A stretch of DNA of 64,000 bases from Methanobacteriota archaeon (lineage in GTDB: Archaea > Thermoplasmatota > Thermoplasmata > SG8-5 > DAIRED01): assembly GCA_043799545.1 (NCBI GenBank), contig JAZDNO010000023.1, positions 9,360 to 73,359 of the forward strand, in the 5' to 3' direction. The notes below the pieces were generated by a model. That model saw only the letters and a list, made by a program, of their open reading frames with translations, had not been told where the DNA came from and searched no databases. This document shows positions 1-64,000 of this stretch, piece after piece (within the stretch, counting starts at the first letter, position 1; every line of letters begins with the position of its first letter). The position numbers were made by a program, and so were the translations under genes.

Positions 1-49
1 CGAGCCGAACGCCCAGGGGGTCAAATCCCAGGGCGTGGATGGAACATGC

Positions 50-127
50 CTAATCGTCATACGTGAGCGGGCAGCCGTACAGGGCGTACATCTCCCGCCA
101 GCCGCAATCCGGTACATCGTCGTCCAT
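50..127 (-). CDS. Putative 25-aa small protein MDDDVPDCGWREMYALYGCPLTYDD (below the ORF-track cutoff)
   Basis: ATG at 127, TAG at 50-52. Strong SD (AGGTGA) 4 nt upstream and an AT-rich TATA-like element at ~162-168, divergent from the DUF2797 gene. Confidence 0.5.
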   Translation of the reverse strand: MDDDVPDCGWREMYALYGCPLTYDD

Positions 128-172
128 TTTTTCACCTGCATGACAGTTATGCCCGGAGGAGTATTATAGGGT

Positions 173-1126
173 ATGATCGAGAGGTCGCCGAAAGTGCGAG
201 CCAGCGCAACTGAAAATGCGTGCCACTTTCACCCCTCTCCGAGGGAAAACGGTAATACCTCCCGTGCGCATGTGCTTGCGATGTTCGTCCGTTCCGACTC
301 GCTCCTGGAGAAGCCTGGCGAAGCCCGTTCGCTCCACGTCCTGTCGTTCGACTGGAACGGGTTCGATCCCTCCGTCACGGCGTGGGACGCCGCGCGCTCC
401 GAGGTCGTCGAGATGAACGTCTGGAACCTGAACATGTGCGTCACGACGGCGCGGCGCTGCGTCGGGAGCTTCGACGGCGAGGATTACTTTCCCTGCCCGA
501 CGACGCGCAGAATCAGCGGCCCGTTCGCGCAGTGCCAGTCCTGCGCGGGGTCTTGGATTCCGGTTCAGCAGTGCACGTTCGAGCCGAAGTGCGACGGCAC
601 ACTGTGCGATTCAAAATTCTGCTCCCGCGAGCACGCGGTCTACGTCGCGTTCCACGGCGCGCTTGCGAAGGTCGGCATGTGCGGCGGCCACAGGGTCGCG
701 GGGCGCCTGGTGGAGCAGGGGGCGGACGCGTATGCGCTTGTCGCGGCTCTTCCGAACAGGCTGGAGGCCAGGCGTTTGGAATCTGCGATTTCGAAGGAGA
801 TGAAGATGAGGCAGCGCGTGATGTCGAAGGAGGCGCTGGCCAACTACGTCGCGCCACCGCCGTGGCAACTGATGGAGGAGAAGTGGGCCGAGCTGGGGGG
901 GCGCATCTCCGCGAAGACCGGAAGCCCGCCTGGCAAGCTCGCCCGCCTGGACAAATACCCTCTCGCCCAACCGCTGGCTTCTGCGCCGCGCTTGAGGCAG
1001 ACGATCGGCCCGCACGAGGGCAAAGTGATTGGTATAAAAGGGCGCTACGTCGTGTACGAAAACGACGGGTTGAACGCGCTGGATTTGTCGGATTTGCCTG
1101 CGAGGGTGGTAAAAATCTCTCCCTAG
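173..1126 (+). CDS. DUF2797-family protein (Cys-rich, probably Zn-binding)
   Basis: CP..R.....QCQSC, C..C...C..EHAVYVAF..KVG and RLVEQGA motifs. True start may be downstream (e.g. ATG 281), because ATG 173 lies almost on the TATA-like element. Confidence 0.75.
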   Translation: MIERSPKVRASATENACHFHPSPRENGNTSRAHVLAMFVRSDSLLEKPGEARSLHVLSFDWNGFDPSVTAWDAARSEVVEMNVWNLNMCVTTARRCVGSFDGEDYFPCPTTRRISGPFAQCQSCAGSWIPVQQCTFEPKCDGTLCDSKFCSREHAVYVAFHGALAKVGMCGGHRVAGRLVEQGADAYALVAALPNRLEARRLESAISKEMKMRQRVMSKEALANYVAPPPWQLMEEKWAELGGRISAKTGSPPGKLARLDKYPLAQPLASAPRLRQTIGPHEGKVIGIKGRYVVYENDGLNALDLSDLPARVVKISP

Positions 1127-2637
1127 AGCCACTTCACCAGCACCCTCGGCACGTTCTCCAGCACGTCCGTCGCGACGAGGCCGTAGCTCTTCTCCGCGAA
1201 GGCCATGTCCCCTGCGGAGCCGTTGACGAACGCCGCCATCCGCGCCGCCGCGAACGGGGGCGCGCCCTTTGCCAGCAGGCCGGCGCAAAGCCCCGCGAGA
1301 ACGTCCCCGGTCCCGCCGACGGTCATACCATCGTTGCCTGTGTGGTTGAATTTCACCGTGGTGCCGTCTGAGACTGCGTCCACAGCCCCCTTCTGCAGTA
1401 TCGCGAACCCCGTTGATTTCGAGAGCCTGGCGACGGCCTTGCCCCTGGGCGCGGGCTCGTCCGGCGGCGCCTTTCCTGCGAGGAGCGCGAACTCCCCGGC
1501 GTGGGGGGTCAGGATGCCGCGCTTCCCCCCGAGGATGCCGTGCTTCCTGCCTATCGCCCGGAGGCCGTCAGCGTCGACGACCATCGGTTTCTTGCACTCG
1601 GCGATGAGCTCGGCCAACGCCTCCAGCGTCTCTTCCGTCCGCCCCGCACCAGGCCCGATTAGCACTGCGTCCGCGTCCCTGGCCAGGTCGAGGCATTCCT
1701 TGACGTTCGAAGGGCGCAGTGCGGCCCCCCCGAGCGGTTTCACGATGAGGTTCGGCGAGCACGCGGCGATGGTGCGGGCGGTGGGTTCTGGCGCGGCGAC
1801 CACAGACAGGTCGGCGCCAACCCGGAGCGCAGCCAAGGCGGCGAGCGCTGGAGCGCCGGCGTACGGCCCGCCCCCGACGACGAGCACGCGCCCGTTCTGG
1901 CCCTTGCGCGAACCCTTCGCGGGGCGAGGGTACAGCACTTGCAGGTCGCCCGGGCCGATTAGACCAGCCTCGGGCGGGATGCCTATGTCCGATACGATTA
2001 TCTTTCCAGAGTTGGCGGGGTTCATGCCGTCCTTCGCCTCGTGGAAAGTCACCGTGACCTTCGGCTTTATGGAGGCCCTGGTCCCCAGGCCGCTCGGGAC
2101 ATCGACCGACAGAGTGGGCTTCCCGTGCGCGTTGAGGTCCCTGATGCATCCCAGGTACGGCTCGCGGACCTCCCCCACGGAGCCGACGCCCAGCAGCGCG
2201 TCCACGATGATGTCGCATCCGCCGTCGTAGTCCTCCCAGGAGTATATCGGCACGAGCCCCTTGAGCCTGTTGAAGTTCACCTTGGAAATCGGGTCGTGCA
2301 CGTCGTTCTTGAGCTTGACGAACTCCACGTCGAACGCCCCTCCGCACTCGGGCTTGCCCAGCCTCATCGTGGATGAGATGATGTACAGCTCGCTGCGGAC
2401 GAGGACGACCTTGACCTTAGCCTCAGGGGCAAGGTACCTGGCGGCGACGAAACCGTCTCCCCCGTTGTTGCCGGTCCCGCAGACTATGGCTACGGTCTTT
2501 CCGCGCCCCTTCATGTGCTTCAGGACAGCGTCGGCCACGGCTTTTCCAGCCCGCTCCATCATGACCTCCGGCTTCACCCCGAGGGCGATTGTGTTCTTAT
2601 CCAGGATGCGGGCTTCCGTGAAATTCATTCGAATCAT
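1123..2637 (-). CDS. nnr: Bifunctional NAD(P)H-hydrate epimerase/dehydratase (NnrE-NnrD)
   Basis: YjeF_N motifs GTGNNGGDG, DALLGVG, SVDVPSG. Ribokinase-like C-half with GPGAG, VVDADGL, LTPHAGEF and GGTGDVLAG. Confidence 0.95.
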   Translation of the reverse strand: MIRMNFTEARILDKNTIALGVKPEVMMERAGKAVADAVLKHMKGRGKTVAIVCGTGNNGGDGFVAARYLAPEAKVKVVLVRSELYIISSTMRLGKPECGGAFDVEFVKLKNDVHDPISKVNFNRLKGLVPIYSWEDYDGGCDIIVDALLGVGSVGEVREPYLGCIRDLNAHGKPTLSVDVPSGLGTRASIKPKVTVTFHEAKDGMNPANSGKIIVSDIGIPPEAGLIGPGDLQVLYPRPAKGSRKGQNGRVLVVGGGPYAGAPALAALAALRVGADLSVVAAPEPTARTIAACSPNLIVKPLGGAALRPSNVKECLDLARDADAVLIGPGAGRTEETLEALAELIAECKKPMVVDADGLRAIGRKHGILGGKRGILTPHAGEFALLAGKAPPDEPAPRGKAVARLSKSTGFAILQKGAVDAVSDGTTVKFNHTGNDGMTVGGTGDVLAGLCAGLLAKGAPPFAAARMAAFVNGSAGDMAFAEKSYGLVATDVLENVPRVLVKWL

Positions 2638-5282
2638 CTCTCCTTCAGTGCCCTGTCCAGTACGCGCTCGTACAATTTGTACTCTTCGCTGCGGGCGAAC
2701 TCCGCTATCTTGTCGTCCGGCAGGTGCTCGAGGATGTCGTCGAGCTTCTTCAGAACCCTCGCCAGCTCAGCCTCCTCCGATTTCCTCGCCTTGGAATCCC
2801 TCTCGAGGGCGTCGAGGCGCTCCCGCTGCTTCGCGCGCCTGGATATCTCCCTGTTGAACTCGTCGAGCCTGCTCTTGAAGTCCTCCCTGGCCTTCTCCAC
2901 CTCGCGCTCCCTCTTCGCGAGCTCCTCTATGCGTTGCGTGAGCATCATGCGCTCGGCCGTCACGCGCTCCAGCTCCCGCCTCAGCTTCTCGACGTCGTTG
3001 GCCTGCCCCTCCCTCTTGGCCTTCTTCCTCAGCCCCTCTCCGGGGGTCATCCCTTTCTCGAGCGGATGGATTGCCGGGCCTCCGGCGTCTGAGGACAGCC
3101 TTCTCACGCTTCCGTCGAAGAGCAGCCCGCGCATAGACAGCGGGGCCAGGAGCCGCTCCTCGTCAACCTGGAACACCTCCATCACGCAGTCGAATATCTC
3201 CATGAGTATCGCGACCGCGCTCGCGTCGTGCGCCCCCTTGTCCATCGTGAAAGCGCTCGTGGCGCCAGCCTGCCTCAGCTTGCCAGCGAGGGAGAGGGCG
3301 AACTTGATGACTGAGCCGGACTCGTCCGACCTGAGGGCGCTGGAGGTCGCGTCGCTGACGCAGCGGAGGCCCTTGGACGAGCCGAGGTGCCTCAGCGCCG
3401 AGTCTATGGCCACGCCGAGGTTGGTGAGGTCGTTCGAAGCGACGAAACGGTTCCCGTCCCGTTCGACGCCTATGACCCTGCGCTGGGTGTGCGAGTGCCA
3501 GTCCACGACGGCCACGCGGTTGCGGTTCTCCGGAGCCTCCAGGTCCAGGCCCACGGCGCGGTACTCGGCAACGAGGTCGGCCGCGCCCTTCCGCGCGGTG
3601 ATGACTAGCAGCGGCCCGCCGAGGGAGAACCCGCCCCTTGCAAAATGTACCAGAAGCGAATCCCGGATCGGCTCGGGATGGCCGTAGACGAGGATTGACG
3701 ACATGTCCGGAAAGCCGGCGCCGAACACCGCGTCGAGGCCCGGTATGCCCGAGACCGTCCTGTCCGCGCGGTCCTGCACATTCACCATCGACGCGTTCAC
3801 GCCGCTGGAGAACGTCAGCCCCGCTCTGTCCATGGAAATTCCTATCTGGTTCAGGTCGACGAGTCCCGCCATCGCGCTTACCACCCGGAGGCTGCGCCTG
3901 ACCTGGTCGTCGACCTCGCGCTCGATTTCCAGCACGCCGTCCAGTGCGGAGTGGAGCTGGCGCAGCTCCCGCTCATCGTGCGCCTCCTTCGTGAGGACGA
4001 AAAGCGAGGTCAGGCCGGACTTGGAGAGCTTGGCCTTGGCCATGGCCAGGAACTCGTACGCGGTTTCGGCGTCGTTCAGCACGGCGGAGTAGCTAGTGAA
4101 GTCCAGCACGGCGCGCATCACGGGCGTTTGCTTGAGCGTCCGTATGGCCGAGCCCAGGGCGAGCCCGAGGTTCGTGACGTCCTCGGAGCAGGCTATCACG
4201 CCGGGCTTTTCCTCGAAACCCGAGACGCTCCTCATCCTGCACGAGTAATAATCCACGATGACCAGCGCCCTGGTCTTGACGTGCTTCGCGCAATCGACAC
4301 CGAGCGCCTCCAGCTCGGCGAAGACCTCGTCCGGGCCCCTGCCGGAAGAGACTATGAGAACTGAGCCGCCGCAGTCCAGCCCCTCCTTCGCGAACCTCAG
4401 CGCGACTGCGTACTTCTCCCATCCTGGCGGACCCTGGAGGGCGAAGGACGAGCCCTTGGGGATGCCTCCCCGCAGCGCGGAATCCAGCGGGTCGATGCCG
4501 AAGCGCACGTGCCTGGCAATCGCCCCTCGGAGTATCGTCTCCGACACGCCAAGCCGTTCGACCGCGTCGCCGTAGGCCGCGAGCCTGGGCCTGAGCAGCG
4601 CGACGGCGTCCTCGAAAGCCCTCGGCCTGTCGAAGTAGGTCTCGCCCAGCTCGACTAGCGAATCGAGGGCGTGCGACATCGCCGCCGCCGCCTTTAACGG
4701 CTCTATCTCCTCGTCCAGCTTGACCTGCACCTTGCCGCCCGCGAGCTCCGCCTTCGCAGTCCCGGTCAGAGCGTGGCTGAGCTTGTTCTTGTAGACCGGG
4801 AGCTGCTCCGGCTTTGCGGACGATATCAGGGCGCCGTAGATGTCCGAGAAGATGGCCTCAAGCTGGTCGCGGTCGCCCATGGAAGAGACGTCCTCCACGA
4901 ACTCCTCGGCTGAGAAACGCTGGAGTATCGGCAGGGCGTCCCAAAGCCCGAGGCGTGTAATCTCGCCTGCTTTGGAAGCGGCGAAGTCGTTGACCGGGGC
5001 TGCGAGCATGCGCTCCGCATCCTCGGCCCCCAGGAAAATCTCGATGAACCCGCGCACGGCCTCCAGCACGGCGTTGATGGCCGCGAGGCCGTCTTCGTCG
5101 TCGGGGAGCGCCGAGCAATCGGGCACCAGGCCGGCCGACACGGCAATCTTGGAAACGAAAGGGCTCTCCTTCTCGAACCTGGACATGCCCACTTTGAACT
5201 GCAGTTCCGTCAGGACCTCCCTGTTTCCGCTGAGAACAGCCGCTAAAAGGTCTGACGCCAGCGCGATCCTCGTGACCGCCAT
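2634..5282 (-). CDS. Large RAD55/KaiC-like protein: helical N-domain, two degenerate RecA/KaiC domains, C-terminal coiled coil
   Basis: RFGIDPLDSALRGGIPKGSSFALQGPPGWEK and SGIPGLDAVFGAGFPDMSSILVYGHP starts, DGVLEI/DCVMEV strands, E/R/K-rich tail. ATGA overlap with nnr. Confidence 0.85.
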   Translation of the reverse strand: MAVTRIALASDLLAAVLSGNREVLTELQFKVGMSRFEKESPFVSKIAVSAGLVPDCSALPDDEDGLAAINAVLEAVRGFIEIFLGAEDAERMLAAPVNDFAASKAGEITRLGLWDALPILQRFSAEEFVEDVSSMGDRDQLEAIFSDIYGALISSAKPEQLPVYKNKLSHALTGTAKAELAGGKVQVKLDEEIEPLKAAAAMSHALDSLVELGETYFDRPRAFEDAVALLRPRLAAYGDAVERLGVSETILRGAIARHVRFGIDPLDSALRGGIPKGSSFALQGPPGWEKYAVALRFAKEGLDCGGSVLIVSSGRGPDEVFAELEALGVDCAKHVKTRALVIVDYYSCRMRSVSGFEEKPGVIACSEDVTNLGLALGSAIRTLKQTPVMRAVLDFTSYSAVLNDAETAYEFLAMAKAKLSKSGLTSLFVLTKEAHDERELRQLHSALDGVLEIEREVDDQVRRSLRVVSAMAGLVDLNQIGISMDRAGLTFSSGVNASMVNVQDRADRTVSGIPGLDAVFGAGFPDMSSILVYGHPEPIRDSLLVHFARGGFSLGGPLLVITARKGAADLVAEYRAVGLDLEAPENRNRVAVVDWHSHTQRRVIGVERDGNRFVASNDLTNLGVAIDSALRHLGSSKGLRCVSDATSSALRSDESGSVIKFALSLAGKLRQAGATSAFTMDKGAHDASAVAILMEIFDCVMEVFQVDEERLLAPLSMRGLLFDGSVRRLSSDAGGPAIHPLEKGMTPGEGLRKKAKREGQANDVEKLRRELERVTAERMMLTQRIEELAKREREVEKAREDFKSRLDEFNREISRRAKQRERLDALERDSKARKSEEAELARVLKKLDDILEHLPDDKIAEFARSEEYKLYERVLDRALKER

Positions 5283-5301
5283 CGGGAGCCCGGCCCCCCG
5301 C

Positions 5302-6027
5302 TCAGAAGACCTTGGAGTCAGCCGACACCGTGATGCCAGTCTGGCCGATGAGCAGCGGGTGCTTGGTCGTGTCGTGCTTGGTGAACCTCATCTTCCTGAC
5401 GGTTATCGTGCGCCTCAGCTCCCCCTTGACATCTTCCAGGCCGAGGTTGATGAACGAGTCGGCGATGAACTGCTCGATGCCGTATCTGGTGAGTCCTCCG
5501 CCCTCGACGGATTCGGTTATCAGGAGAGAGGTCATGTCGCGGCCCTTGAGCGATGCTGCGAACTTGAAAAGCTCCCTCCGGAGCCTGCCCGTCGAGTCCT
5601 CGTAGTAAAGGCCTATTGCGGTCAGCGAGTCAATGGCGAGCCGCTTCGCCTTTGTGAATTGCATGAGGTTGTCCAGGAGCACCCTGAGCGCCTCGAAGCC
5701 GACGACGCCCTCCTCCTCGCTCGCGTCGCACCTGGCGCGTATCTCGCCCATGTCGAGGATGACGAGCTTCCCCTCCTTCTCGTACTTCTCGATATCCATG
5801 GCGTAGTTGCTCATGGCCCTGATGATGCTGTCCCTGCTCTCCTCAAGGGTTAGATAGATGCCAGCCTCGCCGTAGTCCTTTGCTCCATTGTATAAAAACT
5901 GCATTGCGAGCAAGCTCTTCGCGCTTCCAGCCGGCCCGCTGATGAGGTTGACCGTGTTCTCCGGCAGCCCTCCGCCTACCAATTCGTCCAATCCGTGAAT
6001 CCCCGTCGGAACCCTAGTCCTGCCCAT
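5302..6027 (-). CDS. KaiC/RAD55-family ATPase (single domain)
   Basis: RVPTGIHGLDELVGGGLP, Walker A variant GPAGSAKS, LTLEES, RLAIDSL, VRKMRFT. Start placed at ATG 6027, which has a GGTGGTG SD. Confidence 0.92.
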   Translation of the reverse strand: MGRTRVPTGIHGLDELVGGGLPENTVNLISGPAGSAKSLLAMQFLYNGAKDYGEAGIYLTLEESRDSIIRAMSNYAMDIEKYEKEGKLVILDMGEIRARCDASEEEGVVGFEALRVLLDNLMQFTKAKRLAIDSLTAIGLYYEDSTGRLRRELFKFAASLKGRDMTSLLITESVEGGGLTRYGIEQFIADSFINLGLEDVKGELRRTITVRKMRFTKHDTTKHPLLIGQTGITVSADSKVF

Positions 6028-6268
6028 TGCCAACACCACCGTTCTCCTTCAATTTCCTTATGCTGATTACGACCTTCTCCGTCTGGTCGCCGATGAAGAA
6101 CGGCAGGACGTCCTTCAGCTTCACCGAGAGGACTTGCAGGTCGTCCCCGCTCATCTCCTCCAGGTTTATGTTCGCATCCTGGCTTTGCTTCATCAGCACG
6201 TACTTCGACATCGCCCCGAGCGGGCTTTCCTCCATGATTGCGAGGACCATCTTGCTAAGGACGTTCAT
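6014..6268 (-). CDS. Small helical hypothetical protein in KaiC operon (~84 aa)
   Basis: Start MNVLSK at 6268 overlaps the upstream TGA (ATGA coupling); 3' end overlaps the kaiC-like start. Confidence 0.7.
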   Translation of the reverse strand: MNVLSKMVLAIMEESPLGAMSKYVLMKQSQDANINLEEMSGDDLQVLSVKLKDVLPFFIGDQTEKVVISIRKLKENGGVGNGQD

Positions 6269-6558
6269 TTGCCCTCGCCCTTTAGGAGTTTCATGCCCTT
6301 CAGCTCGCTCAGCACGCGGTTGCACTCATCCCCCTCGAAGCAAGATTTGACGGACGTGGTTAGCATGATGTTTGTGGTCGTCCTGCCGAAGGCTGAATCG
6401 AGGGATTCGGTAAGGGTCCTCAGGGAGTCGTCGGGCTGGTTTTTGTCGAAACCGTCCTCGCCCACGCTGACGATGTTCTTGGCCATCTGGAAGCCGATTG
6501 CGCGGCTAAGTGTCCTGTAGAGTTCCCTGTATATTTTCTCGGCAGACGCTGGATCCAT
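6265..6558 (-). CDS. Small helical hypothetical protein, first gene of KaiC operon
   Basis: Coherent globular ORF (MDPASAEKIY...). Start uncertain (6558, 6570 or 6594). Confidence 0.7.
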   Translation of the reverse strand: MDPASAEKIYRELYRTLSRAIGFQMAKNIVSVGEDGFDKNQPDDSLRTLTESLDSAFGRTTTNIMLTTSVKSCFEGDECNRVLSELKGMKLLKGEGK

Positions 6559-6674
6559 CACACCACCCATGTCGACATCACGTCGCATCTCCATTTAATC
6601 GCAGATGACTCTTTACATATAAAATGGTTTTTAAAGGCCTCAAACCTTTTATCGGTGGTGCGGGATTGCGGCTC

Positions 6675-7385
6675 ATGAAGGCTGGAATGGGCAGGGCGCT
6701 CCGCCGGGCGTTTCGCCAGGACGACCTGCTGGCAAACATCGTTCCGAGGAGGGCGGGCGCGTCGTCGCAGCTCATGCACCCCGTCCGCATGGCCATGTTC
6801 GCCCGCTCGACTTTCAGGCCGTGCAGCTGCCTTCGCTCCCTCGCCCGGAGCTCGGGCGTGAGCGCCCCCGTCGCCGCCCGCCACCTCGCGCGCATGGAGG
6901 CGTCTGGCCTTATAACCAGCGCGAAGCTGGGCAACAGAAAGGTTTTCGCGCCGTTGGGCATGGTCGACCCACATGACACGGCGGTTTTTTCGCTTCTCAG
7001 CGAGGACGCCCCGCGCAAGGCGCTACGGCAAATCGTTCTCGGGTCCGCGCCGAACCAGCGCACGCTCGCCAGAAAGCTCCGCACCTACCAGCAGGAAGCA
7101 TCGCTCGTGCTGGCCGGGCTCGCAGGCGCAGAATTGCTCGAAGTGCGGCGGGCGGGACGCGAAGCCCGGTACTCCCCGTCGGTGAAGCTGCTGGAGATGG
7201 CCGAATTTTACGAAAGACGCGAGCCGGGATTCCGCGCCTGGCTGCTGTCAGCGCTCGATTCCGACGGCGTCGCGCCGCGCGCGGTCGGGAAGCGTGCCGG
7301 AACCGTTGTCATCGAGGCGGACCGCGGGGAGTCGAGGGTGCAGGTCGTTTTTCAAACGCATCCTTTGAGCGACGTCCTGAGGTAG
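6675..7385 (+). CDS. Winged helix-turn-helix transcriptional regulator with two tandem wHTH units
   Basis: LRSLARSSGVSAPVAARHLARMEASGLI and QRTLARKLRTYQQEASLVLAGLAGAELL helix-turn-helix patterns. Divergent from the KaiC operon; start 6675 or 6687. Confidence 0.7.
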   Translation: MKAGMGRALRRAFRQDDLLANIVPRRAGASSQLMHPVRMAMFARSTFRPCSCLRSLARSSGVSAPVAARHLARMEASGLITSAKLGNRKVFAPLGMVDPHDTAVFSLLSEDAPRKALRQIVLGSAPNQRTLARKLRTYQQEASLVLAGLAGAELLEVRRAGREARYSPSVKLLEMAEFYERREPGFRAWLLSALDSDGVAPRAVGKRAGTVVIEADRGESRVQVVFQTHPLSDVLR

Positions 7386-7419
7386 CGAATCATTTTTACC
7401 GGGAGAGCGATGCACCCGC

Positions 7420-8241
7420 GTGAAGGTCCTCCACGTCCACAACGTCGCCCACGTACCCATCACGCTCTGCAAGGCGCTGCGAGCAGCAGGGGTCGAGGCG
7501 GATTTCGCCGAAGAAGTTTCCGGCGCGAGCGTGTCGGATTACGACATCGTCCACGTTCACTACGCCGTGAACAGGAAGTCGCTCGCGGGCATCCGCGCGG
7601 CGCGGAGGCTCGGCAAGCCCGTCGTGCTGCACCACCACGGCTCCGACGTGCGCCAGGTTACGGGTTCGGGCATGGCCCCCCTGCCGTTCTGGCGCTCGGC
7701 CGTGAGCGGCTGGGCCAGGAAACGTTCTGACTGGGTCGTCCTCGCCACGCCGGACCTCATCCGGTTCTGCCCGAGCGGAACCTACGTCCCGAACCCCGTC
7801 GACACGGAGATGTTCCGACCTACCGCGGGGGAGAAGCTCGACCGCGTGCTAATCTGCGGGCGCCAGGTGAAAGGCTCGCGCCTGATGAAATTCATCGACC
7901 CTGCCAGGCAGTACGATAGCATCAACACGGGGCTGCCGTTGAAGCTTCCGTCGAACGTGCGCGTTCTGCAGCCGGTCCCCCGCGCCGAGTTCCCTGCGTT
8001 TCTGAACAGATACCCGGAGATGATGGGCGCGATAGGGGACCTGGTGACGATGGCGCGCATGGAGGCAATGGCGTGCAGCTTGAAGACGTTCTCGGATTTC
8101 GACGAGTCGTACGTGAAGTTTTACGACGGAGAAAATCCGGACAGGGTCGATGACCCGCGGGCGTTCGTCCAGCGCCACCACGATTCGCAGAAGGTCGCAC
8201 GGAAGGTCATTGATATTTACGAAGAAATCCTCAAGGCTTGA
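7420..8241 (+). CDS. Glycosyltransferase, GT4 (GT-B) family
   Basis: MKVLHV, DIVHVH, PVVLHHHGSDVR, YVPNPVDTEMF and MEAMAC motifs. Confidence 0.85.
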   Translation: MKVLHVHNVAHVPITLCKALRAAGVEADFAEEVSGASVSDYDIVHVHYAVNRKSLAGIRAARRLGKPVVLHHHGSDVRQVTGSGMAPLPFWRSAVSGWARKRSDWVVLATPDLIRFCPSGTYVPNPVDTEMFRPTAGEKLDRVLICGRQVKGSRLMKFIDPARQYDSINTGLPLKLPSNVRVLQPVPRAEFPAFLNRYPEMMGAIGDLVTMARMEAMACSLKTFSDFDESYVKFYDGENPDRVDDPRAFVQRHHDSQKVARKVIDIYEEILKA

Positions 8242-9682
8242 AAGAGCCCCATATTGCAGAGAGCTCGCGCTTTTTCAGGCCCCCGGTGGCCAACGTCATC
8301 GCGACGTGGACTGCTGCGCACACTGCCCCGACGAGCCACAGCGAAACACCGTTCTCGGTGAAGATGTAGAGCGCGTATCCCGCGCTTATCGCCCCGGACG
8401 CCCCGACGACGTGGGGCCAGAGCTTCCAAGCCAGAGAGTTCACCCTTGTGGAAACCAGGTTGAGCGCCAGTAGCAGGCCCTCGGCGCAGACGAGCCCCCC
8501 GGCCACCCCGTTCGCGCCGTATTTGACGGCCAGCGGATACGCCGCCAGTGCGAGCAAGGTAGCGCCCGCCGCCATGTTCCACGCCGCGTCGCGTTGCCTG
8601 TCAGAGCTCCAGAGGTAGCCTCTCGTGACCGCGTTCGCGGCGGCAAGGGGCATCATCGCCGACAGGGCCATCAGCGGGACCGGGTCGTAGCCTTCTCCGA
8701 AGAGCAGGGCTGTGAGCGGCTTCGCCAGCGCGAAAGTCAGGATGGCCCCGGTCACCGTGATGAAGAGCACGAACCTCAGCCCTGCGAGGTAGGCAGCGCG
8801 CATCCTCTTCTCCTCGGCGCCCATCCCGGCCAGCACGGGATACAGCGCGGCTTCCAGCGCGAGCGGGACTATGAGGACGAAACCCACGGCGCGGTAGGCG
8901 GCGCTGAACCATCCGGTCTGCTCGCTTCCGGACAGCCAGTATAGCGCAAGCGTGGGGACGGCGATGTAGAATGACAGAACGAATTCAAAGGCCGCGAATG
9001 GCGCGGCCGCTTTCAGCCAAGGCTTGAGGCTCCCCCCGACGGCGGGCTTCCCTCCGAGTCGGAGGCAGTACCCCCACGAGGCTACCAGGCGCACGACGGA
9101 AGCGGCGAGCATCGCCAGCATCGCCCCCTCGATGCCCAGGCCCAGGAATATCGCCGCGCCGACGCAGGCGGCCTGCGCCACACGCCACGCTATCTGCGTG
9201 TAGGCCTCGGCGCCCATCCTCTGGACCCCCCTGAAGAACGCGTAGAAGATGCCGCTCGCGGTGTCGAGCATCGAGACTCCCCCCGCGATGAGGACCAGCC
9301 CCGCGGCGAACAGGTCCTCGGTCAGGAGGAATGCGGCGGCTGCGAGCGCTGGAAAGACTGCGCCGGTGATTGCCAGTCTCAGCGTCAGCAGCTGCCCGAA
9401 GCTGGTCCCGTCCTCGGGGCGGCGCGCGACCTCCCGTATCGCGAGGGCATCGAGACCGAAATCAGCGAAGATTGCGAAGACCGCCGCGAGGGAGAAAGCG
9501 AAGCTGTATGTCCCGAAAAGGCCGTCGCCGAGGTACCGTGCTAACGCGACGACGATGAGCGCGCCAATCGCCTTGCTGGCGAGGCTCGCTGCTACGACGT
9601 AGCCCGCGTTGCTCAGCATCCGCCCCGGCCTTCCGCTCATTGGCGGGCAATCGAGCCCTGCGTTAAATATCCTGCGCTCCAT
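8231..9682 (-). CDS. Wzx/MATE-like oligosaccharide flippase
   Basis: Multi-TM protein with ARYLG...FGTYSFAFS, DFGL..LAIREVAR, GWFSAAYR and ALYPVLA motifs. Confidence 0.92.
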   Translation of the reverse strand: MERRIFNAGLDCPPMSGRPGRMLSNAGYVVAASLASKAIGALIVVALARYLGDGLFGTYSFAFSLAAVFAIFADFGLDALAIREVARRPEDGTSFGQLLTLRLAITGAVFPALAAAAFLLTEDLFAAGLVLIAGGVSMLDTASGIFYAFFRGVQRMGAEAYTQIAWRVAQAACVGAAIFLGLGIEGAMLAMLAASVVRLVASWGYCLRLGGKPAVGGSLKPWLKAAAPFAAFEFVLSFYIAVPTLALYWLSGSEQTGWFSAAYRAVGFVLIVPLALEAALYPVLAGMGAEEKRMRAAYLAGLRFVLFITVTGAILTFALAKPLTALLFGEGYDPVPLMALSAMMPLAAANAVTRGYLWSSDRQRDAAWNMAAGATLLALAAYPLAVKYGANGVAGGLVCAEGLLLALNLVSTRVNSLAWKLWPHVVGASGAISAGYALYIFTENGVSLWLVGAVCAAVHVAMTLATGGLKKRELSAIWGSFKP

Positions 9683-9782
9683 TTTTGCTTTTGTACCTGT
9701 TGAATCAGCTCATCAGCAGATTTATTAATTTGTTGGTCATTGCTTTATTATAGTATTTATCGTATGTACAAGGTTGGTAAAT

Positions 9783-10520
9783 ATGAAGAAGAGTAAAAGT
9801 GTGAAACGGGGCGCAGGTGAGGCCAGGAATAAATCATCGGGTGAGATCACAACCCCAACCATGGTCGACGATTCTGAGTCGTCCATCGACATATACAAGT
9901 TGAGGTCTTTGTACGAAGATTTTGAGGACGAGGAGTTGATAATTTACCAATCCGTATACGGGAGGAAAATCTACAACAGTTTCAAGTTGTACGACAAGAC
10001 CGGTGGCGGTGCGGTTCAGATGAACGGGCACAGCCAATGCATCGCAGACACAGACAAGCACATAGGCGATTACTACTATTTGCTGGCTGCCCGTTGGGTC
10101 CGTGTAAGCGATTCCACGATTCATTTCATTTCGGAGGCCAAATGGGCTCCGCGAAGCGGCCCAACGGTTCCGACGATTGGTTTAGGGTTGGCAAGCAGCT
10201 TCAGCGCCGGCGGCAAGTACGCGCTTTTTAAGAACGGGGCAACACGTGGAACGGTCAAATGCGTCACCAAAAAAAGTTGGCTGGAGACATCGTCAGACAA
10301 CATCCCCTGCGACATAGGCATTAACCACAAGTACGAGATCAAGTTGAGGGCTGGGCACGTGTATTTCTACATCGATCACATCGAGGTCGCCCACCACACG
10401 ACAAACATTCCAGACTCAACGGAATCCTTGCAGGCGCATGCGGCGATAACAACAAACGACAACGTCGCATCCGCAATGACCTTGGAGTACATTTTCGTGA
10501 TATTGGGCGAGAAATTCTAG
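9783..10520 (+). CDS. Hypothetical protein, probable concanavalin-A-like beta-sandwich, no signal peptide
   Basis: Lower-GC ORF with its own AT-rich upstream region. YEDF...HKYEIK...YFYIDHIEVAHHTTNIP resembles beta-sandwich proteins I associate with environmental virus genomes. Confidence 0.65.
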   Translation: MKKSKSVKRGAGEARNKSSGEITTPTMVDDSESSIDIYKLRSLYEDFEDEELIIYQSVYGRKIYNSFKLYDKTGGGAVQMNGHSQCIADTDKHIGDYYYLLAARWVRVSDSTIHFISEAKWAPRSGPTVPTIGLGLASSFSAGGKYALFKNGATRGTVKCVTKKSWLETSSDNIPCDIGINHKYEIKLRAGHVYFYIDHIEVAHHTTNIPDSTESLQAHAAITTNDNVASAMTLEYIFVILGEKF

Positions 10521-10609
10521 CGGTCACCTTGATTGCACATCCACCCGACGGTTTGGTTCCCGTCCATCCGCTCCCAAAGTTTTATCCGGTGGCGAGGGGA
10601 TTGGGATTC

Positions 10610-11164
10610 GTGAGGCAATCTGTCCGTGCTCTCGTCGCGGTGGCGTTCGCCGCCACTTTACTATCCGCTTGCGTGAATGCCAGCGCCGCTTCCATTACCC
10701 CCACCGTGTCTCCGACGCGTGGGAGCATCAGCGCTGAGTACGCCTTCGTAGTCAGGTACTCGGGGCAGCTGGCCGTCTCCAGCGCCACGGTCTACATCAA
10801 CGGCGAGGCCCGCGCCATGGGTGAGGTAGACCCCGCGGACCAGAACGTCACGAACGGCAAGGACTACTCCCTTGTCACGAAGCTGCCCGAGGGCGCGAAC
10901 GTTTACTATTTCCTGGTCGTCGACGCCAACGGGACAGAGTACCGCAGCGCGGCCGGAACTGTGGTCGTGGACCCGCTCCTGGAATTCGGGCACTTCGACG
11001 TCGCGCTCGCGGTGCTGCTGTTCATGCTCCCTCTCGCATACGCCATGCTCCTGATGAGGCGGGCCACGAAGGCGCTGGAGAAGGTGGCGAAAAGGCTGGA
11101 ACCGAAGGATGAAAAACCCGAAGCTGGCATCAAGGAGCCAGAGGCTCCTCTGAATCGTGGCTGA
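10610..11164 (+). CDS. Secreted Ig-like domain protein with C-terminal TM anchor
   Basis: Signal peptide (RALVAVAFAATLLSACVNASA), beta-rich domain, hydrophobic helix followed by RR. Start GTG 10610 or TTG 10601. Confidence 0.75.
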   Translation: MRQSVRALVAVAFAATLLSACVNASAASITPTVSPTRGSISAEYAFVVRYSGQLAVSSATVYINGEARAMGEVDPADQNVTNGKDYSLVTKLPEGANVYYFLVVDANGTEYRSAAGTVVVDPLLEFGHFDVALAVLLFMLPLAYAMLLMRRATKALEKVAKRLEPKDEKPEAGIKEPEAPLNRG

Positions 11165-12239
11165 GCGCGGAGCCGCACGAAGCGCAGGCCAGGTCTTCGG
11201 GCACGCACCCGGCATGGTACGTCCGCCCGCACTCGCATTCGGCGAACTTCTGCGTTTTTACCAATTTGCTGCAGGCCGCGCAGCGCCTCCTCCTCCCCAT
11301 CGGGAGCTCGTTGCCGACGCCGAGCACCTTGAACATTATCCCCCAGAACAGGAGTATCCAGGCCATGAAGATGAATATGCCCGCGTTGTTGTGGGTCCAC
11401 GTCAGCGCCTCGGGCCCGTAGTTGACGCCGACGAGGACGATTAGCGCCATCCTGATGACGTTGGCGTACCACGCCATCACCACTCCCACAAGGAGGAGGA
11501 CTCCCACGCGCGCGTCGAACTTCTTGTATTCTATGGCGACGAATGCTGCGAAGGCGGAGATGAAAATCGTCACCGAATAAAGCCCGGTGCAGGAGAGCCC
11601 GATGGAAACGGCCTGCTGGAATCCGTCCGTGCCGATGTAGTTGATTATGTTGTGCCGGTTCGGGTCGAGCCAGTTGTCCACGCCGAAGATGGAGAGCAGC
11701 CCCGAGGTCGGGCGCGTGAGCAGCCATTCGGTCCATGGAGTATCGGTGTTCGCTTCGGTGAGGGCTCCGTATTTCAAACTGTATATCGTCGTCGGGACGA
11801 CCAGAATCGCGAAGAGGAATGCGAAGAACAGGAATGCGAAATCTCGCTCGGCCGCGTATTTCGATGGGACGTAGTTGTATGCCAGCAGTATCGCGCCCAG
11901 GAGCAGGGCGACGTAGTCGTTGCTGCCGAGCTGGATGGCGCCCGCGGTCGCCAGGTTGTACGCGACGACGAGGATTATCGCCGCCACTCCGCCCACGGGC
12001 ATCAGGTCGGCGAGCCTGCCGTTCAGGGTGACGGCGTGGATGAGCCTTCCCGCCAGGTTGTCAGATGGTTTTTTCTCCTCCCGCTCGGAACCCCTGTAGC
12101 CCCACGAGAGGATCGCCAGCCCTATGGCGAAGAGCGTGGCGCCGAAGAGCCTGTTCAGGTGGCTCAGCAGAATCATCACGTCGAGCCCGGCGAAGAGGAA
12201 GACGAGCCCGACTAGCAGCTTCATGCGCCCGCCGCGCAT
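11130..12239 (-). CDS. Archaeosortase/exosortase (ArtC-like) with C-terminal C4HC3 zinc finger
   Basis: Multi-TM. Catalytic Cys (SCTGLYS), Arg (ANVIRM) and His (WTHNN). Tail CAAC..CECG..YHAGC..CASC. Confidence 0.9.
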   Translation of the reverse strand: MRGGRMKLLVGLVFLFAGLDVMILLSHLNRLFGATLFAIGLAILSWGYRGSEREEKKPSDNLAGRLIHAVTLNGRLADLMPVGGVAAIILVVAYNLATAGAIQLGSNDYVALLLGAILLAYNYVPSKYAAERDFAFLFFAFLFAILVVPTTIYSLKYGALTEANTDTPWTEWLLTRPTSGLLSIFGVDNWLDPNRHNIINYIGTDGFQQAVSIGLSCTGLYSVTIFISAFAAFVAIEYKKFDARVGVLLLVGVVMAWYANVIRMALIVLVGVNYGPEALTWTHNNAGIFIFMAWILLFWGIMFKVLGVGNELPMGRRRRCAACSKLVKTQKFAECECGRTYHAGCVPEDLACASCGSALSHDSEEPLAP

Positions 12240-13139
12240 CTAAGCCTCCCGCATCAGCTCCTTCAGGCCGCTCTCCAGGGTCGTGCGCGGCTCGTATCCC
12301 AGCAGGCGCCTCGCCTTTTCTATGCTAGGGTAGCTGTGCTTGATGTCGCCATCTCTGGAAGCTCCATGCTCTATCCTGACGTCCTTGCCGGAGAGCTTCG
12401 CCACGGTCTCCGCCAGCTTGTTGACCGTGGTGTGCGCGCCCGTACCGCAGTTGAAGACCTGGCCCACCGCACCCTTCTTGCTGGCCGCCAGCTCTATGAA
12501 GTGCACGACATCGGCCGCGCTCACGAAATCGCGCGTCTGCTTGCCGTCCCCGTGGACAACGAGCGACTTCCCGGCTTTGGCAGACTGGATGAACTTCGAT
12601 ATGACTCCAGTGTACGGGTTCCTCGGGTCCTGGCGTGCGCTGTAGATGTTGAACGGCCTGACGATTGTCGCTGGCAGGTCCAGGTGCTCGTGGAAGTGCA
12701 TGGCGTACCACTCGCCGCCGAGCTTGCTCCAGCCGTACGGGCTGATGGGGGTGAGGGGGTGCGCCTCGTCTATTGGGAGCTTGACCGGGTTGCCGTAGAC
12801 GGCCGCGGAGCTGACGTAGACGAAGCGCTTGACCCCCGATTCCAGGGAGGCGCCCAGCAGCTTGCTCGTTCCCAGCACGTTGTTCTCCGTGTAGCGGTCG
12901 GGGTGCCTGATGGACTCCTCGACGCTGATGAAGGCGGCGCAGTGGACGACGACGTCGACGTCCTTGAGGAGATGGAGCATGAGCTGCTGGTTCTTGATGT
13001 CCCCCTCGACGGTGACGTCCGCGACGCGCGGGTACCTCGGCTTGTGCAGGTCGACGCCGACGACCTCTCCGCGCCTGGCGTAGTGGTCGACGAGATACGA
13101 GCCGAGCTGGCCGGCCGCGCCTGTGACGAGGAGCTTCAT
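12240..13139 (-). CDS. NAD-dependent epimerase/dehydratase (GalE/WbpP-like extended SDR)
   Basis: MKLLVTGAAGQLG, VVHCAA, YVSSAAVYG, YGWSK (YxxxK), RPFNIY, RDFV. Start at ATG 13139. Confidence 0.93.
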   Translation of the reverse strand: MKLLVTGAAGQLGSYLVDHYARRGEVVGVDLHKPRYPRVADVTVEGDIKNQQLMLHLLKDVDVVVHCAAFISVEESIRHPDRYTENNVLGTSKLLGASLESGVKRFVYVSSAAVYGNPVKLPIDEAHPLTPISPYGWSKLGGEWYAMHFHEHLDLPATIVRPFNIYSARQDPRNPYTGVISKFIQSAKAGKSLVVHGDGKQTRDFVSAADVVHFIELAASKKGAVGQVFNCGTGAHTTVNKLAETVAKLSGKDVRIEHGASRDGDIKHSYPSIEKARRLLGYEPRTTLESGLKELMREA

Positions 13140-13182
13140 GGGAATAAGATAGCGAATCGTCAATATTAAGGCTTTTGGAATC

Positions 13183-13980
13183 TCAAGCCGATTCGATATT
13201 CCCGGCCAAGTGATTCCCTGTTCCGCTGTCCTTGATATGCTTGAAATTTCCGCAAAGTGCGTTAGAGGCAACCGTGTTGTATCGGACTCCCGCACTGGTC
13301 AAGTTGATGCCGACCGCGCCCACGCTGCTGTGGTTCGAGATTACATTGTTTTTAATGACATGGTACTGGTTGTAAACGTTGCTCGCGCCGCATAAATAAA
13401 CTCCGTACTTGCCCTTTAGCAGAAGATTGTCCCTTATCACGTTGCCCTGCGCGGTCTCGTCTCCTGAAAGATATATGTTGTGTCCGGAGGTAATCATCCT
13501 GTTGTTGTCCACCAGATTGTACGAGGAGCCCTGGCCCAGCACTATCCCGAACACCTTCTCTCCCAGTATGACGTTGTCGTGGAAGCGGCAGTGATTGATT
13601 GTCACGTTGGAGTGGATGCCATAGCACGCCTTAGTCAAGTCTATGGTGAAGCCGGATATCTCGACTGCGTCGGACTTCACGTCGAACACCATGTCGCCGC
13701 TGGTGTTGGTCATCTTGCAGAAGGCGGCTCCCATCCCGATGATGTGGACCCCATCGACATCGACGAGCACGGCCTCTTCGTAGTCGCCCTTCCTCACGAA
13801 GACGTAATCGTTCGCGTTCGGCGAGCACAGCGCGAGCGCAGCGCCGATGGTCTCCTTGGCGGTGGCCCAGGACGTCCCGGATTTTCCGTCGCTGCCCGAG
13901 ACCCCGTCCACGAAATATGCCATTCCCAGGCGCTTCTCGTACGGCAGCAGCTTCCCTCCGAAATGCGAAACGATGTCCAT
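13183..13980 (-). CDS. Right-handed parallel beta-helix (pectin-lyase-like) protein, no signal peptide
   Basis: N-terminal YFVDGVSGSDGKSGTSWATAKETI...GDY cap, then Asn/Gly-rich NN-I repeats. AGGAGG SD upstream. Confidence 0.8.
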   Translation of the reverse strand: MDIVSHFGGKLLPYEKRLGMAYFVDGVSGSDGKSGTSWATAKETIGAALALCSPNANDYVFVRKGDYEEAVLVDVDGVHIIGMGAAFCKMTNTSGDMVFDVKSDAVEISGFTIDLTKACYGIHSNVTINHCRFHDNVILGEKVFGIVLGQGSSYNLVDNNRMITSGHNIYLSGDETAQGNVIRDNLLLKGKYGVYLCGASNVYNQYHVIKNNVISNHSSVGAVGINLTSAGVRYNTVASNALCGNFKHIKDSGTGNHLAGNIESA

Positions 13981-14184
13981 CTCCCTTTCCTCCTTGCTAG
14001 ACGCATGGCATGCTCCGATGATATATTAGCTTTGCTTCCGGAAGGTCATCCGCGTAGTTTGGCTAGGCGCTTCTCCGGCAACCGTCCAGTCATCAAAGTC
14101 AAAATATGCGCCAATAAGAAACCTATAAATAGCCATGGAATCATTTTGTCTATTAGAGATTGAGCGGTTCGGCGGAGCATCCAA

Positions 14185-16038
14185 ATGGCGATGAAGAGTT
14201 TGGCGTTATTGGTCGGTATAGCAATCGCAGTGAGTTCATTAGGGTTGACGACATATGCTCGGACGTCGGAGACGAAACCGATGCATTGGCTAGCTCCTTA
14301 TGGTTACGAAGGGATGATTTACTGGCCGGACGGCACAACATTATTAGACGATGAAACGTCAGCGAATTTCAATATGATGATTTGTATTGACGACGATAAC
14401 GACGGGATTGTATGGAATCCTGGTACAGGACTGCCAGAGGATGAGCGGTACTACGTCTGGAGCGACGCTGGGATGAACGGATTTTGTGCAATCGATGATT
14501 CTAATATCCCTGGTGCAGCGTACTACGCCGAGTCATTTTGTGTCGGATTACCGGGAGGAGTTGGGTTAACCTTCAGAGTGTGGGTGAACGGCTCGAAGTT
14601 CACCTCAGTCGATTCGCAGGACGGATATTGCGGCAAGATGGGGGCGACGCCACAGGCGGACGGCACGTACTCGGTAGCGGACTCGACGTTTACGTTCCTA
14701 CCCGGCGCTTCCATGTGGCACGACATGCAGATACCCGGACCACCATTGAGTGACATTATTCCACCAATAGTGATTTCAACATATCCCCCGCAAGGAACTG
14801 ATGTTATGGATCCGTATGTGATCATAAGAATCGATTTCAATGAGGCAATCAATATCACCTCAGTCCTGTATGCAATAGAGCCAGAGCCAGACGACATAAG
14901 CGCGAGTTGGAGCAACAGCAATAAGACAATGTGGATAAACCATTCGATATTTGATGGCGGGATATTTTACTGGGCGAACATCACTCAAGCCAAGGACAAG
15001 GCTGGCAATCCTTTGAATCCTACGCCTTATTCCTTGTTTTTCGCAGTGTTAGCGTATCCAAATTCCTGGTCATCACCGTTCGGGATGGAGGGATACGTTT
15101 ATCTTCCGAATGGGACAACATTGCTACTGGGTGAAACCGCGTCGAATTTTGAAATGATATTTTGCGTCGATGCTGATAACGATGGACAGTATTATAATCC
15201 CAAGACCGGGGAGGGTGACGTTATTCACTGCTACAGCGATGAGGGAATCAATGGCTATCAGCCCTTGGATGATACATACATCGACACCAGCTTTTGGCAA
15301 TATACGATGCAACCTGGATACCCAGGTGGATATAACAATAAATATAAAATTTGGATAAATGGCTCAAAGCTGATTACCACAAACTCCCAGGACGGATGGT
15401 GCGGCAAGCCGGGGTCGATACCCTTGGCTGACGGAACATATTCCCCAACGGACCAGATATTCACGTTCCCGCCCACGGGGGGTAGTGTATGGCAGAACTC
15501 TAAGATTCCCGGGCCACCGCAGCCAACATTCAAAGTTCCCGTCGTCGCCGGCTGGAACCTCATTTCGGTGCCACTAATCCCGTTGGTCACTGCGCTGCCA
15601 ACCCCCCTAATGGACAACGACGGAGACACGCAATGGACAAGGGCTATGTGGTACGACCCGTGGGACACAGCCGACCATTGGAAACAATACAACAGCGTTT
15701 GGAACCCAGCCCTCAACGACCTTGAAGGTGTCGATGGTAATATTGGAGTCTGGCTGTATGTCACAACAGTCGGCGACGCTTACATCAACGTAACCGGGAG
15801 CGAGCCCACAAGCACGGCAATCCAGCTAAAAGCAGGCTGGAATCAGGTAGGTTACCCATCCATCGCGCCGAGGACAGTTTCCGACACCTTCTGGGGAACT
15901 GGTGCAGACATAGTGGAGGTTTTCGATCCGATACAACCATACATGACCAAAACCGTCTCCGCCTCCTATGTGATGGTCCCTGGAAAAGGGTACTGGGTGC
16001 ATGTGAATACTGATACGGTCTGGGCGGTGACCTGGTAA
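14185..16038 (+). CDS. Secreted surface protein: domain A + Big_5-like Ig + domain A + tandem GWN C-terminal modules
   Basis: Signal peptide; two copies of EGxxYxxDGTTLL..ICxDxDNDG..SQDGxCG..IPGP; C-terminal AGWNLISVP/AGWNQVGYP..GKGYW. Confidence 0.85.
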   Translation: MAMKSLALLVGIAIAVSSLGLTTYARTSETKPMHWLAPYGYEGMIYWPDGTTLLDDETSANFNMMICIDDDNDGIVWNPGTGLPEDERYYVWSDAGMNGFCAIDDSNIPGAAYYAESFCVGLPGGVGLTFRVWVNGSKFTSVDSQDGYCGKMGATPQADGTYSVADSTFTFLPGASMWHDMQIPGPPLSDIIPPIVISTYPPQGTDVMDPYVIIRIDFNEAINITSVLYAIEPEPDDISASWSNSNKTMWINHSIFDGGIFYWANITQAKDKAGNPLNPTPYSLFFAVLAYPNSWSSPFGMEGYVYLPNGTTLLLGETASNFEMIFCVDADNDGQYYNPKTGEGDVIHCYSDEGINGYQPLDDTYIDTSFWQYTMQPGYPGGYNNKYKIWINGSKLITTNSQDGWCGKPGSIPLADGTYSPTDQIFTFPPTGGSVWQNSKIPGPPQPTFKVPVVAGWNLISVPLIPLVTALPTPLMDNDGDTQWTRAMWYDPWDTADHWKQYNSVWNPALNDLEGVDGNIGVWLYVTTVGDAYINVTGSEPTSTAIQLKAGWNQVGYPSIAPRTVSDTFWGTGADIVEVFDPIQPYMTKTVSASYVMVPGKGYWVHVNTDTVWAVTW

Positions 16039-17816
16039 TGAATGGCCTGGCGTTGTTGGTCGGCATGGCAATCGCGGCGAGTTGTATTGGAATAACCACA
16101 TCGGCCACCACATCTGATATTGAATTAAAAGGATGGCCTGAGGAAGGCCAGTGGTTCCTTGAGGGAATGATTTACTGGACGGACGGTTCAACAATCCTGG
16201 ATGCAGAAACTCAAGCGAATTTTAATATGATAATTTGCATTGACTATGATGGCGATGGCCTGTTTTGGAACCCAGGCACCGGATTACCTGTAGACGAGGC
16301 TGACTACTGTTTCAGTGACGCGAATATGAATGGCTACGGGGCGATAGACGACTCGAACATCCCGATGTGGGGATATTGGAGCCACACAATCCAAGTCGGA
16401 CAGCCTGGTGGCGAGGGTAACATGTTCAAGGTCTGGGTGAACGGCTCTAAGTTCACAACAATTGCATCGCAGGATGGATACTGCGGCAAGATGGGGGCGA
16501 CGCCTCAGGCGGACGGCACGTATTCTGCGATAGACTCAACATTTATTCTCGGACCAGATGGCATGCAGCTGTGGCACGACATGCAGATTCCCGGGCCCGC
16601 CGCAACGAAGACCTACGGCCCTGCCGCGCCGACCAACGTGCGAACGTGGCTCGTCGGCTCGCAAGCCCTGGCGACAGACGTCAACGTTTCGTGGAACGCC
16701 GTGGCTGGCGCGACCGGTTACAACATCTACCGCGGGACCGCGCCCTACTCGATTGACTTCGCAGCCCCGCTCAACGGGGGTGTGCCAATCGTGGCGCTTC
16801 AGTATGTCGACGCGGGAGCCATTGCAGGCGCTCCGCAGTACTACTACTCTGTCAGGTCAGTCGCCGGGGGCGTCGAGAGCGCCACCAGCGAGACAGTTGG
16901 CAAGTACACGATGAGCCTGCTGGCCGGCTACAACGCCTTCGGCTGCCCGCTCGCCCTCTTCCCGGAGAGGGTGGACTACCAGGGCCACCTGCTCTGCGAC
17001 TGGCGCCTGATAAGGGCCACGAGCGCGGACAGGATTCCGAACGCAACGACCATCTTCACCTATACCTACGCCACCCAATCATGGAAGGGCAGGGCGGCGA
17101 CAACCCCCGATGCGATACCGCACACGGTAATCAACCCGCATGATGACGGGCTCCTGATGTATATGTCGCAGGCTGACAGCTACACCTGGGTCGGGTGGCC
17201 GGCGGAGCAGATAAGGACCGCCAACTTCTCCGGGGCGACGCCGCTGTCAGCGCCTGGCAACTTCCATGTAGAGTGGTCCGGAGCAGACATCCGGTTGACT
17301 TGGGATGCAGTCGTCGGCGCCAACCGCTACGAAGTCTACACCGCGACCAGCAGGTCTCTGATGAATTACAACTTCGCATCCCCTGCGTACAGCGGAACCA
17401 ATCTGTTCTGGGTGGACGCAGGAGCCAATACGACGGTCGGACAGAAGTATTACATCGTGGTGGCCGTCGACGGCGATGGCGACAAGGGTGACAGCTCTTA
17501 CGCAGCGGGGAAATGCACGAGGAGTCTGGGGGCCGGGTACAACGCGATAACCACGCCGTTCGAGTCTTTCAGGGGCCACACGGATACTCAAGGCCACCAG
17601 CTTTGCGACTGGACGCTTATCGACGGCGGCTCGCCGTTCAGCTACAGGCGCATCCCGAACGCGACAGTGGCATTCACCTTCGATGTTTCGGGGCAGCGAT
17701 GGGTGGGAAGGTCGTCGTCGACGCCGGAATTCGTAAGCCATCGGATATTGGAAGTGCAGGGCATGGGAATGATGGTTTACATGGGAGCCGCAGGCACGTA
17801 TACCTGGGTCGGTTGA
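16038..17816 (+). CDS. Secreted surface protein: domain A + two FN3-like/GWN-like C-terminal units (chimera)
   Basis: Signal peptide homologous to that of 14185; C-terminal two-thirds strongly similar to the C-terminus of 20302. TAATG overlap with the upstream gene. Confidence 0.85.
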   Translation: MNGLALLVGMAIAASCIGITTSATTSDIELKGWPEEGQWFLEGMIYWTDGSTILDAETQANFNMIICIDYDGDGLFWNPGTGLPVDEADYCFSDANMNGYGAIDDSNIPMWGYWSHTIQVGQPGGEGNMFKVWVNGSKFTTIASQDGYCGKMGATPQADGTYSAIDSTFILGPDGMQLWHDMQIPGPAATKTYGPAAPTNVRTWLVGSQALATDVNVSWNAVAGATGYNIYRGTAPYSIDFAAPLNGGVPIVALQYVDAGAIAGAPQYYYSVRSVAGGVESATSETVGKYTMSLLAGYNAFGCPLALFPERVDYQGHLLCDWRLIRATSADRIPNATTIFTYTYATQSWKGRAATTPDAIPHTVINPHDDGLLMYMSQADSYTWVGWPAEQIRTANFSGATPLSAPGNFHVEWSGADIRLTWDAVVGANRYEVYTATSRSLMNYNFASPAYSGTNLFWVDAGANTTVGQKYYIVVAVDGDGDKGDSSYAAGKCTRSLGAGYNAITTPFESFRGHTDTQGHQLCDWTLIDGGSPFSYRRIPNATVAFTFDVSGQRWVGRSSSTPEFVSHRILEVQGMGMMVYMGAAGTYTWVG

Positions 17817-17825
17817 GAGGGAACG

Positions 17826-19217
17826 ATGCAAGCCAAAGGAAATCGAAAGGCACCCGCAATCGTCCTAGCGGGAATGCTGCTGTCGGGCGCGTTCTGCATG
17901 CTGGCATACGCGCAACCGTCAGGGACAAACTCAACACTAGTGGTCACCAATCCTTTTCTTTTGGAAGGCTATGTGTATCATTGGAATGGCACGCTGCTGA
18001 CGGGCGTGAGTTCATCATTATTCATGATGATGATATGCGTGGACGAGGACGAAGACAATCTGTATTGGCCAGAGGATTCAACTGATTATAACCACGTTTA
18101 CAGCGATGAGGGCATGAACGGGCTTCCCCCGATCGACGACAGCTACATCGAGTCGAACGGTTTCTATACGATAACCCTGCCAACAGGTGGTCCAGGCGGA
18201 TATGTAAAAAACTTCAAAATCTGGGTGAACGGGTCGGCATTTCCAGATTATGTATCGCAAGACGGCTACTGCACAACTCCGGGGGTTATCCCCCAACCGG
18301 ATGGCAGATATCTCCCGGCGCAGCAGATATTCACATTCCCAGCAAGCGGAGCCTCGTTTTCTCTAGATATCCAGGTTCCAGTGGGTTGGTTTCATTATCC
18401 CTCCACGGCCACCGGGCCAGTAGGTTCGTCTGCGTCCGCCAATTTGGTAATCACATACGAACCGGATTGCGGATGCTTCGGAGACACTTTACTATATTAT
18501 TCTAATGACAAGAATAGCACTTGGTATTACATCGGAACGGAAGATGATATGGTTAATGAGGACGGTCTGTTCGCGTGGACCGCTCCCGACAGCGGCGAAT
18601 ACTGGTGGTACGCTGGAAACGGTTACGGCGCAATAGCAGACGACCCTCCGGGACCTGGAACGCCCGCCGAGGCTGGCCCTTACGTCATAACCCTCCCGCC
18701 GCCATCATTCAATATTCCCGTTATCGCTGGATGGAACCTGGTCTCGACGCCCCTCGTGCCGGGGAACGCGACGATGCCGGACCCGCTTCTTGACTACGAT
18801 GGAGATACACAATGGACGCGAGCCCTATGGTACGACCCTTGGGACTCGGCAGACCACTGGAAGCAGTATAATGTCGCGTGGAACTCATCGATGAACGACC
18901 TGAAGAGCGTCGACAACAAGATGTGCATCTGGCTGTACGTCACGACGGTCGGGAACGGTTACATCAAAGTCACCGGAAGCCAGCCCAGCAGCACGGGAAT
19001 CCCGCTGAAGGCCGGCTGGAACCTAGTGGGCTACCCATCCATCACGCCGAGGACCGCTTCCGACACCTTCTGGGGGACAGGCGCGGACATCGTGGAGGTC
19101 TTCGACCCGGCGCAGCCGTACATGACCAAGGCCGTCGGCCCGACCTACCTGATGACCCCCGGAAAAGGGTACTGGGTCCACGTGAATGCCGACACCGTTT
19201 GGACGGTCGATTGGTGA
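17826..19217 (+). CDS. Secreted surface protein: domain A + domain D + tandem GWN C-terminal modules
   Basis: Signal peptide; C-terminal ~165 aa closely match those of 14185 (DGDTQWTRA.WYDPWD.ADHWKQYN, SDTFWGTGADIVEVFDP). Confidence 0.85.
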   Translation: MQAKGNRKAPAIVLAGMLLSGAFCMLAYAQPSGTNSTLVVTNPFLLEGYVYHWNGTLLTGVSSSLFMMMICVDEDEDNLYWPEDSTDYNHVYSDEGMNGLPPIDDSYIESNGFYTITLPTGGPGGYVKNFKIWVNGSAFPDYVSQDGYCTTPGVIPQPDGRYLPAQQIFTFPASGASFSLDIQVPVGWFHYPSTATGPVGSSASANLVITYEPDCGCFGDTLLYYSNDKNSTWYYIGTEDDMVNEDGLFAWTAPDSGEYWWYAGNGYGAIADDPPGPGTPAEAGPYVITLPPPSFNIPVIAGWNLVSTPLVPGNATMPDPLLDYDGDTQWTRALWYDPWDSADHWKQYNVAWNSSMNDLKSVDNKMCIWLYVTTVGNGYIKVTGSQPSSTGIPLKAGWNLVGYPSITPRTASDTFWGTGADIVEVFDPAQPYMTKAVGPTYLMTPGKGYWVHVNADTVWTVDW

Positions 19218-19265
19218 CGGCGCAACCTTTTCCTACCGCAACGCCATTCCCCTCGCGGTCTTCCC

Positions 19266-20129
19266 ATGAAAGTCATCGCAGGAACCTCATCGCAAAAGCT
19301 CGCATCCAGCCTCTCCACGGAACTCAAGGCCCCCGTGGCCAACGCGGAGATAAAGCGCTTCCCCGACGACGAGTGCTACGTGCGCATCCTCGACGACATG
19401 AGGGGCAAGGTCGTCGTTGTCGTTCAAAACACGTACCCGGATAACAACCTCGCCGAGCACCTGATTCTGCAGGACGCCGCGAGGCACTCGGGCGCTAAGA
19501 GCGTGATATCCGTGATACCTTACTTCGGCTACGCCCGGCAGGACAAGCTCTTCCGGTCGGGGGAGGCGGTAAGCGCGCGCCTGATGGCCCGCGTGGTCGA
19601 GGGGAACGCTGACGCCACCATTTTAATAGACATACATAATATAACAACGTTAGAAGAATACCGCAAGCCCGTCGCAAACGCTTCGGCGATACCGTCCCTC
19701 GCCCGATTTTTGGCATCGAAGGAGAGCATAGACGCGGTCCTCTCGCCGGACAAGGGCTCGCTCGCGAGGGCGGGCGAGGCCGCGAGGCTGATGAACTGCA
19801 AGTTCGACCACCTTGAAAAGACGCGCATCGACGGCGCGACAGTCGTCGTAAAGCCGAAGGAGCTTGACGTCGCAGGGAAATCCGTCGCAATCGTGGACGA
19901 CATCATCGCGACGGGAGGGACCATCGCCGCGGCCACGGCGCAGCTGAGACAGTGCGGGGCGAAACGGATTGTCACGGCATGCACGCACGGACTTTTCACG
20001 GGCGGAGGCCTGCAGAGGCTGCAGGGCGTTTGCGATGCGGTGTACTCTTCGGATACGCTAGAAAACGAGTCGACGGCATATTCTCCCGCGCACGAAGTGG
20101 CGAGGGCTATCAAATCTATATCTATATAA
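19266..20129 (+). CDS. prs: Ribose-phosphate pyrophosphokinase
   Basis: RFPDDECYVRI, IPYFGYARQDK, SPDKG and PRPP-binding VAIVDDIIATGGT. Confidence 0.97.
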   Translation: MKVIAGTSSQKLASSLSTELKAPVANAEIKRFPDDECYVRILDDMRGKVVVVVQNTYPDNNLAEHLILQDAARHSGAKSVISVIPYFGYARQDKLFRSGEAVSARLMARVVEGNADATILIDIHNITTLEEYRKPVANASAIPSLARFLASKESIDAVLSPDKGSLARAGEAARLMNCKFDHLEKTRIDGATVVVKPKELDVAGKSVAIVDDIIATGGTIAAATAQLRQCGAKRIVTACTHGLFTGGGLQRLQGVCDAVYSSDTLENESTAYSPAHEVARAIKSISI

Positions 20130-20224
20130 AACGCCCCCCCTGCCGTTCGAGGGATGTACCAAATCCTATTTAAGTAGTCTCGGGCTTTTCATGAACAATG
20201 TGTGCAAGGGCTCTACCTAAATCG

Positions 20225-20295
20225 TTATATAGGCGCGTGGGATTACACGGCCGGGGGCTAATAGAGCCGTTTGTACCGATAGTTGGATAGGAGGA
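20225..20295 (+). promoter_or_regulatory. TATA box (TTATATA 20225-20231) and SD (AGGAGGA 20289-20295) of the 20302 gene
   Basis: Consensus archaeal motifs at plausible spacing upstream of ATG 20302. Confidence 0.6.
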
Positions 20296-20301
20296 AAAAG
20301 A

Positions 20302-23300
20302 ATGAATACTAGGACAATAAAGGGAGCAAGCCTGATTGTGGTGGTCGCTATGGTGGCCATGGTTTTCGCTGGAGTGCAGATTCAGGCGGCGCCCGCCGGA
20401 GCCTACACGAGGTACGGCGACGGCGGTGCCAACGTCGCACCTGCTAGCACAACCATCTCGGCTTGGATAGATGGAGTTGAGTACGGGTTGAACACATCGT
20501 CCGTAACCGGAACCTACACGATTGAAACCGCTGGTGACGATATATTCGACACGACAATGAAAATCGGCGGCCTGAACGGGGAGACAGTCCGTTACGTGCT
20601 TGGAACCGAAAGGCTGATGACCGGCCAGTTGAGCCGGTTTGCGACCCAGAACGCGGCATTTACCGCCTGGGGCATCACCCTCGGCGCCCTCACTGAGGCA
20701 GCGGCCGGAAGCCAGGCGAGGCTGTTGAAGATAAACAACGTGTCTTCGCAGTCCACGTTGGAATCCGCAGCCGGAGTACCAAACGATTACATAGTCATCT
20801 GGAACCCCGCAGGGGCGACAATCGACATCACGACATACTCAATCGCCGTCGGAGCCGCAGCTGCGCAGCCGATAATCGCCGGCGACATCTGGACGTACAG
20901 GATGTACGCCTGGACGACCAACCCGGTCCCCGTGAGCGGCTTCATCGCCATCAACATGGCGAAGTGGGGCGGGCTCGCCACAGCCGGCAACTCGATAAAG
21001 CTCATCCACACGGCGACTGGATTCATCGTCGACCGCGTCGAATACGGCAACATCGCAGACCCCCAGAACACGATAATGACGAACGCGACTGCACCCGGTT
21101 CGGCCCAGCAGATCCGCAGGACCGCCGCCGGCGCAGACACGAACTCGTGCAGCGTAGACTTCTCCGCACCGGTGGCCCAGTGGCTGCCACAGGATTTGAT
21201 TGCACCGACGGTCAATGCGGGCTCTGACGAGACGAGGAACGCCTTGTTCTCAACGACGGCCGGCAGGGTAACACCTGCGAGCATTACCGACACTGGCGGT
21301 TCAGGAGTATCCGCCGTCGTCTCCTGGACTTCCGTCCCGGCGGGAGTCGTATTCGGAACCCCTGCTTCGCTGACGACTACGATAAGCGCACCTGCTGGCA
21401 ACGGAGTAACATACACGATAAGGCTGACTGGATATGACAATGCTGGCAACAGCGCGTGGGACGAATTCACGCTGCTCTGGGACACGGTCGGTCCGACAGT
21501 GAACGCGGGCTCCGACGAGACGAGGAACGCCGTGTTCTCATCGACGGCCGGCAGGGTAACACCTGCGAGCGCGTCTGCGACGGGAGCCGCAATCACGACC
21601 TACGCCTGGACATCTGCCCCGGCTGGCGTGATATTCGGAACCCCGGCAGCGTTGACGACGACAATCTCCGCCCCGGCGGGCGAAGTGACGTACACGGTCA
21701 GGCTGACGGTCACGGACGCAGCCACCAACGCGGTGTTCGACGAATTCACGCTGCTCTGGGACACGGTCGGTCCGACAGTGAACGCGGGCTCTGACGAGAC
21801 AAAGGACGCGATATTCACCACGACCGTGCCTGCGGACAGGACGGTCATCTCAAGCGCATCGGCAACTGGCGCTCCAATCTCGACCTACGCCTGGACAGCA
21901 GCCCCGGCGGGAGTCGTATTCGGAACCCCGGCAGCGCTGACGACAACGATAACCGCAGCAGTCGGCGTTTACACGGTCACACTGACGGTCACTGACGCTG
22001 CAGGCAACGTTGTCGCGGACTCGTTCCAGCTTACATGGAACCCGCCTGCGACCGCATGGGCGACCGCGACCGGACCGACCGGAACCGGAGCAGTCGGAAT
22101 CACAATAACGTACACGTACTCAGTGGCCCCGGCACCGACCTCGGTCGACCTCTACTACACCCTGGATACGGTTTCGCCATGGACATGGGTCTGGGCGGTC
22201 AACGACGCGCCAGTCGACGGCAGCATAGCTTATGTACTCCCGGGCAACGGGGTCTACAGCTTCTACGCGTCCGCAGTCGGCGGCGGCTCAGTCGAGCCGA
22301 ACCCGCCGGCGCCAACGGATGCGCCGGAAATCGGAACGTACACTGTTGGCAGCTCCAAGCTATTCGGGCCATCAGCACCGTTGAACGTCAGGATATGGCT
22401 TGTGGGCTCGCAAGCATTGGCGACGGCCGTCAACATCTCGTGGAACGCCGTGGCCGGCGCGACAGGGTACAACATCTACCGCGGAACCACGCCCTACTCG
22501 ATAGACTTCGGAACGCCGCTCAACGGCGGAGTGCCGATAGTGGCGCTCCAATACGTTGACGCCGGAGCCATCGCAGGCTCGGCACAGTACTACTACTCGG
22601 TCAGGGCAATCGCCGGAGGCGTCGAGAGTGCAAGCAGCGCAACCGTAGGCAAGTACACGATGCCCCTTCAGATCAACTACAACGTCTTCGGCATACCGCT
22701 GGAACTATTCCCGGAGAGGACTGACTACCTGGGGCACCTCATGTGCGACTGGAGGCTAATCAGGGCGACGAGCGTGGACAGGGTACCGAACGCGACGACC
22801 ATCTTCACCTTCACCTACGCGACGCAGTCCTGGAAGTCCAGGTCTTCCACCACACCTGACGCAATCGCTCACGTGGCAATCAACCCGCAGGAGGACGGCA
22901 TTGAGATATTCATGCAAGTGGCCGACAGCTACACGTGGCTGGGAACCCCCGCAGAACAGGTACGCAAGGCCAACTTCACTGGCGTGACCCCGCTGGCGGC
23001 ACCCGCGAACTTCAAGGTACGCTGGGCCGGAGTATTGGGCGGCAGCAACAACGACGTGAGGCTGACATGGGATGCGGTACCCGGCGCGGACCACTACCAC
23101 GTCTACACATCGACGACAAGGTCACTGGCCAACTTCAACTTCGTGGCAGCCCCCGCATATTCCGGAGTCGCATTGACCTGGGACGACGCGGGAGCCAACA
23201 CGACTGTCGGAGCAAAGTACTACATCGTCGTCGCGGTTGACGGCGATGGGGACCTGGGAGACTCCGCATACGCGGTCGGCAAATACACGCGCAGCCTCCT

Positions 23301-23580
23301 GAAGAACTACAACGTCTTCACGACGCCCTTCGAAGTCTTCAGGGGCAGGGCAGACTACTTGGGACACCAGCTCTGCGACTGGAGGCTCGTCAGGGCCACG
23401 AGCCAGGACAGGATACCGCTCTCCACGACCATCTTCACCTTCACGTACGCAACGCAGTCGTGGAAGTCCAGGTCGTCCACAACACCGGATGCCATCGCTC
23501 ACGTCCAAATACCGACAATGGGCTCGGGAGTCGAAGTATTCTTGAGCGACCCCAGCACATACACGTGGCTGAGCACCTAA
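20302..23580 (+). CDS. Large secreted surface (S-layer candidate) protein: lamin-tail-like domain, three PKD-like repeats, domain D, two FN3-like/GWN-like units
   Basis: Signal peptide; LTD-like INNV..NDYIVIWNP..IVDRVEYG; PTVNAGSDE repeats; Ala/Thr/Gly-rich; no C-terminal TM. Confidence 0.85.
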   Translation: MNTRTIKGASLIVVVAMVAMVFAGVQIQAAPAGAYTRYGDGGANVAPASTTISAWIDGVEYGLNTSSVTGTYTIETAGDDIFDTTMKIGGLNGETVRYVLGTERLMTGQLSRFATQNAAFTAWGITLGALTEAAAGSQARLLKINNVSSQSTLESAAGVPNDYIVIWNPAGATIDITTYSIAVGAAAAQPIIAGDIWTYRMYAWTTNPVPVSGFIAINMAKWGGLATAGNSIKLIHTATGFIVDRVEYGNIADPQNTIMTNATAPGSAQQIRRTAAGADTNSCSVDFSAPVAQWLPQDLIAPTVNAGSDETRNALFSTTAGRVTPASITDTGGSGVSAVVSWTSVPAGVVFGTPASLTTTISAPAGNGVTYTIRLTGYDNAGNSAWDEFTLLWDTVGPTVNAGSDETRNAVFSSTAGRVTPASASATGAAITTYAWTSAPAGVIFGTPAALTTTISAPAGEVTYTVRLTVTDAATNAVFDEFTLLWDTVGPTVNAGSDETKDAIFTTTVPADRTVISSASATGAPISTYAWTAAPAGVVFGTPAALTTTITAAVGVYTVTLTVTDAAGNVVADSFQLTWNPPATAWATATGPTGTGAVGITITYTYSVAPAPTSVDLYYTLDTVSPWTWVWAVNDAPVDGSIAYVLPGNGVYSFYASAVGGGSVEPNPPAPTDAPEIGTYTVGSSKLFGPSAPLNVRIWLVGSQALATAVNISWNAVAGATGYNIYRGTTPYSIDFGTPLNGGVPIVALQYVDAGAIAGSAQYYYSVRAIAGGVESASSATVGKYTMPLQINYNVFGIPLELFPERTDYLGHLMCDWRLIRATSVDRVPNATTIFTFTYATQSWKSRSSTTPDAIAHVAINPQEDGIEIFMQVADSYTWLGTPAEQVRKANFTGVTPLAAPANFKVRWAGVLGGSNNDVRLTWDAVPGADHYHVYTSTTRSLANFNFVAAPAYSGVALTWDDAGANTTVGAKYYIVVAVDGDGDLGDSAYAVGKYTRSLLKNYNVFTTPFEVFRGRADYLGHQLCDWRLVRATSQDRIPLSTTIFTFTYATQSWKSRSSTTPDAIAHVQIPTMGSGVEVFLSDPSTYTWLST
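21205..22040 (+). repeat. Three tandem ~279-bp PKD-like coding repeats
   Basis: PTVNAGSDET units; 53-bp exact identity at 21460-21512 and 21739-21791. Confidence 0.9.
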
Positions 23581-23589
23581 GCGTAAAAG

Positions 23590-23613
23590 GGGTGGGCCCG
23601 AACGGGCCCACCC
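23590..23613 (+). terminator. Perfect 10-bp stem-loop after 20302 (terminator or mRNA 3' stabiliser)
   Basis: GGGTGGGCCC-GAAC-GGGCCCACCC, 9 nt after the stop codon. Confidence 0.65.
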
Positions 23614-23616
23614 TCC

Positions 23617-23630
23617 TTATATATTTAAAG
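23617..23630 (+). promoter_or_regulatory. TATA-like element for the 23711 gene
   Basis: TTATATATTTAAAG directly after the hairpin; purine-rich SD-like sequence before ATG 23711. Confidence 0.5.
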
Positions 23631-23710
23631 TCCTAGGAATAAAGGCATATGGACATGACAAAATATCTAGAAGGGAGGCAATAGGAGAAAATAAGATAGG
23701 AGATGAAAAA

Positions 23711-26700
23711 ATGAAAACAAGAGTAAAGGTATTGGCAACTGTAATGGCGTTAGGGATGTTGCTGAGTGTTTTTGGAGCACTCTCCGCTCGCGCAACGTGG
23801 CCGACCCCGTATGGTTTTGAGGGTATGGTATACCTCACAGACGGCTCGACACTCCTTGACGGGGAAACAGTAGCGAGCTTCGACATAATAATCTGCGTGG
23901 ACCAGGATTCGGACTTAACTGTTTGGAACCCGGGCACTGGATTGCCAGCAGACGAGGCAGTGAACTGTTTCAGTGACGCAGGAATGAATGGCTATGTTCC
24001 GTGGATAGACGACTCGAACATGCCTGGGGCGGCGTATTACGCCACCACATTCCAGGTTGGACAGCCTGGGAGCGTCGGCGACACGTTCCGCGTGTGGGTC
24101 AACGGCTCGAAGTTCGGGTCCGTCGTCTCGCAGGACGGATACGTCGGAGCCCTCGGGGCGACGCCTCAGGGAGACGGAACATACGCAGCGATAGACTCGA
24201 CGTTCACATTCGGAGCTGGCGCGAGCATGTGGTTCGACTTCCAGATTCCGGGACCAGGGTTTGCACCAGACCCGACAGCGACTGTATCGAGCCTGGCCCC
24301 AGTGTCACCATCGGCTGACAACACGCCCGCCGTAACCTACACCCACGCAAACAACCCGGCATCCGTGACCGTTTACGCATGGGACACCGCAGGACCGGGT
24401 CCATGGGTCGCAGTAGGGACCGATGGGACAGTAACTGGACCGCCGGACACGTTCGATACGAACGTAATGGCCGCCGGAACCTATCTGTTCACGGCCATAC
24501 CGACTGGCGGAAACCCGACTGACCCGGTTCCAACGGTTGTTGGAGACTCCGAATTCGGACCGTACACCATCTTACCCGCGGGCGACGTAGTCCCGCCGGA
24601 CACAACAATCGTCAGCGTACTGCCGGCCTTCGTCGGTCAGTGCCCCAACACGGTTACAATCACCGTGTTCGGTGACGACACGGGAACGGGCGGTTCAAAC
24701 ATCCTGTCCGCACAGTACCGCATCGACAGGAACGACGACGGCGACTTCAACGACGCATTGCCTGCATGGTACGGTCTGGACGAGGCCTGGCACGCTGTGG
24801 ACGACACAGCCACGGCAGCAGGGCCGACAAGGACATTCACCGAGGCCATAGACCTCCACAACTGCACGATAACCGCCGGAACGTTCAACATCGAAGCCCG
24901 CGCGGCTGACGTTGCAGGTTACGACGCAACACCGGCATCGACGAACTTTGCCATCGCTGACTCAACATCGCCGGTCAATGCAAGGATCGCACCGACCCCG
25001 ACCGACGGCAACATTAGAGCACCTGGCGACACCGTAATAAGGATAACGGCCACAGACTTCAGGATGACAACAGCGCTGATAACTGTGACAGCACCCACCG
25101 CTTCGGTTGTCAATGCCCCAATGACACAGATAAACTGGGCAAAGGGCTCGAACATCGTCACCTTCGAATACACGATAACTGAGAACACCGATGGCGCAGT
25201 AACATGGTCCGTAGACACAGACGACGGCCCCAACCCAGCCACGACGACCGCCGGTTTCTACACAGTCCAGAGCGGAATGCTCGGACCGAACGCGCCCTAC
25301 AGCATCGCTGGCAGGGTCTTCCAGTACAACGGTGCGGCAGGCCTCTACAACCCATTGATACAGGACAACGCCAATGTCATAGTGCAGACTGTGAACTTTA
25401 CTGGCGATCTGAAAACGTACGGCCCGCAGAACACTGACGCGGCAGGCAACTTCTTGTTCACCGTGCAGCCGGTCGACCAGCTCGTTTGGGGCAACCCGAT
25501 ATTCGTGCAGGCGACCAACGCTGGCGGAATTGCATGGATGGGCTGGAACCAGTCGACAATCGTGCTGAACAGCGCGAGCTCGTTCTGCAACGTCACATAC
25601 GGCGTCCCATACAACCTGACGGTCACGGCGGTCGCAGACTGGACGCTCGGTGAAATCATCGGCGTCAACGCAGTCGCGCCCGGCACGGCAGTCCAGGTAA
25701 GGGTTGAAGTCTATGACAACCGCTCGCTCATGGCAACCGGTTACTACGGCAACCTGAGAATCGACACTAACGACACGAACGCTGCGGTCCTAGTCTGGGG
25801 CGGCGCTGACCCGAACAACATAGCGTTGGACGGAGTCGGCGGTGGATTCACAGACGGATTCTACGACAACACAGTGCAGCTCTGGACCCCGAGGCCATTC
25901 GGCTGGGGAGTCTGGGTCAACGACACAACCGGCGGCGACAACTCGCTGGTAGACGCGTCGGCGGCATTCCTGCTGCCATACGCGGCAGTCAGCGTCACTG
26001 ACAACACGCACATACGCATAGTCTCCGGCGGAATAATGTGGACCCTGTCGGTAGGATGGAACCTCGTTTCGCTCACCAAAGGCTACACCTTGTCCGCGTT
26101 CAGCGCATTCGAGGCAACCCAGTACATCGAGGACGCCAGGGTCAGGTATGGCCTTGGAGCATCCGCGATTGTAATGGCGAGCCTGACGAACGGTCAGCCA
26201 TCGACAATCAGCTACGACACATACACCTACGGACCCGGTGGATCGGACTTCTTGATCAACAACGACATGGCCTACTGGGTCTACGTCGATGTCGCCATAC
26301 CGATGGTCTACATACCCTGCAACGACATCACACTGCCCAACGACGCGACCGTCGGCATAGTGGCCAACGTCAACACCGTGACACTGCTCGCTGGCTGGAC
26401 GATGGTCAGCACCGGAATGAACGAGGCAAGCAACGTCTTCGGTGTGGGCGTCAACGCTCCGCTGCTGTCTGATATCGATGGCAACCAGGGCAACGGCGCG
26501 GCCGGCTCCAGATTCTGGACCGGTGGCAGCTGGGTTGCGGGCGTACACTATGCGTGGTACGACCAGCCCGGTGGAATCGCAGACTCTAACACGGGAGTCG
26601 ACTACCTCACTGGAGGCGTCGTGCTTTCGTCTGCGGCAGCTTGGAACCCGGCAGCACAGACCTACCACACATGCGTCTACGATGCGTGGTTCGGACTGTG

Positions 26701-26806
26701 GGATTCCGGTCTCGGGTACAACAACTACGTCGACCAGGTGTACTACGCGAGCGGATTCTGGGTGTACTCTGCAGGTGGAGCAATAACGTACAGCGTGATC
26801 GCTTAA
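23711..26806 (+). CDS. Large secreted surface (S-layer candidate) protein: domain A, domain D, several Ig-like domains, tandem GWN-like C-terminal modules
   Basis: Signal peptide; PYGFEGMVYLTDGSTLL..IPGP; VGWNLVSL, AGWTMVST and SGFWVY; no TM anchor. Confidence 0.85.
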   Translation: MKTRVKVLATVMALGMLLSVFGALSARATWPTPYGFEGMVYLTDGSTLLDGETVASFDIIICVDQDSDLTVWNPGTGLPADEAVNCFSDAGMNGYVPWIDDSNMPGAAYYATTFQVGQPGSVGDTFRVWVNGSKFGSVVSQDGYVGALGATPQGDGTYAAIDSTFTFGAGASMWFDFQIPGPGFAPDPTATVSSLAPVSPSADNTPAVTYTHANNPASVTVYAWDTAGPGPWVAVGTDGTVTGPPDTFDTNVMAAGTYLFTAIPTGGNPTDPVPTVVGDSEFGPYTILPAGDVVPPDTTIVSVLPAFVGQCPNTVTITVFGDDTGTGGSNILSAQYRIDRNDDGDFNDALPAWYGLDEAWHAVDDTATAAGPTRTFTEAIDLHNCTITAGTFNIEARAADVAGYDATPASTNFAIADSTSPVNARIAPTPTDGNIRAPGDTVIRITATDFRMTTALITVTAPTASVVNAPMTQINWAKGSNIVTFEYTITENTDGAVTWSVDTDDGPNPATTTAGFYTVQSGMLGPNAPYSIAGRVFQYNGAAGLYNPLIQDNANVIVQTVNFTGDLKTYGPQNTDAAGNFLFTVQPVDQLVWGNPIFVQATNAGGIAWMGWNQSTIVLNSASSFCNVTYGVPYNLTVTAVADWTLGEIIGVNAVAPGTAVQVRVEVYDNRSLMATGYYGNLRIDTNDTNAAVLVWGGADPNNIALDGVGGGFTDGFYDNTVQLWTPRPFGWGVWVNDTTGGDNSLVDASAAFLLPYAAVSVTDNTHIRIVSGGIMWTLSVGWNLVSLTKGYTLSAFSAFEATQYIEDARVRYGLGASAIVMASLTNGQPSTISYDTYTYGPGGSDFLINNDMAYWVYVDVAIPMVYIPCNDITLPNDATVGIVANVNTVTLLAGWTMVSTGMNEASNVFGVGVNAPLLSDIDGNQGNGAAGSRFWTGGSWVAGVHYAWYDQPGGIADSNTGVDYLTGGVVLSSAAAWNPAAQTYHTCVYDAWFGLWDSGLGYNNYVDQVYYASGFWVYSAGGAITYSVIA

Positions 26807-26822
26807 GCAAGAGCGAAACCTG

Positions 26823-26844
26823 ATCCGCGCCGAAAGGCGCGGAT
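26823..26844 (+). terminator. Perfect 9-bp stem with GAAA tetraloop after 23711
   Basis: ATCCGCGCC-GAAA-GGCGCGGAT, followed by a T-rich tract. Confidence 0.65.
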
Positions 26845-27106
26845 AAAACCTTTATACATTTCTTATTTCTTCTGGCATAGTGAAAACGATGCGCAAGCTT
26901 TTTTAAGGGATGAGCATAAAGTTAATATAGAGAAAGTGCAATTCTGAGTTAGACTAGTGGACATTAACATCCGGAACGGTCCGCCAGTGTGTCGTAGGTA
27001 GGGAGTGTCATGGAGTGTCGTGAGAAAGGGGCTGTGAGCCCCGCCTTAGCCAGCATGAGCCTTACAGTTGTTGTACCAGTGACCGTCATCGACGGAGGTG
27101 CGTTAC

Positions 27107-30100
27107 ATGTCTAAGCGCGAGAGCGGGATAGAGTGTCCGGTTTGCGGAGCATCCAATCCAACTGGCGATTCCGAGTGCAAGGAGTGCGGTTTCATATTCG
27201 AGGCTGACCGGGCTGTGGCGAAGCCTCCTGTGGCAGCAGCCGCTCCGAAAGGAGTAGTAGCTCCCTCCTCGACGCGCGAGTGCCCCAGCTGCATGGCCAT
27301 AATCGAGGCATCCGACGCGGAGTGCCCCATCTGCGGCGAGAAGTTAGTGCCAACCTTCGTCAAGGAGACTGGCCAGGAGATATCGTGTAAATCCTGCGGG
27401 GCATTGCTCGATTCGTCGTTGACGGTCTGCCCGATATGCGGGGAAGGCCTGGTAGAGGTCAGGGAGGAGCCGGCGCCGGAAGCCCAGGCCGACGAGTTCA
27501 CATGCAGCAACTGCGGGTCGATACTCTCGTTCGGTATGACCGAGTGCCCGGTCTGCGGCGTGAGGTTCGACCAGCCGTTGACCCCCCCAATGCCGGTCTC
27601 GGCGGTTCCAGCAGAACCTGTCGAGATACCCATGGAAACGCCCGAACCCGCTGTAGCCAAGGACGAATCATGGGACCTTGGGTCTGTGGGCGGCCAGGCT
27701 GTTGAACCTGCGGATGCCCCATACGAACCGGAACAGAGGGAGGAACCAGCCGCTCCGGGGATAGATGCAATTCCAGAGGAGCCGATGCAGGTCGCAGAAG
27801 AGCCGCCAATGCCAGTTCCATCAGCTCCGCCCGAGGCGGTGCCGGCGAAGGTCAAGCTGGCGGACGACGAGTTCGCATGCCCGTCATGCTCCGTTCCGGT
27901 CAAGCTTGGAACGGACCGCTGCGAATCGTGCTGGGCGGACGTGGCCGGATACGTCAGGTGCCCGTCATGCGGGACGGCGTCTGGACCCGGGGTGGAGGTC
28001 TGTCCGGACTGTTTCGCCAAGCTGCCATTGGCCGCGGCGCCGACGGCGATGGCGCCTGAACCGGAACTCGAGGTTCCCGAGGATAAAGAAGAGCCCTCGC
28101 CCAAGGAGGGCGACGCCGATTGCCCGTCGTGCGGAAGCCCGGTCCTCAAGGAAGACGTGATGTGCGCCGACTGCGGAATGATACTCATAAATGAGGAGGA
28201 GCCGCCGGTCAAGAAGCGCGAGCCGAGGAAGAAGCCCATCCAGCAGCTCGGAGTATGGGAGAAGCGCGCTGTGATAATCGTGATTGCGCTCCTCATGAGC
28301 TCCGCCCTGATGCCATTCATATTCAGCCTGCCGCAGGTCGAGCGCGACCGGATAATATTCGACGGGTCATTCGACGACTGGGGCCAAGTTAGGGTCAACC
28401 ACGACGACGTGGGAGCGCTGCCGAGCGAGGTGGACATTACTGCCTACCAGGTGATATCCGACGGCAGGAACATCTACTTCTCGGAGACCGTGCTGGGCAA
28501 TATCTTCAGCAGCGTCCGCGGGGAGACGATGAGGGTATTCGCCGATACAGACCGGAATCCGGCCACTGGCTATTCCATACGCGGCACGGGCGCCGACTAC
28601 ATGGTCCGGGTCTACGGATGGGGCGGCGTCGTCAGGAGCGCTTCCTGCCTCAGGTTCGCCACCGCCACAAACCAGAACGACTTCACAGCTTTCCAGAGCC
28701 ACGCCACGGCGTACCCGTACGCCTCGGGAAACCAAACGGAGGTCCGCGTGCTCCTTGCAGACATGGGGATGAACGAAGAGACACGGGCGAACATAGTTTT
28801 CTACATGGGCAACTCGCTCGGCCAGCATGACTTCTCCGACCTGGTCGTGTCGAACATCGGTGGGGTTCTCAACGTCAGGCAGGTCCCTTCCGCGAGCGTT
28901 CTCGCGGACGGCTGGATACCTGTCGGAACCTCGACTGAGGTGATGACCTTCGAGATGGCGGCTGCGGGCCAAGACATCTCATTAACGGGATTGGAGACGC
29001 ACGGGCTCGTCCAGAACCGGACCCTTCCGCTAATGATCGCCGATGGGAATACCGTGCTCGCCAGCGTCATAGCCAACCCGACCGCTGCCCAAGCAGGCGA
29101 TGTGGTCGAGGCCTTGTTCGCCGCAGCGGACTTCACGCTGCTGGATGGTTCCACGGCCGTCACGGGCGGAGCCGCCAGGGCGTATGCCGGCCAACCTGCA
29201 GCCGGGGTGACGATAGACGGCGCCTTCGCAGATTGGCGTAATGAAGCGATCTCCGACGACCCGACAACCGACGTCATGGACCGGAGCTCTACGAATTACA
29301 TCACTTCTGATAACATCAACATCCTGGGGTACGCCAGCGGGACCGCCGCCAGCGCCCAGGGGCAGAGCCTCAACGTTTACGTGAACGTTGCAGGCCATGC
29401 GCTTGGCGGAACCGACGTGCCGGTCGAGGAATCGGCTCACCTGGTGCCCCCGAGCAGCACTAGGTCCCAGGCTACACCGTCTGCAAGCCAGGCGCAATCG
29501 AACAATACCCGTTCGGAACAAGCGCAAACGCCAGCCGGAACAAGGCAGGCGGCCGCTGAGCGCCCGGAGCTGGCGCCGCCGGCGCCGAAGGCGAAGACGG
29601 GCGAGGACGCAATCCTCGTGCTGCTGGACACGGACAACCGTTCGGCGACTGGATACCTGGCCGGCGGGCTCGGCGCGGACATGCTCCTAGAGGTAAAGGG
29701 GCGCGAGGGAAAGGTGACTTCGACGATTCTGTACGGTTTCTCCGGCGCGGACCAGAGGATTTACTCCTGGAATGCGGTGGGAAACGGCACCGCCGCCTGC
29801 ACGGGCTCGGAGATTGAGGTGGGAGTACTGCTTTCCGATATCGGAATAGCTGCCTACGCTGAACTTGCAGTCCTGATTCATGTGGTCGACTGGAAGGAGG
29901 ACAAGGACGCTGCGAACGTGAGCTGGGACGCAGCTGGCAACGCGTTAGGGACCACTAGGGCACCCGCTCCGCCCAACCAGATATACGGTTGGGTAAAACA
30001 CGCGAACAACTCGATAGCCAACGGCACTACATTGGCGGTGATGATTGCGGTGAGCGGGATAGCGAGTAGCTACGTCGTGCGCACGAACAGTACGACTGGC

Positions 30101-33100
30101 GGTTTCTTCTTCAACTTCCCATCGAGCTACAACGGAAGGACCGCATCGTTCTATACGACGGACGGAACGGCAAACTGGGGACTCAGGAGAACCGTCCTTG
30201 CCGGGAATTTCGTAGGAATCATCACGAAAGACTTCAATATCACAATGAACAGATCTCTCGCGGCTTATGCCCCGAAGGACTTCATGGCATCGACCGGGGC
30301 CTCGTCAGACCCGGAGGTCAAACTTAGATGGACGGCCACGGGCTTACCGCCGTCTGGAAACTACAGGATTTTCAGGGGCACGACGCTTTTCTACGACCAG
30401 TCAGATGACGCATACGATTGCTTCCAATTCACGCCGCAGGCGACGACCTCCTCGTATGGCTGGCTCGACTCGAACGTGAGCATAGGCGGCGATTACTTCT
30501 ACTACGTCGCTGCGGTCAATGGAACATCGAACGAGATGAACTCGACGTTCCTCTGGAACCGCGTCCAAGCATTGCCCGAATCCCCGTACACGGTCTACGG
30601 CGTGGCAAAGAACCCGGATGGCACCAGAATACAGGGAGTCAACGTCGAGGTGCGCACGTGGAACGGCAGCGTCTGGCACATCTTCAATAAAATCACGGAT
30701 CCGACTGGTGGCTACCTCGTGACCCTCCAGCCCGACGAGTACCTCCTCGGTTCGGAGGCGCACGTGAACGGTACTCTCGGCGACGCGTCCGTCTACAACC
30801 TCACAGCCGTCCCGTACATCCCTGGCATCCAGGACGACAAGTCTCCGTGCAACCTCACCCTCGGCCCGCCGCCGATGGAATTTTCCAAGACGGTGGACGA
30901 GCAGTTCATCGTTGTGGGCGAGACGCTCCACTATACGATATGGTTCAACAACACCGGGACTGTCAACGCATCGCAGGTATGGATTAACGACACTCTGCCT
31001 CAGGGGGTCGTCTACGCCGCGGACACGGCGGCGACGTCCCCTACGGCTTTCCCCTACTTCGTCAGCAGGACCGGTCCGCAATGGGTCGGCAGCAACCAGG
31101 AGATATACTACGTCTTCGTGGATGTCACTCCCGGAAACCACTATTTTCAGATTGACGCGGTCGTGAACGTCACGGGGGTGTTGAACGGCACTATGCTGAC
31201 CAACTGGGCGTACATGAACTGGACGACCGACGGCACGCAGTACTGGACGCAGAACGGCACGATGTTCTATCCGGACGGCCTGAGCGACAGCGCCACAAGC
31301 ACCGCGCTCGTCACGAACGTCGTCATAACCAAGGATGTGGACCTGGCGGTTGCGAACGCGGGAGACTATCTGGTATACACGGTGACTTTCAGCAACGCCG
31401 GCGGCGTCGACGCCTCGTTCGTCTGGGTCAACGACACGTTACCGAACGTGCCTCCAGGCGCCGTGACGTATGTCAGCGATACTGCCCTGTCGCTCGGAGC
31501 ACTCTTCCTGAGCAGCACGACGTGGACCACCCCGCTGCAATACGTTTTCCAGAACGTTCCGCCGGGAGCGCACGCATTCACGATAACCGCCCGCATTGCC
31601 ACCAACGTCCCAGTGGGCACCGCGCTGCTGAACAACGCCAGCTGCACCTACGCGATGGCGACGACTTCCTTCTTCGGACCGTGGGACACGGCGCAAACCA
31701 CCGTGGTCGCCCCGAGCATTGCCGTCGGCAAGACGGTGGACCTGCCTCAGGCGCGCCCAGGCGACGCCCTGACGTACACCATCCGCTTCGACAACAACGG
31801 GAACGACGTGGCGGACCGCGTGTGGATAAACGATACCCTGGACACGGACACGTACTGGGAGACTGACACGTCGCAGTCGCTCTTCACCATGTTCGTGTCG
31901 AGGGCGATCAGCGCCGTCCCGGGCGCCACGCTGCGCTACGTATTCGGCAACGTGCCCGTCGGCGCGCATCAATTCACGATAACTGCGAGGATACGCGCGG
32001 ACGCTCTGACCAGGCCCGGGCCTGACGGATGGGCGGTCAACTCTGTCGAGCTGGACTTCGCCACGAACTACACATCGTACGCGCAGAGCTCCGCCAGCGC
32101 GCAAACGGAAATCATTGCCCCTGCCGTCGAGGTCGCCAAGGACGTGAGCGCCGCGACCGCATCGCCAGGCGACCCGCTCGTTTACACCATAGCGATATAC
32201 AACAACGGCACGGCTCCAGCATCCTACGTCTGGATAAACGATACCCTGCCAGCGGGAGTCACGTTCGTCAGGGACACGGCCGGTTTGGGCTCGACGGCGG
32301 CGCCGTTCTGGTCCGCGAGCAGCAACGCATCCAACCCGCTCCAGTACGTCTTCCGGGACGTACCGCCGGCCCCGGGCGTCTACTCGTTCCAGGTGTTCGT
32401 CACGATTTTGGGCACGGTGATGGACGGCACGTGCCTCACGAACTGGGTCTACTGCGACTATGCCCCGCAAGGCGTCCAGACATTCGACAACGCCACGACG
32501 GTCGTGCGCAGGCCGATTATTGACGTGGACAAGGCGGCGGACCCGGGCATAGTTTATCCGGGAAGCTTCCTGAACTACACGATATGGTTCAACAACACCG
32601 GAGGTGGGGGCGCGTCTTACACGTGGTTGAACGACACTCTACCGCTTAACGCACAGTACGTGAGCGATACGAACGCGTCAGTCATAGGCGTCGGTCCTCC
32701 GGCGACGACCTGGACCCATGTAGGCAACGTCATAAGGTGGGTCTTCAGGACCGTCCAGCCCGGCATCCACAGCTTCACAATCACCATGCGTGTTAGCAGC
32801 GCTGCAGCGGAGGGCGACTTCGTCGTCAACACGGTCTTGTGCGCTTACGAGCAGGCGAACGGGCTCAAGTTCGCGCCCTCGTCTGCGACCGCCATCGCGG
32901 CGGTGCTGGCCGGACCAATAATCGGGGTGACGAAGGCCGCAGACCACAACCCGGTGCTGCCCGGAGACGTTCTGACATACCAGATAACGTTCAACAACGG
33001 CGGCAACCAGGTCGCTTCCCGCGTATGGCTCAACGAGACGCTCCCCGCAGGAGTGGCGTACATCAGCGACACGAACGCATCTGTGACCTCGTCGGGCGTG

Positions 33101-36100
33101 GGCTTGGCGATATTCGTCTCCAGAATAGGCAATTCGATACGATGGGTATTCTACGACGTGGCGCCTGGCGCCCACTCGTTCCAGGTCAGCGCGAGGGTCA
33201 ACTTAGAGGTCGAATGGAGCGTGCTGAGCAACTACGTCAGGTGCGAGTACCTTTCGAGCACGGGTGTGTACGGCCCCGACACGTGGGACTGGGCGAACGT
33301 GACCGTTCTCAGGCCCAATATCACGGTTGTGAAGAACGTTGACAGGGCTTTCGCCTCGCCTGGCGACCTGCTGACATACACGGTCTCATTCGCCAACACC
33401 GGGAGCGTACCATCCATCGTTCGCATCGTCGACGACCTGCCTCTGGGAGTATCGTACTTTACGGACGATGCGGCGACGATATCCGGGGTCATCACCCTGG
33501 CTTCAAAGGGGACAAGCGGCCAGCGCCTCTGGTTCAACTTCACAAACGTCCAGCCGGGACCGCACTCCTTCAACGTCGTCGTGCAGATTAGGACGAACGT
33601 GACGGCGGGCACGATACTCGTCAACAACGCCCTGCTCAACTACACGGCAGAGAACGGCCACGAGTTCGCAGGCTCCAGGGACAACGCAACGACAATCGTT
33701 TCGGACATGGTCGTCGTCAAGTCGGCCTCGCGGCCCTCGGTCGGCCCGGGGGATTTCCTCAACTTCACGATATGGTTCAACAACACGGGGAACATGACGT
33801 GCTCGTATGTCTGGATTAACGATACCTTGCCGGCCTGGACCACGTACGTCACGGACACGGCCGCGTCGCTGGGATACACATTCACGCGGACAGTCGGCGT
33901 CGGTTTCGTGCGATATGCCTTCCGCAACATCTCGGCCAACAGCTTCAACTCGTTCACCATCGCCCTGCGCGTCAACGCCAGCGTCCCGCCGGGAACGTGG
34001 GTGAACAACACGGTCGTAATGAACTACACGGACGCCTTCGGCAACCTCTTGCCCGGTTCGCAGGACGTCGCACCGGTCAGGGTGGACGTGGCGGTGGTTG
34101 GGCTGGCCAAAACCGTGGACTTGCCCGTCGCGTACCCCGACGATTTGCTCACGTACACGATATGGTTCAACAACACCGGTACAATCGCGTCGCCGCACGT
34201 TTGGATAAACGACACGCTGCCGTCGTGGGTGACGCTCGCGGCGCCGTGGAGCCTCGGTGGAACCGGAGCAGTCGGCGGGGGCGGTCTGGTCAACTTCACT
34301 TTGAACGTCTACTACGCATGGCACTTCCTGAACGTGGGCGTGGGAACGCACTTCATCACGCTGATTGTTCGGATAAACCCCGCGGCACCGTCCGGAATGC
34401 TGGTCAACCTAGCCGAGTCCGATTATGACAACGGTTACGGAACCATGCTGCCGCGAAACGACACGGCCACCACTCTGGTAATAAGGCCATACATTTCGGT
34501 TAACAAGGCGGGACCCGGGCAGGCGCTCCCAGGCGACTGGATACGCTACTGGATAAACTTCACGGTAACTGGCGCAGGTATCGCGTCGATGGTCTGGATA
34601 AACGACACCCTTCCTGCGGAGCTTGGGTTCATAACGCACAACGCGGATGCTTCGTTGTCGACGTGGGCAATCTTCGCAGGCTTCTGGCAGAACGGACAGG
34701 ATATGCACTTCAACTTCACGAACGTACCGGCGGGTTCCTACTCGTTCTGGATGCAGGTTGCAGTGAGCACCTCCGCCGAGGGGGAGGTCACCAACACGGC
34801 GTACCTCGACTACTCGATAGCCAACGGATACGTTTGGCACGCCCAAGACGACGCGATGACCGACGTGGTCCGGCCGCACATCACGATATCGAAGACAGTC
34901 AACCTGGCCGAGGCTTACCCGAACGACATCTTGGTTTACACGATATACTACAACAACACTGGCGGAGCAGCCGCTGCCATGGTGATAGTCACGGACGTCC
35001 TTCCGAACTGGGTCTCCTACATCGACGACACGTCCGGCGTAACGCCTGTGTTCGACGGCCTCCAGACGTACGATTGGACATTCATGTCAGTCACGATGGG
35101 CCTGCACAGCTTCCAGGTCCGCGTGCGCGTGAACAGCACGACCCCGCACTGCCAGACTCTGGTCAACACGGCGTCGCTGACATACTCGACGATTAGCAAT
35201 GTCGGTACGCCGGCTGAGTTCGAGCCTTCCATCGACGCGGCATCCACGCACATCAACAGGCCGCTCATAACAGTTGACAAGATCGTCGACTATGCGGTCG
35301 CGGCTCCGGGAGCCTTCCTCAACTACACAATCGCTTTCGACAACAACAACCCGGAAGCGGCGTTCGCCGTCTGGATAAACGACACCCTGCCCGCGGGCGT
35401 GATATACGTCACCGACACATCGGCGGCAGTGGTCGGCGCGACCCTCGCCAGCAGCGGCCGGAGCGGCCAGTTCATGTGGTTCAACTTCACGAACGTGCTG
35501 CCTGGGGCGCACGCCTTCACCGTAACGGTCCGTATAAATCCGGTGGCCGTCCCTGGCACCACTTTGACCAACTGGGCGCACCTCGATTACGCCGCGGCGA
35601 ACGGCTTCATGCTCGAGCCTTCAGAGGACACGGCATCGACGCTCATCTCGGCGATGGGCATCACCAAGGACGTAGACCTCCCGCTCGCGGTCCAGGGAGA
35701 CACGCTGACCTACACCATAACATTCGAGAACACCGCCGCGTCGCCGGCGATGTTCGTGTGGATTAACGATACATTGCCAATGGGCGTTACCTATGTGAGT
35801 GACACTGCATTTTTCCTCGGTGTTTATGGAGGCGGACCAACCTTCTCAGGACAGGTCGTTAGGTTCTGGTTCCAGAACGTCCCGCAGGGCGTTTACACCT
35901 TTGATATCGTAGTGACAATCGACGCCTCGGTAGCGCCAGGCACCTGGCTCAACAACACCGCGCGACTCGACTGGGCGAACGAGCTAGGCGGCATCATGCC
36001 GTCGTCGCAGGACGGGGCGGAGACGAAGGTCGCCGAGGCCGTCGTGGACATAGCAAAGAGCGCCTCTGTGGGCCGGGTCTACCCGGGACAGCAGTTCACG

Positions 36101-39100
36101 TACACGATATGGTTCAACAACTCCGGCGAGACGGACGCTACGTGGGTAAGCATCGTGGACTTCTTGCCCAGCGGCGTAGTCTATCAGTCCAACACCGCCG
36201 GGGCCGTGGCGGGCGCGACGTTCTTGGGGCCAATGGCCCAGAGCGGGCGATACCTCTATTTCAACTTCACCGGCGTTCTGCCGGGTGCGCACTCGTTCAC
36301 GATAAACCTCTCGGTGTCGGTGCCGCTGGACAACGTCCTGCTGGTCAACCAGGCGTCTCTGAATTACAGCGCTGGCTCTTACCAATACCAGGACTGGCCC
36401 GTCGACTGGGCGAACGTCACGCTGGTGATGCCGATAATGACGGTCGACAAGACCCCGGAGATACAGCCCGCCTCTTGGGGCGACCTCGTCACTTTCACGA
36501 TAACCTTCAGCAACACCGGGCACGGCACGGCTTCCTGGGTCTGGATTAACGACACTCTGCCGTCGGGGCTTTTTTACGTATCGGACACGTCCGACACGTC
36601 CCCGACGGTTACTCCATATTTCCAAAGCAAGGGGAACTCCGGACAGAGCCTTTGGTTCAACTTCACGGACGTGCCCTCTGGAGTATATTCGTTCACCCTG
36701 ACCGTCCGCGTGGGAACCGGAATTGCTGACGGGACAGCGCTGACGAACACCGTCGATATCCGCTACAACACGCCTGACTGGAACGCATATCCTGTCGACA
36801 GCGACGAAGCGTGGGTGATAGTCCAGGTGCCGAGCATCGCGGTGCAGAAGGACGTCAACAGGAACGTAGCCAGCCCGGGAAGCTTCCTGACGTACACAAT
36901 ATCGTTCAACAACGTCGGCTCGTGGCCGGCGGCGCGCGTCTGGATTAACGACACGCTGCCTGCGGGCGTGCAGTACTGGAGCGACAACGCAAACCTGGTC
37001 GCGGGCGCGACCTTCCTAGCCCCCACCGGCGTCAGCGGTAGGAGGCTCTACTTCAACTTCACGAACGTCGTCACCGGCCTCCACTCTTTCCAGGTCGTGG
37101 CATACGTCCTACCGACCGTGACGAACGGGACGACGCTCACGAACTGGGCGTTCCTGAACTACACGCTCGCCAGCGGCTACAGGATGCCGCCGTCGCAGGA
37201 CGACGCCTCGACGCTCGTGACAATCATGGCAGTCGCAAAAGTCGTGGGCGCTCCAGTCGTGAGGGCGCTGCAGACCGTGACGTACACGATCCACTTCAAC
37301 AACACCGCCGCGTTCCCGATTACATACGCTTGGCTCAACGACACGCTGCCCGCGGGCACGACGTACGCCAACGACACGGCGTGGACCGTGGCGAACGCGA
37401 ACTTCGTCGGTAAATGGATTTCCGGGCAGCAGCTCAAATTCAACTTCACGGCAGTGCAGCCGGGATACCACTCGTTCGTCATAACCGCGACTGTCGCGCC
37501 TTCGGTCATACCGGGCCAGCAGCTCTCCAACCTCGTCAACCTGAACCACACTGACAACGCGGGGTTCGAGATGACTGGCTCGTCCTCGTGGGCGAACTGC
37601 ACGGTGGCCAGGCCGACGCTGACAATAGCTAAAGCAGCCGTCACGCCGGATGTCTACCCGGGGAGCGTCGCAAGGTTCGCAATCACCGTCACGAACATCG
37701 GGACGGACGCGGCTGGCTGGATTTGGGTCAACGACACGCTTCAGGCCGGGCTGACTTTCGTGGCGCACAACGCATGGGCACTCGCGGCGTTTTCCGCCAA
37801 CGAGAGCCTGACCGCGAACTTCGTCAGCATCAGGTTCTACGGTCTGGGCGTCGGCGCGAGCCTGACGTTCTGGCTCGACGCCCGGGTCGCAATCACTCAG
37901 GGCGACGACACATACCGGATGAACACCGCGCGATGCGCCTTCACGTCGGTCGGCGGATACAGGCTGCCGGAAGAGCCCGTCGACTCGGCGCTGATACACA
38001 TCACCAGGCCGGCAGTCTCGGTGCAGAAAGCCGTCGACAGGTCTGGCGTCTACCACGGCCAGACGCTCACGTACACGATATGGTTCAACAACTCCGGGCA
38101 CGCGCCAGCGGGTGACATCTGGATAAACGACACCCTGCCCAACAACGTCCTCTATCAAGGTGACACATCTGGGCTGGGGGTTGGGCAGCACCAGAGCATA
38201 GGGTTGTGGCACTCGTGGCATTTCACAAACGTCGCTGTCGGAGCGCGCTCGTTCACCATCACGGTCCTGGTCCTACAGTCTGCTCCGATAAACAGCTGGC
38301 TCTACAACGAGGCGACGTGGAACTACACCTCGCCGAACGGCATAAACCCCGGGACGGCGACCGCGACGAGCAACCAGGTCTCCACCCTCGTCCTCGGCCC
38401 AATCGTCTCGTTATCCAAAATCGTGGACGCAGCGACCGCCCAGCCGGGCCAGCCCCTCACCTACACAATCTACTTCAACAACACCGGCAACTCCAACGCG
38501 CGTGTGTGGCTCAACGACACGCTGCCCCTGGATGTCACATACGCAGGGCACACAGCCGCCACGACGGCTACGCACACCTTGCTGAGCTGGGGCCGGAGCG
38601 GCCAAAACCTGTGGTTCAACTTCACGAACGTCCAGCCCGGAAACCACTGGTTCACAGTGACCGTGCGCGTGAACAACAACGCGCAGAACGGCACGTGGGC
38701 CAACAACACCGCGACGTGCGATTTCGTAGCGGCGAACGGCTACCACTATGACCGACTCCAGGACGGGGCCATCACTCTGATATTCAGGCCGATGGTCGTA
38801 GTGCAGAAGACGGCCGACATCGGCCAGGCGACTATCGGCGACACAATCGTGTACACGATTTGGTTCAACAACACCGACGACGTCGACGCTTCCTACGTTT
38901 GGCTCAACGACACTCTGCCGCCGGGGGTGACTTACGTATCAGATACGTCAGCCACGTCCCCGACGGCTTCCCCTTACTTCTGGGCAAACGATACGACCGG
39001 CAACCCGCTCCTCTTCGAGTTCAGGGACCTGCCGCCCGGGGACTACTCTTTCACGATTACCGTGGCGGTCGATTACTTCGCGGCTCCGCCGGCGGACTTC

Positions 39101-42100
39101 ACCGCCGAGAACGTGGCGACGTGCGACGTCGCGACGCCTTGGGCGACGATAGACCATTCGGAGGCGAGCGCCAGCACCCAGATCGTCCGGCCATGGATAA
39201 CCGTCGGTAAGATTGGCCCGGCAATCGTGAGCCCGGGTGCGACCGTCCAGTTCACAATATTCTTCAACAACATCGGGCCATCGGCGGCGGCCTTCGTTTG
39301 GATAAACGAGACGTTCTTCGGCTCGATGCTTTGGGTCAGCGACAGCGCAGCGGCGGTCTCGGGTGCGACCTTCGGCGGGCGTATCGGGACACCAGGACCC
39401 GTCATCCAGTACCTATTCACGAACGTGCAGCCGGGGGCGCACAGCTTCGTCGTCAACGTGACGATAGACCCGACGGTGGCCGAGGGCGCATCCCTCTGGA
39501 ACAACGTCACGCTCGATTACACGACTTCGAGCTCGCAGGCGAACGTCGACCTTGAGCGGTCATGGCGCAACGTGAGCTTGACAGCCACTGGCGTGAGCAT
39601 CACGGTCCAGAAGCTCGTCAGCGCAGGGACGGCCACGCCTGGCGATTTCCTCAACTACACGGTATTCTTCAACAACCTCGGCTCTGAGAACGCTGCCTTT
39701 GTCTGGCTCAACGACACGCTCCCCGCGGGCGTTGTTTACGTCGGCAACACATCCGCTGGCGTCTGGGGCGCAACGCTGGTCAGTTCCGGCCGGAGCGGCC
39801 AGAACATGTGGTTCAACTTCACGAACGTCCAGCCGGGCGCGCACTGGTTCACGATTACTGTGCGCGTATCGACCTCCGGACTTGCAGACGGTCAGCCGCT
39901 CAGGAACCGGGCATACCTTAACTACACCAACGCGAACGGCAACATGGAAGCCCCGTCGTCCGCGAGCGCCTTGACGGTGGTTTCGATGCCGAACATCACC
40001 GTCGCCAAGTCCGTGAACGCCACCCTCGCTTATGCGGGAACCTCGCTCACGTATACGATATGGTTCAACAACACGGGCAACGGCACGGCGGCCTTCGTAT
40101 GGCTGAACGACACCCTCCCGGCGGGAGTCACGTACATTGGAAACACCTCCGCGACCGTGGCGGGAGCGACGCTGGTCAGCTCCGGTCGGAGCGGACAATC
40201 CATGTGGTTCAACTTCACGGACGTGCTGACGGGCGCGCACTCGTTCACGATAACCGTGGCGATAAACGGCGCAGCTGCGAACAACACGCTCCTCGCCAAC
40301 CGCGCCTCGCTCAACTACACGGACCTCAACAGGAACATCTACCCGTGGTCCCAGGACTGGGCGAACACTACGGTGCTCAACCTTCCGTACATCGTTGTCG
40401 AGAAGGCGGTCAACCAGACATCCTGCTCGTCCGGGGACGCGCTGCAGTACACGATATGGTTCAACAACACCGGCCCGGCGACGTCGGCGCTCGTCGAAAT
40501 AAGCGACGTGCTGCCCGTGGGAGCGACCTACGTGAGCAACTCATCCATGAGCGTTGCGGGCGCCACCTACGCCAGCTCGGGCGCCAGCGGCCAGTACCTC
40601 TGGTTCAATTTCACGAACGTCCTGACCGGAGTCCACAGCTTCGTGATAAACGTGACCGGCGCGGGCGGCGCGGGAACGTTCCTGACGAACTGGGCCTTCC
40701 TGAACTACACGGATCCGACAGGAACGATACAGCTTCCGTGGTCGCAGGACTCGGCGACGACCGTCGTGACGAACGTTGCCATCATAGTCGTCAAGACGGC
40801 TTCCGTTCCGACGGCCGATCCGAGCGACCCGGTACAGTACACGATAACGTTCGACAACGACGGCACGGCGGCCGCAGGCACGGTCTCCATCGCCGACGTG
40901 CTCCCCATCGGCGTCACCTACGTCAGCAACTCGTCCGCTTCCGTGGTGGGCGCCGTACTCGCGAGCAGCGGCATGAGCGGCCAATACCTGTGGTTCAACT
41001 TCACGAACGTCCAGCCCGGGGCGCACAGCTTCCTTGTCAACGTCACGGTGAACGCCGGTGTCGCGGACCGCACGCCGTTGCGCAACTGGGTGTTCCTCAA
41101 CTACACGGACATGGCCGCCAATCCGCTCCTGCGGAGCCAGTCGAGCGCGCTCACGACGGTCACGGCACCAGTCGTCCTGGTTTCCAAGGTTCCGGACATG
41201 CAGTACGCCGACCCGGGCGACATTGTGACTTACACGATCACATTCGTGAACACCGGTTCGGGCGTCGCGGCCAGCGTGTGGATTGTCGACACTCTTCAGG
41301 CGGGACTAGCATATGTGAGCAACACTTCCGCGAGCGTCGCTGGCGCAATTCTGGTCAGTTCCGGCCGGAGCGGCCAATACCTGTGGTTCAACTTCACGAA
41401 CGTCCAGCAGGGCGCGCACTCATTCGTCCTGCGGGCCCGCGTCCAGGTGGGCCTCGCCGACGGCATTATTCTTAGGAACACGGCCGGCCTAAACTGCACG
41501 GACGCGAACGGCAACCTGCTCCCGCAGAGCGTTGACGTAGCCGACGTCACGGTCACAGCGCCCTCGATGTCCATGGCCAAGACCGCGGCTCCGACCAACG
41601 TCTATCCCGGCGAGTACGTCAATTTCACCATAATCTTCCAGAACTCCGGGGCCGGCGCGGCCTCGTTCGTGTGGTTGAACGACACTCTGCCCGGTTACTG
41701 CCAGTACATCACGCATTCCGCTTCGTCCATACCGTACTATTTGATAAGCACATACGGCGGCGGCATCCTGCGCATCGTGTTCAGGAACCTGCCAACGGGG
41801 CTATACTCGTTCACGATTACCGTGAAAATACTGACCAACGCTCCCGACGGGGTCCGGCTGGATAACGCGGCGAGGCTGGACAGCACGGACGCCAACGGCA
41901 ACAAGTTGGCGCAACGGACCGACAATGCCAGCGTGTGGGTCAGGGCTCCGAGCATCGCTGTCCAGAAGACCGTGTCCGACGCCTCGGTCTACCCGAACCA
42001 AACGGTTGCATACGAGATATACTTCGACAACATGGGTTCCGGGAACGCCTCGAAGGTGTGGATAAACGACACCATGCCCCTAGGAGTTACTCTGCTCTGG

Positions 42101-45100
42101 CACACGGCTCAGAACTCTACGACGACAGCGGCATACTACGCATCCGGCATCATCGCCCTGCAGAAAATGTATCTCGTTTTCAACAACGTCACACCAGGTT
42201 CTCACAGCTTTACGATCTTCGTCAGGATAAACACGAACCTCGCGAACGGCGCGGTCCTCCGCAACACCGCTTGGTGCAACTACACGGCCGTGACGAAATA
42301 CCAGGAGACCAAGGCCTGGGCGGACGTTACGGTTTCGAGGCCGACGGTCGATGTGGCGAAGTCTGTCAGCCAGGCCGTGTCGTCCCCCGGAGATGTTTTG
42401 ACATACTACATATGGCTTAACGGCACGGGCGCGGTCGCACCGGACCTGTGGTTCAACGACACGCTGCCGAACGGCGTCACCTACCTGTGGGATAGCGCGG
42501 CCGGAGTAGCTGGATTCGTCTCCCGCACAATCGCCGGCCAGAACCTCATTATCCACTTCCAGGGTTTCACATCCGGCGTGCATTTCTTCACGATAACCGT
42601 CAGGGTCAGCAACGACACCGTGACGCTGCTGTTCGACGGATGGCCGCTCCTCAACTCCGCGAGGATTGAGTACCGCGTCCCGACGTACGGTTGGAACGCC
42701 ACCGCAAGCGTCCAGTCATTCGTGCGCTTCCCGACGATAACCGTCGAAAAGTACGTCGACAAGTCCGTGGCCTATCCGACGGAGGTGCTCAAGTACACAA
42801 TCCGTGTGCGCAACACAGGTTCGGTCGCCTCGCCGATTGTATGGGTCCGCGACACGATGCCAACGAACGCGATATACCTCACCAGCACCGTGGGCACGCC
42901 GTCTGTCGTGGCGGGAGTGTACACGTGGACGTTCTACAACATGGCTGCGAAGGGCACCATCGAGTTCAACGTCTGGGTCAGGGTTTCGGCGAGCGCTCCG
43001 AACAACGACACAGTGGACAACCTGGTCAGGTGCGATTACACTTTCACCAACGGTTTGATTCGCACCACGACCGATGCATCCACCTCGACGCGCGTAATCA
43101 GGCCAGTAATCACGGTTGAGAAGATTGCCCTCCAGCCCACAGCATACCCGGGCGAGGTTGTGACGTTCGTCATATACTTCAACAACACGATGGGCAGCGG
43201 CACGGCTTACAGGGTGTGGATAAACGACACCCTCCCCGTTGGATTGACCTACGAACCGGGCGGAACGACGCCTGGACTCGTCGCAGGACAGAGCCTGGGA
43301 TGGCTCTTCAGGAACGTCGGGTCGTATACTAGGAACCAGCTCACGGTGATGGCGCGCGTTGGCATGGATGTCCCGGCCCGCACGGTACTAACGGACACGG
43401 CTTTCCTGAACTACACGGGGCCGTCTCAGTCCGGATACCTTAAGTTCGAGGAGACGCGCGACACCGCGTCGATTACGGTCATCTCTCCGCACATCGTCGT
43501 GGAGAAGACCGTGAACGCAGCCACGGCGAACCCTGGCGACATGTTGACGTACGCGCTCTACTTCAACAACACCGGGAACGGTGCCGCCGTGAACACTGTG
43601 ATTGAGGACACCTTGCCTGAGTGGGTGGCATACGTCTCGGACGATTCCGGATTGTCGCATGGCACCTTCGGGCGCACCTTGACGTGGGACATCGGTGCTC
43701 TGCCGGTCGGGCCGCACGTCTTCAACGTGACAGTAAGGATAACCAGCGACTTCGCAATACCGGACCGCACGCTGCTTGTGAACGAGGTTGCATGCTCGTA
43801 CGCGACACCCACGGGCCAATCGTGGACCACCGCAGACTCTGCGGAAACCATGGTAATCAAACCGATAGTCTCGCTCACGAAAACCGCCGCCACAGGCGTA
43901 GCCGGGCCCGGGGACGTTGTCAGGTTCACGATAACTCTCAGCAACACCGGCTCCGACTTGGCCAGACTCCTGTGGCTGAACGACACGCTGCCGGCGCACT
44001 TGATATACGCCGGCGACAGCTCCGCATCAGTCACGGGAATGGAGCGTGTCTCCATGGTAGCGGGGGCGGGCCAGATACGATGGACGTTCGCCAACGTCAC
44101 CCCCGGGACGCACTCTTTCGAGGTCAACTTCACAGTGAACGTCTCGATGCTCGATGATTCCGTCTCCCTCAACGCGGTGACCTCGGCGTACATAGCGCCG
44201 AACGGCGTCGCGTACCCGAACCTCAGCGCGAGCGCGTACGTTCACCTCAGAAGGCCGTTCATCACGGTGCAAAAAACAGTGGACAACGCGACGGTCGCTC
44301 CGGGTGGTGTGCTGAATTACACCATCTGGTTCAACAACACGGGAAGCGGGGTTGCTGGGACGGTCTGGCTGAACGACACGCTGCCTGCCATGACCTCATA
44401 CGTCTCAGACACATCCGGCGCTGCGGTCCAATCCGCAGGGCAGGTGTTGAGGTGGATATTGCTCGGCGTCGTCCCGGGTCCGCACTCCTTTAGCGTCATC
44501 GTGAACGTTTCCAGCACTGCGTACGGCACTCTGGTCAACAACGTCACGTGCGGTTACGCGGCTGTGAGCGGGTTCTTCCTGGGCTCATCTTCAGACGAGG
44601 CCGTAACCGTAGTTGGGGGTGCAATGCCGACGCCGCCAGAGATAACGACAGTGCCTATCACGCCCGTCTGGGCTGGATTCGACGTGCATTTCGCGGCTGA
44701 CGTCACGGATGACGAGGGCGTCGACACCGTGATGATATACTACGTGGACATCGAGGGCGTTTGGGGCTCCGGAGAGATGGTGCAGAGCGCGGGCAACTTC
44801 ACAACCGGCATCGGCGCGTATGAATACCAGATTGACCCGCAGACCTGGAAAGGCATAGTCAGCTACTTCGTCTGGGCCAACGACACCCGTGGGTTGTGGA
44901 GCATGACCGGGTGGAACGATGTCGTTGTAATCCTGCCCCCCTACATCGTGTGGGGCAACGTCGTCAGCAACGCCGGCTCGCCCGTCGCCAACGCCATGGT
45001 GCTTGTGATAAACAACGCGACCAACGACACTGCGCTGACGGTGGCGAACAACGACGGCGTCTACGAGGTCGACCTGGCGGATATGGATTCCGGGTACCAG

Positions 45101-45364
45101 ATCGGCCAGGACCTGACGCTCTTCGGAACGGACCTGCTCTACTACGGCTTCGCATACACCGGGGTAGACGTCTCGGGCTACTCTCTCTCTCCGGAGATGC
45201 CCCCGTCGGCGGACAACCCGAACAGCTTCCCGTACGACCAGGTTGACATCATCCTCAACGAGATTCCCGAGTATGGCACCGTGGCATTCCCGCTGCTAAT
45301 CGTTTTGGCGCTGTTCGCCATAACGCGCCGGAGGGGAAAGCGCGGGGCGCCCAAGCGGGTGTAA
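27107..45364 (+). CDS. Giant (~6,085 aa) surface glycoprotein: 7 zinc ribbons, TM helix, 35 DUF11/isopeptide-type repeats, PEF-CTERM-like signal
   Basis: Uninterrupted ORF; GGAGGTG SD at 27094-27100 supports ATG 27107. 14 CxxC motifs, TM at ~28270-28330, repeats K-x..YTIxFxNxG..NDTLP..N, end IPEY-TM-RRRGKR. Confidence 0.92.
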   Translation: MSKRESGIECPVCGASNPTGDSECKECGFIFEADRAVAKPPVAAAAPKGVVAPSSTRECPSCMAIIEASDAECPICGEKLVPTFVKETGQEISCKSCGALLDSSLTVCPICGEGLVEVREEPAPEAQADEFTCSNCGSILSFGMTECPVCGVRFDQPLTPPMPVSAVPAEPVEIPMETPEPAVAKDESWDLGSVGGQAVEPADAPYEPEQREEPAAPGIDAIPEEPMQVAEEPPMPVPSAPPEAVPAKVKLADDEFACPSCSVPVKLGTDRCESCWADVAGYVRCPSCGTASGPGVEVCPDCFAKLPLAAAPTAMAPEPELEVPEDKEEPSPKEGDADCPSCGSPVLKEDVMCADCGMILINEEEPPVKKREPRKKPIQQLGVWEKRAVIIVIALLMSSALMPFIFSLPQVERDRIIFDGSFDDWGQVRVNHDDVGALPSEVDITAYQVISDGRNIYFSETVLGNIFSSVRGETMRVFADTDRNPATGYSIRGTGADYMVRVYGWGGVVRSASCLRFATATNQNDFTAFQSHATAYPYASGNQTEVRVLLADMGMNEETRANIVFYMGNSLGQHDFSDLVVSNIGGVLNVRQVPSASVLADGWIPVGTSTEVMTFEMAAAGQDISLTGLETHGLVQNRTLPLMIADGNTVLASVIANPTAAQAGDVVEALFAAADFTLLDGSTAVTGGAARAYAGQPAAGVTIDGAFADWRNEAISDDPTTDVMDRSSTNYITSDNINILGYASGTAASAQGQSLNVYVNVAGHALGGTDVPVEESAHLVPPSSTRSQATPSASQAQSNNTRSEQAQTPAGTRQAAAERPELAPPAPKAKTGEDAILVLLDTDNRSATGYLAGGLGADMLLEVKGREGKVTSTILYGFSGADQRIYSWNAVGNGTAACTGSEIEVGVLLSDIGIAAYAELAVLIHVVDWKEDKDAANVSWDAAGNALGTTRAPAPPNQIYGWVKHANNSIANGTTLAVMIAVSGIASSYVVRTNSTTGGFFFNFPSSYNGRTASFYTTDGTANWGLRRTVLAGNFVGIITKDFNITMNRSLAAYAPKDFMASTGASSDPEVKLRWTATGLPPSGNYRIFRGTTLFYDQSDDAYDCFQFTPQATTSSYGWLDSNVSIGGDYFYYVAAVNGTSNEMNSTFLWNRVQALPESPYTVYGVAKNPDGTRIQGVNVEVRTWNGSVWHIFNKITDPTGGYLVTLQPDEYLLGSEAHVNGTLGDASVYNLTAVPYIPGIQDDKSPCNLTLGPPPMEFSKTVDEQFIVVGETLHYTIWFNNTGTVNASQVWINDTLPQGVVYAADTAATSPTAFPYFVSRTGPQWVGSNQEIYYVFVDVTPGNHYFQIDAVVNVTGVLNGTMLTNWAYMNWTTDGTQYWTQNGTMFYPDGLSDSATSTALVTNVVITKDVDLAVANAGDYLVYTVTFSNAGGVDASFVWVNDTLPNVPPGAVTYVSDTALSLGALFLSSTTWTTPLQYVFQNVPPGAHAFTITARIATNVPVGTALLNNASCTYAMATTSFFGPWDTAQTTVVAPSIAVGKTVDLPQARPGDALTYTIRFDNNGNDVADRVWINDTLDTDTYWETDTSQSLFTMFVSRAISAVPGATLRYVFGNVPVGAHQFTITARIRADALTRPGPDGWAVNSVELDFATNYTSYAQSSASAQTEIIAPAVEVAKDVSAATASPGDPLVYTIAIYNNGTAPASYVWINDTLPAGVTFVRDTAGLGSTAAPFWSASSNASNPLQYVFRDVPPAPGVYSFQVFVTILGTVMDGTCLTNWVYCDYAPQGVQTFDNATTVVRRPIIDVDKAADPGIVYPGSFLNYTIWFNNTGGGGASYTWLNDTLPLNAQYVSDTNASVIGVGPPATTWTHVGNVIRWVFRTVQPGIHSFTITMRVSSAAAEGDFVVNTVLCAYEQANGLKFAPSSATAIAAVLAGPIIGVTKAADHNPVLPGDVLTYQITFNNGGNQVASRVWLNETLPAGVAYISDTNASVTSSGVGLAIFVSRIGNSIRWVFYDVAPGAHSFQVSARVNLEVEWSVLSNYVRCEYLSSTGVYGPDTWDWANVTVLRPNITVVKNVDRAFASPGDLLTYTVSFANTGSVPSIVRIVDDLPLGVSYFTDDAATISGVITLASKGTSGQRLWFNFTNVQPGPHSFNVVVQIRTNVTAGTILVNNALLNYTAENGHEFAGSRDNATTIVSDMVVVKSASRPSVGPGDFLNFTIWFNNTGNMTCSYVWINDTLPAWTTYVTDTAASLGYTFTRTVGVGFVRYAFRNISANSFNSFTIALRVNASVPPGTWVNNTVVMNYTDAFGNLLPGSQDVAPVRVDVAVVGLAKTVDLPVAYPDDLLTYTIWFNNTGTIASPHVWINDTLPSWVTLAAPWSLGGTGAVGGGGLVNFTLNVYYAWHFLNVGVGTHFITLIVRINPAAPSGMLVNLAESDYDNGYGTMLPRNDTATTLVIRPYISVNKAGPGQALPGDWIRYWINFTVTGAGIASMVWINDTLPAELGFITHNADASLSTWAIFAGFWQNGQDMHFNFTNVPAGSYSFWMQVAVSTSAEGEVTNTAYLDYSIANGYVWHAQDDAMTDVVRPHITISKTVNLAEAYPNDILVYTIYYNNTGGAAAAMVIVTDVLPNWVSYIDDTSGVTPVFDGLQTYDWTFMSVTMGLHSFQVRVRVNSTTPHCQTLVNTASLTYSTISNVGTPAEFEPSIDAASTHINRPLITVDKIVDYAVAAPGAFLNYTIAFDNNNPEAAFAVWINDTLPAGVIYVTDTSAAVVGATLASSGRSGQFMWFNFTNVLPGAHAFTVTVRINPVAVPGTTLTNWAHLDYAAANGFMLEPSEDTASTLISAMGITKDVDLPLAVQGDTLTYTITFENTAASPAMFVWINDTLPMGVTYVSDTAFFLGVYGGGPTFSGQVVRFWFQNVPQGVYTFDIVVTIDASVAPGTWLNNTARLDWANELGGIMPSSQDGAETKVAEAVVDIAKSASVGRVYPGQQFTYTIWFNNSGETDATWVSIVDFLPSGVVYQSNTAGAVAGATFLGPMAQSGRYLYFNFTGVLPGAHSFTINLSVSVPLDNVLLVNQASLNYSAGSYQYQDWPVDWANVTLVMPIMTVDKTPEIQPASWGDLVTFTITFSNTGHGTASWVWINDTLPSGLFYVSDTSDTSPTVTPYFQSKGNSGQSLWFNFTDVPSGVYSFTLTVRVGTGIADGTALTNTVDIRYNTPDWNAYPVDSDEAWVIVQVPSIAVQKDVNRNVASPGSFLTYTISFNNVGSWPAARVWINDTLPAGVQYWSDNANLVAGATFLAPTGVSGRRLYFNFTNVVTGLHSFQVVAYVLPTVTNGTTLTNWAFLNYTLASGYRMPPSQDDASTLVTIMAVAKVVGAPVVRALQTVTYTIHFNNTAAFPITYAWLNDTLPAGTTYANDTAWTVANANFVGKWISGQQLKFNFTAVQPGYHSFVITATVAPSVIPGQQLSNLVNLNHTDNAGFEMTGSSSWANCTVARPTLTIAKAAVTPDVYPGSVARFAITVTNIGTDAAGWIWVNDTLQAGLTFVAHNAWALAAFSANESLTANFVSIRFYGLGVGASLTFWLDARVAITQGDDTYRMNTARCAFTSVGGYRLPEEPVDSALIHITRPAVSVQKAVDRSGVYHGQTLTYTIWFNNSGHAPAGDIWINDTLPNNVLYQGDTSGLGVGQHQSIGLWHSWHFTNVAVGARSFTITVLVLQSAPINSWLYNEATWNYTSPNGINPGTATATSNQVSTLVLGPIVSLSKIVDAATAQPGQPLTYTIYFNNTGNSNARVWLNDTLPLDVTYAGHTAATTATHTLLSWGRSGQNLWFNFTNVQPGNHWFTVTVRVNNNAQNGTWANNTATCDFVAANGYHYDRLQDGAITLIFRPMVVVQKTADIGQATIGDTIVYTIWFNNTDDVDASYVWLNDTLPPGVTYVSDTSATSPTASPYFWANDTTGNPLLFEFRDLPPGDYSFTITVAVDYFAAPPADFTAENVATCDVATPWATIDHSEASASTQIVRPWITVGKIGPAIVSPGATVQFTIFFNNIGPSAAAFVWINETFFGSMLWVSDSAAAVSGATFGGRIGTPGPVIQYLFTNVQPGAHSFVVNVTIDPTVAEGASLWNNVTLDYTTSSSQANVDLERSWRNVSLTATGVSITVQKLVSAGTATPGDFLNYTVFFNNLGSENAAFVWLNDTLPAGVVYVGNTSAGVWGATLVSSGRSGQNMWFNFTNVQPGAHWFTITVRVSTSGLADGQPLRNRAYLNYTNANGNMEAPSSASALTVVSMPNITVAKSVNATLAYAGTSLTYTIWFNNTGNGTAAFVWLNDTLPAGVTYIGNTSATVAGATLVSSGRSGQSMWFNFTDVLTGAHSFTITVAINGAAANNTLLANRASLNYTDLNRNIYPWSQDWANTTVLNLPYIVVEKAVNQTSCSSGDALQYTIWFNNTGPATSALVEISDVLPVGATYVSNSSMSVAGATYASSGASGQYLWFNFTNVLTGVHSFVINVTGAGGAGTFLTNWAFLNYTDPTGTIQLPWSQDSATTVVTNVAIIVVKTASVPTADPSDPVQYTITFDNDGTAAAGTVSIADVLPIGVTYVSNSSASVVGAVLASSGMSGQYLWFNFTNVQPGAHSFLVNVTVNAGVADRTPLRNWVFLNYTDMAANPLLRSQSSALTTVTAPVVLVSKVPDMQYADPGDIVTYTITFVNTGSGVAASVWIVDTLQAGLAYVSNTSASVAGAILVSSGRSGQYLWFNFTNVQQGAHSFVLRARVQVGLADGIILRNTAGLNCTDANGNLLPQSVDVADVTVTAPSMSMAKTAAPTNVYPGEYVNFTIIFQNSGAGAASFVWLNDTLPGYCQYITHSASSIPYYLISTYGGGILRIVFRNLPTGLYSFTITVKILTNAPDGVRLDNAARLDSTDANGNKLAQRTDNASVWVRAPSIAVQKTVSDASVYPNQTVAYEIYFDNMGSGNASKVWINDTMPLGVTLLWHTAQNSTTTAAYYASGIIALQKMYLVFNNVTPGSHSFTIFVRINTNLANGAVLRNTAWCNYTAVTKYQETKAWADVTVSRPTVDVAKSVSQAVSSPGDVLTYYIWLNGTGAVAPDLWFNDTLPNGVTYLWDSAAGVAGFVSRTIAGQNLIIHFQGFTSGVHFFTITVRVSNDTVTLLFDGWPLLNSARIEYRVPTYGWNATASVQSFVRFPTITVEKYVDKSVAYPTEVLKYTIRVRNTGSVASPIVWVRDTMPTNAIYLTSTVGTPSVVAGVYTWTFYNMAAKGTIEFNVWVRVSASAPNNDTVDNLVRCDYTFTNGLIRTTTDASTSTRVIRPVITVEKIALQPTAYPGEVVTFVIYFNNTMGSGTAYRVWINDTLPVGLTYEPGGTTPGLVAGQSLGWLFRNVGSYTRNQLTVMARVGMDVPARTVLTDTAFLNYTGPSQSGYLKFEETRDTASITVISPHIVVEKTVNAATANPGDMLTYALYFNNTGNGAAVNTVIEDTLPEWVAYVSDDSGLSHGTFGRTLTWDIGALPVGPHVFNVTVRITSDFAIPDRTLLVNEVACSYATPTGQSWTTADSAETMVIKPIVSLTKTAATGVAGPGDVVRFTITLSNTGSDLARLLWLNDTLPAHLIYAGDSSASVTGMERVSMVAGAGQIRWTFANVTPGTHSFEVNFTVNVSMLDDSVSLNAVTSAYIAPNGVAYPNLSASAYVHLRRPFITVQKTVDNATVAPGGVLNYTIWFNNTGSGVAGTVWLNDTLPAMTSYVSDTSGAAVQSAGQVLRWILLGVVPGPHSFSVIVNVSSTAYGTLVNNVTCGYAAVSGFFLGSSSDEAVTVVGGAMPTPPEITTVPITPVWAGFDVHFAADVTDDEGVDTVMIYYVDIEGVWGSGEMVQSAGNFTTGIGAYEYQIDPQTWKGIVSYFVWANDTRGLWSMTGWNDVVVILPPYIVWGNVVSNAGSPVANAMVLVINNATNDTALTVANNDGVYEVDLADMDSGYQIGQDLTLFGTDLLYYGFAYTGVDVSGYSLSPEMPPSADNPNSFPYDQVDIILNEIPEYGTVAFPLLIVLALFAITRRRGKRGAPKRV
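30875..44610 (+). repeat. Array of 35 tandem ~130-aa DUF11 (TIGR01451/RrgB-D2-like) repeats
   Basis: Counted by hand from the recurring xxK[TDS]V...[YF]TIxFxNxG and W[IL]NDTLP motifs. Confidence 0.88.
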
Positions 45365-45368
45365 CGCA

Positions 45369-46175
45369 ATGGCGCACAGAAAAGCCCTGTTCGCAACTGT
45401 AATCGTGGCCATTCTGGCAATTACCATGCTGGTGGCGCTCGCCCCAAGCGTGTCGGCGGTTCCGAGGGTCTATTACATCCACGTCAGCGACGGGGGAATC
45501 CCTTCGGCTGGGGCCATCGTGAACCTGACAGACATCCGCAGCGGCTGGCGCGGAAGCGGGACGACGGACGGCAACGGATTGTTCCAAACGGGGGTGCCTT
45601 TCGAGGATCCTGGATTCTCTGTCGTGAGGGGCGACACCCTAGTGATAACCGCGGCAAAAGGCGGGCGCGTCGGAATGACGAGCGTCATCCTGGAAGCTCA
45701 GGCCAGCGCGACAGCGTCTGTCTCGCTCGACCTGGCTGCAAACGTGCCCCCCACCCCTGTGGCAATAACAAGTGTCGATGCGGGGGAGGGCTACGTCGAC
45801 GTCGCCTGGAGCGAATCGGCCACCCAGGACTTCGGCAAGTACGGAGTTTACGTTTCCACATCCGCAGGGACTTACGGCAGCGAGAGGTGGAGCTCATCGA
45901 ACCTGAAGACCGGTTCGTGCCGCGTGGATGGGCTCGAGCCAGGGACCAGGTATTATCTGCGCGTCGCCGTGCTGGATGCGGGCGGGGCGGCCGCGTTCTC
46001 GGGGCAGAGCGCTGTAACGACCGAGGGCAACAAGCCAGTGACTTACGCGCTTCTGCTGGGTGCAATCGTGGTTGCTGCCATCCTTCTGCTGGTGTACATG
46101 TTCAAGCGGGGGAAGGGCGCTAAGCAATCGGGGGAAACCAAGCCCGCTCCCAGGCGCCGAAGGCGGAGAGGTTAG
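45369..46175 (+). CDS. Membrane-anchored protein: signal peptide, carboxypeptidase-regulatory-like domain, FN3, TM, Arg-rich tail
   Basis: GAIVNLTD..GTTDGNG.F; VDVAWSES..F.KY.VY..GLEPGTRYYLRV; C-terminal TM and RRRRRRG. Confidence 0.8.
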   Translation: MAHRKALFATVIVAILAITMLVALAPSVSAVPRVYYIHVSDGGIPSAGAIVNLTDIRSGWRGSGTTDGNGLFQTGVPFEDPGFSVVRGDTLVITAAKGGRVGMTSVILEAQASATASVSLDLAANVPPTPVAITSVDAGEGYVDVAWSESATQDFGKYGVYVSTSAGTYGSERWSSSNLKTGSCRVDGLEPGTRYYLRVAVLDAGGAAAFSGQSAVTTEGNKPVTYALLLGAIVVAAILLLVYMFKRGKGAKQSGETKPAPRRRRRRG

Positions 46176-46181
46176 CCGTCC

Positions 46182-48818
46182 ATGCCGAATGTTACCGGGA
46201 TGCGCTGCGCCGCGGTCCTTGCCATCGCTGCCGCCCTGCTCATACCCGCTGTAGGGACGTCCCAGGTTCCTTACACTGTGGCCGGGCGGGTCACGGATTC
46301 TTGGGGAAGCCCGGTTCCTGGAGCAGTCGTTGTCGTGAGCAACATCGGCAGCGGGGGCTCTATGGAAACGGCGACGGACGTATCAGGAAGGTACTTGGTT
46401 GACATCGCAGGGTTCCCATATGGGTACGCGCCAGGGGACGAGATTCGCGTCGAGGTGACAGCGGGGGCTCTGTCCACGCAGGGAACCGGCTTTGTCATCG
46501 CATCTGCCAGCGCCACCTACTTGAACCTGACGATCGTTGACACGACGCCGCCCGAGATATTCCACCAACAGCACCCGTACGTCATAGCCTGCGTTCCGCT
46601 TGCAATCGAGTGCGGCGTCTCGGACGATATGCACGCCGATTCTGTGACATTCAGATATATACAGCCTGGTTCTTCGACTGCTCTAACCTTGAACATGTCG
46701 CTCTCATCTGGAACTCCGAGCAACGGCACTTGGTCCGCGGCGGTTCCTGCGCTGGAATCGACGGGCACGCTCAACTACTGGTTCGAGGCGGCAGACCTTT
46801 CAGGCAACGAGGCGGATGCCTGTTACTTCTCAGTTCCGGTCTTGCACGGCCCGCTCTCAGCGCTCGAGATTGTTGCTCCGTCCACAGTCCGGGCAGGGGA
46901 AGGGTTCTCGGTTACTGTGAGCGCGCGGGACCTCTGCGGCAACCTGGTCTCAAACTACACGGGGGCTGTCAACTTTACCTCCGCTGAACCATATCCCGCG
47001 ACACTGCCGCCCTCCAGCATATTCACGGGCTCCGAAAACGGGACCGACACATTCAATGGCCTTGCCCTTTTCACGCCGCCAATCCAGTCAATCACAGTGA
47101 CGGACGCGGCGGCCGGATTGTCCGCTACTGCCTCCATCATCGTGTTCCCCGGTCCCGCGATGATGATGAGCTGGGTGCCGGACGAAGCGACCATGGCGGC
47201 GGGCTCAAAGCAACAGTTCCAGGCGCGCACCGTCGATCGTTTCGGCAACCCGAGCGAGTATTCGACCAACCTGGACGTGCTTCTGTCGTCCTCTTCGTCA
47301 GGCGGTGCCTTCAACCCGATCCAGCTGGCATTGCCAGCAGGCGGCCTGTCTGCCCCGGTCGAGTACTCCGACGTTGCGGTTGGCGGACCGCACGCGCTCA
47401 AGGCTCTACCGACGGATCCGCTCGTCGCGGCGGGATGGGCTAACGTCACCGTGCTGAATGCGAGCGCCGACGCATGGCACTTTGACCCCCAGACGGCTTC
47501 GGTGAGCGCCGGGGCGCCGTTGTGGCTCAATGTCTCGCTTGTAAACTCAAGTGGTGTCACCAAGACTCTCCAAGTGGCGACGATAGTAAGATTGGCGACA
47601 TCGTCATCAGGAGGATCGTTTTTCGACCCGACGACAGGCGCGGTGAAAACGTTTGTTACCATCCAAGCCGGTGCAGGCAAAGCCGCGGTGATATACAAGG
47701 ACACGCAGTCCACCCGCCTCGTCGACAAGACGTACTCCCACGTTCTGACAGCTTCAAACGGAAGCTTTGTGGCGACGGGGATGGCGAACGTCTTCATTCA
47801 GGATGGTCTAGCATCAGCGCTGCTCCTTGAGGGGCCCTCCGAGGTGATAGCCGGAGAGGAGTTCAATATCATCGCTTGGGCAATTGACGAGTACGGGAAT
47901 AGGGCTTACGATCACTCCGGCATGGTATACGCAAGCTCCAATGATATTGACTGGGGCGGCGCTTGGAGTTCTTTTCCCATCGGGGGCCAAGCATACGCCA
48001 CGCTGCAAATTAACCTGACCAGGGTCGGCATCTGGCGGCTTAACGTGACGACTGGGGGTATCTGGGCGAGTTCCAACATCTCTGTGAGGAACGCGCGGGC
48101 GAACGCCCTTAGAATGATCGGGCCCACGGAGGTCGAAGCCGGTGAGCAGTTTGACGTCTGGCTTGCTGTGAGCGACAGATTTGGAAACGCTGCTGTCGAT
48201 TACACCGGAAATGTGACGCTGGCCTCGACGGACCCATACCCTGCCAAACTGCCTGGAAATGCCTCGTTCAAGGAATCTGGCGGAGGGGTTCTTGTGATTC
48301 CCGGACTTTCGCTATTCACTACCCCCCAGCAGAAGATCAACGTCACGACAGATAACGGGGCGCTCTTTGCATGGGCGTCCATCGGAGTTGTTGACACCTC
48401 GCCTCCCATAATAACAGTGGAGTTTCCATCGGAGATTTATTCTGGTGAAGATTTCCAGATTTGGGTGAACGCCAGCGATACGGCCAGAATCGAGTACGTG
48501 AGCATCGAAGATGCCTGGATGGGCAGCAGCGCAGCCTTTGATTTGCGCATGGTTTCCGGGAACGAAACGACCCGCGTCGGAAGTTATCTGGCAAATGCCA
48601 CTCCCGAGGAGGGTGCAAAGAATTTCACATTTACCGTGGAGGCTTCCGACGGGTCGAATGTCGTCACATCCCCCGAAACGGGCAAATACACAATTGAGAT
48701 AACTGACGACAGTGGGTTGTCAACGGAGTGGGCAGCGGCCATCGCCTTAATCGCCATAATGACAATAATTATCCTACTGGTGTTCATCGGAAGGCGCCGC
48801 CGCAAGCCCGAACGTTAA
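46182..48818 (+). CDS. Membrane-anchored multi-Ig-like surface protein
   Basis: Signal peptide; PYTVAGRVTD domain; three V.AGE.F.V...D.[CYF]GN....Y[TS]G repeats; C-terminal TM and RRRRK. Confidence 0.82.
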   Translation: MPNVTGMRCAAVLAIAAALLIPAVGTSQVPYTVAGRVTDSWGSPVPGAVVVVSNIGSGGSMETATDVSGRYLVDIAGFPYGYAPGDEIRVEVTAGALSTQGTGFVIASASATYLNLTIVDTTPPEIFHQQHPYVIACVPLAIECGVSDDMHADSVTFRYIQPGSSTALTLNMSLSSGTPSNGTWSAAVPALESTGTLNYWFEAADLSGNEADACYFSVPVLHGPLSALEIVAPSTVRAGEGFSVTVSARDLCGNLVSNYTGAVNFTSAEPYPATLPPSSIFTGSENGTDTFNGLALFTPPIQSITVTDAAAGLSATASIIVFPGPAMMMSWVPDEATMAAGSKQQFQARTVDRFGNPSEYSTNLDVLLSSSSSGGAFNPIQLALPAGGLSAPVEYSDVAVGGPHALKALPTDPLVAAGWANVTVLNASADAWHFDPQTASVSAGAPLWLNVSLVNSSGVTKTLQVATIVRLATSSSGGSFFDPTTGAVKTFVTIQAGAGKAAVIYKDTQSTRLVDKTYSHVLTASNGSFVATGMANVFIQDGLASALLLEGPSEVIAGEEFNIIAWAIDEYGNRAYDHSGMVYASSNDIDWGGAWSSFPIGGQAYATLQINLTRVGIWRLNVTTGGIWASSNISVRNARANALRMIGPTEVEAGEQFDVWLAVSDRFGNAAVDYTGNVTLASTDPYPAKLPGNASFKESGGGVLVIPGLSLFTTPQQKINVTTDNGALFAWASIGVVDTSPPIITVEFPSEIYSGEDFQIWVNASDTARIEYVSIEDAWMGSSAAFDLRMVSGNETTRVGSYLANATPEEGAKNFTFTVEASDGSNVVTSPETGKYTIEITDDSGLSTEWAAAIALIAIMTIIILLVFIGRRRRKPER

Positions 48819-48852
48819 CCCTTTTATACCAGCGCCCCGATGCGCGCTACGC

Positions 48853-50253
48853 ATGATGTCCGAGGACGATTTCAGCAACTGGTACAACGACCTTGTCGAG
48901 AGGGCCGGCCTGTGCGACAAGCGCTACCCGATAAAGGGCATGAACATCTGGACAGCCTACGGGTGGAAGGTCATGAGCCTCATCGATTCGTTCACGCGCG
49001 CGGAGATGGAACGAACTTCCCACGGGGAAGTCTGTTTCCCGCTTCTCATCCCCGCAGACCAGTTCGCCAGGGAAGAGAAGCACATCAAGGGTTTCGGCTC
49101 CGAGGTATACTGGGTCACGCACGCGGGGGACAACCCGCTCGACATCAAGCTCGTCGTTAGGCCGACGTCGGAGACGGCGATGTACCCTATTTTCTCGCTC
49201 TGGATAAGGGCGCACACCGACCTGCCGCTGAAAGTATACCAGGTCTGCAACGTCTTCCGCTACGAGACGAAGCAGACTCGGGCGTTCGTGCGGATGCGCG
49301 AGATTCACTTCTTCGAGGCGCACACATGCCACGCCGACTTCGAGGACGCCGAGCGCCAGATGGCCGAGGACATGGAGATAATGGACAACGTCTCGCGAGC
49401 CCTCTGCCTCCCGCACTTCAAGCACCGCCGCCCCGACTGGGACAAGTTCGCGGGCGCCTATTACTCCGTCGGTATAGACTGCCACATGCCCACGGGACGC
49501 ACGGTCCAGATTGGCGGCATCCACCAGTACCGCGACAACTTCGCCAAGGCGTACGACATCAAGTACGAGGCCGACAACGGGGAGCACAGGCACGTCCACC
49601 AGACGACCTACGGCATGAGCGAGCGCCTCGTCGGCGCAATCGTCGCGATTCACGGGGACGAACACGGGCTCAAGCTCCCGCCCGCGGTGGCTCCGATACA
49701 GGTGGTCATCGTCCCGATACTGTCGAAGGACGGAAAGGACGACGTGGCGGGCGAGAGCGCAAATGTGCGAGACGAGCTAGCAGCCGCCGGAATCCGCGTC
49801 CACCTCGACGACCGCGACCTGCGCCCCGGCAACAAGTATTTCGATTGGGAATTGAAGGGCGTCCCGCTTCGGTTGGAAATCGGGGGGCGCGACATCAAGA
49901 GCCAGTCCGTCCTATCGGTCAGGCGCGACACGCGCGAGAAGAGCCCGATTGCGAGGGGCGAGCTGGTTTCCGGCGTCCGAGCGAAGCTTGACGCAATCCA
50001 GAAGGCGATGTGGGACGACGCGTCGGCGAAGCTGGCGAGCGGAACGGTTGCAGTCACGTCGCTGGAGGGCGAGCAGCCCAAGGCGGTGCTGCGGATGGCC
50101 TGGTGCGGGGAAAACGCGTGCGGCCAGGAAATCGAGGCGAAGACGGGCCTGAACATCCTGGGCACGAGCTACCGGATAGAAGCCGGTTCAGGCCATTGCG
50201 TGAAATGCGGCGGGGCGGCGAAGATTTTCCTGTACGCGGCCAGGACATACTGA
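48853..50253 (+). CDS. proS: Proline--tRNA ligase, archaeal/eukaryotic type
   Basis: VRPTSET, FRYETKQTRAFVRMREIHFFEAHT, QTTYGMSER, WELKGVPLRLEIG, C-terminal Zn-binding Cys. Confidence 0.98.
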   Translation: MMSEDDFSNWYNDLVERAGLCDKRYPIKGMNIWTAYGWKVMSLIDSFTRAEMERTSHGEVCFPLLIPADQFAREEKHIKGFGSEVYWVTHAGDNPLDIKLVVRPTSETAMYPIFSLWIRAHTDLPLKVYQVCNVFRYETKQTRAFVRMREIHFFEAHTCHADFEDAERQMAEDMEIMDNVSRALCLPHFKHRRPDWDKFAGAYYSVGIDCHMPTGRTVQIGGIHQYRDNFAKAYDIKYEADNGEHRHVHQTTYGMSERLVGAIVAIHGDEHGLKLPPAVAPIQVVIVPILSKDGKDDVAGESANVRDELAAAGIRVHLDDRDLRPGNKYFDWELKGVPLRLEIGGRDIKSQSVLSVRRDTREKSPIARGELVSGVRAKLDAIQKAMWDDASAKLASGTVAVTSLEGEQPKAVLRMAWCGENACGQEIEAKTGLNILGTSYRIEAGSGHCVKCGGAAKIFLYAARTY

Positions 50254-50350
50254 AGTCGGAACGGGTCGAAAACAGATGATTGCATTATCGCAACATCCGC
50301 ACCATAATGTTTATATGCTTTTCTATGCATATATGCTTCAGGTGTAATCA

Positions 50351-53300
50351 ATGGCGGGATTGGAAGAGGGAGCGTGGGCTCGTCCGACAGCGGTTTCCAT
50401 CCTTGTCGCCGCAATGCTTTTCACGGCTCTGGCCGGTTTTGGGCCGGCAAAGAGCACATTGGCGTCGGCAGACCCCATTATGCCATTCGCGGCGGGCTCA
50501 TACGTGCCCGGGACCGATTGGGTCAAGTATGGTGTCGTGCTGGACATCGGCGCCCCGGGGCAGGAGTCTCACGTGCTGACACCGACCGTAATCAAGTTGA
50601 CGGACGGGTCGTATGCGATGTGGTACGAGGGCCGTGGTCTTGACGGGCACCAGCGGATTTACAAGGCAACTTCGAACGACGGGCTTTCATGGACCCTGCA
50701 CGGCGTTGCCATCGATTATGGCGAGCCATATGCCGAATTCGGAGTGATGTTTCCCTTTGTCATGGTCGATGATTCCGGGCTTTATCACATGTGGTACGCG
50801 GGATACAACGGTTATAAGCACACGAGGATACTCCAAGCGACATCTGTGGATGGTTGGAACTGGACAAAGCTTGGTCCTGAACTCTCCTCCGGTTCTGTCT
50901 ATGACCCGGACGGTGTCAGCAACCCACGGTTGCACTTCGACGGTACGCAATGGCACATGTGGTACAGCGGAAGCCAATGGAACCCACTTCGCATCTGGGT
51001 ATGCCATGCCCACAAGGCAGCATTGGCCGACCCATGGATTAAGGATGGAATTGTCCTTTACAACGACGCGGATTACGACAACAACGTTGCTTGGGCTCAG
51101 TACATCGTGCCCAACGATAATGGTTATGATATGTTCTATGGCGGAAGATCTCCTGACCAGTATCCGGGCAGGATTTGCCACGCTTCCTCGGCCGACGGTC
51201 TGAATTGGACCAAGACCGGCATAGCGCTCGACCGGACGCTGCCCGGTGAATCGGTCATGTGCGACTTCCCCTCGGTCCTAGTGGATGATGGCGTTTACAA
51301 GATGTGGTACACCGGATATGACGGCGTGCACGACAGGACTTTCTACGCCGAATCCGCCGCGCCAGTGCCCGTGGAGACGGTCGACCTTTCAATCTCGTCA
51401 AGCGACGTCGCAACGTCGAATGCGGCACCGGTTGAGGGCGACTCTGTAAATATCACCGCGACTGTCCACGGGGACGCGAGCACCGCGTCCGGATGGGAGA
51501 AGCGCGGTGTCGTGATGGACGTTGGCGGCGCATATCAGAACCTCCACGTGGACGTACCGTCGGTGCTCCGATTACCTAACGGGACGTACGCGATGTACTA
51601 CGTCGGCGAGGACACGCATCCCAACTGGCGCATATTCCGGGCGTTTTCATATGATGGCATCAACTGGACGAAGCAGGGAGTCGTGCTGAACTACGGCGGA
51701 GCCTACGCCGGGGTTGGAGTGTGCGACCCGTACGTGGTGCTGGATGCGTCTGGCAAATACCACATGTGGTATACGGGCTACAACGCCGAGGCGGGAGGTA
51801 ACAGGATGCGCATCCTATACGCAACCTCGACGACGGGATTCAATTTCCAGTACCAGAGGATGGAGGTCAACTACGGCGGCACAGACGGTCCTGACTCCGT
51901 CAGGTTCCCCTACGTCGTCCAGGATGATTCCGGACAGACGTTGTTCTACGACGGCGCCTCGTGGTACACGAACCCGCGCAGCTGGGTGAACCACGCGCAC
52001 TGCGCCACAGGGGCGGCCTCGTGGACGAAGGACGGCAAGGTCATCACATCCAGCGCTCCATTCGGAGATAACCAGGGAAGAGCCTGGGTCTTGGGGACTG
52101 AGGCCGGGTACGAGGCGTTCTACACGTGTTACGATGCCAGCGGAATCAGCAGGATTCTGCGCTCAACATCGCCAGACGGATACGCCTGGACCCTCGACGG
52201 GGTTGCCCTGGAACCAACCATCCCCGAGGAGGGCACGAACGTTCGCTGGTGCTCGGTCATCGCTGAGGGTGACGTCTACAAGATGTGGTATTCCGTGCCC
52301 GGTGTGCACGGGCGCATCTTCTACGCTGAGAAGGCGCCCGGCCACGTCGCCCAGGATGCGACATGTGACGTCTCGTTCTACATGGACACCGTCGATCCGA
52401 TGAACCTGATAGGTTCGGTGGAGGATGTCTTTGTGCCGGCCAACGGGCAGGCGCAGGCGAGCCTCGACTGGTCTGCGGTCGCGGGCGACCACGACATCAT
52501 CGTCGAAGTCGGCAGCGTAGTTCCCGCGGATTCCGACCTCTCGAACAACGTAGCCGTGGCCTCGATAACAGTAAGCGACCCGCCGAATCCCGCCACCGTC
52601 GATTTGGCAGTCTTCGACAACGAAATTTCCCTGCCCGAAGAGGCTGAGACCGGTGAAGTTGTGACCGTCGCAGCGACAATCCACAATCCATTATCGCTCG
52701 GAGCCGAATGGGTCAAGAAGGGCGTTGTCCTGAATCCCGACATCTCGGCCCAGTATCCTTGCGTCATCAAGGACGGTGCCGTTTACAAGATGTGGTACGC
52801 GGGCTTCGGCGCCCCCGACATCTACTACGCAACGTCAACTGACCGCGTGAATTGGACGAACTACGGAAGAGTGCTGATACATCCGTCCGGCACGACATAC
52901 GCCGCAGCGCCATCGGTCATGCGCGACAGCGACGGCACCTACAAGATGTGGTACTCGTGCCAGAACTACAATTGGAATTCCGAGATTTACTACGCAACAT
53001 CTCCCGACGGCATCACTTGGACCAAAGCGGGAAAGGTCCTGTCGATAGGCTCGGTTGGCAGCTTCGACTCGGTTTATGCTTGTCAAGGTTACGTTTTCAA
53101 GGAGTCTGGCCTCTATAAAATGTACTACAAGGCCTACGACGCCGGTTTGGTGAGCAGGATGGGCTATGCGACCTCGGCCGACGGCGTAGCGTGGGTCAAG
53201 CAGGGGTGTGTCATGGAATTGCCAGCTGGCTACACTGGCATGGAGTGCCCGATGGTCTTGCCAGACGGCGCCGGGTCGTACGACATGTGGTTCAACGCGG

Positions 53301-54364
53301 GCTCCTCCGGTACATGCCGGATATTATCCGCCCATTCCACCGACGGCATCACCTGGTCGCAGGGGGTGGTCGAACTCGAAGGCACGCCCGGAGATGCAGA
53401 CAGCGCGATGGTATACACGCCTTTCGTCATGCCAGACGGAGGCGACCTTTGCTTGTATTACTCCGGCAACGCCGCCGGGTCCGCAAGCTATATCTTCCTG
53501 GCGGAGAAGATTGCGTCCGGGTCCGACGCTACCTGCACGGTGTCGTTCTATCTCGACTGCGTCGACGAGGCGAACCTCATCTGCCGGGAAACCGAAGTAT
53601 TCGTCCCGATGGGCGGGCAAACGACTGTGGAGGCGGAGTGGAGCGCAAACCCTGCAGGCGAGCACGAGGTGATTGTTGCAGTCTCTGACGTGTCGCCGAC
53701 GGATTCCGACCTCACGAACAACGTGGCATCCGAGACGATAACTGTGGCCGAACCCGCTTCCCCTGCGGAGCTGGAGATTTCCAAGGTCATGCTCTCAGGC
53801 ATCACCGAGGGCTACACGTTTACGCACTATGAGTGGGAGCTTCTGATAACAGTTTCCAACGTCGGCGGTTCAGATGCTGAGGACATCGTGGTCAGGGACG
53901 TCCTTCCAGCAGAACTCGAGCTGCTGGAGATGCTGCCCTCTGATGGCACGGCGTGTTACCTGAACGAGGGAGATGCGATATTGCAGCTGAGATTGCCACC
54001 GATCATCATCCTCCCTGTCGTGAGGGCGACGCACATCACGTGGACAATCGCGGAAATGGCTCCGGGAGCGGAGGAAACACTATGCCTCAAGATATGCACG
54101 CGGGTCAACCCGGGGGGCAACCAGGAATTCACCTTCCCCGGCAACTACACCCTGAACGACGGTGCCTGGCTCTCGGCTACGGATACGTTGACGGGCGATG
54201 AAATATCCGCAGGTCCGACCCCCCCGATAACCGTCGAAATTTCTGGATTCATCCCGCAATGTCTGGAACCGAGAATCGATTTGGGAATCCGATACATCGC
54301 GAGGGACGAGTACCTCGCACGCCCGAACCCGTCGCCGGCGCGGCCAATCAGCAGAATTGTGTGA
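50351..54364 (+). CDS. Secreted protein with three five-bladed GH32/43/130-like propellers, two split CARDB domains and a DUF11-like C-domain
   Basis: 15 blades of W.K.G.V...P.V....Y.MWY.G..RI..A.S.DG; DL.I...V.I.ATVH and VSFY.D..H.I.V.V....DSD..NN halves; TTTATA promoter at ~50310. Confidence 0.85.
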   Translation: MAGLEEGAWARPTAVSILVAAMLFTALAGFGPAKSTLASADPIMPFAAGSYVPGTDWVKYGVVLDIGAPGQESHVLTPTVIKLTDGSYAMWYEGRGLDGHQRIYKATSNDGLSWTLHGVAIDYGEPYAEFGVMFPFVMVDDSGLYHMWYAGYNGYKHTRILQATSVDGWNWTKLGPELSSGSVYDPDGVSNPRLHFDGTQWHMWYSGSQWNPLRIWVCHAHKAALADPWIKDGIVLYNDADYDNNVAWAQYIVPNDNGYDMFYGGRSPDQYPGRICHASSADGLNWTKTGIALDRTLPGESVMCDFPSVLVDDGVYKMWYTGYDGVHDRTFYAESAAPVPVETVDLSISSSDVATSNAAPVEGDSVNITATVHGDASTASGWEKRGVVMDVGGAYQNLHVDVPSVLRLPNGTYAMYYVGEDTHPNWRIFRAFSYDGINWTKQGVVLNYGGAYAGVGVCDPYVVLDASGKYHMWYTGYNAEAGGNRMRILYATSTTGFNFQYQRMEVNYGGTDGPDSVRFPYVVQDDSGQTLFYDGASWYTNPRSWVNHAHCATGAASWTKDGKVITSSAPFGDNQGRAWVLGTEAGYEAFYTCYDASGISRILRSTSPDGYAWTLDGVALEPTIPEEGTNVRWCSVIAEGDVYKMWYSVPGVHGRIFYAEKAPGHVAQDATCDVSFYMDTVDPMNLIGSVEDVFVPANGQAQASLDWSAVAGDHDIIVEVGSVVPADSDLSNNVAVASITVSDPPNPATVDLAVFDNEISLPEEAETGEVVTVAATIHNPLSLGAEWVKKGVVLNPDISAQYPCVIKDGAVYKMWYAGFGAPDIYYATSTDRVNWTNYGRVLIHPSGTTYAAAPSVMRDSDGTYKMWYSCQNYNWNSEIYYATSPDGITWTKAGKVLSIGSVGSFDSVYACQGYVFKESGLYKMYYKAYDAGLVSRMGYATSADGVAWVKQGCVMELPAGYTGMECPMVLPDGAGSYDMWFNAGSSGTCRILSAHSTDGITWSQGVVELEGTPGDADSAMVYTPFVMPDGGDLCLYYSGNAAGSASYIFLAEKIASGSDATCTVSFYLDCVDEANLICRETEVFVPMGGQTTVEAEWSANPAGEHEVIVAVSDVSPTDSDLTNNVASETITVAEPASPAELEISKVMLSGITEGYTFTHYEWELLITVSNVGGSDAEDIVVRDVLPAELELLEMLPSDGTACYLNEGDAILQLRLPPIIILPVVRATHITWTIAEMAPGAEETLCLKICTRVNPGGNQEFTFPGNYTLNDGAWLSATDTLTGDEISAGPTPPITVEISGFIPQCLEPRIDLGIRYIARDEYLARPNPSPARPISRIV

Positions 54365-54395
54365 TGCGGAGAAAGAAACTGTTGCATCTGCCAGA

Positions 54396-54617
54396 CTACT
54401 TTATTTCCAGCTTGCCGCCGTAGAGGTATACCCCGACGAGACCGGTCCCAACCATCACCATGAAGAAGGAGTAGATGGCGATGTTATCTATGTCGAAGAT
54501 GTTCCAGGCGCCGTAGAGCATGCCCCACGCGGCGTAGAGCGTGATGCCGCCCACCAGCACAAGGCCGTAGAAGAGAGCGGTCAGCCTTCGCGACGAATCC
54601 TTGGATTCCTCGATCAT
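54396..54617 (-). CDS. Small two-TM membrane protein
   Basis: MIEESK start followed by two hydrophobic segments; directly downstream of leuS. Confidence 0.65.
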   Translation of the reverse strand: MIEESKDSSRRLTALFYGLVLVGGITLYAAWGMLYGAWNIFDIDNIAIYSFFMVMVGTGLVGVYLYGGKLEIK

Positions 54618-54716
54618 CGTCCCGGCTAAAGTCCTTCTTTTATTTAACGTTGACGCATTGGCCAAGCGCGGCCGCTCTGCGCGATGGCAGCGCTGGAACC
54701 GATTCGTTACGCATCG

Positions 54717-57566
54717 TCAACGAGCGTAAATCGCGGGCCTTCCCGGAGCAGCCTGGCGCGCCTTCTTGAAAGGGTCGTCGACCCCCTGCTCGCACGCAAC
54801 GTGGACCGAGACGTCGCAGCCCAGCTCCGCGGCCAGGAACGGGGCGCAGGTCCTGAGGAACGCCTCCTCTCCGTCCAGCAGCGCCCTCGGCGCCCCACCC
54901 TGCATCTCCTTGGCGAGCTTCGCGGCAAAAGCGGAAGCCTCCTTTGCATGCTGCTTCACAGAGGGGTCGGACATCGCCTCCTTCATCAGCGCGTTCATCT
55001 GCAGCTGGCCGGCCTCCTTCAGGCGCGACGCCATCGCATGCATCGCGGCCTTCCAGGGCTCCGCCGTGAAAAGGACCAGCTTCTCCGGCTTCTTGCCGGT
55101 CACCTTCTCGATTTCGGCGATATCGCCCATGAGTCTTTCCAGGTATTCCTCTCTGGCGATTGAAACCGCATGCTCATTCTTCGGCGATGGCTTCGGGAAT
55201 CCGGCCAAGGAGACCAGGCCGTTGCCGCCGAGGCGCTCCCACATCTCCTCCGCGACGTGCGGCGCGAACGGGGACATCAATCGCACCCAGGCCGACAGCG
55301 CCTCGGCCACAGCCGCGCGCGAGGCACCGCCCCTCCGCCTGCACCAGCGCAGGTCGTTCGGCAGCTCGAAGAAAGCGCAGTTCGCGGCGTCCCGCAGGTC
55401 GAAGGCGTCCATCGCCCTCGCGTACCGCGCAGCGTACATCGAAACCCTCGCTTCGAGCCAGGCGTCCATCTCCGTGGGCGAGTCGCGCCCGCCGGAGCGC
55501 ATCTCCTCGAACTGGCCAAAGATGCGTTCGAGGCGCTGCCTGTACCCAGCGACGGTCTCCTCGTCCCATTCGACGTCGACGAACGGGTTGGCCACGTGGC
55601 CGTAGTAGAACCTCATGCCGTCCACGGAGAAGCGGGCCACGGCGTCTGGAATGGGCTCCGCGCCGCCCTTCGATTTTGAAACCTTTCCGCCCTTCATCGT
55701 TATGAACCAGTTGACAAGAATCCCGTGCGGCCAGAACCTCTCGGGGAGTAACGCCACGTGGTTCATCAGGAATACCGGGAAGTGCACGGTCATGTGCTCC
55801 TTTCCCCCGAGGTTGACGTCCAGCGGGTACCAGTACTCGAAGTCGGCGCGAACCCTCTTCGCTATCTCCGGAACCTTGCCGGTGTCCTGGCCCAGGAAAA
55901 CGAAGTCGAAGAAGGCCTCGTCCATCTGCTCCGGCCTCAGCTCGCCGGAGTTGACGTATTTCGACACGACGTAGTACGCTGGGTACAGGGTCGAGTCCGA
56001 TATAGCCTCGACGGTCCACCCCTTGTCCTGCGGCAGCGGCGTCCCGAGCCAGTTCCCCTGCCTTGCGCACGCCCTCTCCTGGAACCAGTCCAGGACTGCG
56101 GGGAGGTTGTTGAAGTACTCCCTAGGGAGGACGGTCATCGTCCCGGCCTGGCGTTTCGAGTCCGAGGTCAGCGCAGCGTCGGCGTAGTTGATGAACCACT
56201 GGTCGGGAATCTTCTTTATCACGACCTTTCCGCCGCAGCGGCAGACTACCTCCTCCGAGAGGCCGTAGAACGTGGACGCTTCGCCCGCCGCAACCATCGC
56301 ATCGCGCATCTTGTCCTTCGCGGTTCCGACTGGCAGGCCTGCGAAATCGCTGCAGACATCAGCCATCACGCCCGTGTGGAACCCGGCCTTGTAAATCTCC
56401 TTCGTGGCTTCCTCCAGCTTCGGGTCGTCAACCGAGGTTATGCCCAGCCTCTCGCATATCTCCTTCGCAGGCAGCTCTCCGTAACCCTTGGTCTTGATGA
56501 TTGGAATGGGCTTTATGGCCCGGACCATCTCGCAATCGATGCCGAATTTCTTGCAAGCGTCAGCATCCTTTTTCAATTCTTCCAGCGCAATCCAGTCGAA
56601 CGGCGCGTCCGACGGAACGCTCGTCACAAGCCCGCTCCCCACGTCCGGGTCGCAGAAGCTCGAAGGCAGAATCGGAATCTCCCTTCCAATCATCGGGGCC
56701 TGGCATCTTTTTCCTAGCAGCTCGCTCCCGGGGATTTCTCCGACGATCTTTACAGAGTCCTTCTGGAAGACGAGCTTGTCCGCGCACTCCCTGCTGATTA
56801 TCCAGCGCTCGCCGTCCACCTCGGCGCGCACGTAAGTCACTTCGGGGTTCGCCCAGAAGTTCGTCTGGCCGAAAACCGTTTCCGGCCTCAGCGTGGCCGC
56901 GATGAGGAATTCGTTTCCGAATCCGAACTTCAACAGCGTGTACTCCTGCTTCTCGGCCGCTCCGCCCTTCCTGATGTCCGTCTCCGACGCGTCCACCGCA
57001 ACCGGCCCGCAGTTGACGCACGCCGTTCCGAAGTAGGGCTTCTGGATGAGCAGCCCGCGCTGGTCGAGCTTCAGGAACTGCCACGAGATGAATCTCATAT
57101 AGCCTGGGTCCATGGTCGTCGCGAACCTGCGGAAGTCGGCGGAGAATCCGAAGCGCTTCCAGTAGTCGTCCACGTATACCCGCGAGAAGAACCTCACTAT
57201 TTCCAGCGGGTCCGAGAGCTTCTTAATCTGCTCCTCGGGGCAGCCGTTCGCTCGGAAGTATTCCAGGGTCTCCGGGTCGCCGCGCTCCACCTTCCTCGCG
57301 GGGGTAATGGAGACGTTGCCTGTGGCGTGCACGCCCACCGGGAAAAGGACGTTGCAGCCCCTCATGCGCATGTGGCGCGCCAGGATGTCCGCGTAGGTGT
57401 ACGCGCGCATGTGACCGACGTGCAGGTAGCCGCTCGTTCCGGGGTACGCGAAGATGATGAAGTATTTCCCCTGGCCTTCCTTCGGCTCCGAATCGAACAC
57501 CCGCCCGTCGTACCAGCGCTTCTGCCACTTGCGTTCCATCCCGCCGAAGTCCAACGCCTGCTCCAT
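54717..57566 (-). CDS. leuS: Leucine--tRNA ligase, archaeal type
   Basis: FAYPGTSGYLHVGH (HIGH), ATLRPET, SVPSDAPFD, SDSTLYPAYY, GKEH, KVSKSKG. Confidence 0.98.
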   Translation of the reverse strand: MEQALDFGGMERKWQKRWYDGRVFDSEPKEGQGKYFIIFAYPGTSGYLHVGHMRAYTYADILARHMRMRGCNVLFPVGVHATGNVSITPARKVERGDPETLEYFRANGCPEEQIKKLSDPLEIVRFFSRVYVDDYWKRFGFSADFRRFATTMDPGYMRFISWQFLKLDQRGLLIQKPYFGTACVNCGPVAVDASETDIRKGGAAEKQEYTLLKFGFGNEFLIAATLRPETVFGQTNFWANPEVTYVRAEVDGERWIISRECADKLVFQKDSVKIVGEIPGSELLGKRCQAPMIGREIPILPSSFCDPDVGSGLVTSVPSDAPFDWIALEELKKDADACKKFGIDCEMVRAIKPIPIIKTKGYGELPAKEICERLGITSVDDPKLEEATKEIYKAGFHTGVMADVCSDFAGLPVGTAKDKMRDAMVAAGEASTFYGLSEEVVCRCGGKVVIKKIPDQWFINYADAALTSDSKRQAGTMTVLPREYFNNLPAVLDWFQERACARQGNWLGTPLPQDKGWTVEAISDSTLYPAYYVVSKYVNSGELRPEQMDEAFFDFVFLGQDTGKVPEIAKRVRADFEYWYPLDVNLGGKEHMTVHFPVFLMNHVALLPERFWPHGILVNWFITMKGGKVSKSKGGAEPIPDAVARFSVDGMRFYYGHVANPFVDVEWDEETVAGYRQRLERIFGQFEEMRSGGRDSPTEMDAWLEARVSMYAARYARAMDAFDLRDAANCAFFELPNDLRWCRRRGGASRAAVAEALSAWVRLMSPFAPHVAEEMWERLGGNGLVSLAGFPKPSPKNEHAVSIAREEYLERLMGDIAEIEKVTGKKPEKLVLFTAEPWKAAMHAMASRLKEAGQLQMNALMKEAMSDPSVKQHAKEASAFAAKLAKEMQGGAPRALLDGEEAFLRTCAPFLAAELGCDVSVHVACEQGVDDPFKKARQAAPGRPAIYAR

Positions 57567-57614
57567 GGTTTCGGGGAAGGAGTGGATGTTCTATATCTTT
57601 TCGTTAGATAATCA

Positions 57615-57622
57615 TTTATATA
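57615..57622. promoter_or_regulatory. TATA element in the divergent leuS / kaiC-like intergenic region
   Basis: TTTATATA between starts 57566 (-) and 57646 (+). Confidence 0.5.
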
Positions 57623-57645
57623 GATATGCCATACATCTGAGCGGT

Positions 57646-58422
57646 ATGAGTGCGAAGCCTATTCTGCGTGACACGGAGGACCGGGAGCGGTGCGCGACGG
57701 GCATCGACGGATTGGACAACATACTGAACGGCGGCATCCCCCGGGGCAACACCATCCTCCTGACCGGAAGCTGCGGCACTGGTAAGACCTCGGTCTCCCT
57801 GGAATTCCTCATCCACGGCTCGATAGGGGGCGAGAACTGCCTATTCCTCTCCGTGACGGAAAACTCGGCCAAGCTTCTGAAGAACATCATACCCTACGAG
57901 TTCTTCGACGAGTCCCTGATAAAGAAGGGGAAGCTCATCTTCGTGGACATGCCGGTCATCTACCAGAAGCTCGGGCTGCAGAGCATCGAGTTCAACATCG
58001 AGGACGTCGACATCCTCGTGAAGGCGATAGGCAACATCGTCACGGAGCTGGACATCAAGCGCTTGGTCATCGACTCCATCACGTCCGTCTGCTACAGGCT
58101 GAGGACGGAGGAGAAGATTCGCGAGTTCATCCTCAGGCTCGGAAAGATTCTTTCCGAGCAGAACTGCACGACGATACTGGTGTCGGAGATTTCACCCACT
58201 GCGGAGCGGTACTCATTATACGGCGTCGAGGAGGCCATCGCTGACGGAATCGTCGTCATGGGCAACCTCGAGAGGCGCGGCGACCTGCTCAGGACCATCC
58301 AGGTCGTCAAGATGCGCGGGACGCAGCATTCGAGGACCAAATACGTTCTGGACCTGACGCCGTGCGGCGTGCTGCTGGTGCCGATGCTGAAGGGCGGGAG
58401 CGTTTCGGGAGGGGGTGCCTGA
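57646..58422 (+). CDS. KaiC/RAD55-family ATPase with intact motifs
   Basis: ATGIDGLDNILNGGIP, Walker A GSCGTGKT, RLVIDSI, VEEAIADG, VVKMRGT. The longer track ORF overlaps leuS, so the start was moved to 57646. Confidence 0.93.
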   Translation: MSAKPILRDTEDRERCATGIDGLDNILNGGIPRGNTILLTGSCGTGKTSVSLEFLIHGSIGGENCLFLSVTENSAKLLKNIIPYEFFDESLIKKGKLIFVDMPVIYQKLGLQSIEFNIEDVDILVKAIGNIVTELDIKRLVIDSITSVCYRLRTEEKIREFILRLGKILSEQNCTTILVSEISPTAERYSLYGVEEAIADGIVVMGNLERRGDLLRTIQVVKMRGTQHSRTKYVLDLTPCGVLLVPMLKGGSVSGGGA

Positions 58423-59000
58423 TGCCGATGACCCCCGCGGAGCTGGCGGAGAAGCTGGGCGAGCTGCCCCCTTCGTCTGCGGTGTCCCTGAGGTTCAAGG
58501 CCGAGGGCTACTTCGACGCCATCAGGAGCATCGTCGACATCTTCGGGCCGAAGAACGACCTCAACGTGATATACATCACCTCCGCCATGCCGTCCCACTC
58601 GATGATTGAAGTCTTGGAGATGCTCGAAATCGACATGAAGCGCATCTACTTCGTGGACTGCATCTCGCACATCATGATGGGCGCCCAGATGAAGCACGAG
58701 AACGTCATCTTCGTCGAGAGCCCGACGATGCTGGAGAACATCATGCTGAAGGTCGAGTACCTGATGCGCAAGACGAAGGAGAAGAAGTGCGTCATCCTGC
58801 TCGATTCCATCAACTCTCTGGCAATCCACAACAACCCCAAAATACTGAGCGAGTTCCTGCACATCTTCGTCAACAACTTCCGCTCGAAAGGCGCGTACAC
58901 GATAGTCTTCGCGATGGACGAATACTCCTCTGAGGAGATACTGAACATCCTCTACATGGTGATTGAGAACTCGATATCCGTTTCGGACCAGGAGGGCTGA
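58422..59000 (+). CDS. Degenerate RecA-like/KaiC-associated protein
   Basis: VIYIT, IYFVDCIS, ILLDSINSL; no Walker A. TGATG coupling to the upstream gene. Confidence 0.75.
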   Translation: MPMTPAELAEKLGELPPSSAVSLRFKAEGYFDAIRSIVDIFGPKNDLNVIYITSAMPSHSMIEVLEMLEIDMKRIYFVDCISHIMMGAQMKHENVIFVESPTMLENIMLKVEYLMRKTKEKKCVILLDSINSLAIHNNPKILSEFLHIFVNNFRSKGAYTIVFAMDEYSSEEILNILYMVIENSISVSDQEG

Positions 59001-59003
59001 GCC

Positions 59004-59744
59004 ATGGAATACGCTTCTCTGGGTGTGCAGGCTCTCGACAAGGCGCTGGACGGCGGGATTCCGAAGGGCCAGACATTGCTGGTCACGGGCACGCCAGGCT
59101 GCGGAATCGAGCTCTTCGCCAAGCAGTTCGCTGCCGCGGGCGTGGGTTCGGAGTCCGTCGTCTACATAGCCACAGCCGAGCTCGACGAGGAAGTGCTCAG
59201 CACCATGAAGAAGTTCGGATGGCGCGAGGACATCAAGATAATCAACATAGGCTCCAGGTACTACGAGAACGTCCTGGCCAAGCGCCTCGAGGTATCGAAG
59301 CGCAGGTACGAGGGGCTGACCATGAAGGACATAATGCGCCATACGGGTCCCGTGCTGGACGAGGACCGAATCAACTTCCTCACCGCCCTGACGTACGAAG
59401 TCTCGAGCATCCCGCCCCCGTTCAGGCTCGTCGTGGATTCGCTGGACTTCTTCCTGGAGTACTACGAGCACGGGAACGTGCTCTCGGCCCTGAGGACGAT
59501 AAAGGCGCACGCGCAGCATAGCAACAGCCTCGCCCTGTTCACGATGCTGAAGGACGTCTACGACCCGCGCACGGCGAGCGGGATAGAGGAAATCGTCGAC
59601 GTCGTCATAGAGTTGGAGAGGCAGCGGGAGGGGATGGAGTTCGTGCGCAACGTGCTCATCAAGAAGGTACGGAACCACCCCGAGAAGACTGGCATCTTCC
59701 CGATAGACATCGGCGCCAAGGGCTTCACGGCCAAGTCGAGATGA
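59004..59744 (+). CDS. RAD55/KaiC-like protein with degenerate Walker A
   Basis: SLGVQALDKALDGGIPKG, GTPGCGIE (catalytic Lys absent), RLVVDSL, IKKVRNHP. Confidence 0.88.
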   Translation: MEYASLGVQALDKALDGGIPKGQTLLVTGTPGCGIELFAKQFAAAGVGSESVVYIATAELDEEVLSTMKKFGWREDIKIINIGSRYYENVLAKRLEVSKRRYEGLTMKDIMRHTGPVLDEDRINFLTALTYEVSSIPPPFRLVVDSLDFFLEYYEHGNVLSALRTIKAHAQHSNSLALFTMLKDVYDPRTASGIEEIVDVVIELERQREGMEFVRNVLIKKVRNHPEKTGIFPIDIGAKGFTAKSR

Positions 59745-59833
59745 GAGGGCATCGGCCAGCGTATTATATATTGATGCGGAATCGTCAAAAAGCGTATGTG
59801 TTGGTCGGCAATTTTGCTAAATGATAGCGAAGG

Positions 59834-59890
59834 TTTTATATACTGCGAGAGCGAATTAGCGTTCAGTAGGCAGAAATGTCTACAGGAGGA
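59834..59890 (+). promoter_or_regulatory. TATA box (TTTTATATA 59834-59842) and SD (AGGAGGA 59884-59890) of pilin 1
   Basis: Consensus motifs upstream of ATG 59897. Confidence 0.55.
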
Positions 59891-59896
59891 CAAAAC

Positions 59897-60388
59897 ATGA
59901 AACGAATATGGAGGAACAAGGAAGGTGTCTCGCCGGTCATTGCGACCATTCTGATGGTCGCGATTACCGTCGTGTTGGCCGCTGTGCTGTACGTTATGGT
60001 CAGCGGTTACATGACGGGCGGCGGCGGAACGCCTCTGAGCGGGTCGTTGACATACAGGACGTCGGATTCGACCCCGAACTCTGGAGTGGCAAAGGCGGAA
60101 GTCAGCGTCACCGCCCCGTCCAACGGGCTGTGCTCAGACTACGGGATAACCGTAACGGACCCATGGGACGGCTCGACTGGGAAGATGACGTACGACACGG
60201 GAACTGAGGAATGGACCGATGGGAACATAACTGTCACCATTACCCATCTGGTCAGCGACGCCACGCACATCCAGGGCGGCGACAGGCTGGTACTCACGAA
60301 CACTGATGACGAACCCGTAAATGGCTACGAAGTCATTGTCAGCGTGACTGGGTACTCCGGCACGATGAGCTTCAAGGTGCCGGTCTAA
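59897..60388 (+). CDS. Archaeal type IV pilin (class III signal peptide)
   Basis: MKRIWRNKEG|VSPVIATILMVAITVVLAAVLYVMV. Confidence 0.93.
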   Translation: MKRIWRNKEGVSPVIATILMVAITVVLAAVLYVMVSGYMTGGGGTPLSGSLTYRTSDSTPNSGVAKAEVSVTAPSNGLCSDYGITVTDPWDGSTGKMTYDTGTEEWTDGNITVTITHLVSDATHIQGGDRLVLTNTDDEPVNGYEVIVSVTGYSGTMSFKVPV

Positions 60389-60543
60389 GCGCCTTGAGCA
60401 AAACCCTTTCCTTTTCATTTCTCCGTTTTCAAATTCGTTGCTTTTTTTCGTATCACATCCATTGTACATTTATCCACATCGGAAAAACATATATATGGGG
60501 TGGATATATACATAAATGCAGGTAAATCTGTGGAAGGATATTG

Positions 60544-61005
60544 ATGAAAATCCTATATCGAAAAAGCTGGATGGGGAAGCGAGGCGTATCGCCAGTCATA
60601 GCCACGATACTGATGGTTGCGATAACTGTCGTTCTGGCAGCCGTTCTGTACGTCATGGTGAGCGGGTACATGCAGGGGGGATCCACGACCCCCGTGAGCG
60701 GAGCATTGACTTATGACATGGGGCTGTCCAATGCAAACCAGGGGGAAGCTACGTTCCAGTTTGCCATAAGCAATCCGGCCAATACGCTCTATTCGGAGAT
60801 AGCCATTAAAATCTTGGACCCGGATGGCAACCTCACAAACGATCTTAATTATACCTGGCAGCATTTGGCGAGCGATTCCGTTCACGTCGCCACCGGTGAC
60901 AGACTCGTAATCACCCACCCGGCCGGCGACAGCGTGAGGCGTTATGAGGTAGTCGTGACAGTTACTGGGTACACGGGCGTTATTGCAGGAACGGTGCCGG
61001 CGTAA
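60544..61005 (+). CDS. Archaeal type IV pilin, paralog 2
   Basis: KRG|VSPVIATILMVAITVVLAAVLYVMV; own AT-rich upstream region; T-rich tract after pilin 1. Confidence 0.92.
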   Translation: MKILYRKSWMGKRGVSPVIATILMVAITVVLAAVLYVMVSGYMQGGSTTPVSGALTYDMGLSNANQGEATFQFAISNPANTLYSEIAIKILDPDGNLTNDLNYTWQHLASDSVHVATGDRLVITHPAGDSVRRYEVVVTVTGYTGVIAGTVPA

Positions 61006-61023
61006 ACCCAGCTGAAACCCCTT

Positions 61024-61683
61024 TCAACCCTTCTTCTTCAATTTATATAGATAGACCATGGACCCGTACATCCTCCTCTCGCTCTCCACAGCCAGCTCCG
61101 GAACCTTTGCCAGGATGGCCTCCGGCTTGCGATCGATGTGCGTGTAGCCGGAGACCATCGCAGCTCCAGTCATGAGCGCGTGCACAGGCCCGTACGCCTT
61201 CTTCTTCGGCGGCCCCGTGTCCAGCAGCGCGAACGTCCCCCCTGGCGCAAGAATCCTCGCGGCCTCGCGCACGAACGCATCCGGGTCGGGAACGGTCGTC
61301 AGCGTGAACGTCGCAATTACCTTTGGCACGCTCCCGTCCCGGAACGGCAGGCGCTCCAGGTCGCCTAGCACAGCGATGGAGCCAGGCGCGCGGTCCCTGG
61401 CCTTTACCAGCATCCTGTGAGATATGTCGACGGCGATAGTCACAGCGCTGCCCTCCAGAATCCACGGGAGTATTGCCCCGGTCCCCGTGCCGAGGTCGAC
61501 GACCAGTTCATCCGGCTGAATATCCAGCGCCTCGACCGCCATGCGTCTCCAGCGCTCCTGCGCCTTCCCGCCCGACGCATCGACCGCGTCGTACCAGCGG
61601 CTCCATTTGTCGTAGCGACGCGCGACGCGCTCCTTCCTGGCGTTGCCCCCGGCAGGCCCGTCCCGCTTGCTCCTAGGCGTCAC
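61024..61683 (-). CDS. Class I SAM-dependent methyltransferase (UbiE-like)
   Basis: YD.WS.WYD, VVDLGTGTG, AVDISHRML, GDLERLPF, RILAPGG. Start uncertain (GTG 61683 chosen). Confidence 0.85.
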   Translation of the reverse strand: MTPRSKRDGPAGGNARKERVARRYDKWSRWYDAVDASGGKAQERWRRMAVEALDIQPDELVVDLGTGTGAILPWILEGSAVTIAVDISHRMLVKARDRAPGSIAVLGDLERLPFRDGSVPKVIATFTLTTVPDPDAFVREAARILAPGGTFALLDTGPPKKKAYGPVHALMTGAAMVSGYTHIDRKPEAILAKVPELAVESERRMYGSMVYLYKLKKKG

Positions 61684-61724
61684 GCTGGCTCCGATGCGCT
61701 GGCATGGTAAAAAGGTTTGCAAAC

Positions 61725-61733
61725 TTATATATA
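61725..61733. promoter_or_regulatory. Bidirectional TATA element between methyltransferase and Lrp-like gene
   Basis: TTATATATA in a short divergent intergenic region. Confidence 0.5.
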
Positions 61734-61763
61734 CGTCCGTCATCGTCCCACCATGGGAGACAC

Positions 61764-61994
61764 ATGCTAACCTGTTTCGTGCTTGTGAACGTCGAGGCGA
61801 AGAAGGAGAACGAGGTCTACGACCTCCTCATGAAGTGTCCTGAGGTTGAGGGCGTCAGGGAGGTTTTTGGGGAATACGACCTCATAGTCCGGGTCGAGTC
61901 CCGCAACCTGAAGGAGCTCAGGAAGATAATCATCGACAAGATACGCAGCATACCGGGCGTGCTGGCGACTACGACTCTCGTGACGGCGGAATGA
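61764..61994 (+). CDS. Stand-alone Lrp/AsnC ligand-binding (RAM) domain protein
   Basis: CFVLVNV..VFGEYDLIVRV..IRSIPGV..TTTL; 76 aa, no HTH. Confidence 0.9.
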   Translation: MLTCFVLVNVEAKKENEVYDLLMKCPEVEGVREVFGEYDLIVRVESRNLKELRKIIIDKIRSIPGVLATTTLVTAE

Positions 61995-62108
61995 ACCGGG
62001 GCCGTCGCGACTCTGGTAAATGCGGAATAAGGCATTATACAATCCGGGCAAGCGAATGCGTGCTGTTGGACAAGGCTTTTATTCAAGGGTGGCTTCACAG
62101 TCCTAACT

Positions 62109-64000
62109 ATGGCCGATACCTACGACGCGAAGACAATCGAGCCGAAGTGGCAGGACCAATGGGAAGCCCTGGGAGTCCACCACTTCAAATGGCCCAGCGA
62201 TCGCCCGATTTACTCGATAGACGTCCCGCCGCGCTACGCCAACGCGGCGCTGCACCTCGGTCACGCCACGAGCTATTCCCACATAGATTTCCTGGCGAGG
62301 TACAAGCGGATGCGCGGGTTCAACGTATTCAACCCGCTCTGCGCCGACACCAACGGGATGCCAATCGAAATCGCCGTGGAGAAGCGCCACAAGATCACCA
62401 AGAAATCCTTGCCGCGGCAGGAGTACCTGAGGCTCTGCACCCAGTTCGCCAACGAGAACATCGGCGCGATGACAAGGCAGTTCAAGTTGCTCGGCCATTC
62501 TTTCGACAAGAGCCTGTTCTACCAGACCGATTCGCCAGAGTACCGCAAAATCACCCAGATAACGTTCCTCCGCATGCTGGAGAAGGGGCTCGTCTACAAG
62601 GGGACGGCGCCCGTAATATGGTGCCCCACGTGCATCACCGCCATCGCCGACCCTGAGATGGAGTACAGGACCCGCAACACGACTCTCAACTGGATAAGGT
62701 TCGCGGAGGCTGGTTCGGGAACCGCGGTGGAAATCGCCACGACGCGCCCGGAGCTCATCTGCACGTGCCAGCTCGTCGCCGTGCACCCGGAGGACGCGCG
62801 CTACCAGAGCCTCGTCGGAAAGGAGCTTCTCACGCCAGTCTACAAACGGCCAGTCAAGGTCGTGGCTGACAAGAGCGTGGACAAGGAATTCGGAACCGGC
62901 GTCGTGATGATTTGCAGCGTCGGCGACACCGGGGACCTTGAGTGGATTTACAAGTACGGCCTGAAGATGGAGAAGGGGATTGACGAGGAGGGCCGCATGA
63001 CGGAGCTGGCAGGGAAGTATGAAGGCCAGGCGGTTTCCGATGCCCGCAAGGGAATAATCGCCGACATGAAGGAGTCCGGCGAGCTGATTAAGCAGGAGCC
63101 GCTGGAGCAGAACGTGGGCACCTGCTGGCGCTGCCACACCCCGACCGAATTCCTCCTCAAGACGCAGTGGTTCCTGAAAACTCTGGATTACAAAGATGAC
63201 GTCCTCGCGGCATCGAAAACGATGAACTGGCACCCGAAGCACATGGAGACTCGGCTCGTGAACTGGGTCACCTCGCTCAACCGAGACTGGGTCATATCGC
63301 GCCAGAGGCTCTTCGCCACTCCGATTCCGATATGGGAATGCGAGAAGTGCGCGAAGGTCGTCCCGGCCAAGGAGTCGCAGTGCTACGTCGACCCGACCAG
63401 GGACAAAGCTCCCGCGGCGTCGTGCCCGGATTGCGGCGGCCCGCTCAGGGGCTGCGAGGAAGTGTTCGACACATGGATGGATTCGTCGATTTCCCCTCTT
63501 TACAACAGCTTCTGGCTCCGCGACGAGGAGAAGTTCAAGGCCATCTACCCGATGTCCGTCCGCCCGCAGGCGCACGAGATCATCCGAACCTGGGCTTTCT
63601 ACACCATCACCAAGAGCTGGATGCACGAAAATTCCGTGCCGTGGCACAACGCCGCCATCAGCGGCTGGGTGGTAAGCCCGGACAAGGGCAAGATGAGCAA
63701 GTCAAAGGGGAACACCGTCACGCCCGAGGGCCTGCTGGAGACCTACTCGGCCGACGCACTGCGCTACTGGAGCGGCAAGGCCAAGCTGGGCCAGGACACG
63801 GTCTACGACGAGAGCGTCTTCAAGGTAGGCATGCGCCTGGCCACCAAACTCTACAACGCCGCAAAATTCACGATGCTGCAGCTCAAAAGCCCGGCGGCGG
63901 CTGAAGCGCCGCTGACGGCGGCCGACATCACCGAGCCGCTGGACCTGGCCTGGGCGGCCCGCGTGAAGGAACTGGCGGAGGCTTCCCGCGCGGATTTTGA
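62109..64000 (+). CDS. valS: Valine--tRNA ligase, archaeal type (3'-partial; missing from the ORF track because it runs off the window)
   Basis: My translation from ATG 62109: IDVPPRY..LHLGH, WCPTCITAIAD, ATTRPEL, GTGVVMIC, DWVISRQR, DTWMDSS, QAHEIIRTW, KMSKSKGN. Open to the window end. Confidence 0.96.
   Translation, partial: MADTYDAKTIEPKWQDQWEALGVHHFKWPSDRPIYSIDVPPRYANAALHLGHATSYSHIDFLARYKRMRGFNVFNPLCADTNGMPIEIAVEKRHKITKKSLPRQEYLRLCTQFANENIGAMTRQFKLLGHSFDKSLFYQTDSPEYRKITQITFLRMLEKGLVYKGTAPVIWCPTCITAIADPEMEYRTRNTTLNWIRFAEAGSGTAVEIATTRPELICTCQLVAVHPEDARYQSLVGKELLTPVYKRPVKVVADKSVDKEFGTGVVMICSVGDTGDLEWIYKYGLKMEKGIDEEGRMTELAGKYEGQAVSDARKGIIADMKESGELIKQEPLEQNVGTCWRCHTPTEFLLKTQWFLKTLDYKDDVLAASKTMNWHPKHMETRLVNWVTSLNRDWVISRQRLFATPIPIWECEKCAKVVPAKESQCYVDPTRDKAPAASCPDCGGPLRGCEEVFDTWMDSSISPLYNSFWLRDEEKFKAIYPMSVRPQAHEIIRTWAFYTITKSWMHENSVPWHNAAISGWVVSPDKGKMSKSKGNTVTPEGLLETYSADALRYWSGKAKLGQDTVYDESVFKVGMRLATKLYNAAKFTMLQLKSPAAAEAPLTAADITEPLDLAWAARVKELAEASRADF

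Follow-up and report, generated by a model that had tools for sequence, protein, structure and literature searches.

Five neighbouring genes in the genome of an uncultured Thermoplasmata archaeon probably form a cluster encoding Sec-exported, multidomain adhesin-like surface proteins, built by old domain shuffling. The genes share modules, the modules have incongruent histories, base composition breaks within genes, and architectures vary between relatives. Domain shuffling of surface proteins is well known and, as a recombination-built repertoire, the locus is an ordinary instance of such shuffling at an old date. It is a compact natural experiment, in which a rare head (domain A) is attached to three distinct ends that also occur behind unrelated heads, and so shows which parts act as independent units. 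It is also a well-resolved case of twin-GWN, a very common but uncatalogued C-terminal domain whose fold is predicted with confidence and has no solved relative, and A itself is a newly defined rare domain.

Shared modules in five exported proteins

The window (the whole 64,000-nucleotide stretch of DNA that was analysed) carries the five open-reading frames on the forward strand, just as a preliminary description of this DNA had recorded; each has one N-terminal hydrophobic segment and none a C-terminal membrane helix. Their products would follow one plan, in which a signal peptide precedes ectodomains taken from a limited, lineage-restricted set (A, D, Big_5, PKD and an LTD-like head) and the chain, which lacks a membrane anchor, closes with two beta modules; this pair would be twin-GWN in P0001 and P0003, a divergent form of it in P0005, and two fibronectin-III-plus-module units (B) in P0002 and P0004.

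P0001 (14185..16038, +, 617 aa) runs from its signal peptide through A1 (14281-14754), an Ig domain identified by Pfam as Big_5 (14755-15054) and A2 (15055-15525) into a twin-GWN C tail (15526-16035). Behind their signal peptides, P0002 (16038..17816, +, 592 aa) joins A (16125-16610) to B1 (16623-17237) and B2 (17238-17813), and P0003 (17826..19217, +, 463 aa) joins a divergent A (17943-18401) to D (18402-18695) and a twin-GWN C tail (18696-19214). A housekeeping gene, ribose-phosphate pyrophosphokinase (prs; 19266..20129, +), lies within the array and serves as the synteny anchor in relatives. Beyond it, P0004 (20302..23580, +, 1092 aa) comprises a signal peptide, the LTD-like head X (20389-21201), three PKD domains (21202-22056), D (22057-22353), B1 (22369-22980) and B2 (22981-23577), and P0005 (23711..26806, +, 1031 aa) a signal peptide, A (23792-24286), D (24287-24610), a trunk M1/M2 (24611-26020) and a divergent twin-GWN tail (26021-26803). 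The layouts first proposed for P0001 (A+Ig+A+C), P0002 (A+B) and P0003 (A+D+C) were borne out, the latter two by BLASTP. In P0004 the three PKD domains were recovered with Pfam, LTD itself reached only E 0.076, though the homologue P0144 has PF00932, and in P0005 the A, D and C-like end held up but the proposed Ig part did not, Pfam detecting no Ig family there. Likewise, A had been said to end at IPGP, which is so for four of the five copies ([QK]IPGP), while A of P0003 ends QVPVG.

The sharing of A, B, C and D across the five genes is real (BLASTP, E 1e-10 to ~0). A occurs twice in P0001 and once each in P0002, P0003 and P0005, its copies being 35-62% identical (BLASTP, E 1e-30 to 5e-76). 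Cassette B is common to P0002 (residues 189-591) and P0004 (684-1090) at 67% identity (BLASTP, E about 0), and consists of two units, each a fibronectin-III domain plus a beta module of ~100 residues. Cassette C is common to P0001 and P0003: the tail alone is 71% identical, and the longest alignment of the two proteins (47% over 316 residues, E 8e-96, BLASTP) extends into P0001 A2 and P0003 D. The C-like end of P0005 is a true distant relative (hhalign 97.3%, E 1.9e-11). D links P0003 (residues 193-288) with P0004 (587-682; 34%, E 5e-10, BLASTP), and the P0005 copy, weaker as had been noted (25-29%), can be aligned to the D of relatives (eight copies). D is probably Ig-like; it drew just a weak Big_13 match from Pfam in three of eight copies, and its profile matched no PDB sequence at E up to 1.

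None of these modules has further copies elsewhere in the window, and the 6,088-aa surface-protein open-reading frame immediately downstream of the five genes (27098..45364, +) has no module in common with them at E 1e-3. The neighbourhood includes cell-envelope genes for a flippase, a glycosyltransferase and a sugar epimerase, together with an archaeosortase-family gene (11130..12239, −), which is nearest to ArtC and under the ArtC cut-off. No hydrophobic C-terminal segment of the archaeosortase substrate signature (PGF-CTERM / PEF-CTERM) is present in any of the five proteins, and NCBIfam C-terminal sorting models gave no match to P0001, P0003 or P0005 at E up to 0.01; having no sortase-type tail, the five are therefore not expected substrates of the neighbouring archaeosortase.

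Module histories and arrangements in relatives

Per-module trees, a check suggested in the preliminary description, are incongruent, with C and A giving different pairings, and neither congruent trees nor a fixed arrangement was found. In the C tree P1_C and P3_C (the tails of P0001 and P0003) are sisters (99/97), whereas in the A tree P1_A1 groups with P2_A, P5_A and a copy from contig C12 (100/99). An AU test on groups picked once the C tree was known rejected P1_A1+P3_A (p 0.0003) and did not reject P1_A2+P3_A (p 0.055). GC3 changes at module borders, from 0.59 in the head of P0002 to 0.78 in its tail (p 2e-6) and from 0.56 in A-D of P0003 to 0.80 in C (p 8e-8), and is low along the whole of P0001 (0.57). 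The A-bearing loci of another genome, G007, have 45-47% GC, and the A modules may come from a lower-GC source; their low GC3 could also have an origin other than foreign. On the sequence evidence P0002 is a chimera, a P0001/P0005-type A head on a P0004-type B tail. Since the trees are incongruent, GC3 jumps within genes and the arrangement varies across relatives, whole-gene duplication alone is insufficient, and the five genes are mosaics.

The order of prs followed by the X-head gene is conserved in G001, G002 and G004, and the tails on the X head vary between genomes, its orthologues carrying at least four types: B; one or two 'E' units; unit pairs without Fn3; and twin-GWN C. In G001, a genome of the same genus, a different head is found on the gene at the P0005 position. 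A and B are recorded as not found in G001, rather than absent, because this genome is 84% complete and its contig begins at prs. The D-C pair of P0003 also stands behind a different head in P0010 and P0011. In G007, a 2,638-residue protein runs A-D-..-B1-B2-A-D-Big_5-M1-..-C, an order that corresponds to P0004 then P0005, fused. Here B lies mid-chain, so that B is not simply an anchor, the role first proposed for it.

This chain, which holds A, D, B1, B2, Big_5, M1 and C together and whose B-then-A order mirrors P0004 then P0005, speaks for differential loss or fission from one or two giant G007-like ancestors, the genes never having exchanged parts. Fission is likely to have played a role but is not the whole story, and we consider it unlikely that loss and fission explain the locus: the B tails of P0002 and P0004 are mutually closest (77% and 60%, where G007 and P0144 reach 47-52%) on unrelated heads, P1_C and P3_C are sisters and P1_A1 and P3_A are not, the GC3 breaks fall at module borders, and X-head orthologues bear differing tails. 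Under the domain-shuffling origin that we favour, the genes would have arisen by tandem duplication long ago, with heads and tails replaced where domains meet and genes fused or split, the A-bearing genes probably having been acquired from a lower-GC relative, and selection would have maintained the resulting architectures.

The twin-GWN domain and domain A

Cassette C, taken at first for a local element, is instead a C-terminal domain that many unrelated exoproteins carry throughout the lineage. It is found on 25-26 open-reading frames of its own genome, almost always at the extreme C-terminus, and on 14-40 per genome across the order, and its upstream partners in metagenomic proteins are BNR sialidase, beta-helix, peptidase C1/C25, CARDB, CAP and LTD domains. 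The domain is ~170 residues long (165-175 aa), has no family name and comprises two related units, each starting GWN-L-[IV]-[SG]-x-P and ending G-[YF]-W-[VI], the relatedness of the halves (hhalign 98%) marking an internal duplication. A profile built from 52 sequences matches the tails of P0001 and P0003 at E 1e-66 to 1e-70. The AlphaFold model of C has a pLDDT of 97.3; Foldseek found no PDB structure for it at an E of 0.001 or lower, and in the ESM Atlas C falls in unnamed clusters only. An RCK_C-type fold was considered and set aside, its best VIA-align Z of 3.0 being too weak. Comparison of the B tail with the GWN unit is suggestive only (hhalign 56-77% for the first C half, best E 2e-5, and 5% for the second), and profile comparison of the 'E' tail units of relatives with the GWN unit gave no clear link either way.

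C resembles the T9SS type-A C-terminal domain (Por_Secre_tail, PF18962 / TIGR04183) in being a single conserved, beta-rich C-terminal domain that numerous unrelated proteins with signal peptides have in common within a lineage, and differs from it in being about twice as long, internally duplicated and of an archaeal host. Pfam and NCBIfam gave no sequence match between C and PF18962, TIGR04183 or PF13457 (the Listeria GW module), and fold searches with C returned no row for the T9SS C-terminal domain or the Listeria GW module. To our knowledge, the T9SS is known in Bacteroidota only. We infer that the twin-GWN domain retains exported proteins on the cell surface, the heads having a presumed adhesive or binding role; little is known of the surface retention of enzymes and adhesins in wall-less or thin-walled Thermoplasmata. 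A more speculative and doubtful reading is that the tails (twin-GWN C, its divergent form in P0005, the Fn3-plus-unit B and the 'E' units found in relatives) are alternative docking modules, each to a different envelope partner such as a glycan layer or the 6,088-residue fibre encoded next to the five genes. If true, a tail swap would re-address the binding heads, and the locus would represent an archaeal counterpart of cohesin-dockerin or SLH-type display on a fold without a solved relative.

The preliminary description saw in the five proteins S-layer or coat subunits, that is, alternative building blocks of a surface lattice, and they are indeed secreted, free of a membrane anchor and encoded in a cell-envelope neighbourhood. 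However, no S-layer family was matched (Pfam at E up to 0.1 for the five proteins, NCBIfam at E up to 0.01 for P0001, P0003 and P0005), A was not found in most relatives, G001 included, which is not what one would expect of a core part of the wall, and the C tail also ends sialidase-like, beta-helix and peptidase proteins, so that a retention tag fits better than a lattice domain. We regard a lattice role as very unlikely and the adhesin-like reading as likelier.

Domain A is rare, with 12 representatives in 1.84 billion proteins, and no Pfam family matched it by sequence. Its model has a pLDDT of 91.9 and gave nothing in Foldseek at E 0.001 or better. VIA-align paired it with DUF3823 (4yok; Z 6.7, rmsd 3.0, 95 residues aligned), the starch-binding domain of 1qhp (Z 6.3) and CnaB2 (8bdw; Z 5.8), all Z values below 8, which may mean just a common arrangement. 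As modelled, A would fall in the generic fold class of the Transthyretin / CnaB / CBM20 / DUF3823-type beta-sandwiches; it exceeds these by ~60 residues and has long loops, one of them acidic and DxDxDG-like, as well as conserved Cys, and it is predicted to be a decorated, lineage-restricted beta-sandwich. No close relatives were found in metagenome contigs with P0002 or an alignment of four A copies as queries. Weak actinobacterial matches over ~60 residues, from a scan of genome contigs with A, were treated as spurious.

Age of the exchanges and known systems

For every shared module pair dS is about 0.9 or more, and for prs it is 0.92 between this genome (G000) and G001, which would make the module exchange about as old as the split from that same-genus relative; NG86 dS near 1 at a GC3 of ~0.77 is near saturation and dates coarsely, so only 'old' can be claimed. 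The shared modules are 68-78% identical in DNA, and self-comparison of 14001-27000 showed shared modules only, with no invertible repeats. Pfam and NCBIfam scans of the window's open-reading frames found no recombinase (site-specific ones included), integrase, transposase, reverse transcriptase or diversity-generating retroelement, and no silent cassettes were found in the window. Three of the five architectures are kept whole in distant metagenomic proteins, at 34-46% identity in other organisms; for example, that of P0001 is collinear with metagenomic P0128. Within B2 of P0004 a tract (23275..23504, +) follows B1 (22645-22874) and not B2 of P0002, scoring, in columns 141-180, 33/37 against the former and 16/37 against the latter. 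The tract is 78% identical (66% at third positions) and looks like an old intragenic gene conversion; metagenomic P0144 has a similar identical B1=B2 stretch.

Active programmed variation of the cell surface, akin to phase or antigenic variation and with recombination or gene conversion still swapping heads and tails, could appeal to this tract, to the stretch in P0144 and to the differing architectures of relatives, but is highly improbable given the DNA identity and dS of the modules and of the tract itself, the lack of silent cassettes, recombinase, integrase and reverse transcriptase in the window, and the whole architectures kept in other organisms. A variable system would be marked by recent exchange or by donor and acceptor cassettes that are nearly identical; neither was found, nor, in the window, was dedicated machinery. 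Of the recombination-built repertoire originally proposed, the mosaic genes stand, while the dS values, the conserved architectures and the window free of machinery argue against a working interchangeable set.

In the VARTIG modules of Thermococcales, a single large Ig protein that bears a sorting signal and whose last Ig domain is hypervariable is followed by a changing set of small genes (Makarova et al. 2021, PMC8416519). Like them, the locus is an archaeal gene cluster for secreted surface proteins of the multi-Ig type, with C-terminal parts and a gene arrangement that vary between relatives, recombination being the apparent cause and no integrase lying nearby; it differs in having five paralogues with common whole domains, no sorting signal, other domain families and old exchanges. 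The adhesin-like proteins of gut methanogens (Methanobrevibacter, Methanosphaera; PMC11532034, PMC13658579) are likewise large, repeat-rich and secreted, with complex, variable architectures and many paralogues; they differ in their domain kits and pseudomurein envelope, and the likeness is one of kind.

Five neighbouring genes and their shared modules

The five surface-protein genes P0001-P0005 occupy positions 14185-26806 of the + strand as open-reading frames of 617, 592, 463, 1092 and 1031 codons, with the ribose-phosphate pyrophosphokinase gene (prs, 19266-20129) lying between P0003 and P0004. The P0001 stop overlaps the P0002 start by one base and nine bases separate the P0002 end from the P0003 start, P0001, P0002 and P0003 are therefore probably co-transcribed. 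Signal peptides show all five products to be predicted Sec exports, each has a single N-terminal hydrophobic segment, and none of the five has a C-terminal membrane helix or a sortase-type anchor. The neighbourhood is of cell-envelope type, with a glycosyltransferase, a flippase, an archaeosortase-family gene, a sugar epimerase and a beta-helix protein upstream, and a 6,088-codon surface-protein open-reading frame and more Fn3- and DUF11-bearing proteins, interspersed with tRNA synthetases, downstream. The archaeosortase-family gene (11130-12239, - strand) is nearest to ArtC (59.8 bits vs. a cut-off of 100), and no C-terminal signal matching it was found in P0001-P0005.

BLASTP among the five proteins recovered every module link listed in the preliminary description. 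The beta-sandwich domain A has two copies in P0001 and one in each of P0002, P0003 and P0005, module B is common to P0002 and P0004 (67% over 410 residues), the "twin-GWN" C-terminal domain C to P0001 and P0003 (71%), and domain D to P0003 and P0004 (34%), with a weaker copy in P0005 that is supported by alignment with the D copies of relatives. The end of P0005, which had been called C-like, is indeed distantly related to C (hhalign 97.3%, E 1.9e-11). Of the A copies in these genes, four close on [QK]IPGP as described, but that of P0003 ends in QVPVG. B is built of two units in which a fibronectin-III domain precedes a beta module of ~100 residues, and its tail unit may be of the same kind as the GWN unit (hhalign 56-77%). 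D is probably Ig-like, with a weak Big_13 match in three of eight copies. Pfam recognises Big_5 in P0001 and PKD in three stretches of P0004, whose LTD match is weak; LTD is present in the metagenomic homologue P0144. The modules of P0001-P0005 do not occur again within the window.

Evidence for module shuffling

Four independent lines of evidence show that module shuffling occurred. In the tree of 25 C copies from this genome, the P0001 and P0003 copies pair as sisters (99/97). The A tree instead groups one P0001 copy (P1_A1) with the copies of P0002, P0005 and a protein on contig C12 (100/99), with the other P0001 copy (P1_A2) sister to these and the P0003 copy (P3_A) outside. AU tests reject P1_A1+P3_A (p 0.0003) and P1_A1+P1_A2+P3_A (p 0.0001), whilst P1_A2+P3_A is not rejected (p 0.055). 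Together with the sister tails, this fits an origin of P0001 as a P0003-type A2-C gene with an acquired A1-Ig front of P0002/P0005 type. For B, the P0002 copy is nearest that of P0004 (77% and 60%, vs. 47-52% to outside copies), and the heads preceding these related modules differ, being A in P0002 and X-PKD-D in P0004, where X is an LTD-like head.

Base composition also breaks between modules. All A modules have a GC3 of 0.53-0.63, compared with 0.73-0.83 for B, 0.80 for the C of P0003 and a genome median of about 0.77, and the shift coincides with the border between modules in P0002 (p 2e-6) and in P0003 (p 8e-8). Among relatives, A was found only in G007 and G004, which are of another family, and the A loci of G007 are 45-47% GC. 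This is consistent with import of the A-bearing genes from a lower-GC lineage, without proving it.

Parts are also reused by paralogues at other loci of the genome: the C12 protein carries A-D deep in a 1,210-residue chain, and a split gene on contig C22 joins a BNR head to a P0005-type trunk and tail. The C22 paralogue (C22:90544-93700, L047) comprises two overlapping open-reading frames of 891 and 273 codons, the split being due to a frameshift, pseudogenisation or misassembly. Separately, P0001 is of unusually low GC over the entire gene (0.50, GC3 0.57, vs. about 0.60 and a median GC3 of about 0.77 in the genome), its Ig module has the lowest GC3 (0.49), and the gene may have arrived later than its neighbours.

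Arrangement in relatives and age of the exchanges

Contrary to the refuting case set out in the preliminary description, the arrangement is not fixed across relatives: X-head genes at a conserved position carry different ends. The order prs then X-head gene is conserved in the same-genus genome G001 and in G002 and G004. The end of the X-head gene varies: it is B in this genome and in P0144, a single "E" unit (Fn3 and a different beta module) in G001 and a pair of E units in G003, G010 and G013. G004 and G032 have paired units that lack Fn3, and in G016 the gene ends directly in the twin-GWN C. G001 is fragmentary and its contig starts at prs, so comparison there runs from prs onward; the gene that takes the place of P0005 in G001 aligns collinearly with it from residue 360 onward only and has a different head. 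A 2,638-residue protein of G007 (L033:11463-19376, contig C28, - strand) runs A-D-..-B1-B2-A-D-Big_5-M1-..-DUF11-C, with three DUF11 repeats before the twin-GWN tail, and looks like a P0004/P0002-type gene fused to the P0005-type gene that lies downstream of it in this genome. B is internal in this protein and is therefore not simply an anchor.

Three architectures are kept whole in distant organisms: A-Ig-A-C of P0001 in the metagenomic protein P0128 (collinear, 34%), A-D-trunk-tail of P0005 in P0130, P0132, P0133 and P0136, and X-..-B of P0004 in P0144. The D-C pair stands behind a different head in P0010 and P0011, and P0135 is a minimal A-C protein. The direct A|B fusion of P0002 is the sole architecture not met in the proteins of other organisms compared.

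The conflicting trees, the GC3 breaks and the varied relatives thus bear out shuffling of modules, but not a working repertoire; the exchanges are old and the window contains no machinery for them: no recombinase, integrase, transposase or reverse transcriptase was found within it, and there is no sign of an active shuffling system. DNA identity of the shared modules is 68-78% and dS (NG86) is at least 0.9 for every pair, values near saturation that make the age a lower bound. As prs, X and PKD give the same dS between this genome and G001 (0.88-1.0), the youngest exchanges are about as old as the split from G001. Two metagenome scans found no close relatives usable for population-level comparison. 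One tract in the B2 unit of P0004 resembles its own B1 (33/37 residues, vs. 16/37 to the B2 of P0002) and appears to be the single clear trace of gene conversion, an old one at 78% DNA identity. In P0144, B1 and B2 are identical over ~31 residues at the corresponding site, intragenic homogenisation thus seems to recur in the B1/B2 pair.

Domain A, the twin-GWN tail and proposed function

The nearest described archaeal phenomenon is the VARTIG module of Thermococcales, in which recombination diversifies the C-terminal Ig domains of secreted proteins with no integrase nearby (PMC8416519), and gut-methanogen adhesin-like proteins are the nearest in kind to P0001-P0005. The locus is a fresh example made of uncatalogued domains and does not represent a new type of system; of most interest in it are the twin-GWN tail and the rare domain A.

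When 1.84 billion representatives were searched exhaustively with HMMER, A was found in 12 proteins at E <1e-10. Among 41 genomes it has seven copies in this one (six in the window, one on C12), five in G007 and one in G004, and none was found in the others, G001 (84% complete) included. The model of A (pLDDT 91.9) shows a beta-sandwich of the transthyretin / CnaB / CBM20 / DUF3823 class with added decoration and an acidic loop, its best structural match (Z 6.7) indicating fold class only. A also lies once deep within the metagenomic giant P0131 (residues 2022-2168 of 6,611 aa) and at residues 825-980 of the C12 protein, and is therefore not confined to N-terminal "head" positions. For B as a whole, P0144 was the only full-length relative within the size class searched, and the remaining matches cover the Fn3 part only.

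C is not a cassette confined to this locus: tblastn and profile searches found it in 25-26 open-reading frames on many contigs of this genome (2.06 Mb, 31 contigs), where it nearly always makes up the final ~170 residues of a protein 400-2,400 residues long. Across 40 relatives searched, nearly every genome of the order holds 14-40 matches (two fragmentary ones gave just 2 and 4), and C occurs in about half of 19 genomes sampled from the remainder of the class. Named database matches are to organisms labelled "Thermoplasmata archaeon", and metagenomic proteins ending in C include BNR sialidase-like, beta-helix, papain and gingipain peptidase, CARDB, CAP, LTD and FG-GAP types. Neither Pfam nor NCBIfam has a model for C. 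The two halves of C are related to each other (hhalign 98%, E 4.5e-14) and its AlphaFold model is very confident (pLDDT 97.3, pTM 0.90), but against solved structures Foldseek returned nothing at E <=0.001 and the best VIA-align Z was 3.0.

We propose the twin-GWN tail as a retention module because it is strictly terminal on many unrelated exoproteins; the terminal beta modules would hold P0001-P0005 at the cell surface, where A, D, Ig, PKD and the LTD-like head would act as putative binding or spacer domains. Judged from domain content, an adhesin-like or substrate-binding role is most likely. Four large proteins on contigs C4, C5, C14 and C23 of this genome, two of them truncated by contig ends, carry near-identical twin-GWN tails (branch lengths 0.03-0.19), which reflects either recent expansion or a repeat that has collapsed and interrupts the assembly.

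Follow-up and report, generated by a model that had tools for sequence, protein, structure and literature searches.

Exosortase and archaeosortase systems are generally viewed as acting on proteins with a signal peptide at the N-terminus and a sorting tail at the C-terminus, the product being a protein held by one anchor. To our knowledge, ArtA/PGF-CTERM is the sole archaeosortase system with experimental support: in Haloferax volcanii, ArtA reportedly cleaves the PGF-CTERM tail, and the S-layer glycoprotein receives a lipid. We know of no experiment that shows ArtC acting on PEF-CTERM.

The giant protein described here resembles the ArtA/PGF-CTERM system as to enzyme superfamily, tail logic and the glycoprotein nature of the substrates; motif and enzyme subfamily are different. 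Moreover, ArtA substrates bear Sec or Tat signal peptides and finish with a single anchor, while the helix of the giant would stay in the membrane, providing a second anchor and a cytoplasmic domain. In the PEF-CTERM/archaeosortase C system (TIGR03024/TIGR03762; Haft, Payne and Selengut 2012, as cited in PMC5244752 and PMC9723798), the likeness extends to the tripartite C-terminus, consisting of PE[FY], a hydrophobic helix and an Arg/Lys cluster, and to the presence of several tailed proteins per genome together with a dedicated archaeosortase-family enzyme that has conserved Cys, Arg and His residues. In contrast to that system, the giant has Tyr in place of Phe, and both its tail and the enzyme score below the curated cut-offs. 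A signal peptide is lacking; the chain instead starts with a 389-aa, most likely cytoplasmic head, which an internal signal anchor links to a conserved pedestal, a term defined here for a ~540-aa domain without a Pfam or NCBIfam model.

Integrity of the reading frame

In the window, that is, the whole stretch of 64,000 nucleotides analysed, the giant is encoded on the forward strand by a single uninterrupted open reading frame that starts at 27098 (GTG) or 27107 (ATG), ends at 45364 and specifies 6,088 or 6,085 aa, in agreement with the 6,085-aa protein reported in the first-pass annotation. The 6,085-aa form has an identical counterpart in a database entry. Residue numbers refer to the 6,088-aa form from GTG 27098, and the features are collected in Table 1. 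Proteins of more than 5,000 residues are rare in archaea (PMC11573180), and the giant is one of the few documented archaeal proteins above this length.

Given that the source genome is a metagenome-type assembly of 31 contigs and that the array is repetitive, a misassembly might have fused a zinc-ribbon gene to a secreted repeat gene, or the array length might be wrong. However, the array repeats are mutually only 60–79% identical at the DNA level, which makes repeat collapse or misjoining unlikely, and the 35 array units are in phase, with no break of the frame. The junction between head, helix and pedestal is kept in nine orthologues from other assemblies, four of which are full-length (5,189–6,763 aa) and show the identical head-to-tail order, and one orthologue was retrieved identically from NCBI, Logan and ENA. 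An assembly artefact is, on this evidence, extremely improbable.

Table 1. Features of the giant protein and of its putative processing enzyme, with positions in the window.
Feature	Residues	Position	Strand	Evidence
ArtC-like archaeosortase, 369 aa, with C-terminal cytoplasmic zinc-ribbon extension; putative processing enzyme		11130..12239	-	profiles
Complete ORF of the giant protein		27098..45364	+	ORF reading, identical 6,085-aa database entry
Head, most likely cytoplasmic, with seven Cys4 zinc ribbons and Pro/Glu-rich linkers	1-389	27098..28264	+	Pfam, motifs
Predicted N-in/C-out signal-anchor helix	391-411	28268..28330	+	hydropathy, AF2, flanking charges
Juxtamembrane pedestal: CBM9/DOMON-like, Ig-like, CBM9/glucodextranase-C-like	416-955	28343..29962	+	alignments, AF2, VIA
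GTTRAP, candidate processing/recognition site	951-956	29948..29965	+	G-[TS]-R motif conservation
Spacer with one weak transthyretin-like (CarboxypepD_reg) match	961-1248	29978..30841	+	Pfam E 0.014
35 contiguous DUF11/TIGR01451 repeats, ~131 aa each	1249-5833	30842..44596	+	Pfam, NCBIfam, self-built HMM
C-terminal non-repeat region, CarboxypepD_reg-like domain	5834-6053	44597..45256	+	Pfam E 1.9e-05
PEF-CTERM-like sorting tail		45257..45361	+	TIGR03024, motif
IPEY	6056-6059	45263-45274	+	tail motif
C-terminal hydrophobic helix	6060-6076	45275-45325	+	hydropathy
Basic cluster RRRGKRGAPKRV	6077-6088	45326-45361	+	sequence

Zinc-ribbon head and membrane helix

The head contains 14 CxxC motifs, arranged as seven CxxC-x10-CxxC ribbons (residues 13–30, 62–79, 97–114, 136–153, 261–278, 288–305 and 342–359) that span positions 27134–28174. 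It is matched by the zinc-ribbon profiles Zn_ribbon_3 (PF13248; E 4.9e-25, 86.6 bits) and DZR (PF12773; E 1.7e-19, 70.1 bits), both far above the cut-off of ~27 bits, and zinc binding is predicted. The composition is marked by 54 Pro and 69 Asp+Glu residues, and a conserved WDxGxxGG motif is found at 27668–27694. In ribbons 3–7, all 20 Cys residues are invariant across nine orthologues with 30–49% identity; judging from these invariant ligands of five ribbons, the head is under selection. The absence of a signal peptide, the seven ribbons with their Pro/Glu-rich linkers and the one transmembrane segment, all proposed in the first-pass annotation, are borne out by motifs, Pfam and hydropathy, the last of which detects no hydrophobic segment at the N-terminus of the protein.

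Helix 391–411 reaches a hydropathy peak of 2.6 and is helical in the AF2 model. Eight Lys/Arg residues lie in the 20 positions that precede it and two in the 20 that follow, and residues L399, S402, P406, F407, L411 and P412 of this region are invariant among the orthologues. Topology was judged from hydropathy and composition. N-glycosylation sequons number 0 in the head versus 163 outside it, the Asn content is 0.8% versus 7.1%, and the heads of paralogues bear HhH (HHH_5) and TPR domains according to Pfam. The positive-inside flanks, the lack of sequons and low Asn content, and the HhH and TPR domains of paralogous heads together make a cytoplasmic location of the zinc-ribbon head most likely, as had been suggested when the locus was first read. 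An internal start before the helix, which would convert it into a classic signal peptide, was considered and rejected: the head is in frame and conserved, with invariant Cys ligands, and for this reason a headless form would be a minor product at most.

Pedestal

Beyond the helix lie about 5,640 aa of extracellular-type domains. The first part is the pedestal, a Ca-site-rich region in which two CBM9/DOMON-like sandwiches flank an Ig-like domain; both CBM9-like domains carry IDGxFxDW and DxDxNxxTGY...GADY motifs. The AF2 model of the pedestal has a pLDDT of 85.3. Fold comparison of its domains by VIA returned 1i82 (Z 11.2), 2ivf_C (Z 11.1), 7uwu (Z 11.8) and 1ulv (Z 10.5), values that exceed the Ig-like background of Z 7–8, while no sequence profile was matched, the Pfam and NCBIfam models included. 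The three-domain model submitted to Foldseek gave only meaningless multi-Ig matches (TM ~0.12), and in the ESM Atlas feature search all leads stayed below 0.9, with Glucodextran_C at 0.79.

The sandwiches probably have a fold in common with CBM9/DOMON modules and with the C-terminal domain of the Arthrobacter glucodextranase, over 145–172 aligned residues, and they also carry the DGxxxDW start motif. In contrast, identity to the CBM9/DOMON structures (1i82, 2ivf_C, 1ulv and 7uwu) is only 7–12%, with no Pfam CBM9 match, and, unlike such modules elsewhere, the pair is arranged as an invariable tandem immediately behind a membrane helix. The idea that ArtC joins the tail to a Lys of the pedestal, in the manner of pilus polymerisation, was rejected, the pedestal alignments being devoid of an invariant Lys.

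DUF11 shaft and sorting tail

The spacer that precedes the shaft contains 12 sequons and, apart from the match given in Table 1, has no family match. The DUF11 array itself carries 141 N-glycosylation sequons, and its scores reach 326 bits for PF01345 and 404 bits for TIGR01451 (per 1,600-aa slice), above the cut-offs. In the units delimited by the self-built HMM, the residues of the isopeptide triad are present as Lys in 35/35, Asp in 33/35 and Asn in 34/35, and TIGR04226, with a cut-off of 30 bits, is matched at 74.4 and 81.8 bits. The Lys/Asp/Asn triad typical of self-forming isopeptide bonds is retained along the shaft, and the bonds themselves are predicted. The same triad occurs in the isopeptide-stabilised pilins and adhesins of Gram-positive bacteria (TIGR04226, RrgB D2 type). 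Whereas these are polymers of subunits, the giant is one chain of 6,088 aa; it differs further in having isopeptide bonds that are predicted only, in its archaeal host, and in an anchor that is an archaeosortase tail, not LPXTG.

The C-terminal tail of the giant scores 18.5, 19.9 and 20.8 bits on TIGR03024, under the cut-off of 23, and is the best match to this model in the genome. In the orthologues the corresponding tail has IPEF, and the cut-off is passed by two such tails (P0004, 26.6 bits; P0008, 24.8 bits). The earlier assignment as a PEF-CTERM variant therefore holds, through the tripartite motif and the orthologous IPEF tails, although the TIGR03024 scan is positive for two orthologues and negative for the giant itself. 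That PEF-CTERM proteins usually possess a signal peptide, another statement made at that stage, agrees with the canonical-ArtC genome, where eight of the nine tailed ORFs found by our own motif screen begin with an N-terminal hydrophobic segment.

ArtC-like archaeosortase

The archaeosortase gene lies 14.9 kb upstream of the giant, consistent with the distance of about 15 kb given in the first-pass annotation; its product is ArtC-like, with conserved catalytic residues. On TIGR03762 the enzyme scores 59.8 bits, under the cut-off of 100, with ArtC still the best-scoring subfamily. Membership of the superfamily is clear from TIGR04178 (50.5 bits, cut-off 23) and PF09721 (Exosortase_EpsH; 45.3 bits, cut-off 25.7), and Cys217, Arg263 and His283 are invariant in comparison with canonical ArtC and ArtA. 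The TIGR03762 cut-off is passed in only 1 of 151 Thermoplasmatota genomes. In the canonical-ArtC genome (361 bits), the pedestal protein has a canonical PEF-CTERM of 40.9 bits.

Unlike canonical ArtC, the local enzyme has an extra zinc ribbon at its C-terminus. Complex prediction for this ribbon and the head of the giant gave a score of 0.00 (mark 0.34), which speaks neither for nor against binding. A related-locus search with the enzyme as query returned one locus only, in a Thermoplasmatota MAG, at 77% identity. The linkage between enzyme and giant is weak, because they are 15 kb apart with unrelated genes between them; at the genome level, the enzyme coexists with seven PE[FY] tails and is one of only two archaeosortases, the other being ArtA (120.7 bits). 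With this finding ArtC, an enzyme that has hardly been studied, gains a defined and testable class of candidate substrates.

Family and co-occurrence

The giant is not a singular oddity: a genome-wide count gave seven PE[FY]-CTERM proteins in the source genome, all seven with head, helix and pedestal, and conversely all seven pedestal genes end in PE[FY]-CTERM; the same build is common to most of the ~990 relatives found at E<=1e-3. Among 149 relatives sampled, 120 have a helix just before the pedestal; 95 of these 120 have a head of more than 100 aa, and one or more zinc ribbons are present in 63. Within a widespread family, the giant is the largest local member and has a typical build. It is among the longest members, with a head made purely of seven zinc ribbons and a passenger made solely of DUF11 units. 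No curated model or paper was found for the family of pedestal proteins.

The survey of 151 Thermoplasmatota genomes revealed an ArtC-like match in 24 of the 26 pedestal-positive genomes versus 16 of the 125 others, counts that overstate independence because the sampled genomes are related. The exceptions include these 16 genomes with an ArtC-like enzyme and no pedestal, as well as one 97%-complete pedestal-positive genome in which an ArtC-like match was not found at E<=1e-6. At least 14 Thermoplasmatota families are represented. The protein family comprises hundreds of genes in which a head, an internal anchor and a sugar-binding-like pedestal are added to a PEF-type tail.

Modes of anchoring

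The giant is probably a heavily N-glycosylated surface fibre or adhesin of an uncultured Thermoplasmatota archaeon, with a cytoplasmic head anchored by the helix and a tail processed by the ArtC-like enzyme. Helix 391–411 would drive export and remain in the membrane, so that the head would stay cytoplasmic. The ArtC-like archaeosortase would recognise the IPEY tail, cleave it and substitute a covalent, probably lipid, anchor, by analogy with ArtA/PGF-CTERM. The mature fibre would then have two points of attachment, one at each end, or a single one if the G-T-R linker were cut, and the head may serve as a conserved docking module for cytoplasmic partners. For the family, a link between surface and cytoplasm is suggested by KaiC-like ATPase and winged-helix genes directly upstream of three of the seven paralogues; the giant has no such gene next to it. 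Should both anchors persist, no earlier sorting-tail substrates would be known to reach across the membrane into the cytoplasm, and in uncultured archaea giant surface fibres might be connected to the cell interior, physically or by signalling.

A different fate of the linker has to be weighed. A G-[TS]-R motif occurs 10–40 aa past the pedestal in 67 of 126 relatives, compared with 3.6% of control windows, and in the giant it appears as GTTRAP, the site suggested in the first-pass annotation, within a low-pLDDT, otherwise variable linker. The motif belongs to the pedestal boundary, since the domains downstream differ between relatives. These features are consistent with a maturation in which the chain is cut at GTTRAP, leaving head, helix and pedestal behind as a membrane stub, and the shaft is held by the ArtC-made C-terminal anchor alone or non-covalently on the pedestal. 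Such a single-anchor fibre is rather unlikely, however, as 47% of the relatives are without the motif, and a short conserved motif may just as well serve to cap the structure or as a binding site.

The doubts about the tail lead in another direction. Both tail and enzyme are under their curated cut-offs, no demonstration of ArtC activity is known, and ~60 other large proteins of the source genome end in a motif-less helix with a basic tail, so the giant might be a plain membrane protein with two helices, whose PEY tail is never cleaved while the ArtC-like enzyme acts on different substrates or plays another part. Against this, [IV]PE[FY]-x4-5-P followed by helix and basic cluster is present in all seven paralogues, and a PEF-like tail of this kind in 105 of the 149 relatives; such conservation far exceeds the needs of a bare anchor and, with the tight co-occurrence of pedestal and ArtC-like genes, makes an uncleaved tail improbable. 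Processing of the PE[FY] tails by ArtA rather than by the ArtC-like enzyme is more improbable still. The source genome does have ArtA, and the PGF-CTERM model detects no substrate for it there (best E 0.75), yet ArtA is found in 117 of the 151 genomes irrespective of the pedestal, and two complete single-contig genomes with pedestal and PEF proteins and an ArtC or ArtC-like enzyme gave no ArtA match.

An extension of the doubly anchored fibre is conceivable, albeit speculative and on balance doubtful: an integrin-like system anchored at two points, in which tether tension or ligand state would be relayed through the sequence-conserved helix to the zinc-ribbon, HhH or TPR head of the family members and on to KaiC-like ATPases and winged-helix regulators. 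Here ArtC would turn the C-terminal helix into a covalent anchor, the N-terminal helix would persist, and the 35-domain fibre, locked by isopeptide bonds, would form a loop or tether. If true, this would give a new signalling role to a sorting system so far seen as an anchoring device.

Architecture and Topology of the Giant Protein

Judged from its sequence, the giant surface protein is a variant of the archaeosortase substrate class, with putative processing, putative double tethering and a putative function of its head. One open frame encodes it, starting at GTG 27098 (6,088 aa) or ATG 27107 (6,085 aa) and ending with the stop codon at 45364; a database entry of 6,085 aa is identical to it. 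The anatomy given in the first-pass annotation (ORF, ribbons, helix, array and IPEY tail) is borne out as written. The coordinates of the individual features are collected in the table.

Features of the giant protein, its neighbors and KaiC-like loci
Feature	Position	Strand	Description
Candidate motif GTTRAP	residues 951-956	+	local copy of the [TS]-R motif, in a low-confidence linker (AlphaFold2)
Spacer after pedestal		+	~290 aa; one weak transthyretin-like match
DUF11/TIGR01451 array	residues 1249-5833	+	35 contiguous units, ~131 aa each
Non-repeat C-terminal region		+	220 aa, before the tail
Tail	C-terminal end	+	IPEY, 17-residue hydrophobic stretch, RRRGKRGAPKRV
Gene 1 after giant	window 45369-46175	+	starts 4 nt after stop
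Gene 2 after giant	window 46182-48818	+	starts ~820 nt after stop
ORF with Pfam KaiC domain	window 2634-5282	-	one of four in the window
ORF with Pfam KaiC domain	window 5302-6039	-	
ORF with Pfam KaiC domain	window 57454-58422	+	
ORF with Pfam KaiC domain	window 59004-59744	+	
KaiC-like/winged-helix locus	C2:28134-29390		by pedestal/PEF gene, outside window
KaiC-like/winged-helix locus	C2:38051-39641		by pedestal/PEF gene, outside window
KaiC-like/winged-helix locus	C5:18651-20259		by pedestal/PEF gene, outside window

The head (residues 1-389) contains 28 Cys, every one within 14 CxxC motifs, which pair as seven CxxC-x10-CxxC zinc ribbons with predicted metal binding and with Pro/Glu-rich linkers; the Pfam matches are Zn_ribbon_3 (E 4.9e-25) and DZR (E 1.7e-19). 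No hydrophobic segment is present at the N-terminus, and the sole strong helix of the N-terminal part spans residues 391-411. Eight Lys/Arg are found in the 20 residues before this helix, and 2 Lys/Arg with 5 Asp/Glu in the 20 residues after it. According to the positive-inside rule, the basic flank of a membrane helix lies on the inner side, and the Lys/Arg excess therefore points to an N-in orientation. The head has 0 N-x-S/T sequons (Asn 0.8%), and 163 occur in the 5,638 residues after the helix (Asn 7.1%). Furthermore, the HHH_5 and TPR domains in paralogue heads are cytoplasmic-type modules. An N-in helix, together with a C-terminal basic cluster located inside, would be consistent with one continuous ectodomain.

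Nine orthologues from other assemblies align over the head, the helix and into the pedestal, the conserved region directly after the helix, with 30-49% identity. In all nine, 20/20 Cys of ribbons 3-7, the WDxGxxGG motif between ribbons 4 and 5 and six residues inside the membrane helix are invariant, while the linkers are freely variable. The head is under selection, and ribbons 1-2 are a lineage-specific addition. Sequence conservation of the helix suggests a specific contact within the membrane.

In the shaft (the DUF11 array), the first-strand Lys is retained in 35/35 units, the WxNDTLP Asp in 33/35 and, close to the end, an Asn in 34/35, and the NCBIfam isopeptide-domain model TIGR04226 is matched above its cut-off. 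Gram-positive pilins form self-generated Lys-Asn cross-links; the retention of these residues fits such predicted cross-links, and the giant would work like the isopeptide-locked fibrillar adhesins.

Two other readings of the ORF are to be weighed. That it is an artefact is extremely improbable: its repeat copies share only 60-79% identity with one another at the DNA level, which makes them too diverged for collapse during assembly, and the head-helix-pedestal order is kept in the nine orthologues. Four of these are full-length (5,189-6,763 aa), with homologous IPEF tails, and one was retrieved identically from NCBI, Logan and ENA. The alternative of a matured filament, cut after the pedestal, draws on a G/S/T/A/Q-[TS]-R motif located 10-40 residues past the last conserved DW of the pedestal in 67 of 126 relatives, against only 3.6% of control windows of the same proteins. 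This motif may be a candidate cleavage or recognition site, and the filament reading as such is considered unlikely.

Pedestal and Protein Family

The ~540-aa pedestal (residues 416-955) has no match in Pfam or NCBIfam. An exhaustive profile-free search with giant residues 1-1200 as query gives 990 relatives at E<=1e-3, of which 495 reach E<=1e-10; in nearly every case, the alignment begins at the helix and runs onward. In a 22-sequence alignment (A1), one unit is present in two copies, starting with IDGxFxDW, followed by FIDxDxNxxTGY and GADY motifs and with numerous invariant Asp. The AlphaFold2 model from this alignment has a pLDDT of 85.3 and a pTM of 0.81. In a VIA search for similar structures, the best matches of domain 1 are CBM9 (1i82, Z 11.2, 145 residues aligned) and, from ethylbenzene dehydrogenase, the DOMON-like gamma subunit (2ivf_C, Z 11.1); those of the middle domain are Ig/PapD-like folds, and those of domain 2 are Sas6 (7uwu, Z 11.8) and the glucodextranase C-terminal domain (1ulv, Z 10.5). 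On the basis of these structural matches, the pedestal is predicted to be a sugar-binding-type tandem directly on the membrane.

Run genome-wide, as the first-pass annotation had proposed for PE[FY]-CTERM proteins, a motif and hydropathy screen of all ORFs of the 2.06-Mb genome, together with the pedestal search made after it, yields seven proteins in which [IVT]PE[FY]-x4-5-P is combined with a helix and a basic tail (3 PEY, 4 PEF). The pedestal matches of the genome are exactly these seven. Their helix lies 134-868 residues from the N-terminus, and their heads contain zinc ribbons, HHH_5, TPR or Asn-Gly repeats. In two paralogues (C5:9303-18587 and C29:4046-7150), long G-R/F-T-N-G-L-type Asn-Gly repeats directly precede the helix; such repeats also begin some database relatives and are absent from the giant. 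In a further paralogue (C9:18693-22572), a frameshift near C9:21145-21302 separates the frame of the pedestal from that of the repeat region and PEF tail; either the gene is a pseudogene or the shift is a sequencing error.

Among 149 representative relatives, a helix immediately before the pedestal is found in 120 and a PEF-like tail at the end in 105, many of those lacking the tail being fragments. A head of >100 aa is present in 95 of the 120 helix-bearing relatives (median 241), and at least one zinc ribbon in 63. Public databases name these proteins no more specifically than "zinc ribbon domain-containing", "DUF11 domain-containing" or "TIGR01451 family". As far as these sequences indicate, the combination of head, helix, pedestal and PEF tail is a family trait and the giant an ordinary member; a literature search turned up three papers in which PEF-CTERM is mentioned, and this architecture is described in none of them.

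Sorting Tail and Proposed Archaeosortase Partner

The earlier reading of the PEY tail as a PEF-CTERM variant holds insofar as it is the genome's best match to TIGR03024, and falls short in its sub-threshold score (18.5-20.8 bits, cut-off 23). With 26.6 and 24.8 bits, two orthologue tails pass this cut-off. Two archaeosortases are encoded in the genome, ArtA (120.7 bits) and the ArtC-like enzyme of the window (11130-12239, minus strand). The latter scores 50.5 bits against the family signature, above cut-off, and 59.8 bits against its best subfamily, ArtC (TIGR03762, cut-off 100); its Cys217, Arg263 and His283 align with canonical ArtC and ArtA. Judged by sequence, the giant would work like ArtC/PEF-CTERM substrates. 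By the curated thresholds, neither the giant (TIGR03024) nor its enzyme (TIGR03762) counts as a formal family member.

Across 151 Thermoplasmatota genomes (ArtC-like hit at E<=1e-6), an ArtC-like enzyme is found in 24 of the 26 genomes with a pedestal (2 without) and in 16 of the 125 in which none was found (109 without), counts that are descriptive only, since the sampled genomes are related and not independent. Of the two exceptions, one comes from a spurious match of 35 bits, and the genomes with both belong to at least 14 families. ArtA, present in 117/151 genomes, might instead be the partner of the pedestal proteins; that it was not found in two complete pedestal-positive genomes counts against this. 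Returning to the ArtC-like candidate partner, only one genome has a canonical ArtC (361 bits). Its pedestal protein combines a 200-aa head, in which TPR is matched, with a canonical PEF-CTERM (40.9 bits), and a motif screen finds eight other tailed ORFs with ordinary N-terminal hydrophobic segments, so that classic and head-bearing substrates coexist. The initial premise that PEF-CTERM substrates normally carry a signal peptide is consequently retained for the classic class.

Past its last helix, the window's enzyme ends in a Cys-rich extension of zinc-ribbon or PHD-like type (C-terminal 55 aa, 11130-11290). Cytoplasmic zinc-ribbon (CxxC) tails are found on the ArtC-like enzymes of 5/13 sampled pedestal-positive genomes, this one included, and in 0/3 sampled enzymes of pedestal-negative genomes; canonical ArtC also lacks one. 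ArtA (C1:119549-120466) is above cut-off, and a TIGR04126 search of the genome detects no PGF-CTERM protein (best E 0.75). About 60 large proteins of the genome have a C-terminal helix and basic tail without the motif.

Genomic Context

The window's enzyme lies within a glycan-biosynthesis cluster (7420-13295), next to an NAD-dependent sugar epimerase/dehydratase, a Wzx-like flippase and a GT4 glycosyltransferase; the epimerase-archaeosortase adjacency is kept in the nearest related MAG contig. Each of the two genes after the giant codes for a protein that begins with a signal-peptide-like segment, contains an Fn3 or CarboxypepD_reg domain and ends in a helix and basic tail lacking the PE[FY] motif; the two may be co-transcribed accessory surface proteins.

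At 3/7 paralogues, the gene is directly preceded by genes for a KaiC-like ATPase and a winged-helix-like protein in the same orientation, with a gap of just 1 nt to the start codon in one case. By a rough estimate, this is far above chance, given ~30 KaiC-like genes in 2.06 Mb. No such pair lies directly upstream of the giant. A fifth, weak KaiC match in the window (~58557-58940) comes from the genome search. Covering 3% of the genome, the window accounts for about one sixth of all KaiC-like matches in it. At 57-60 kb, the two KaiC ORFs are followed by two genes for archaeal type IV pilins (59876-60388 and 60541-61005).
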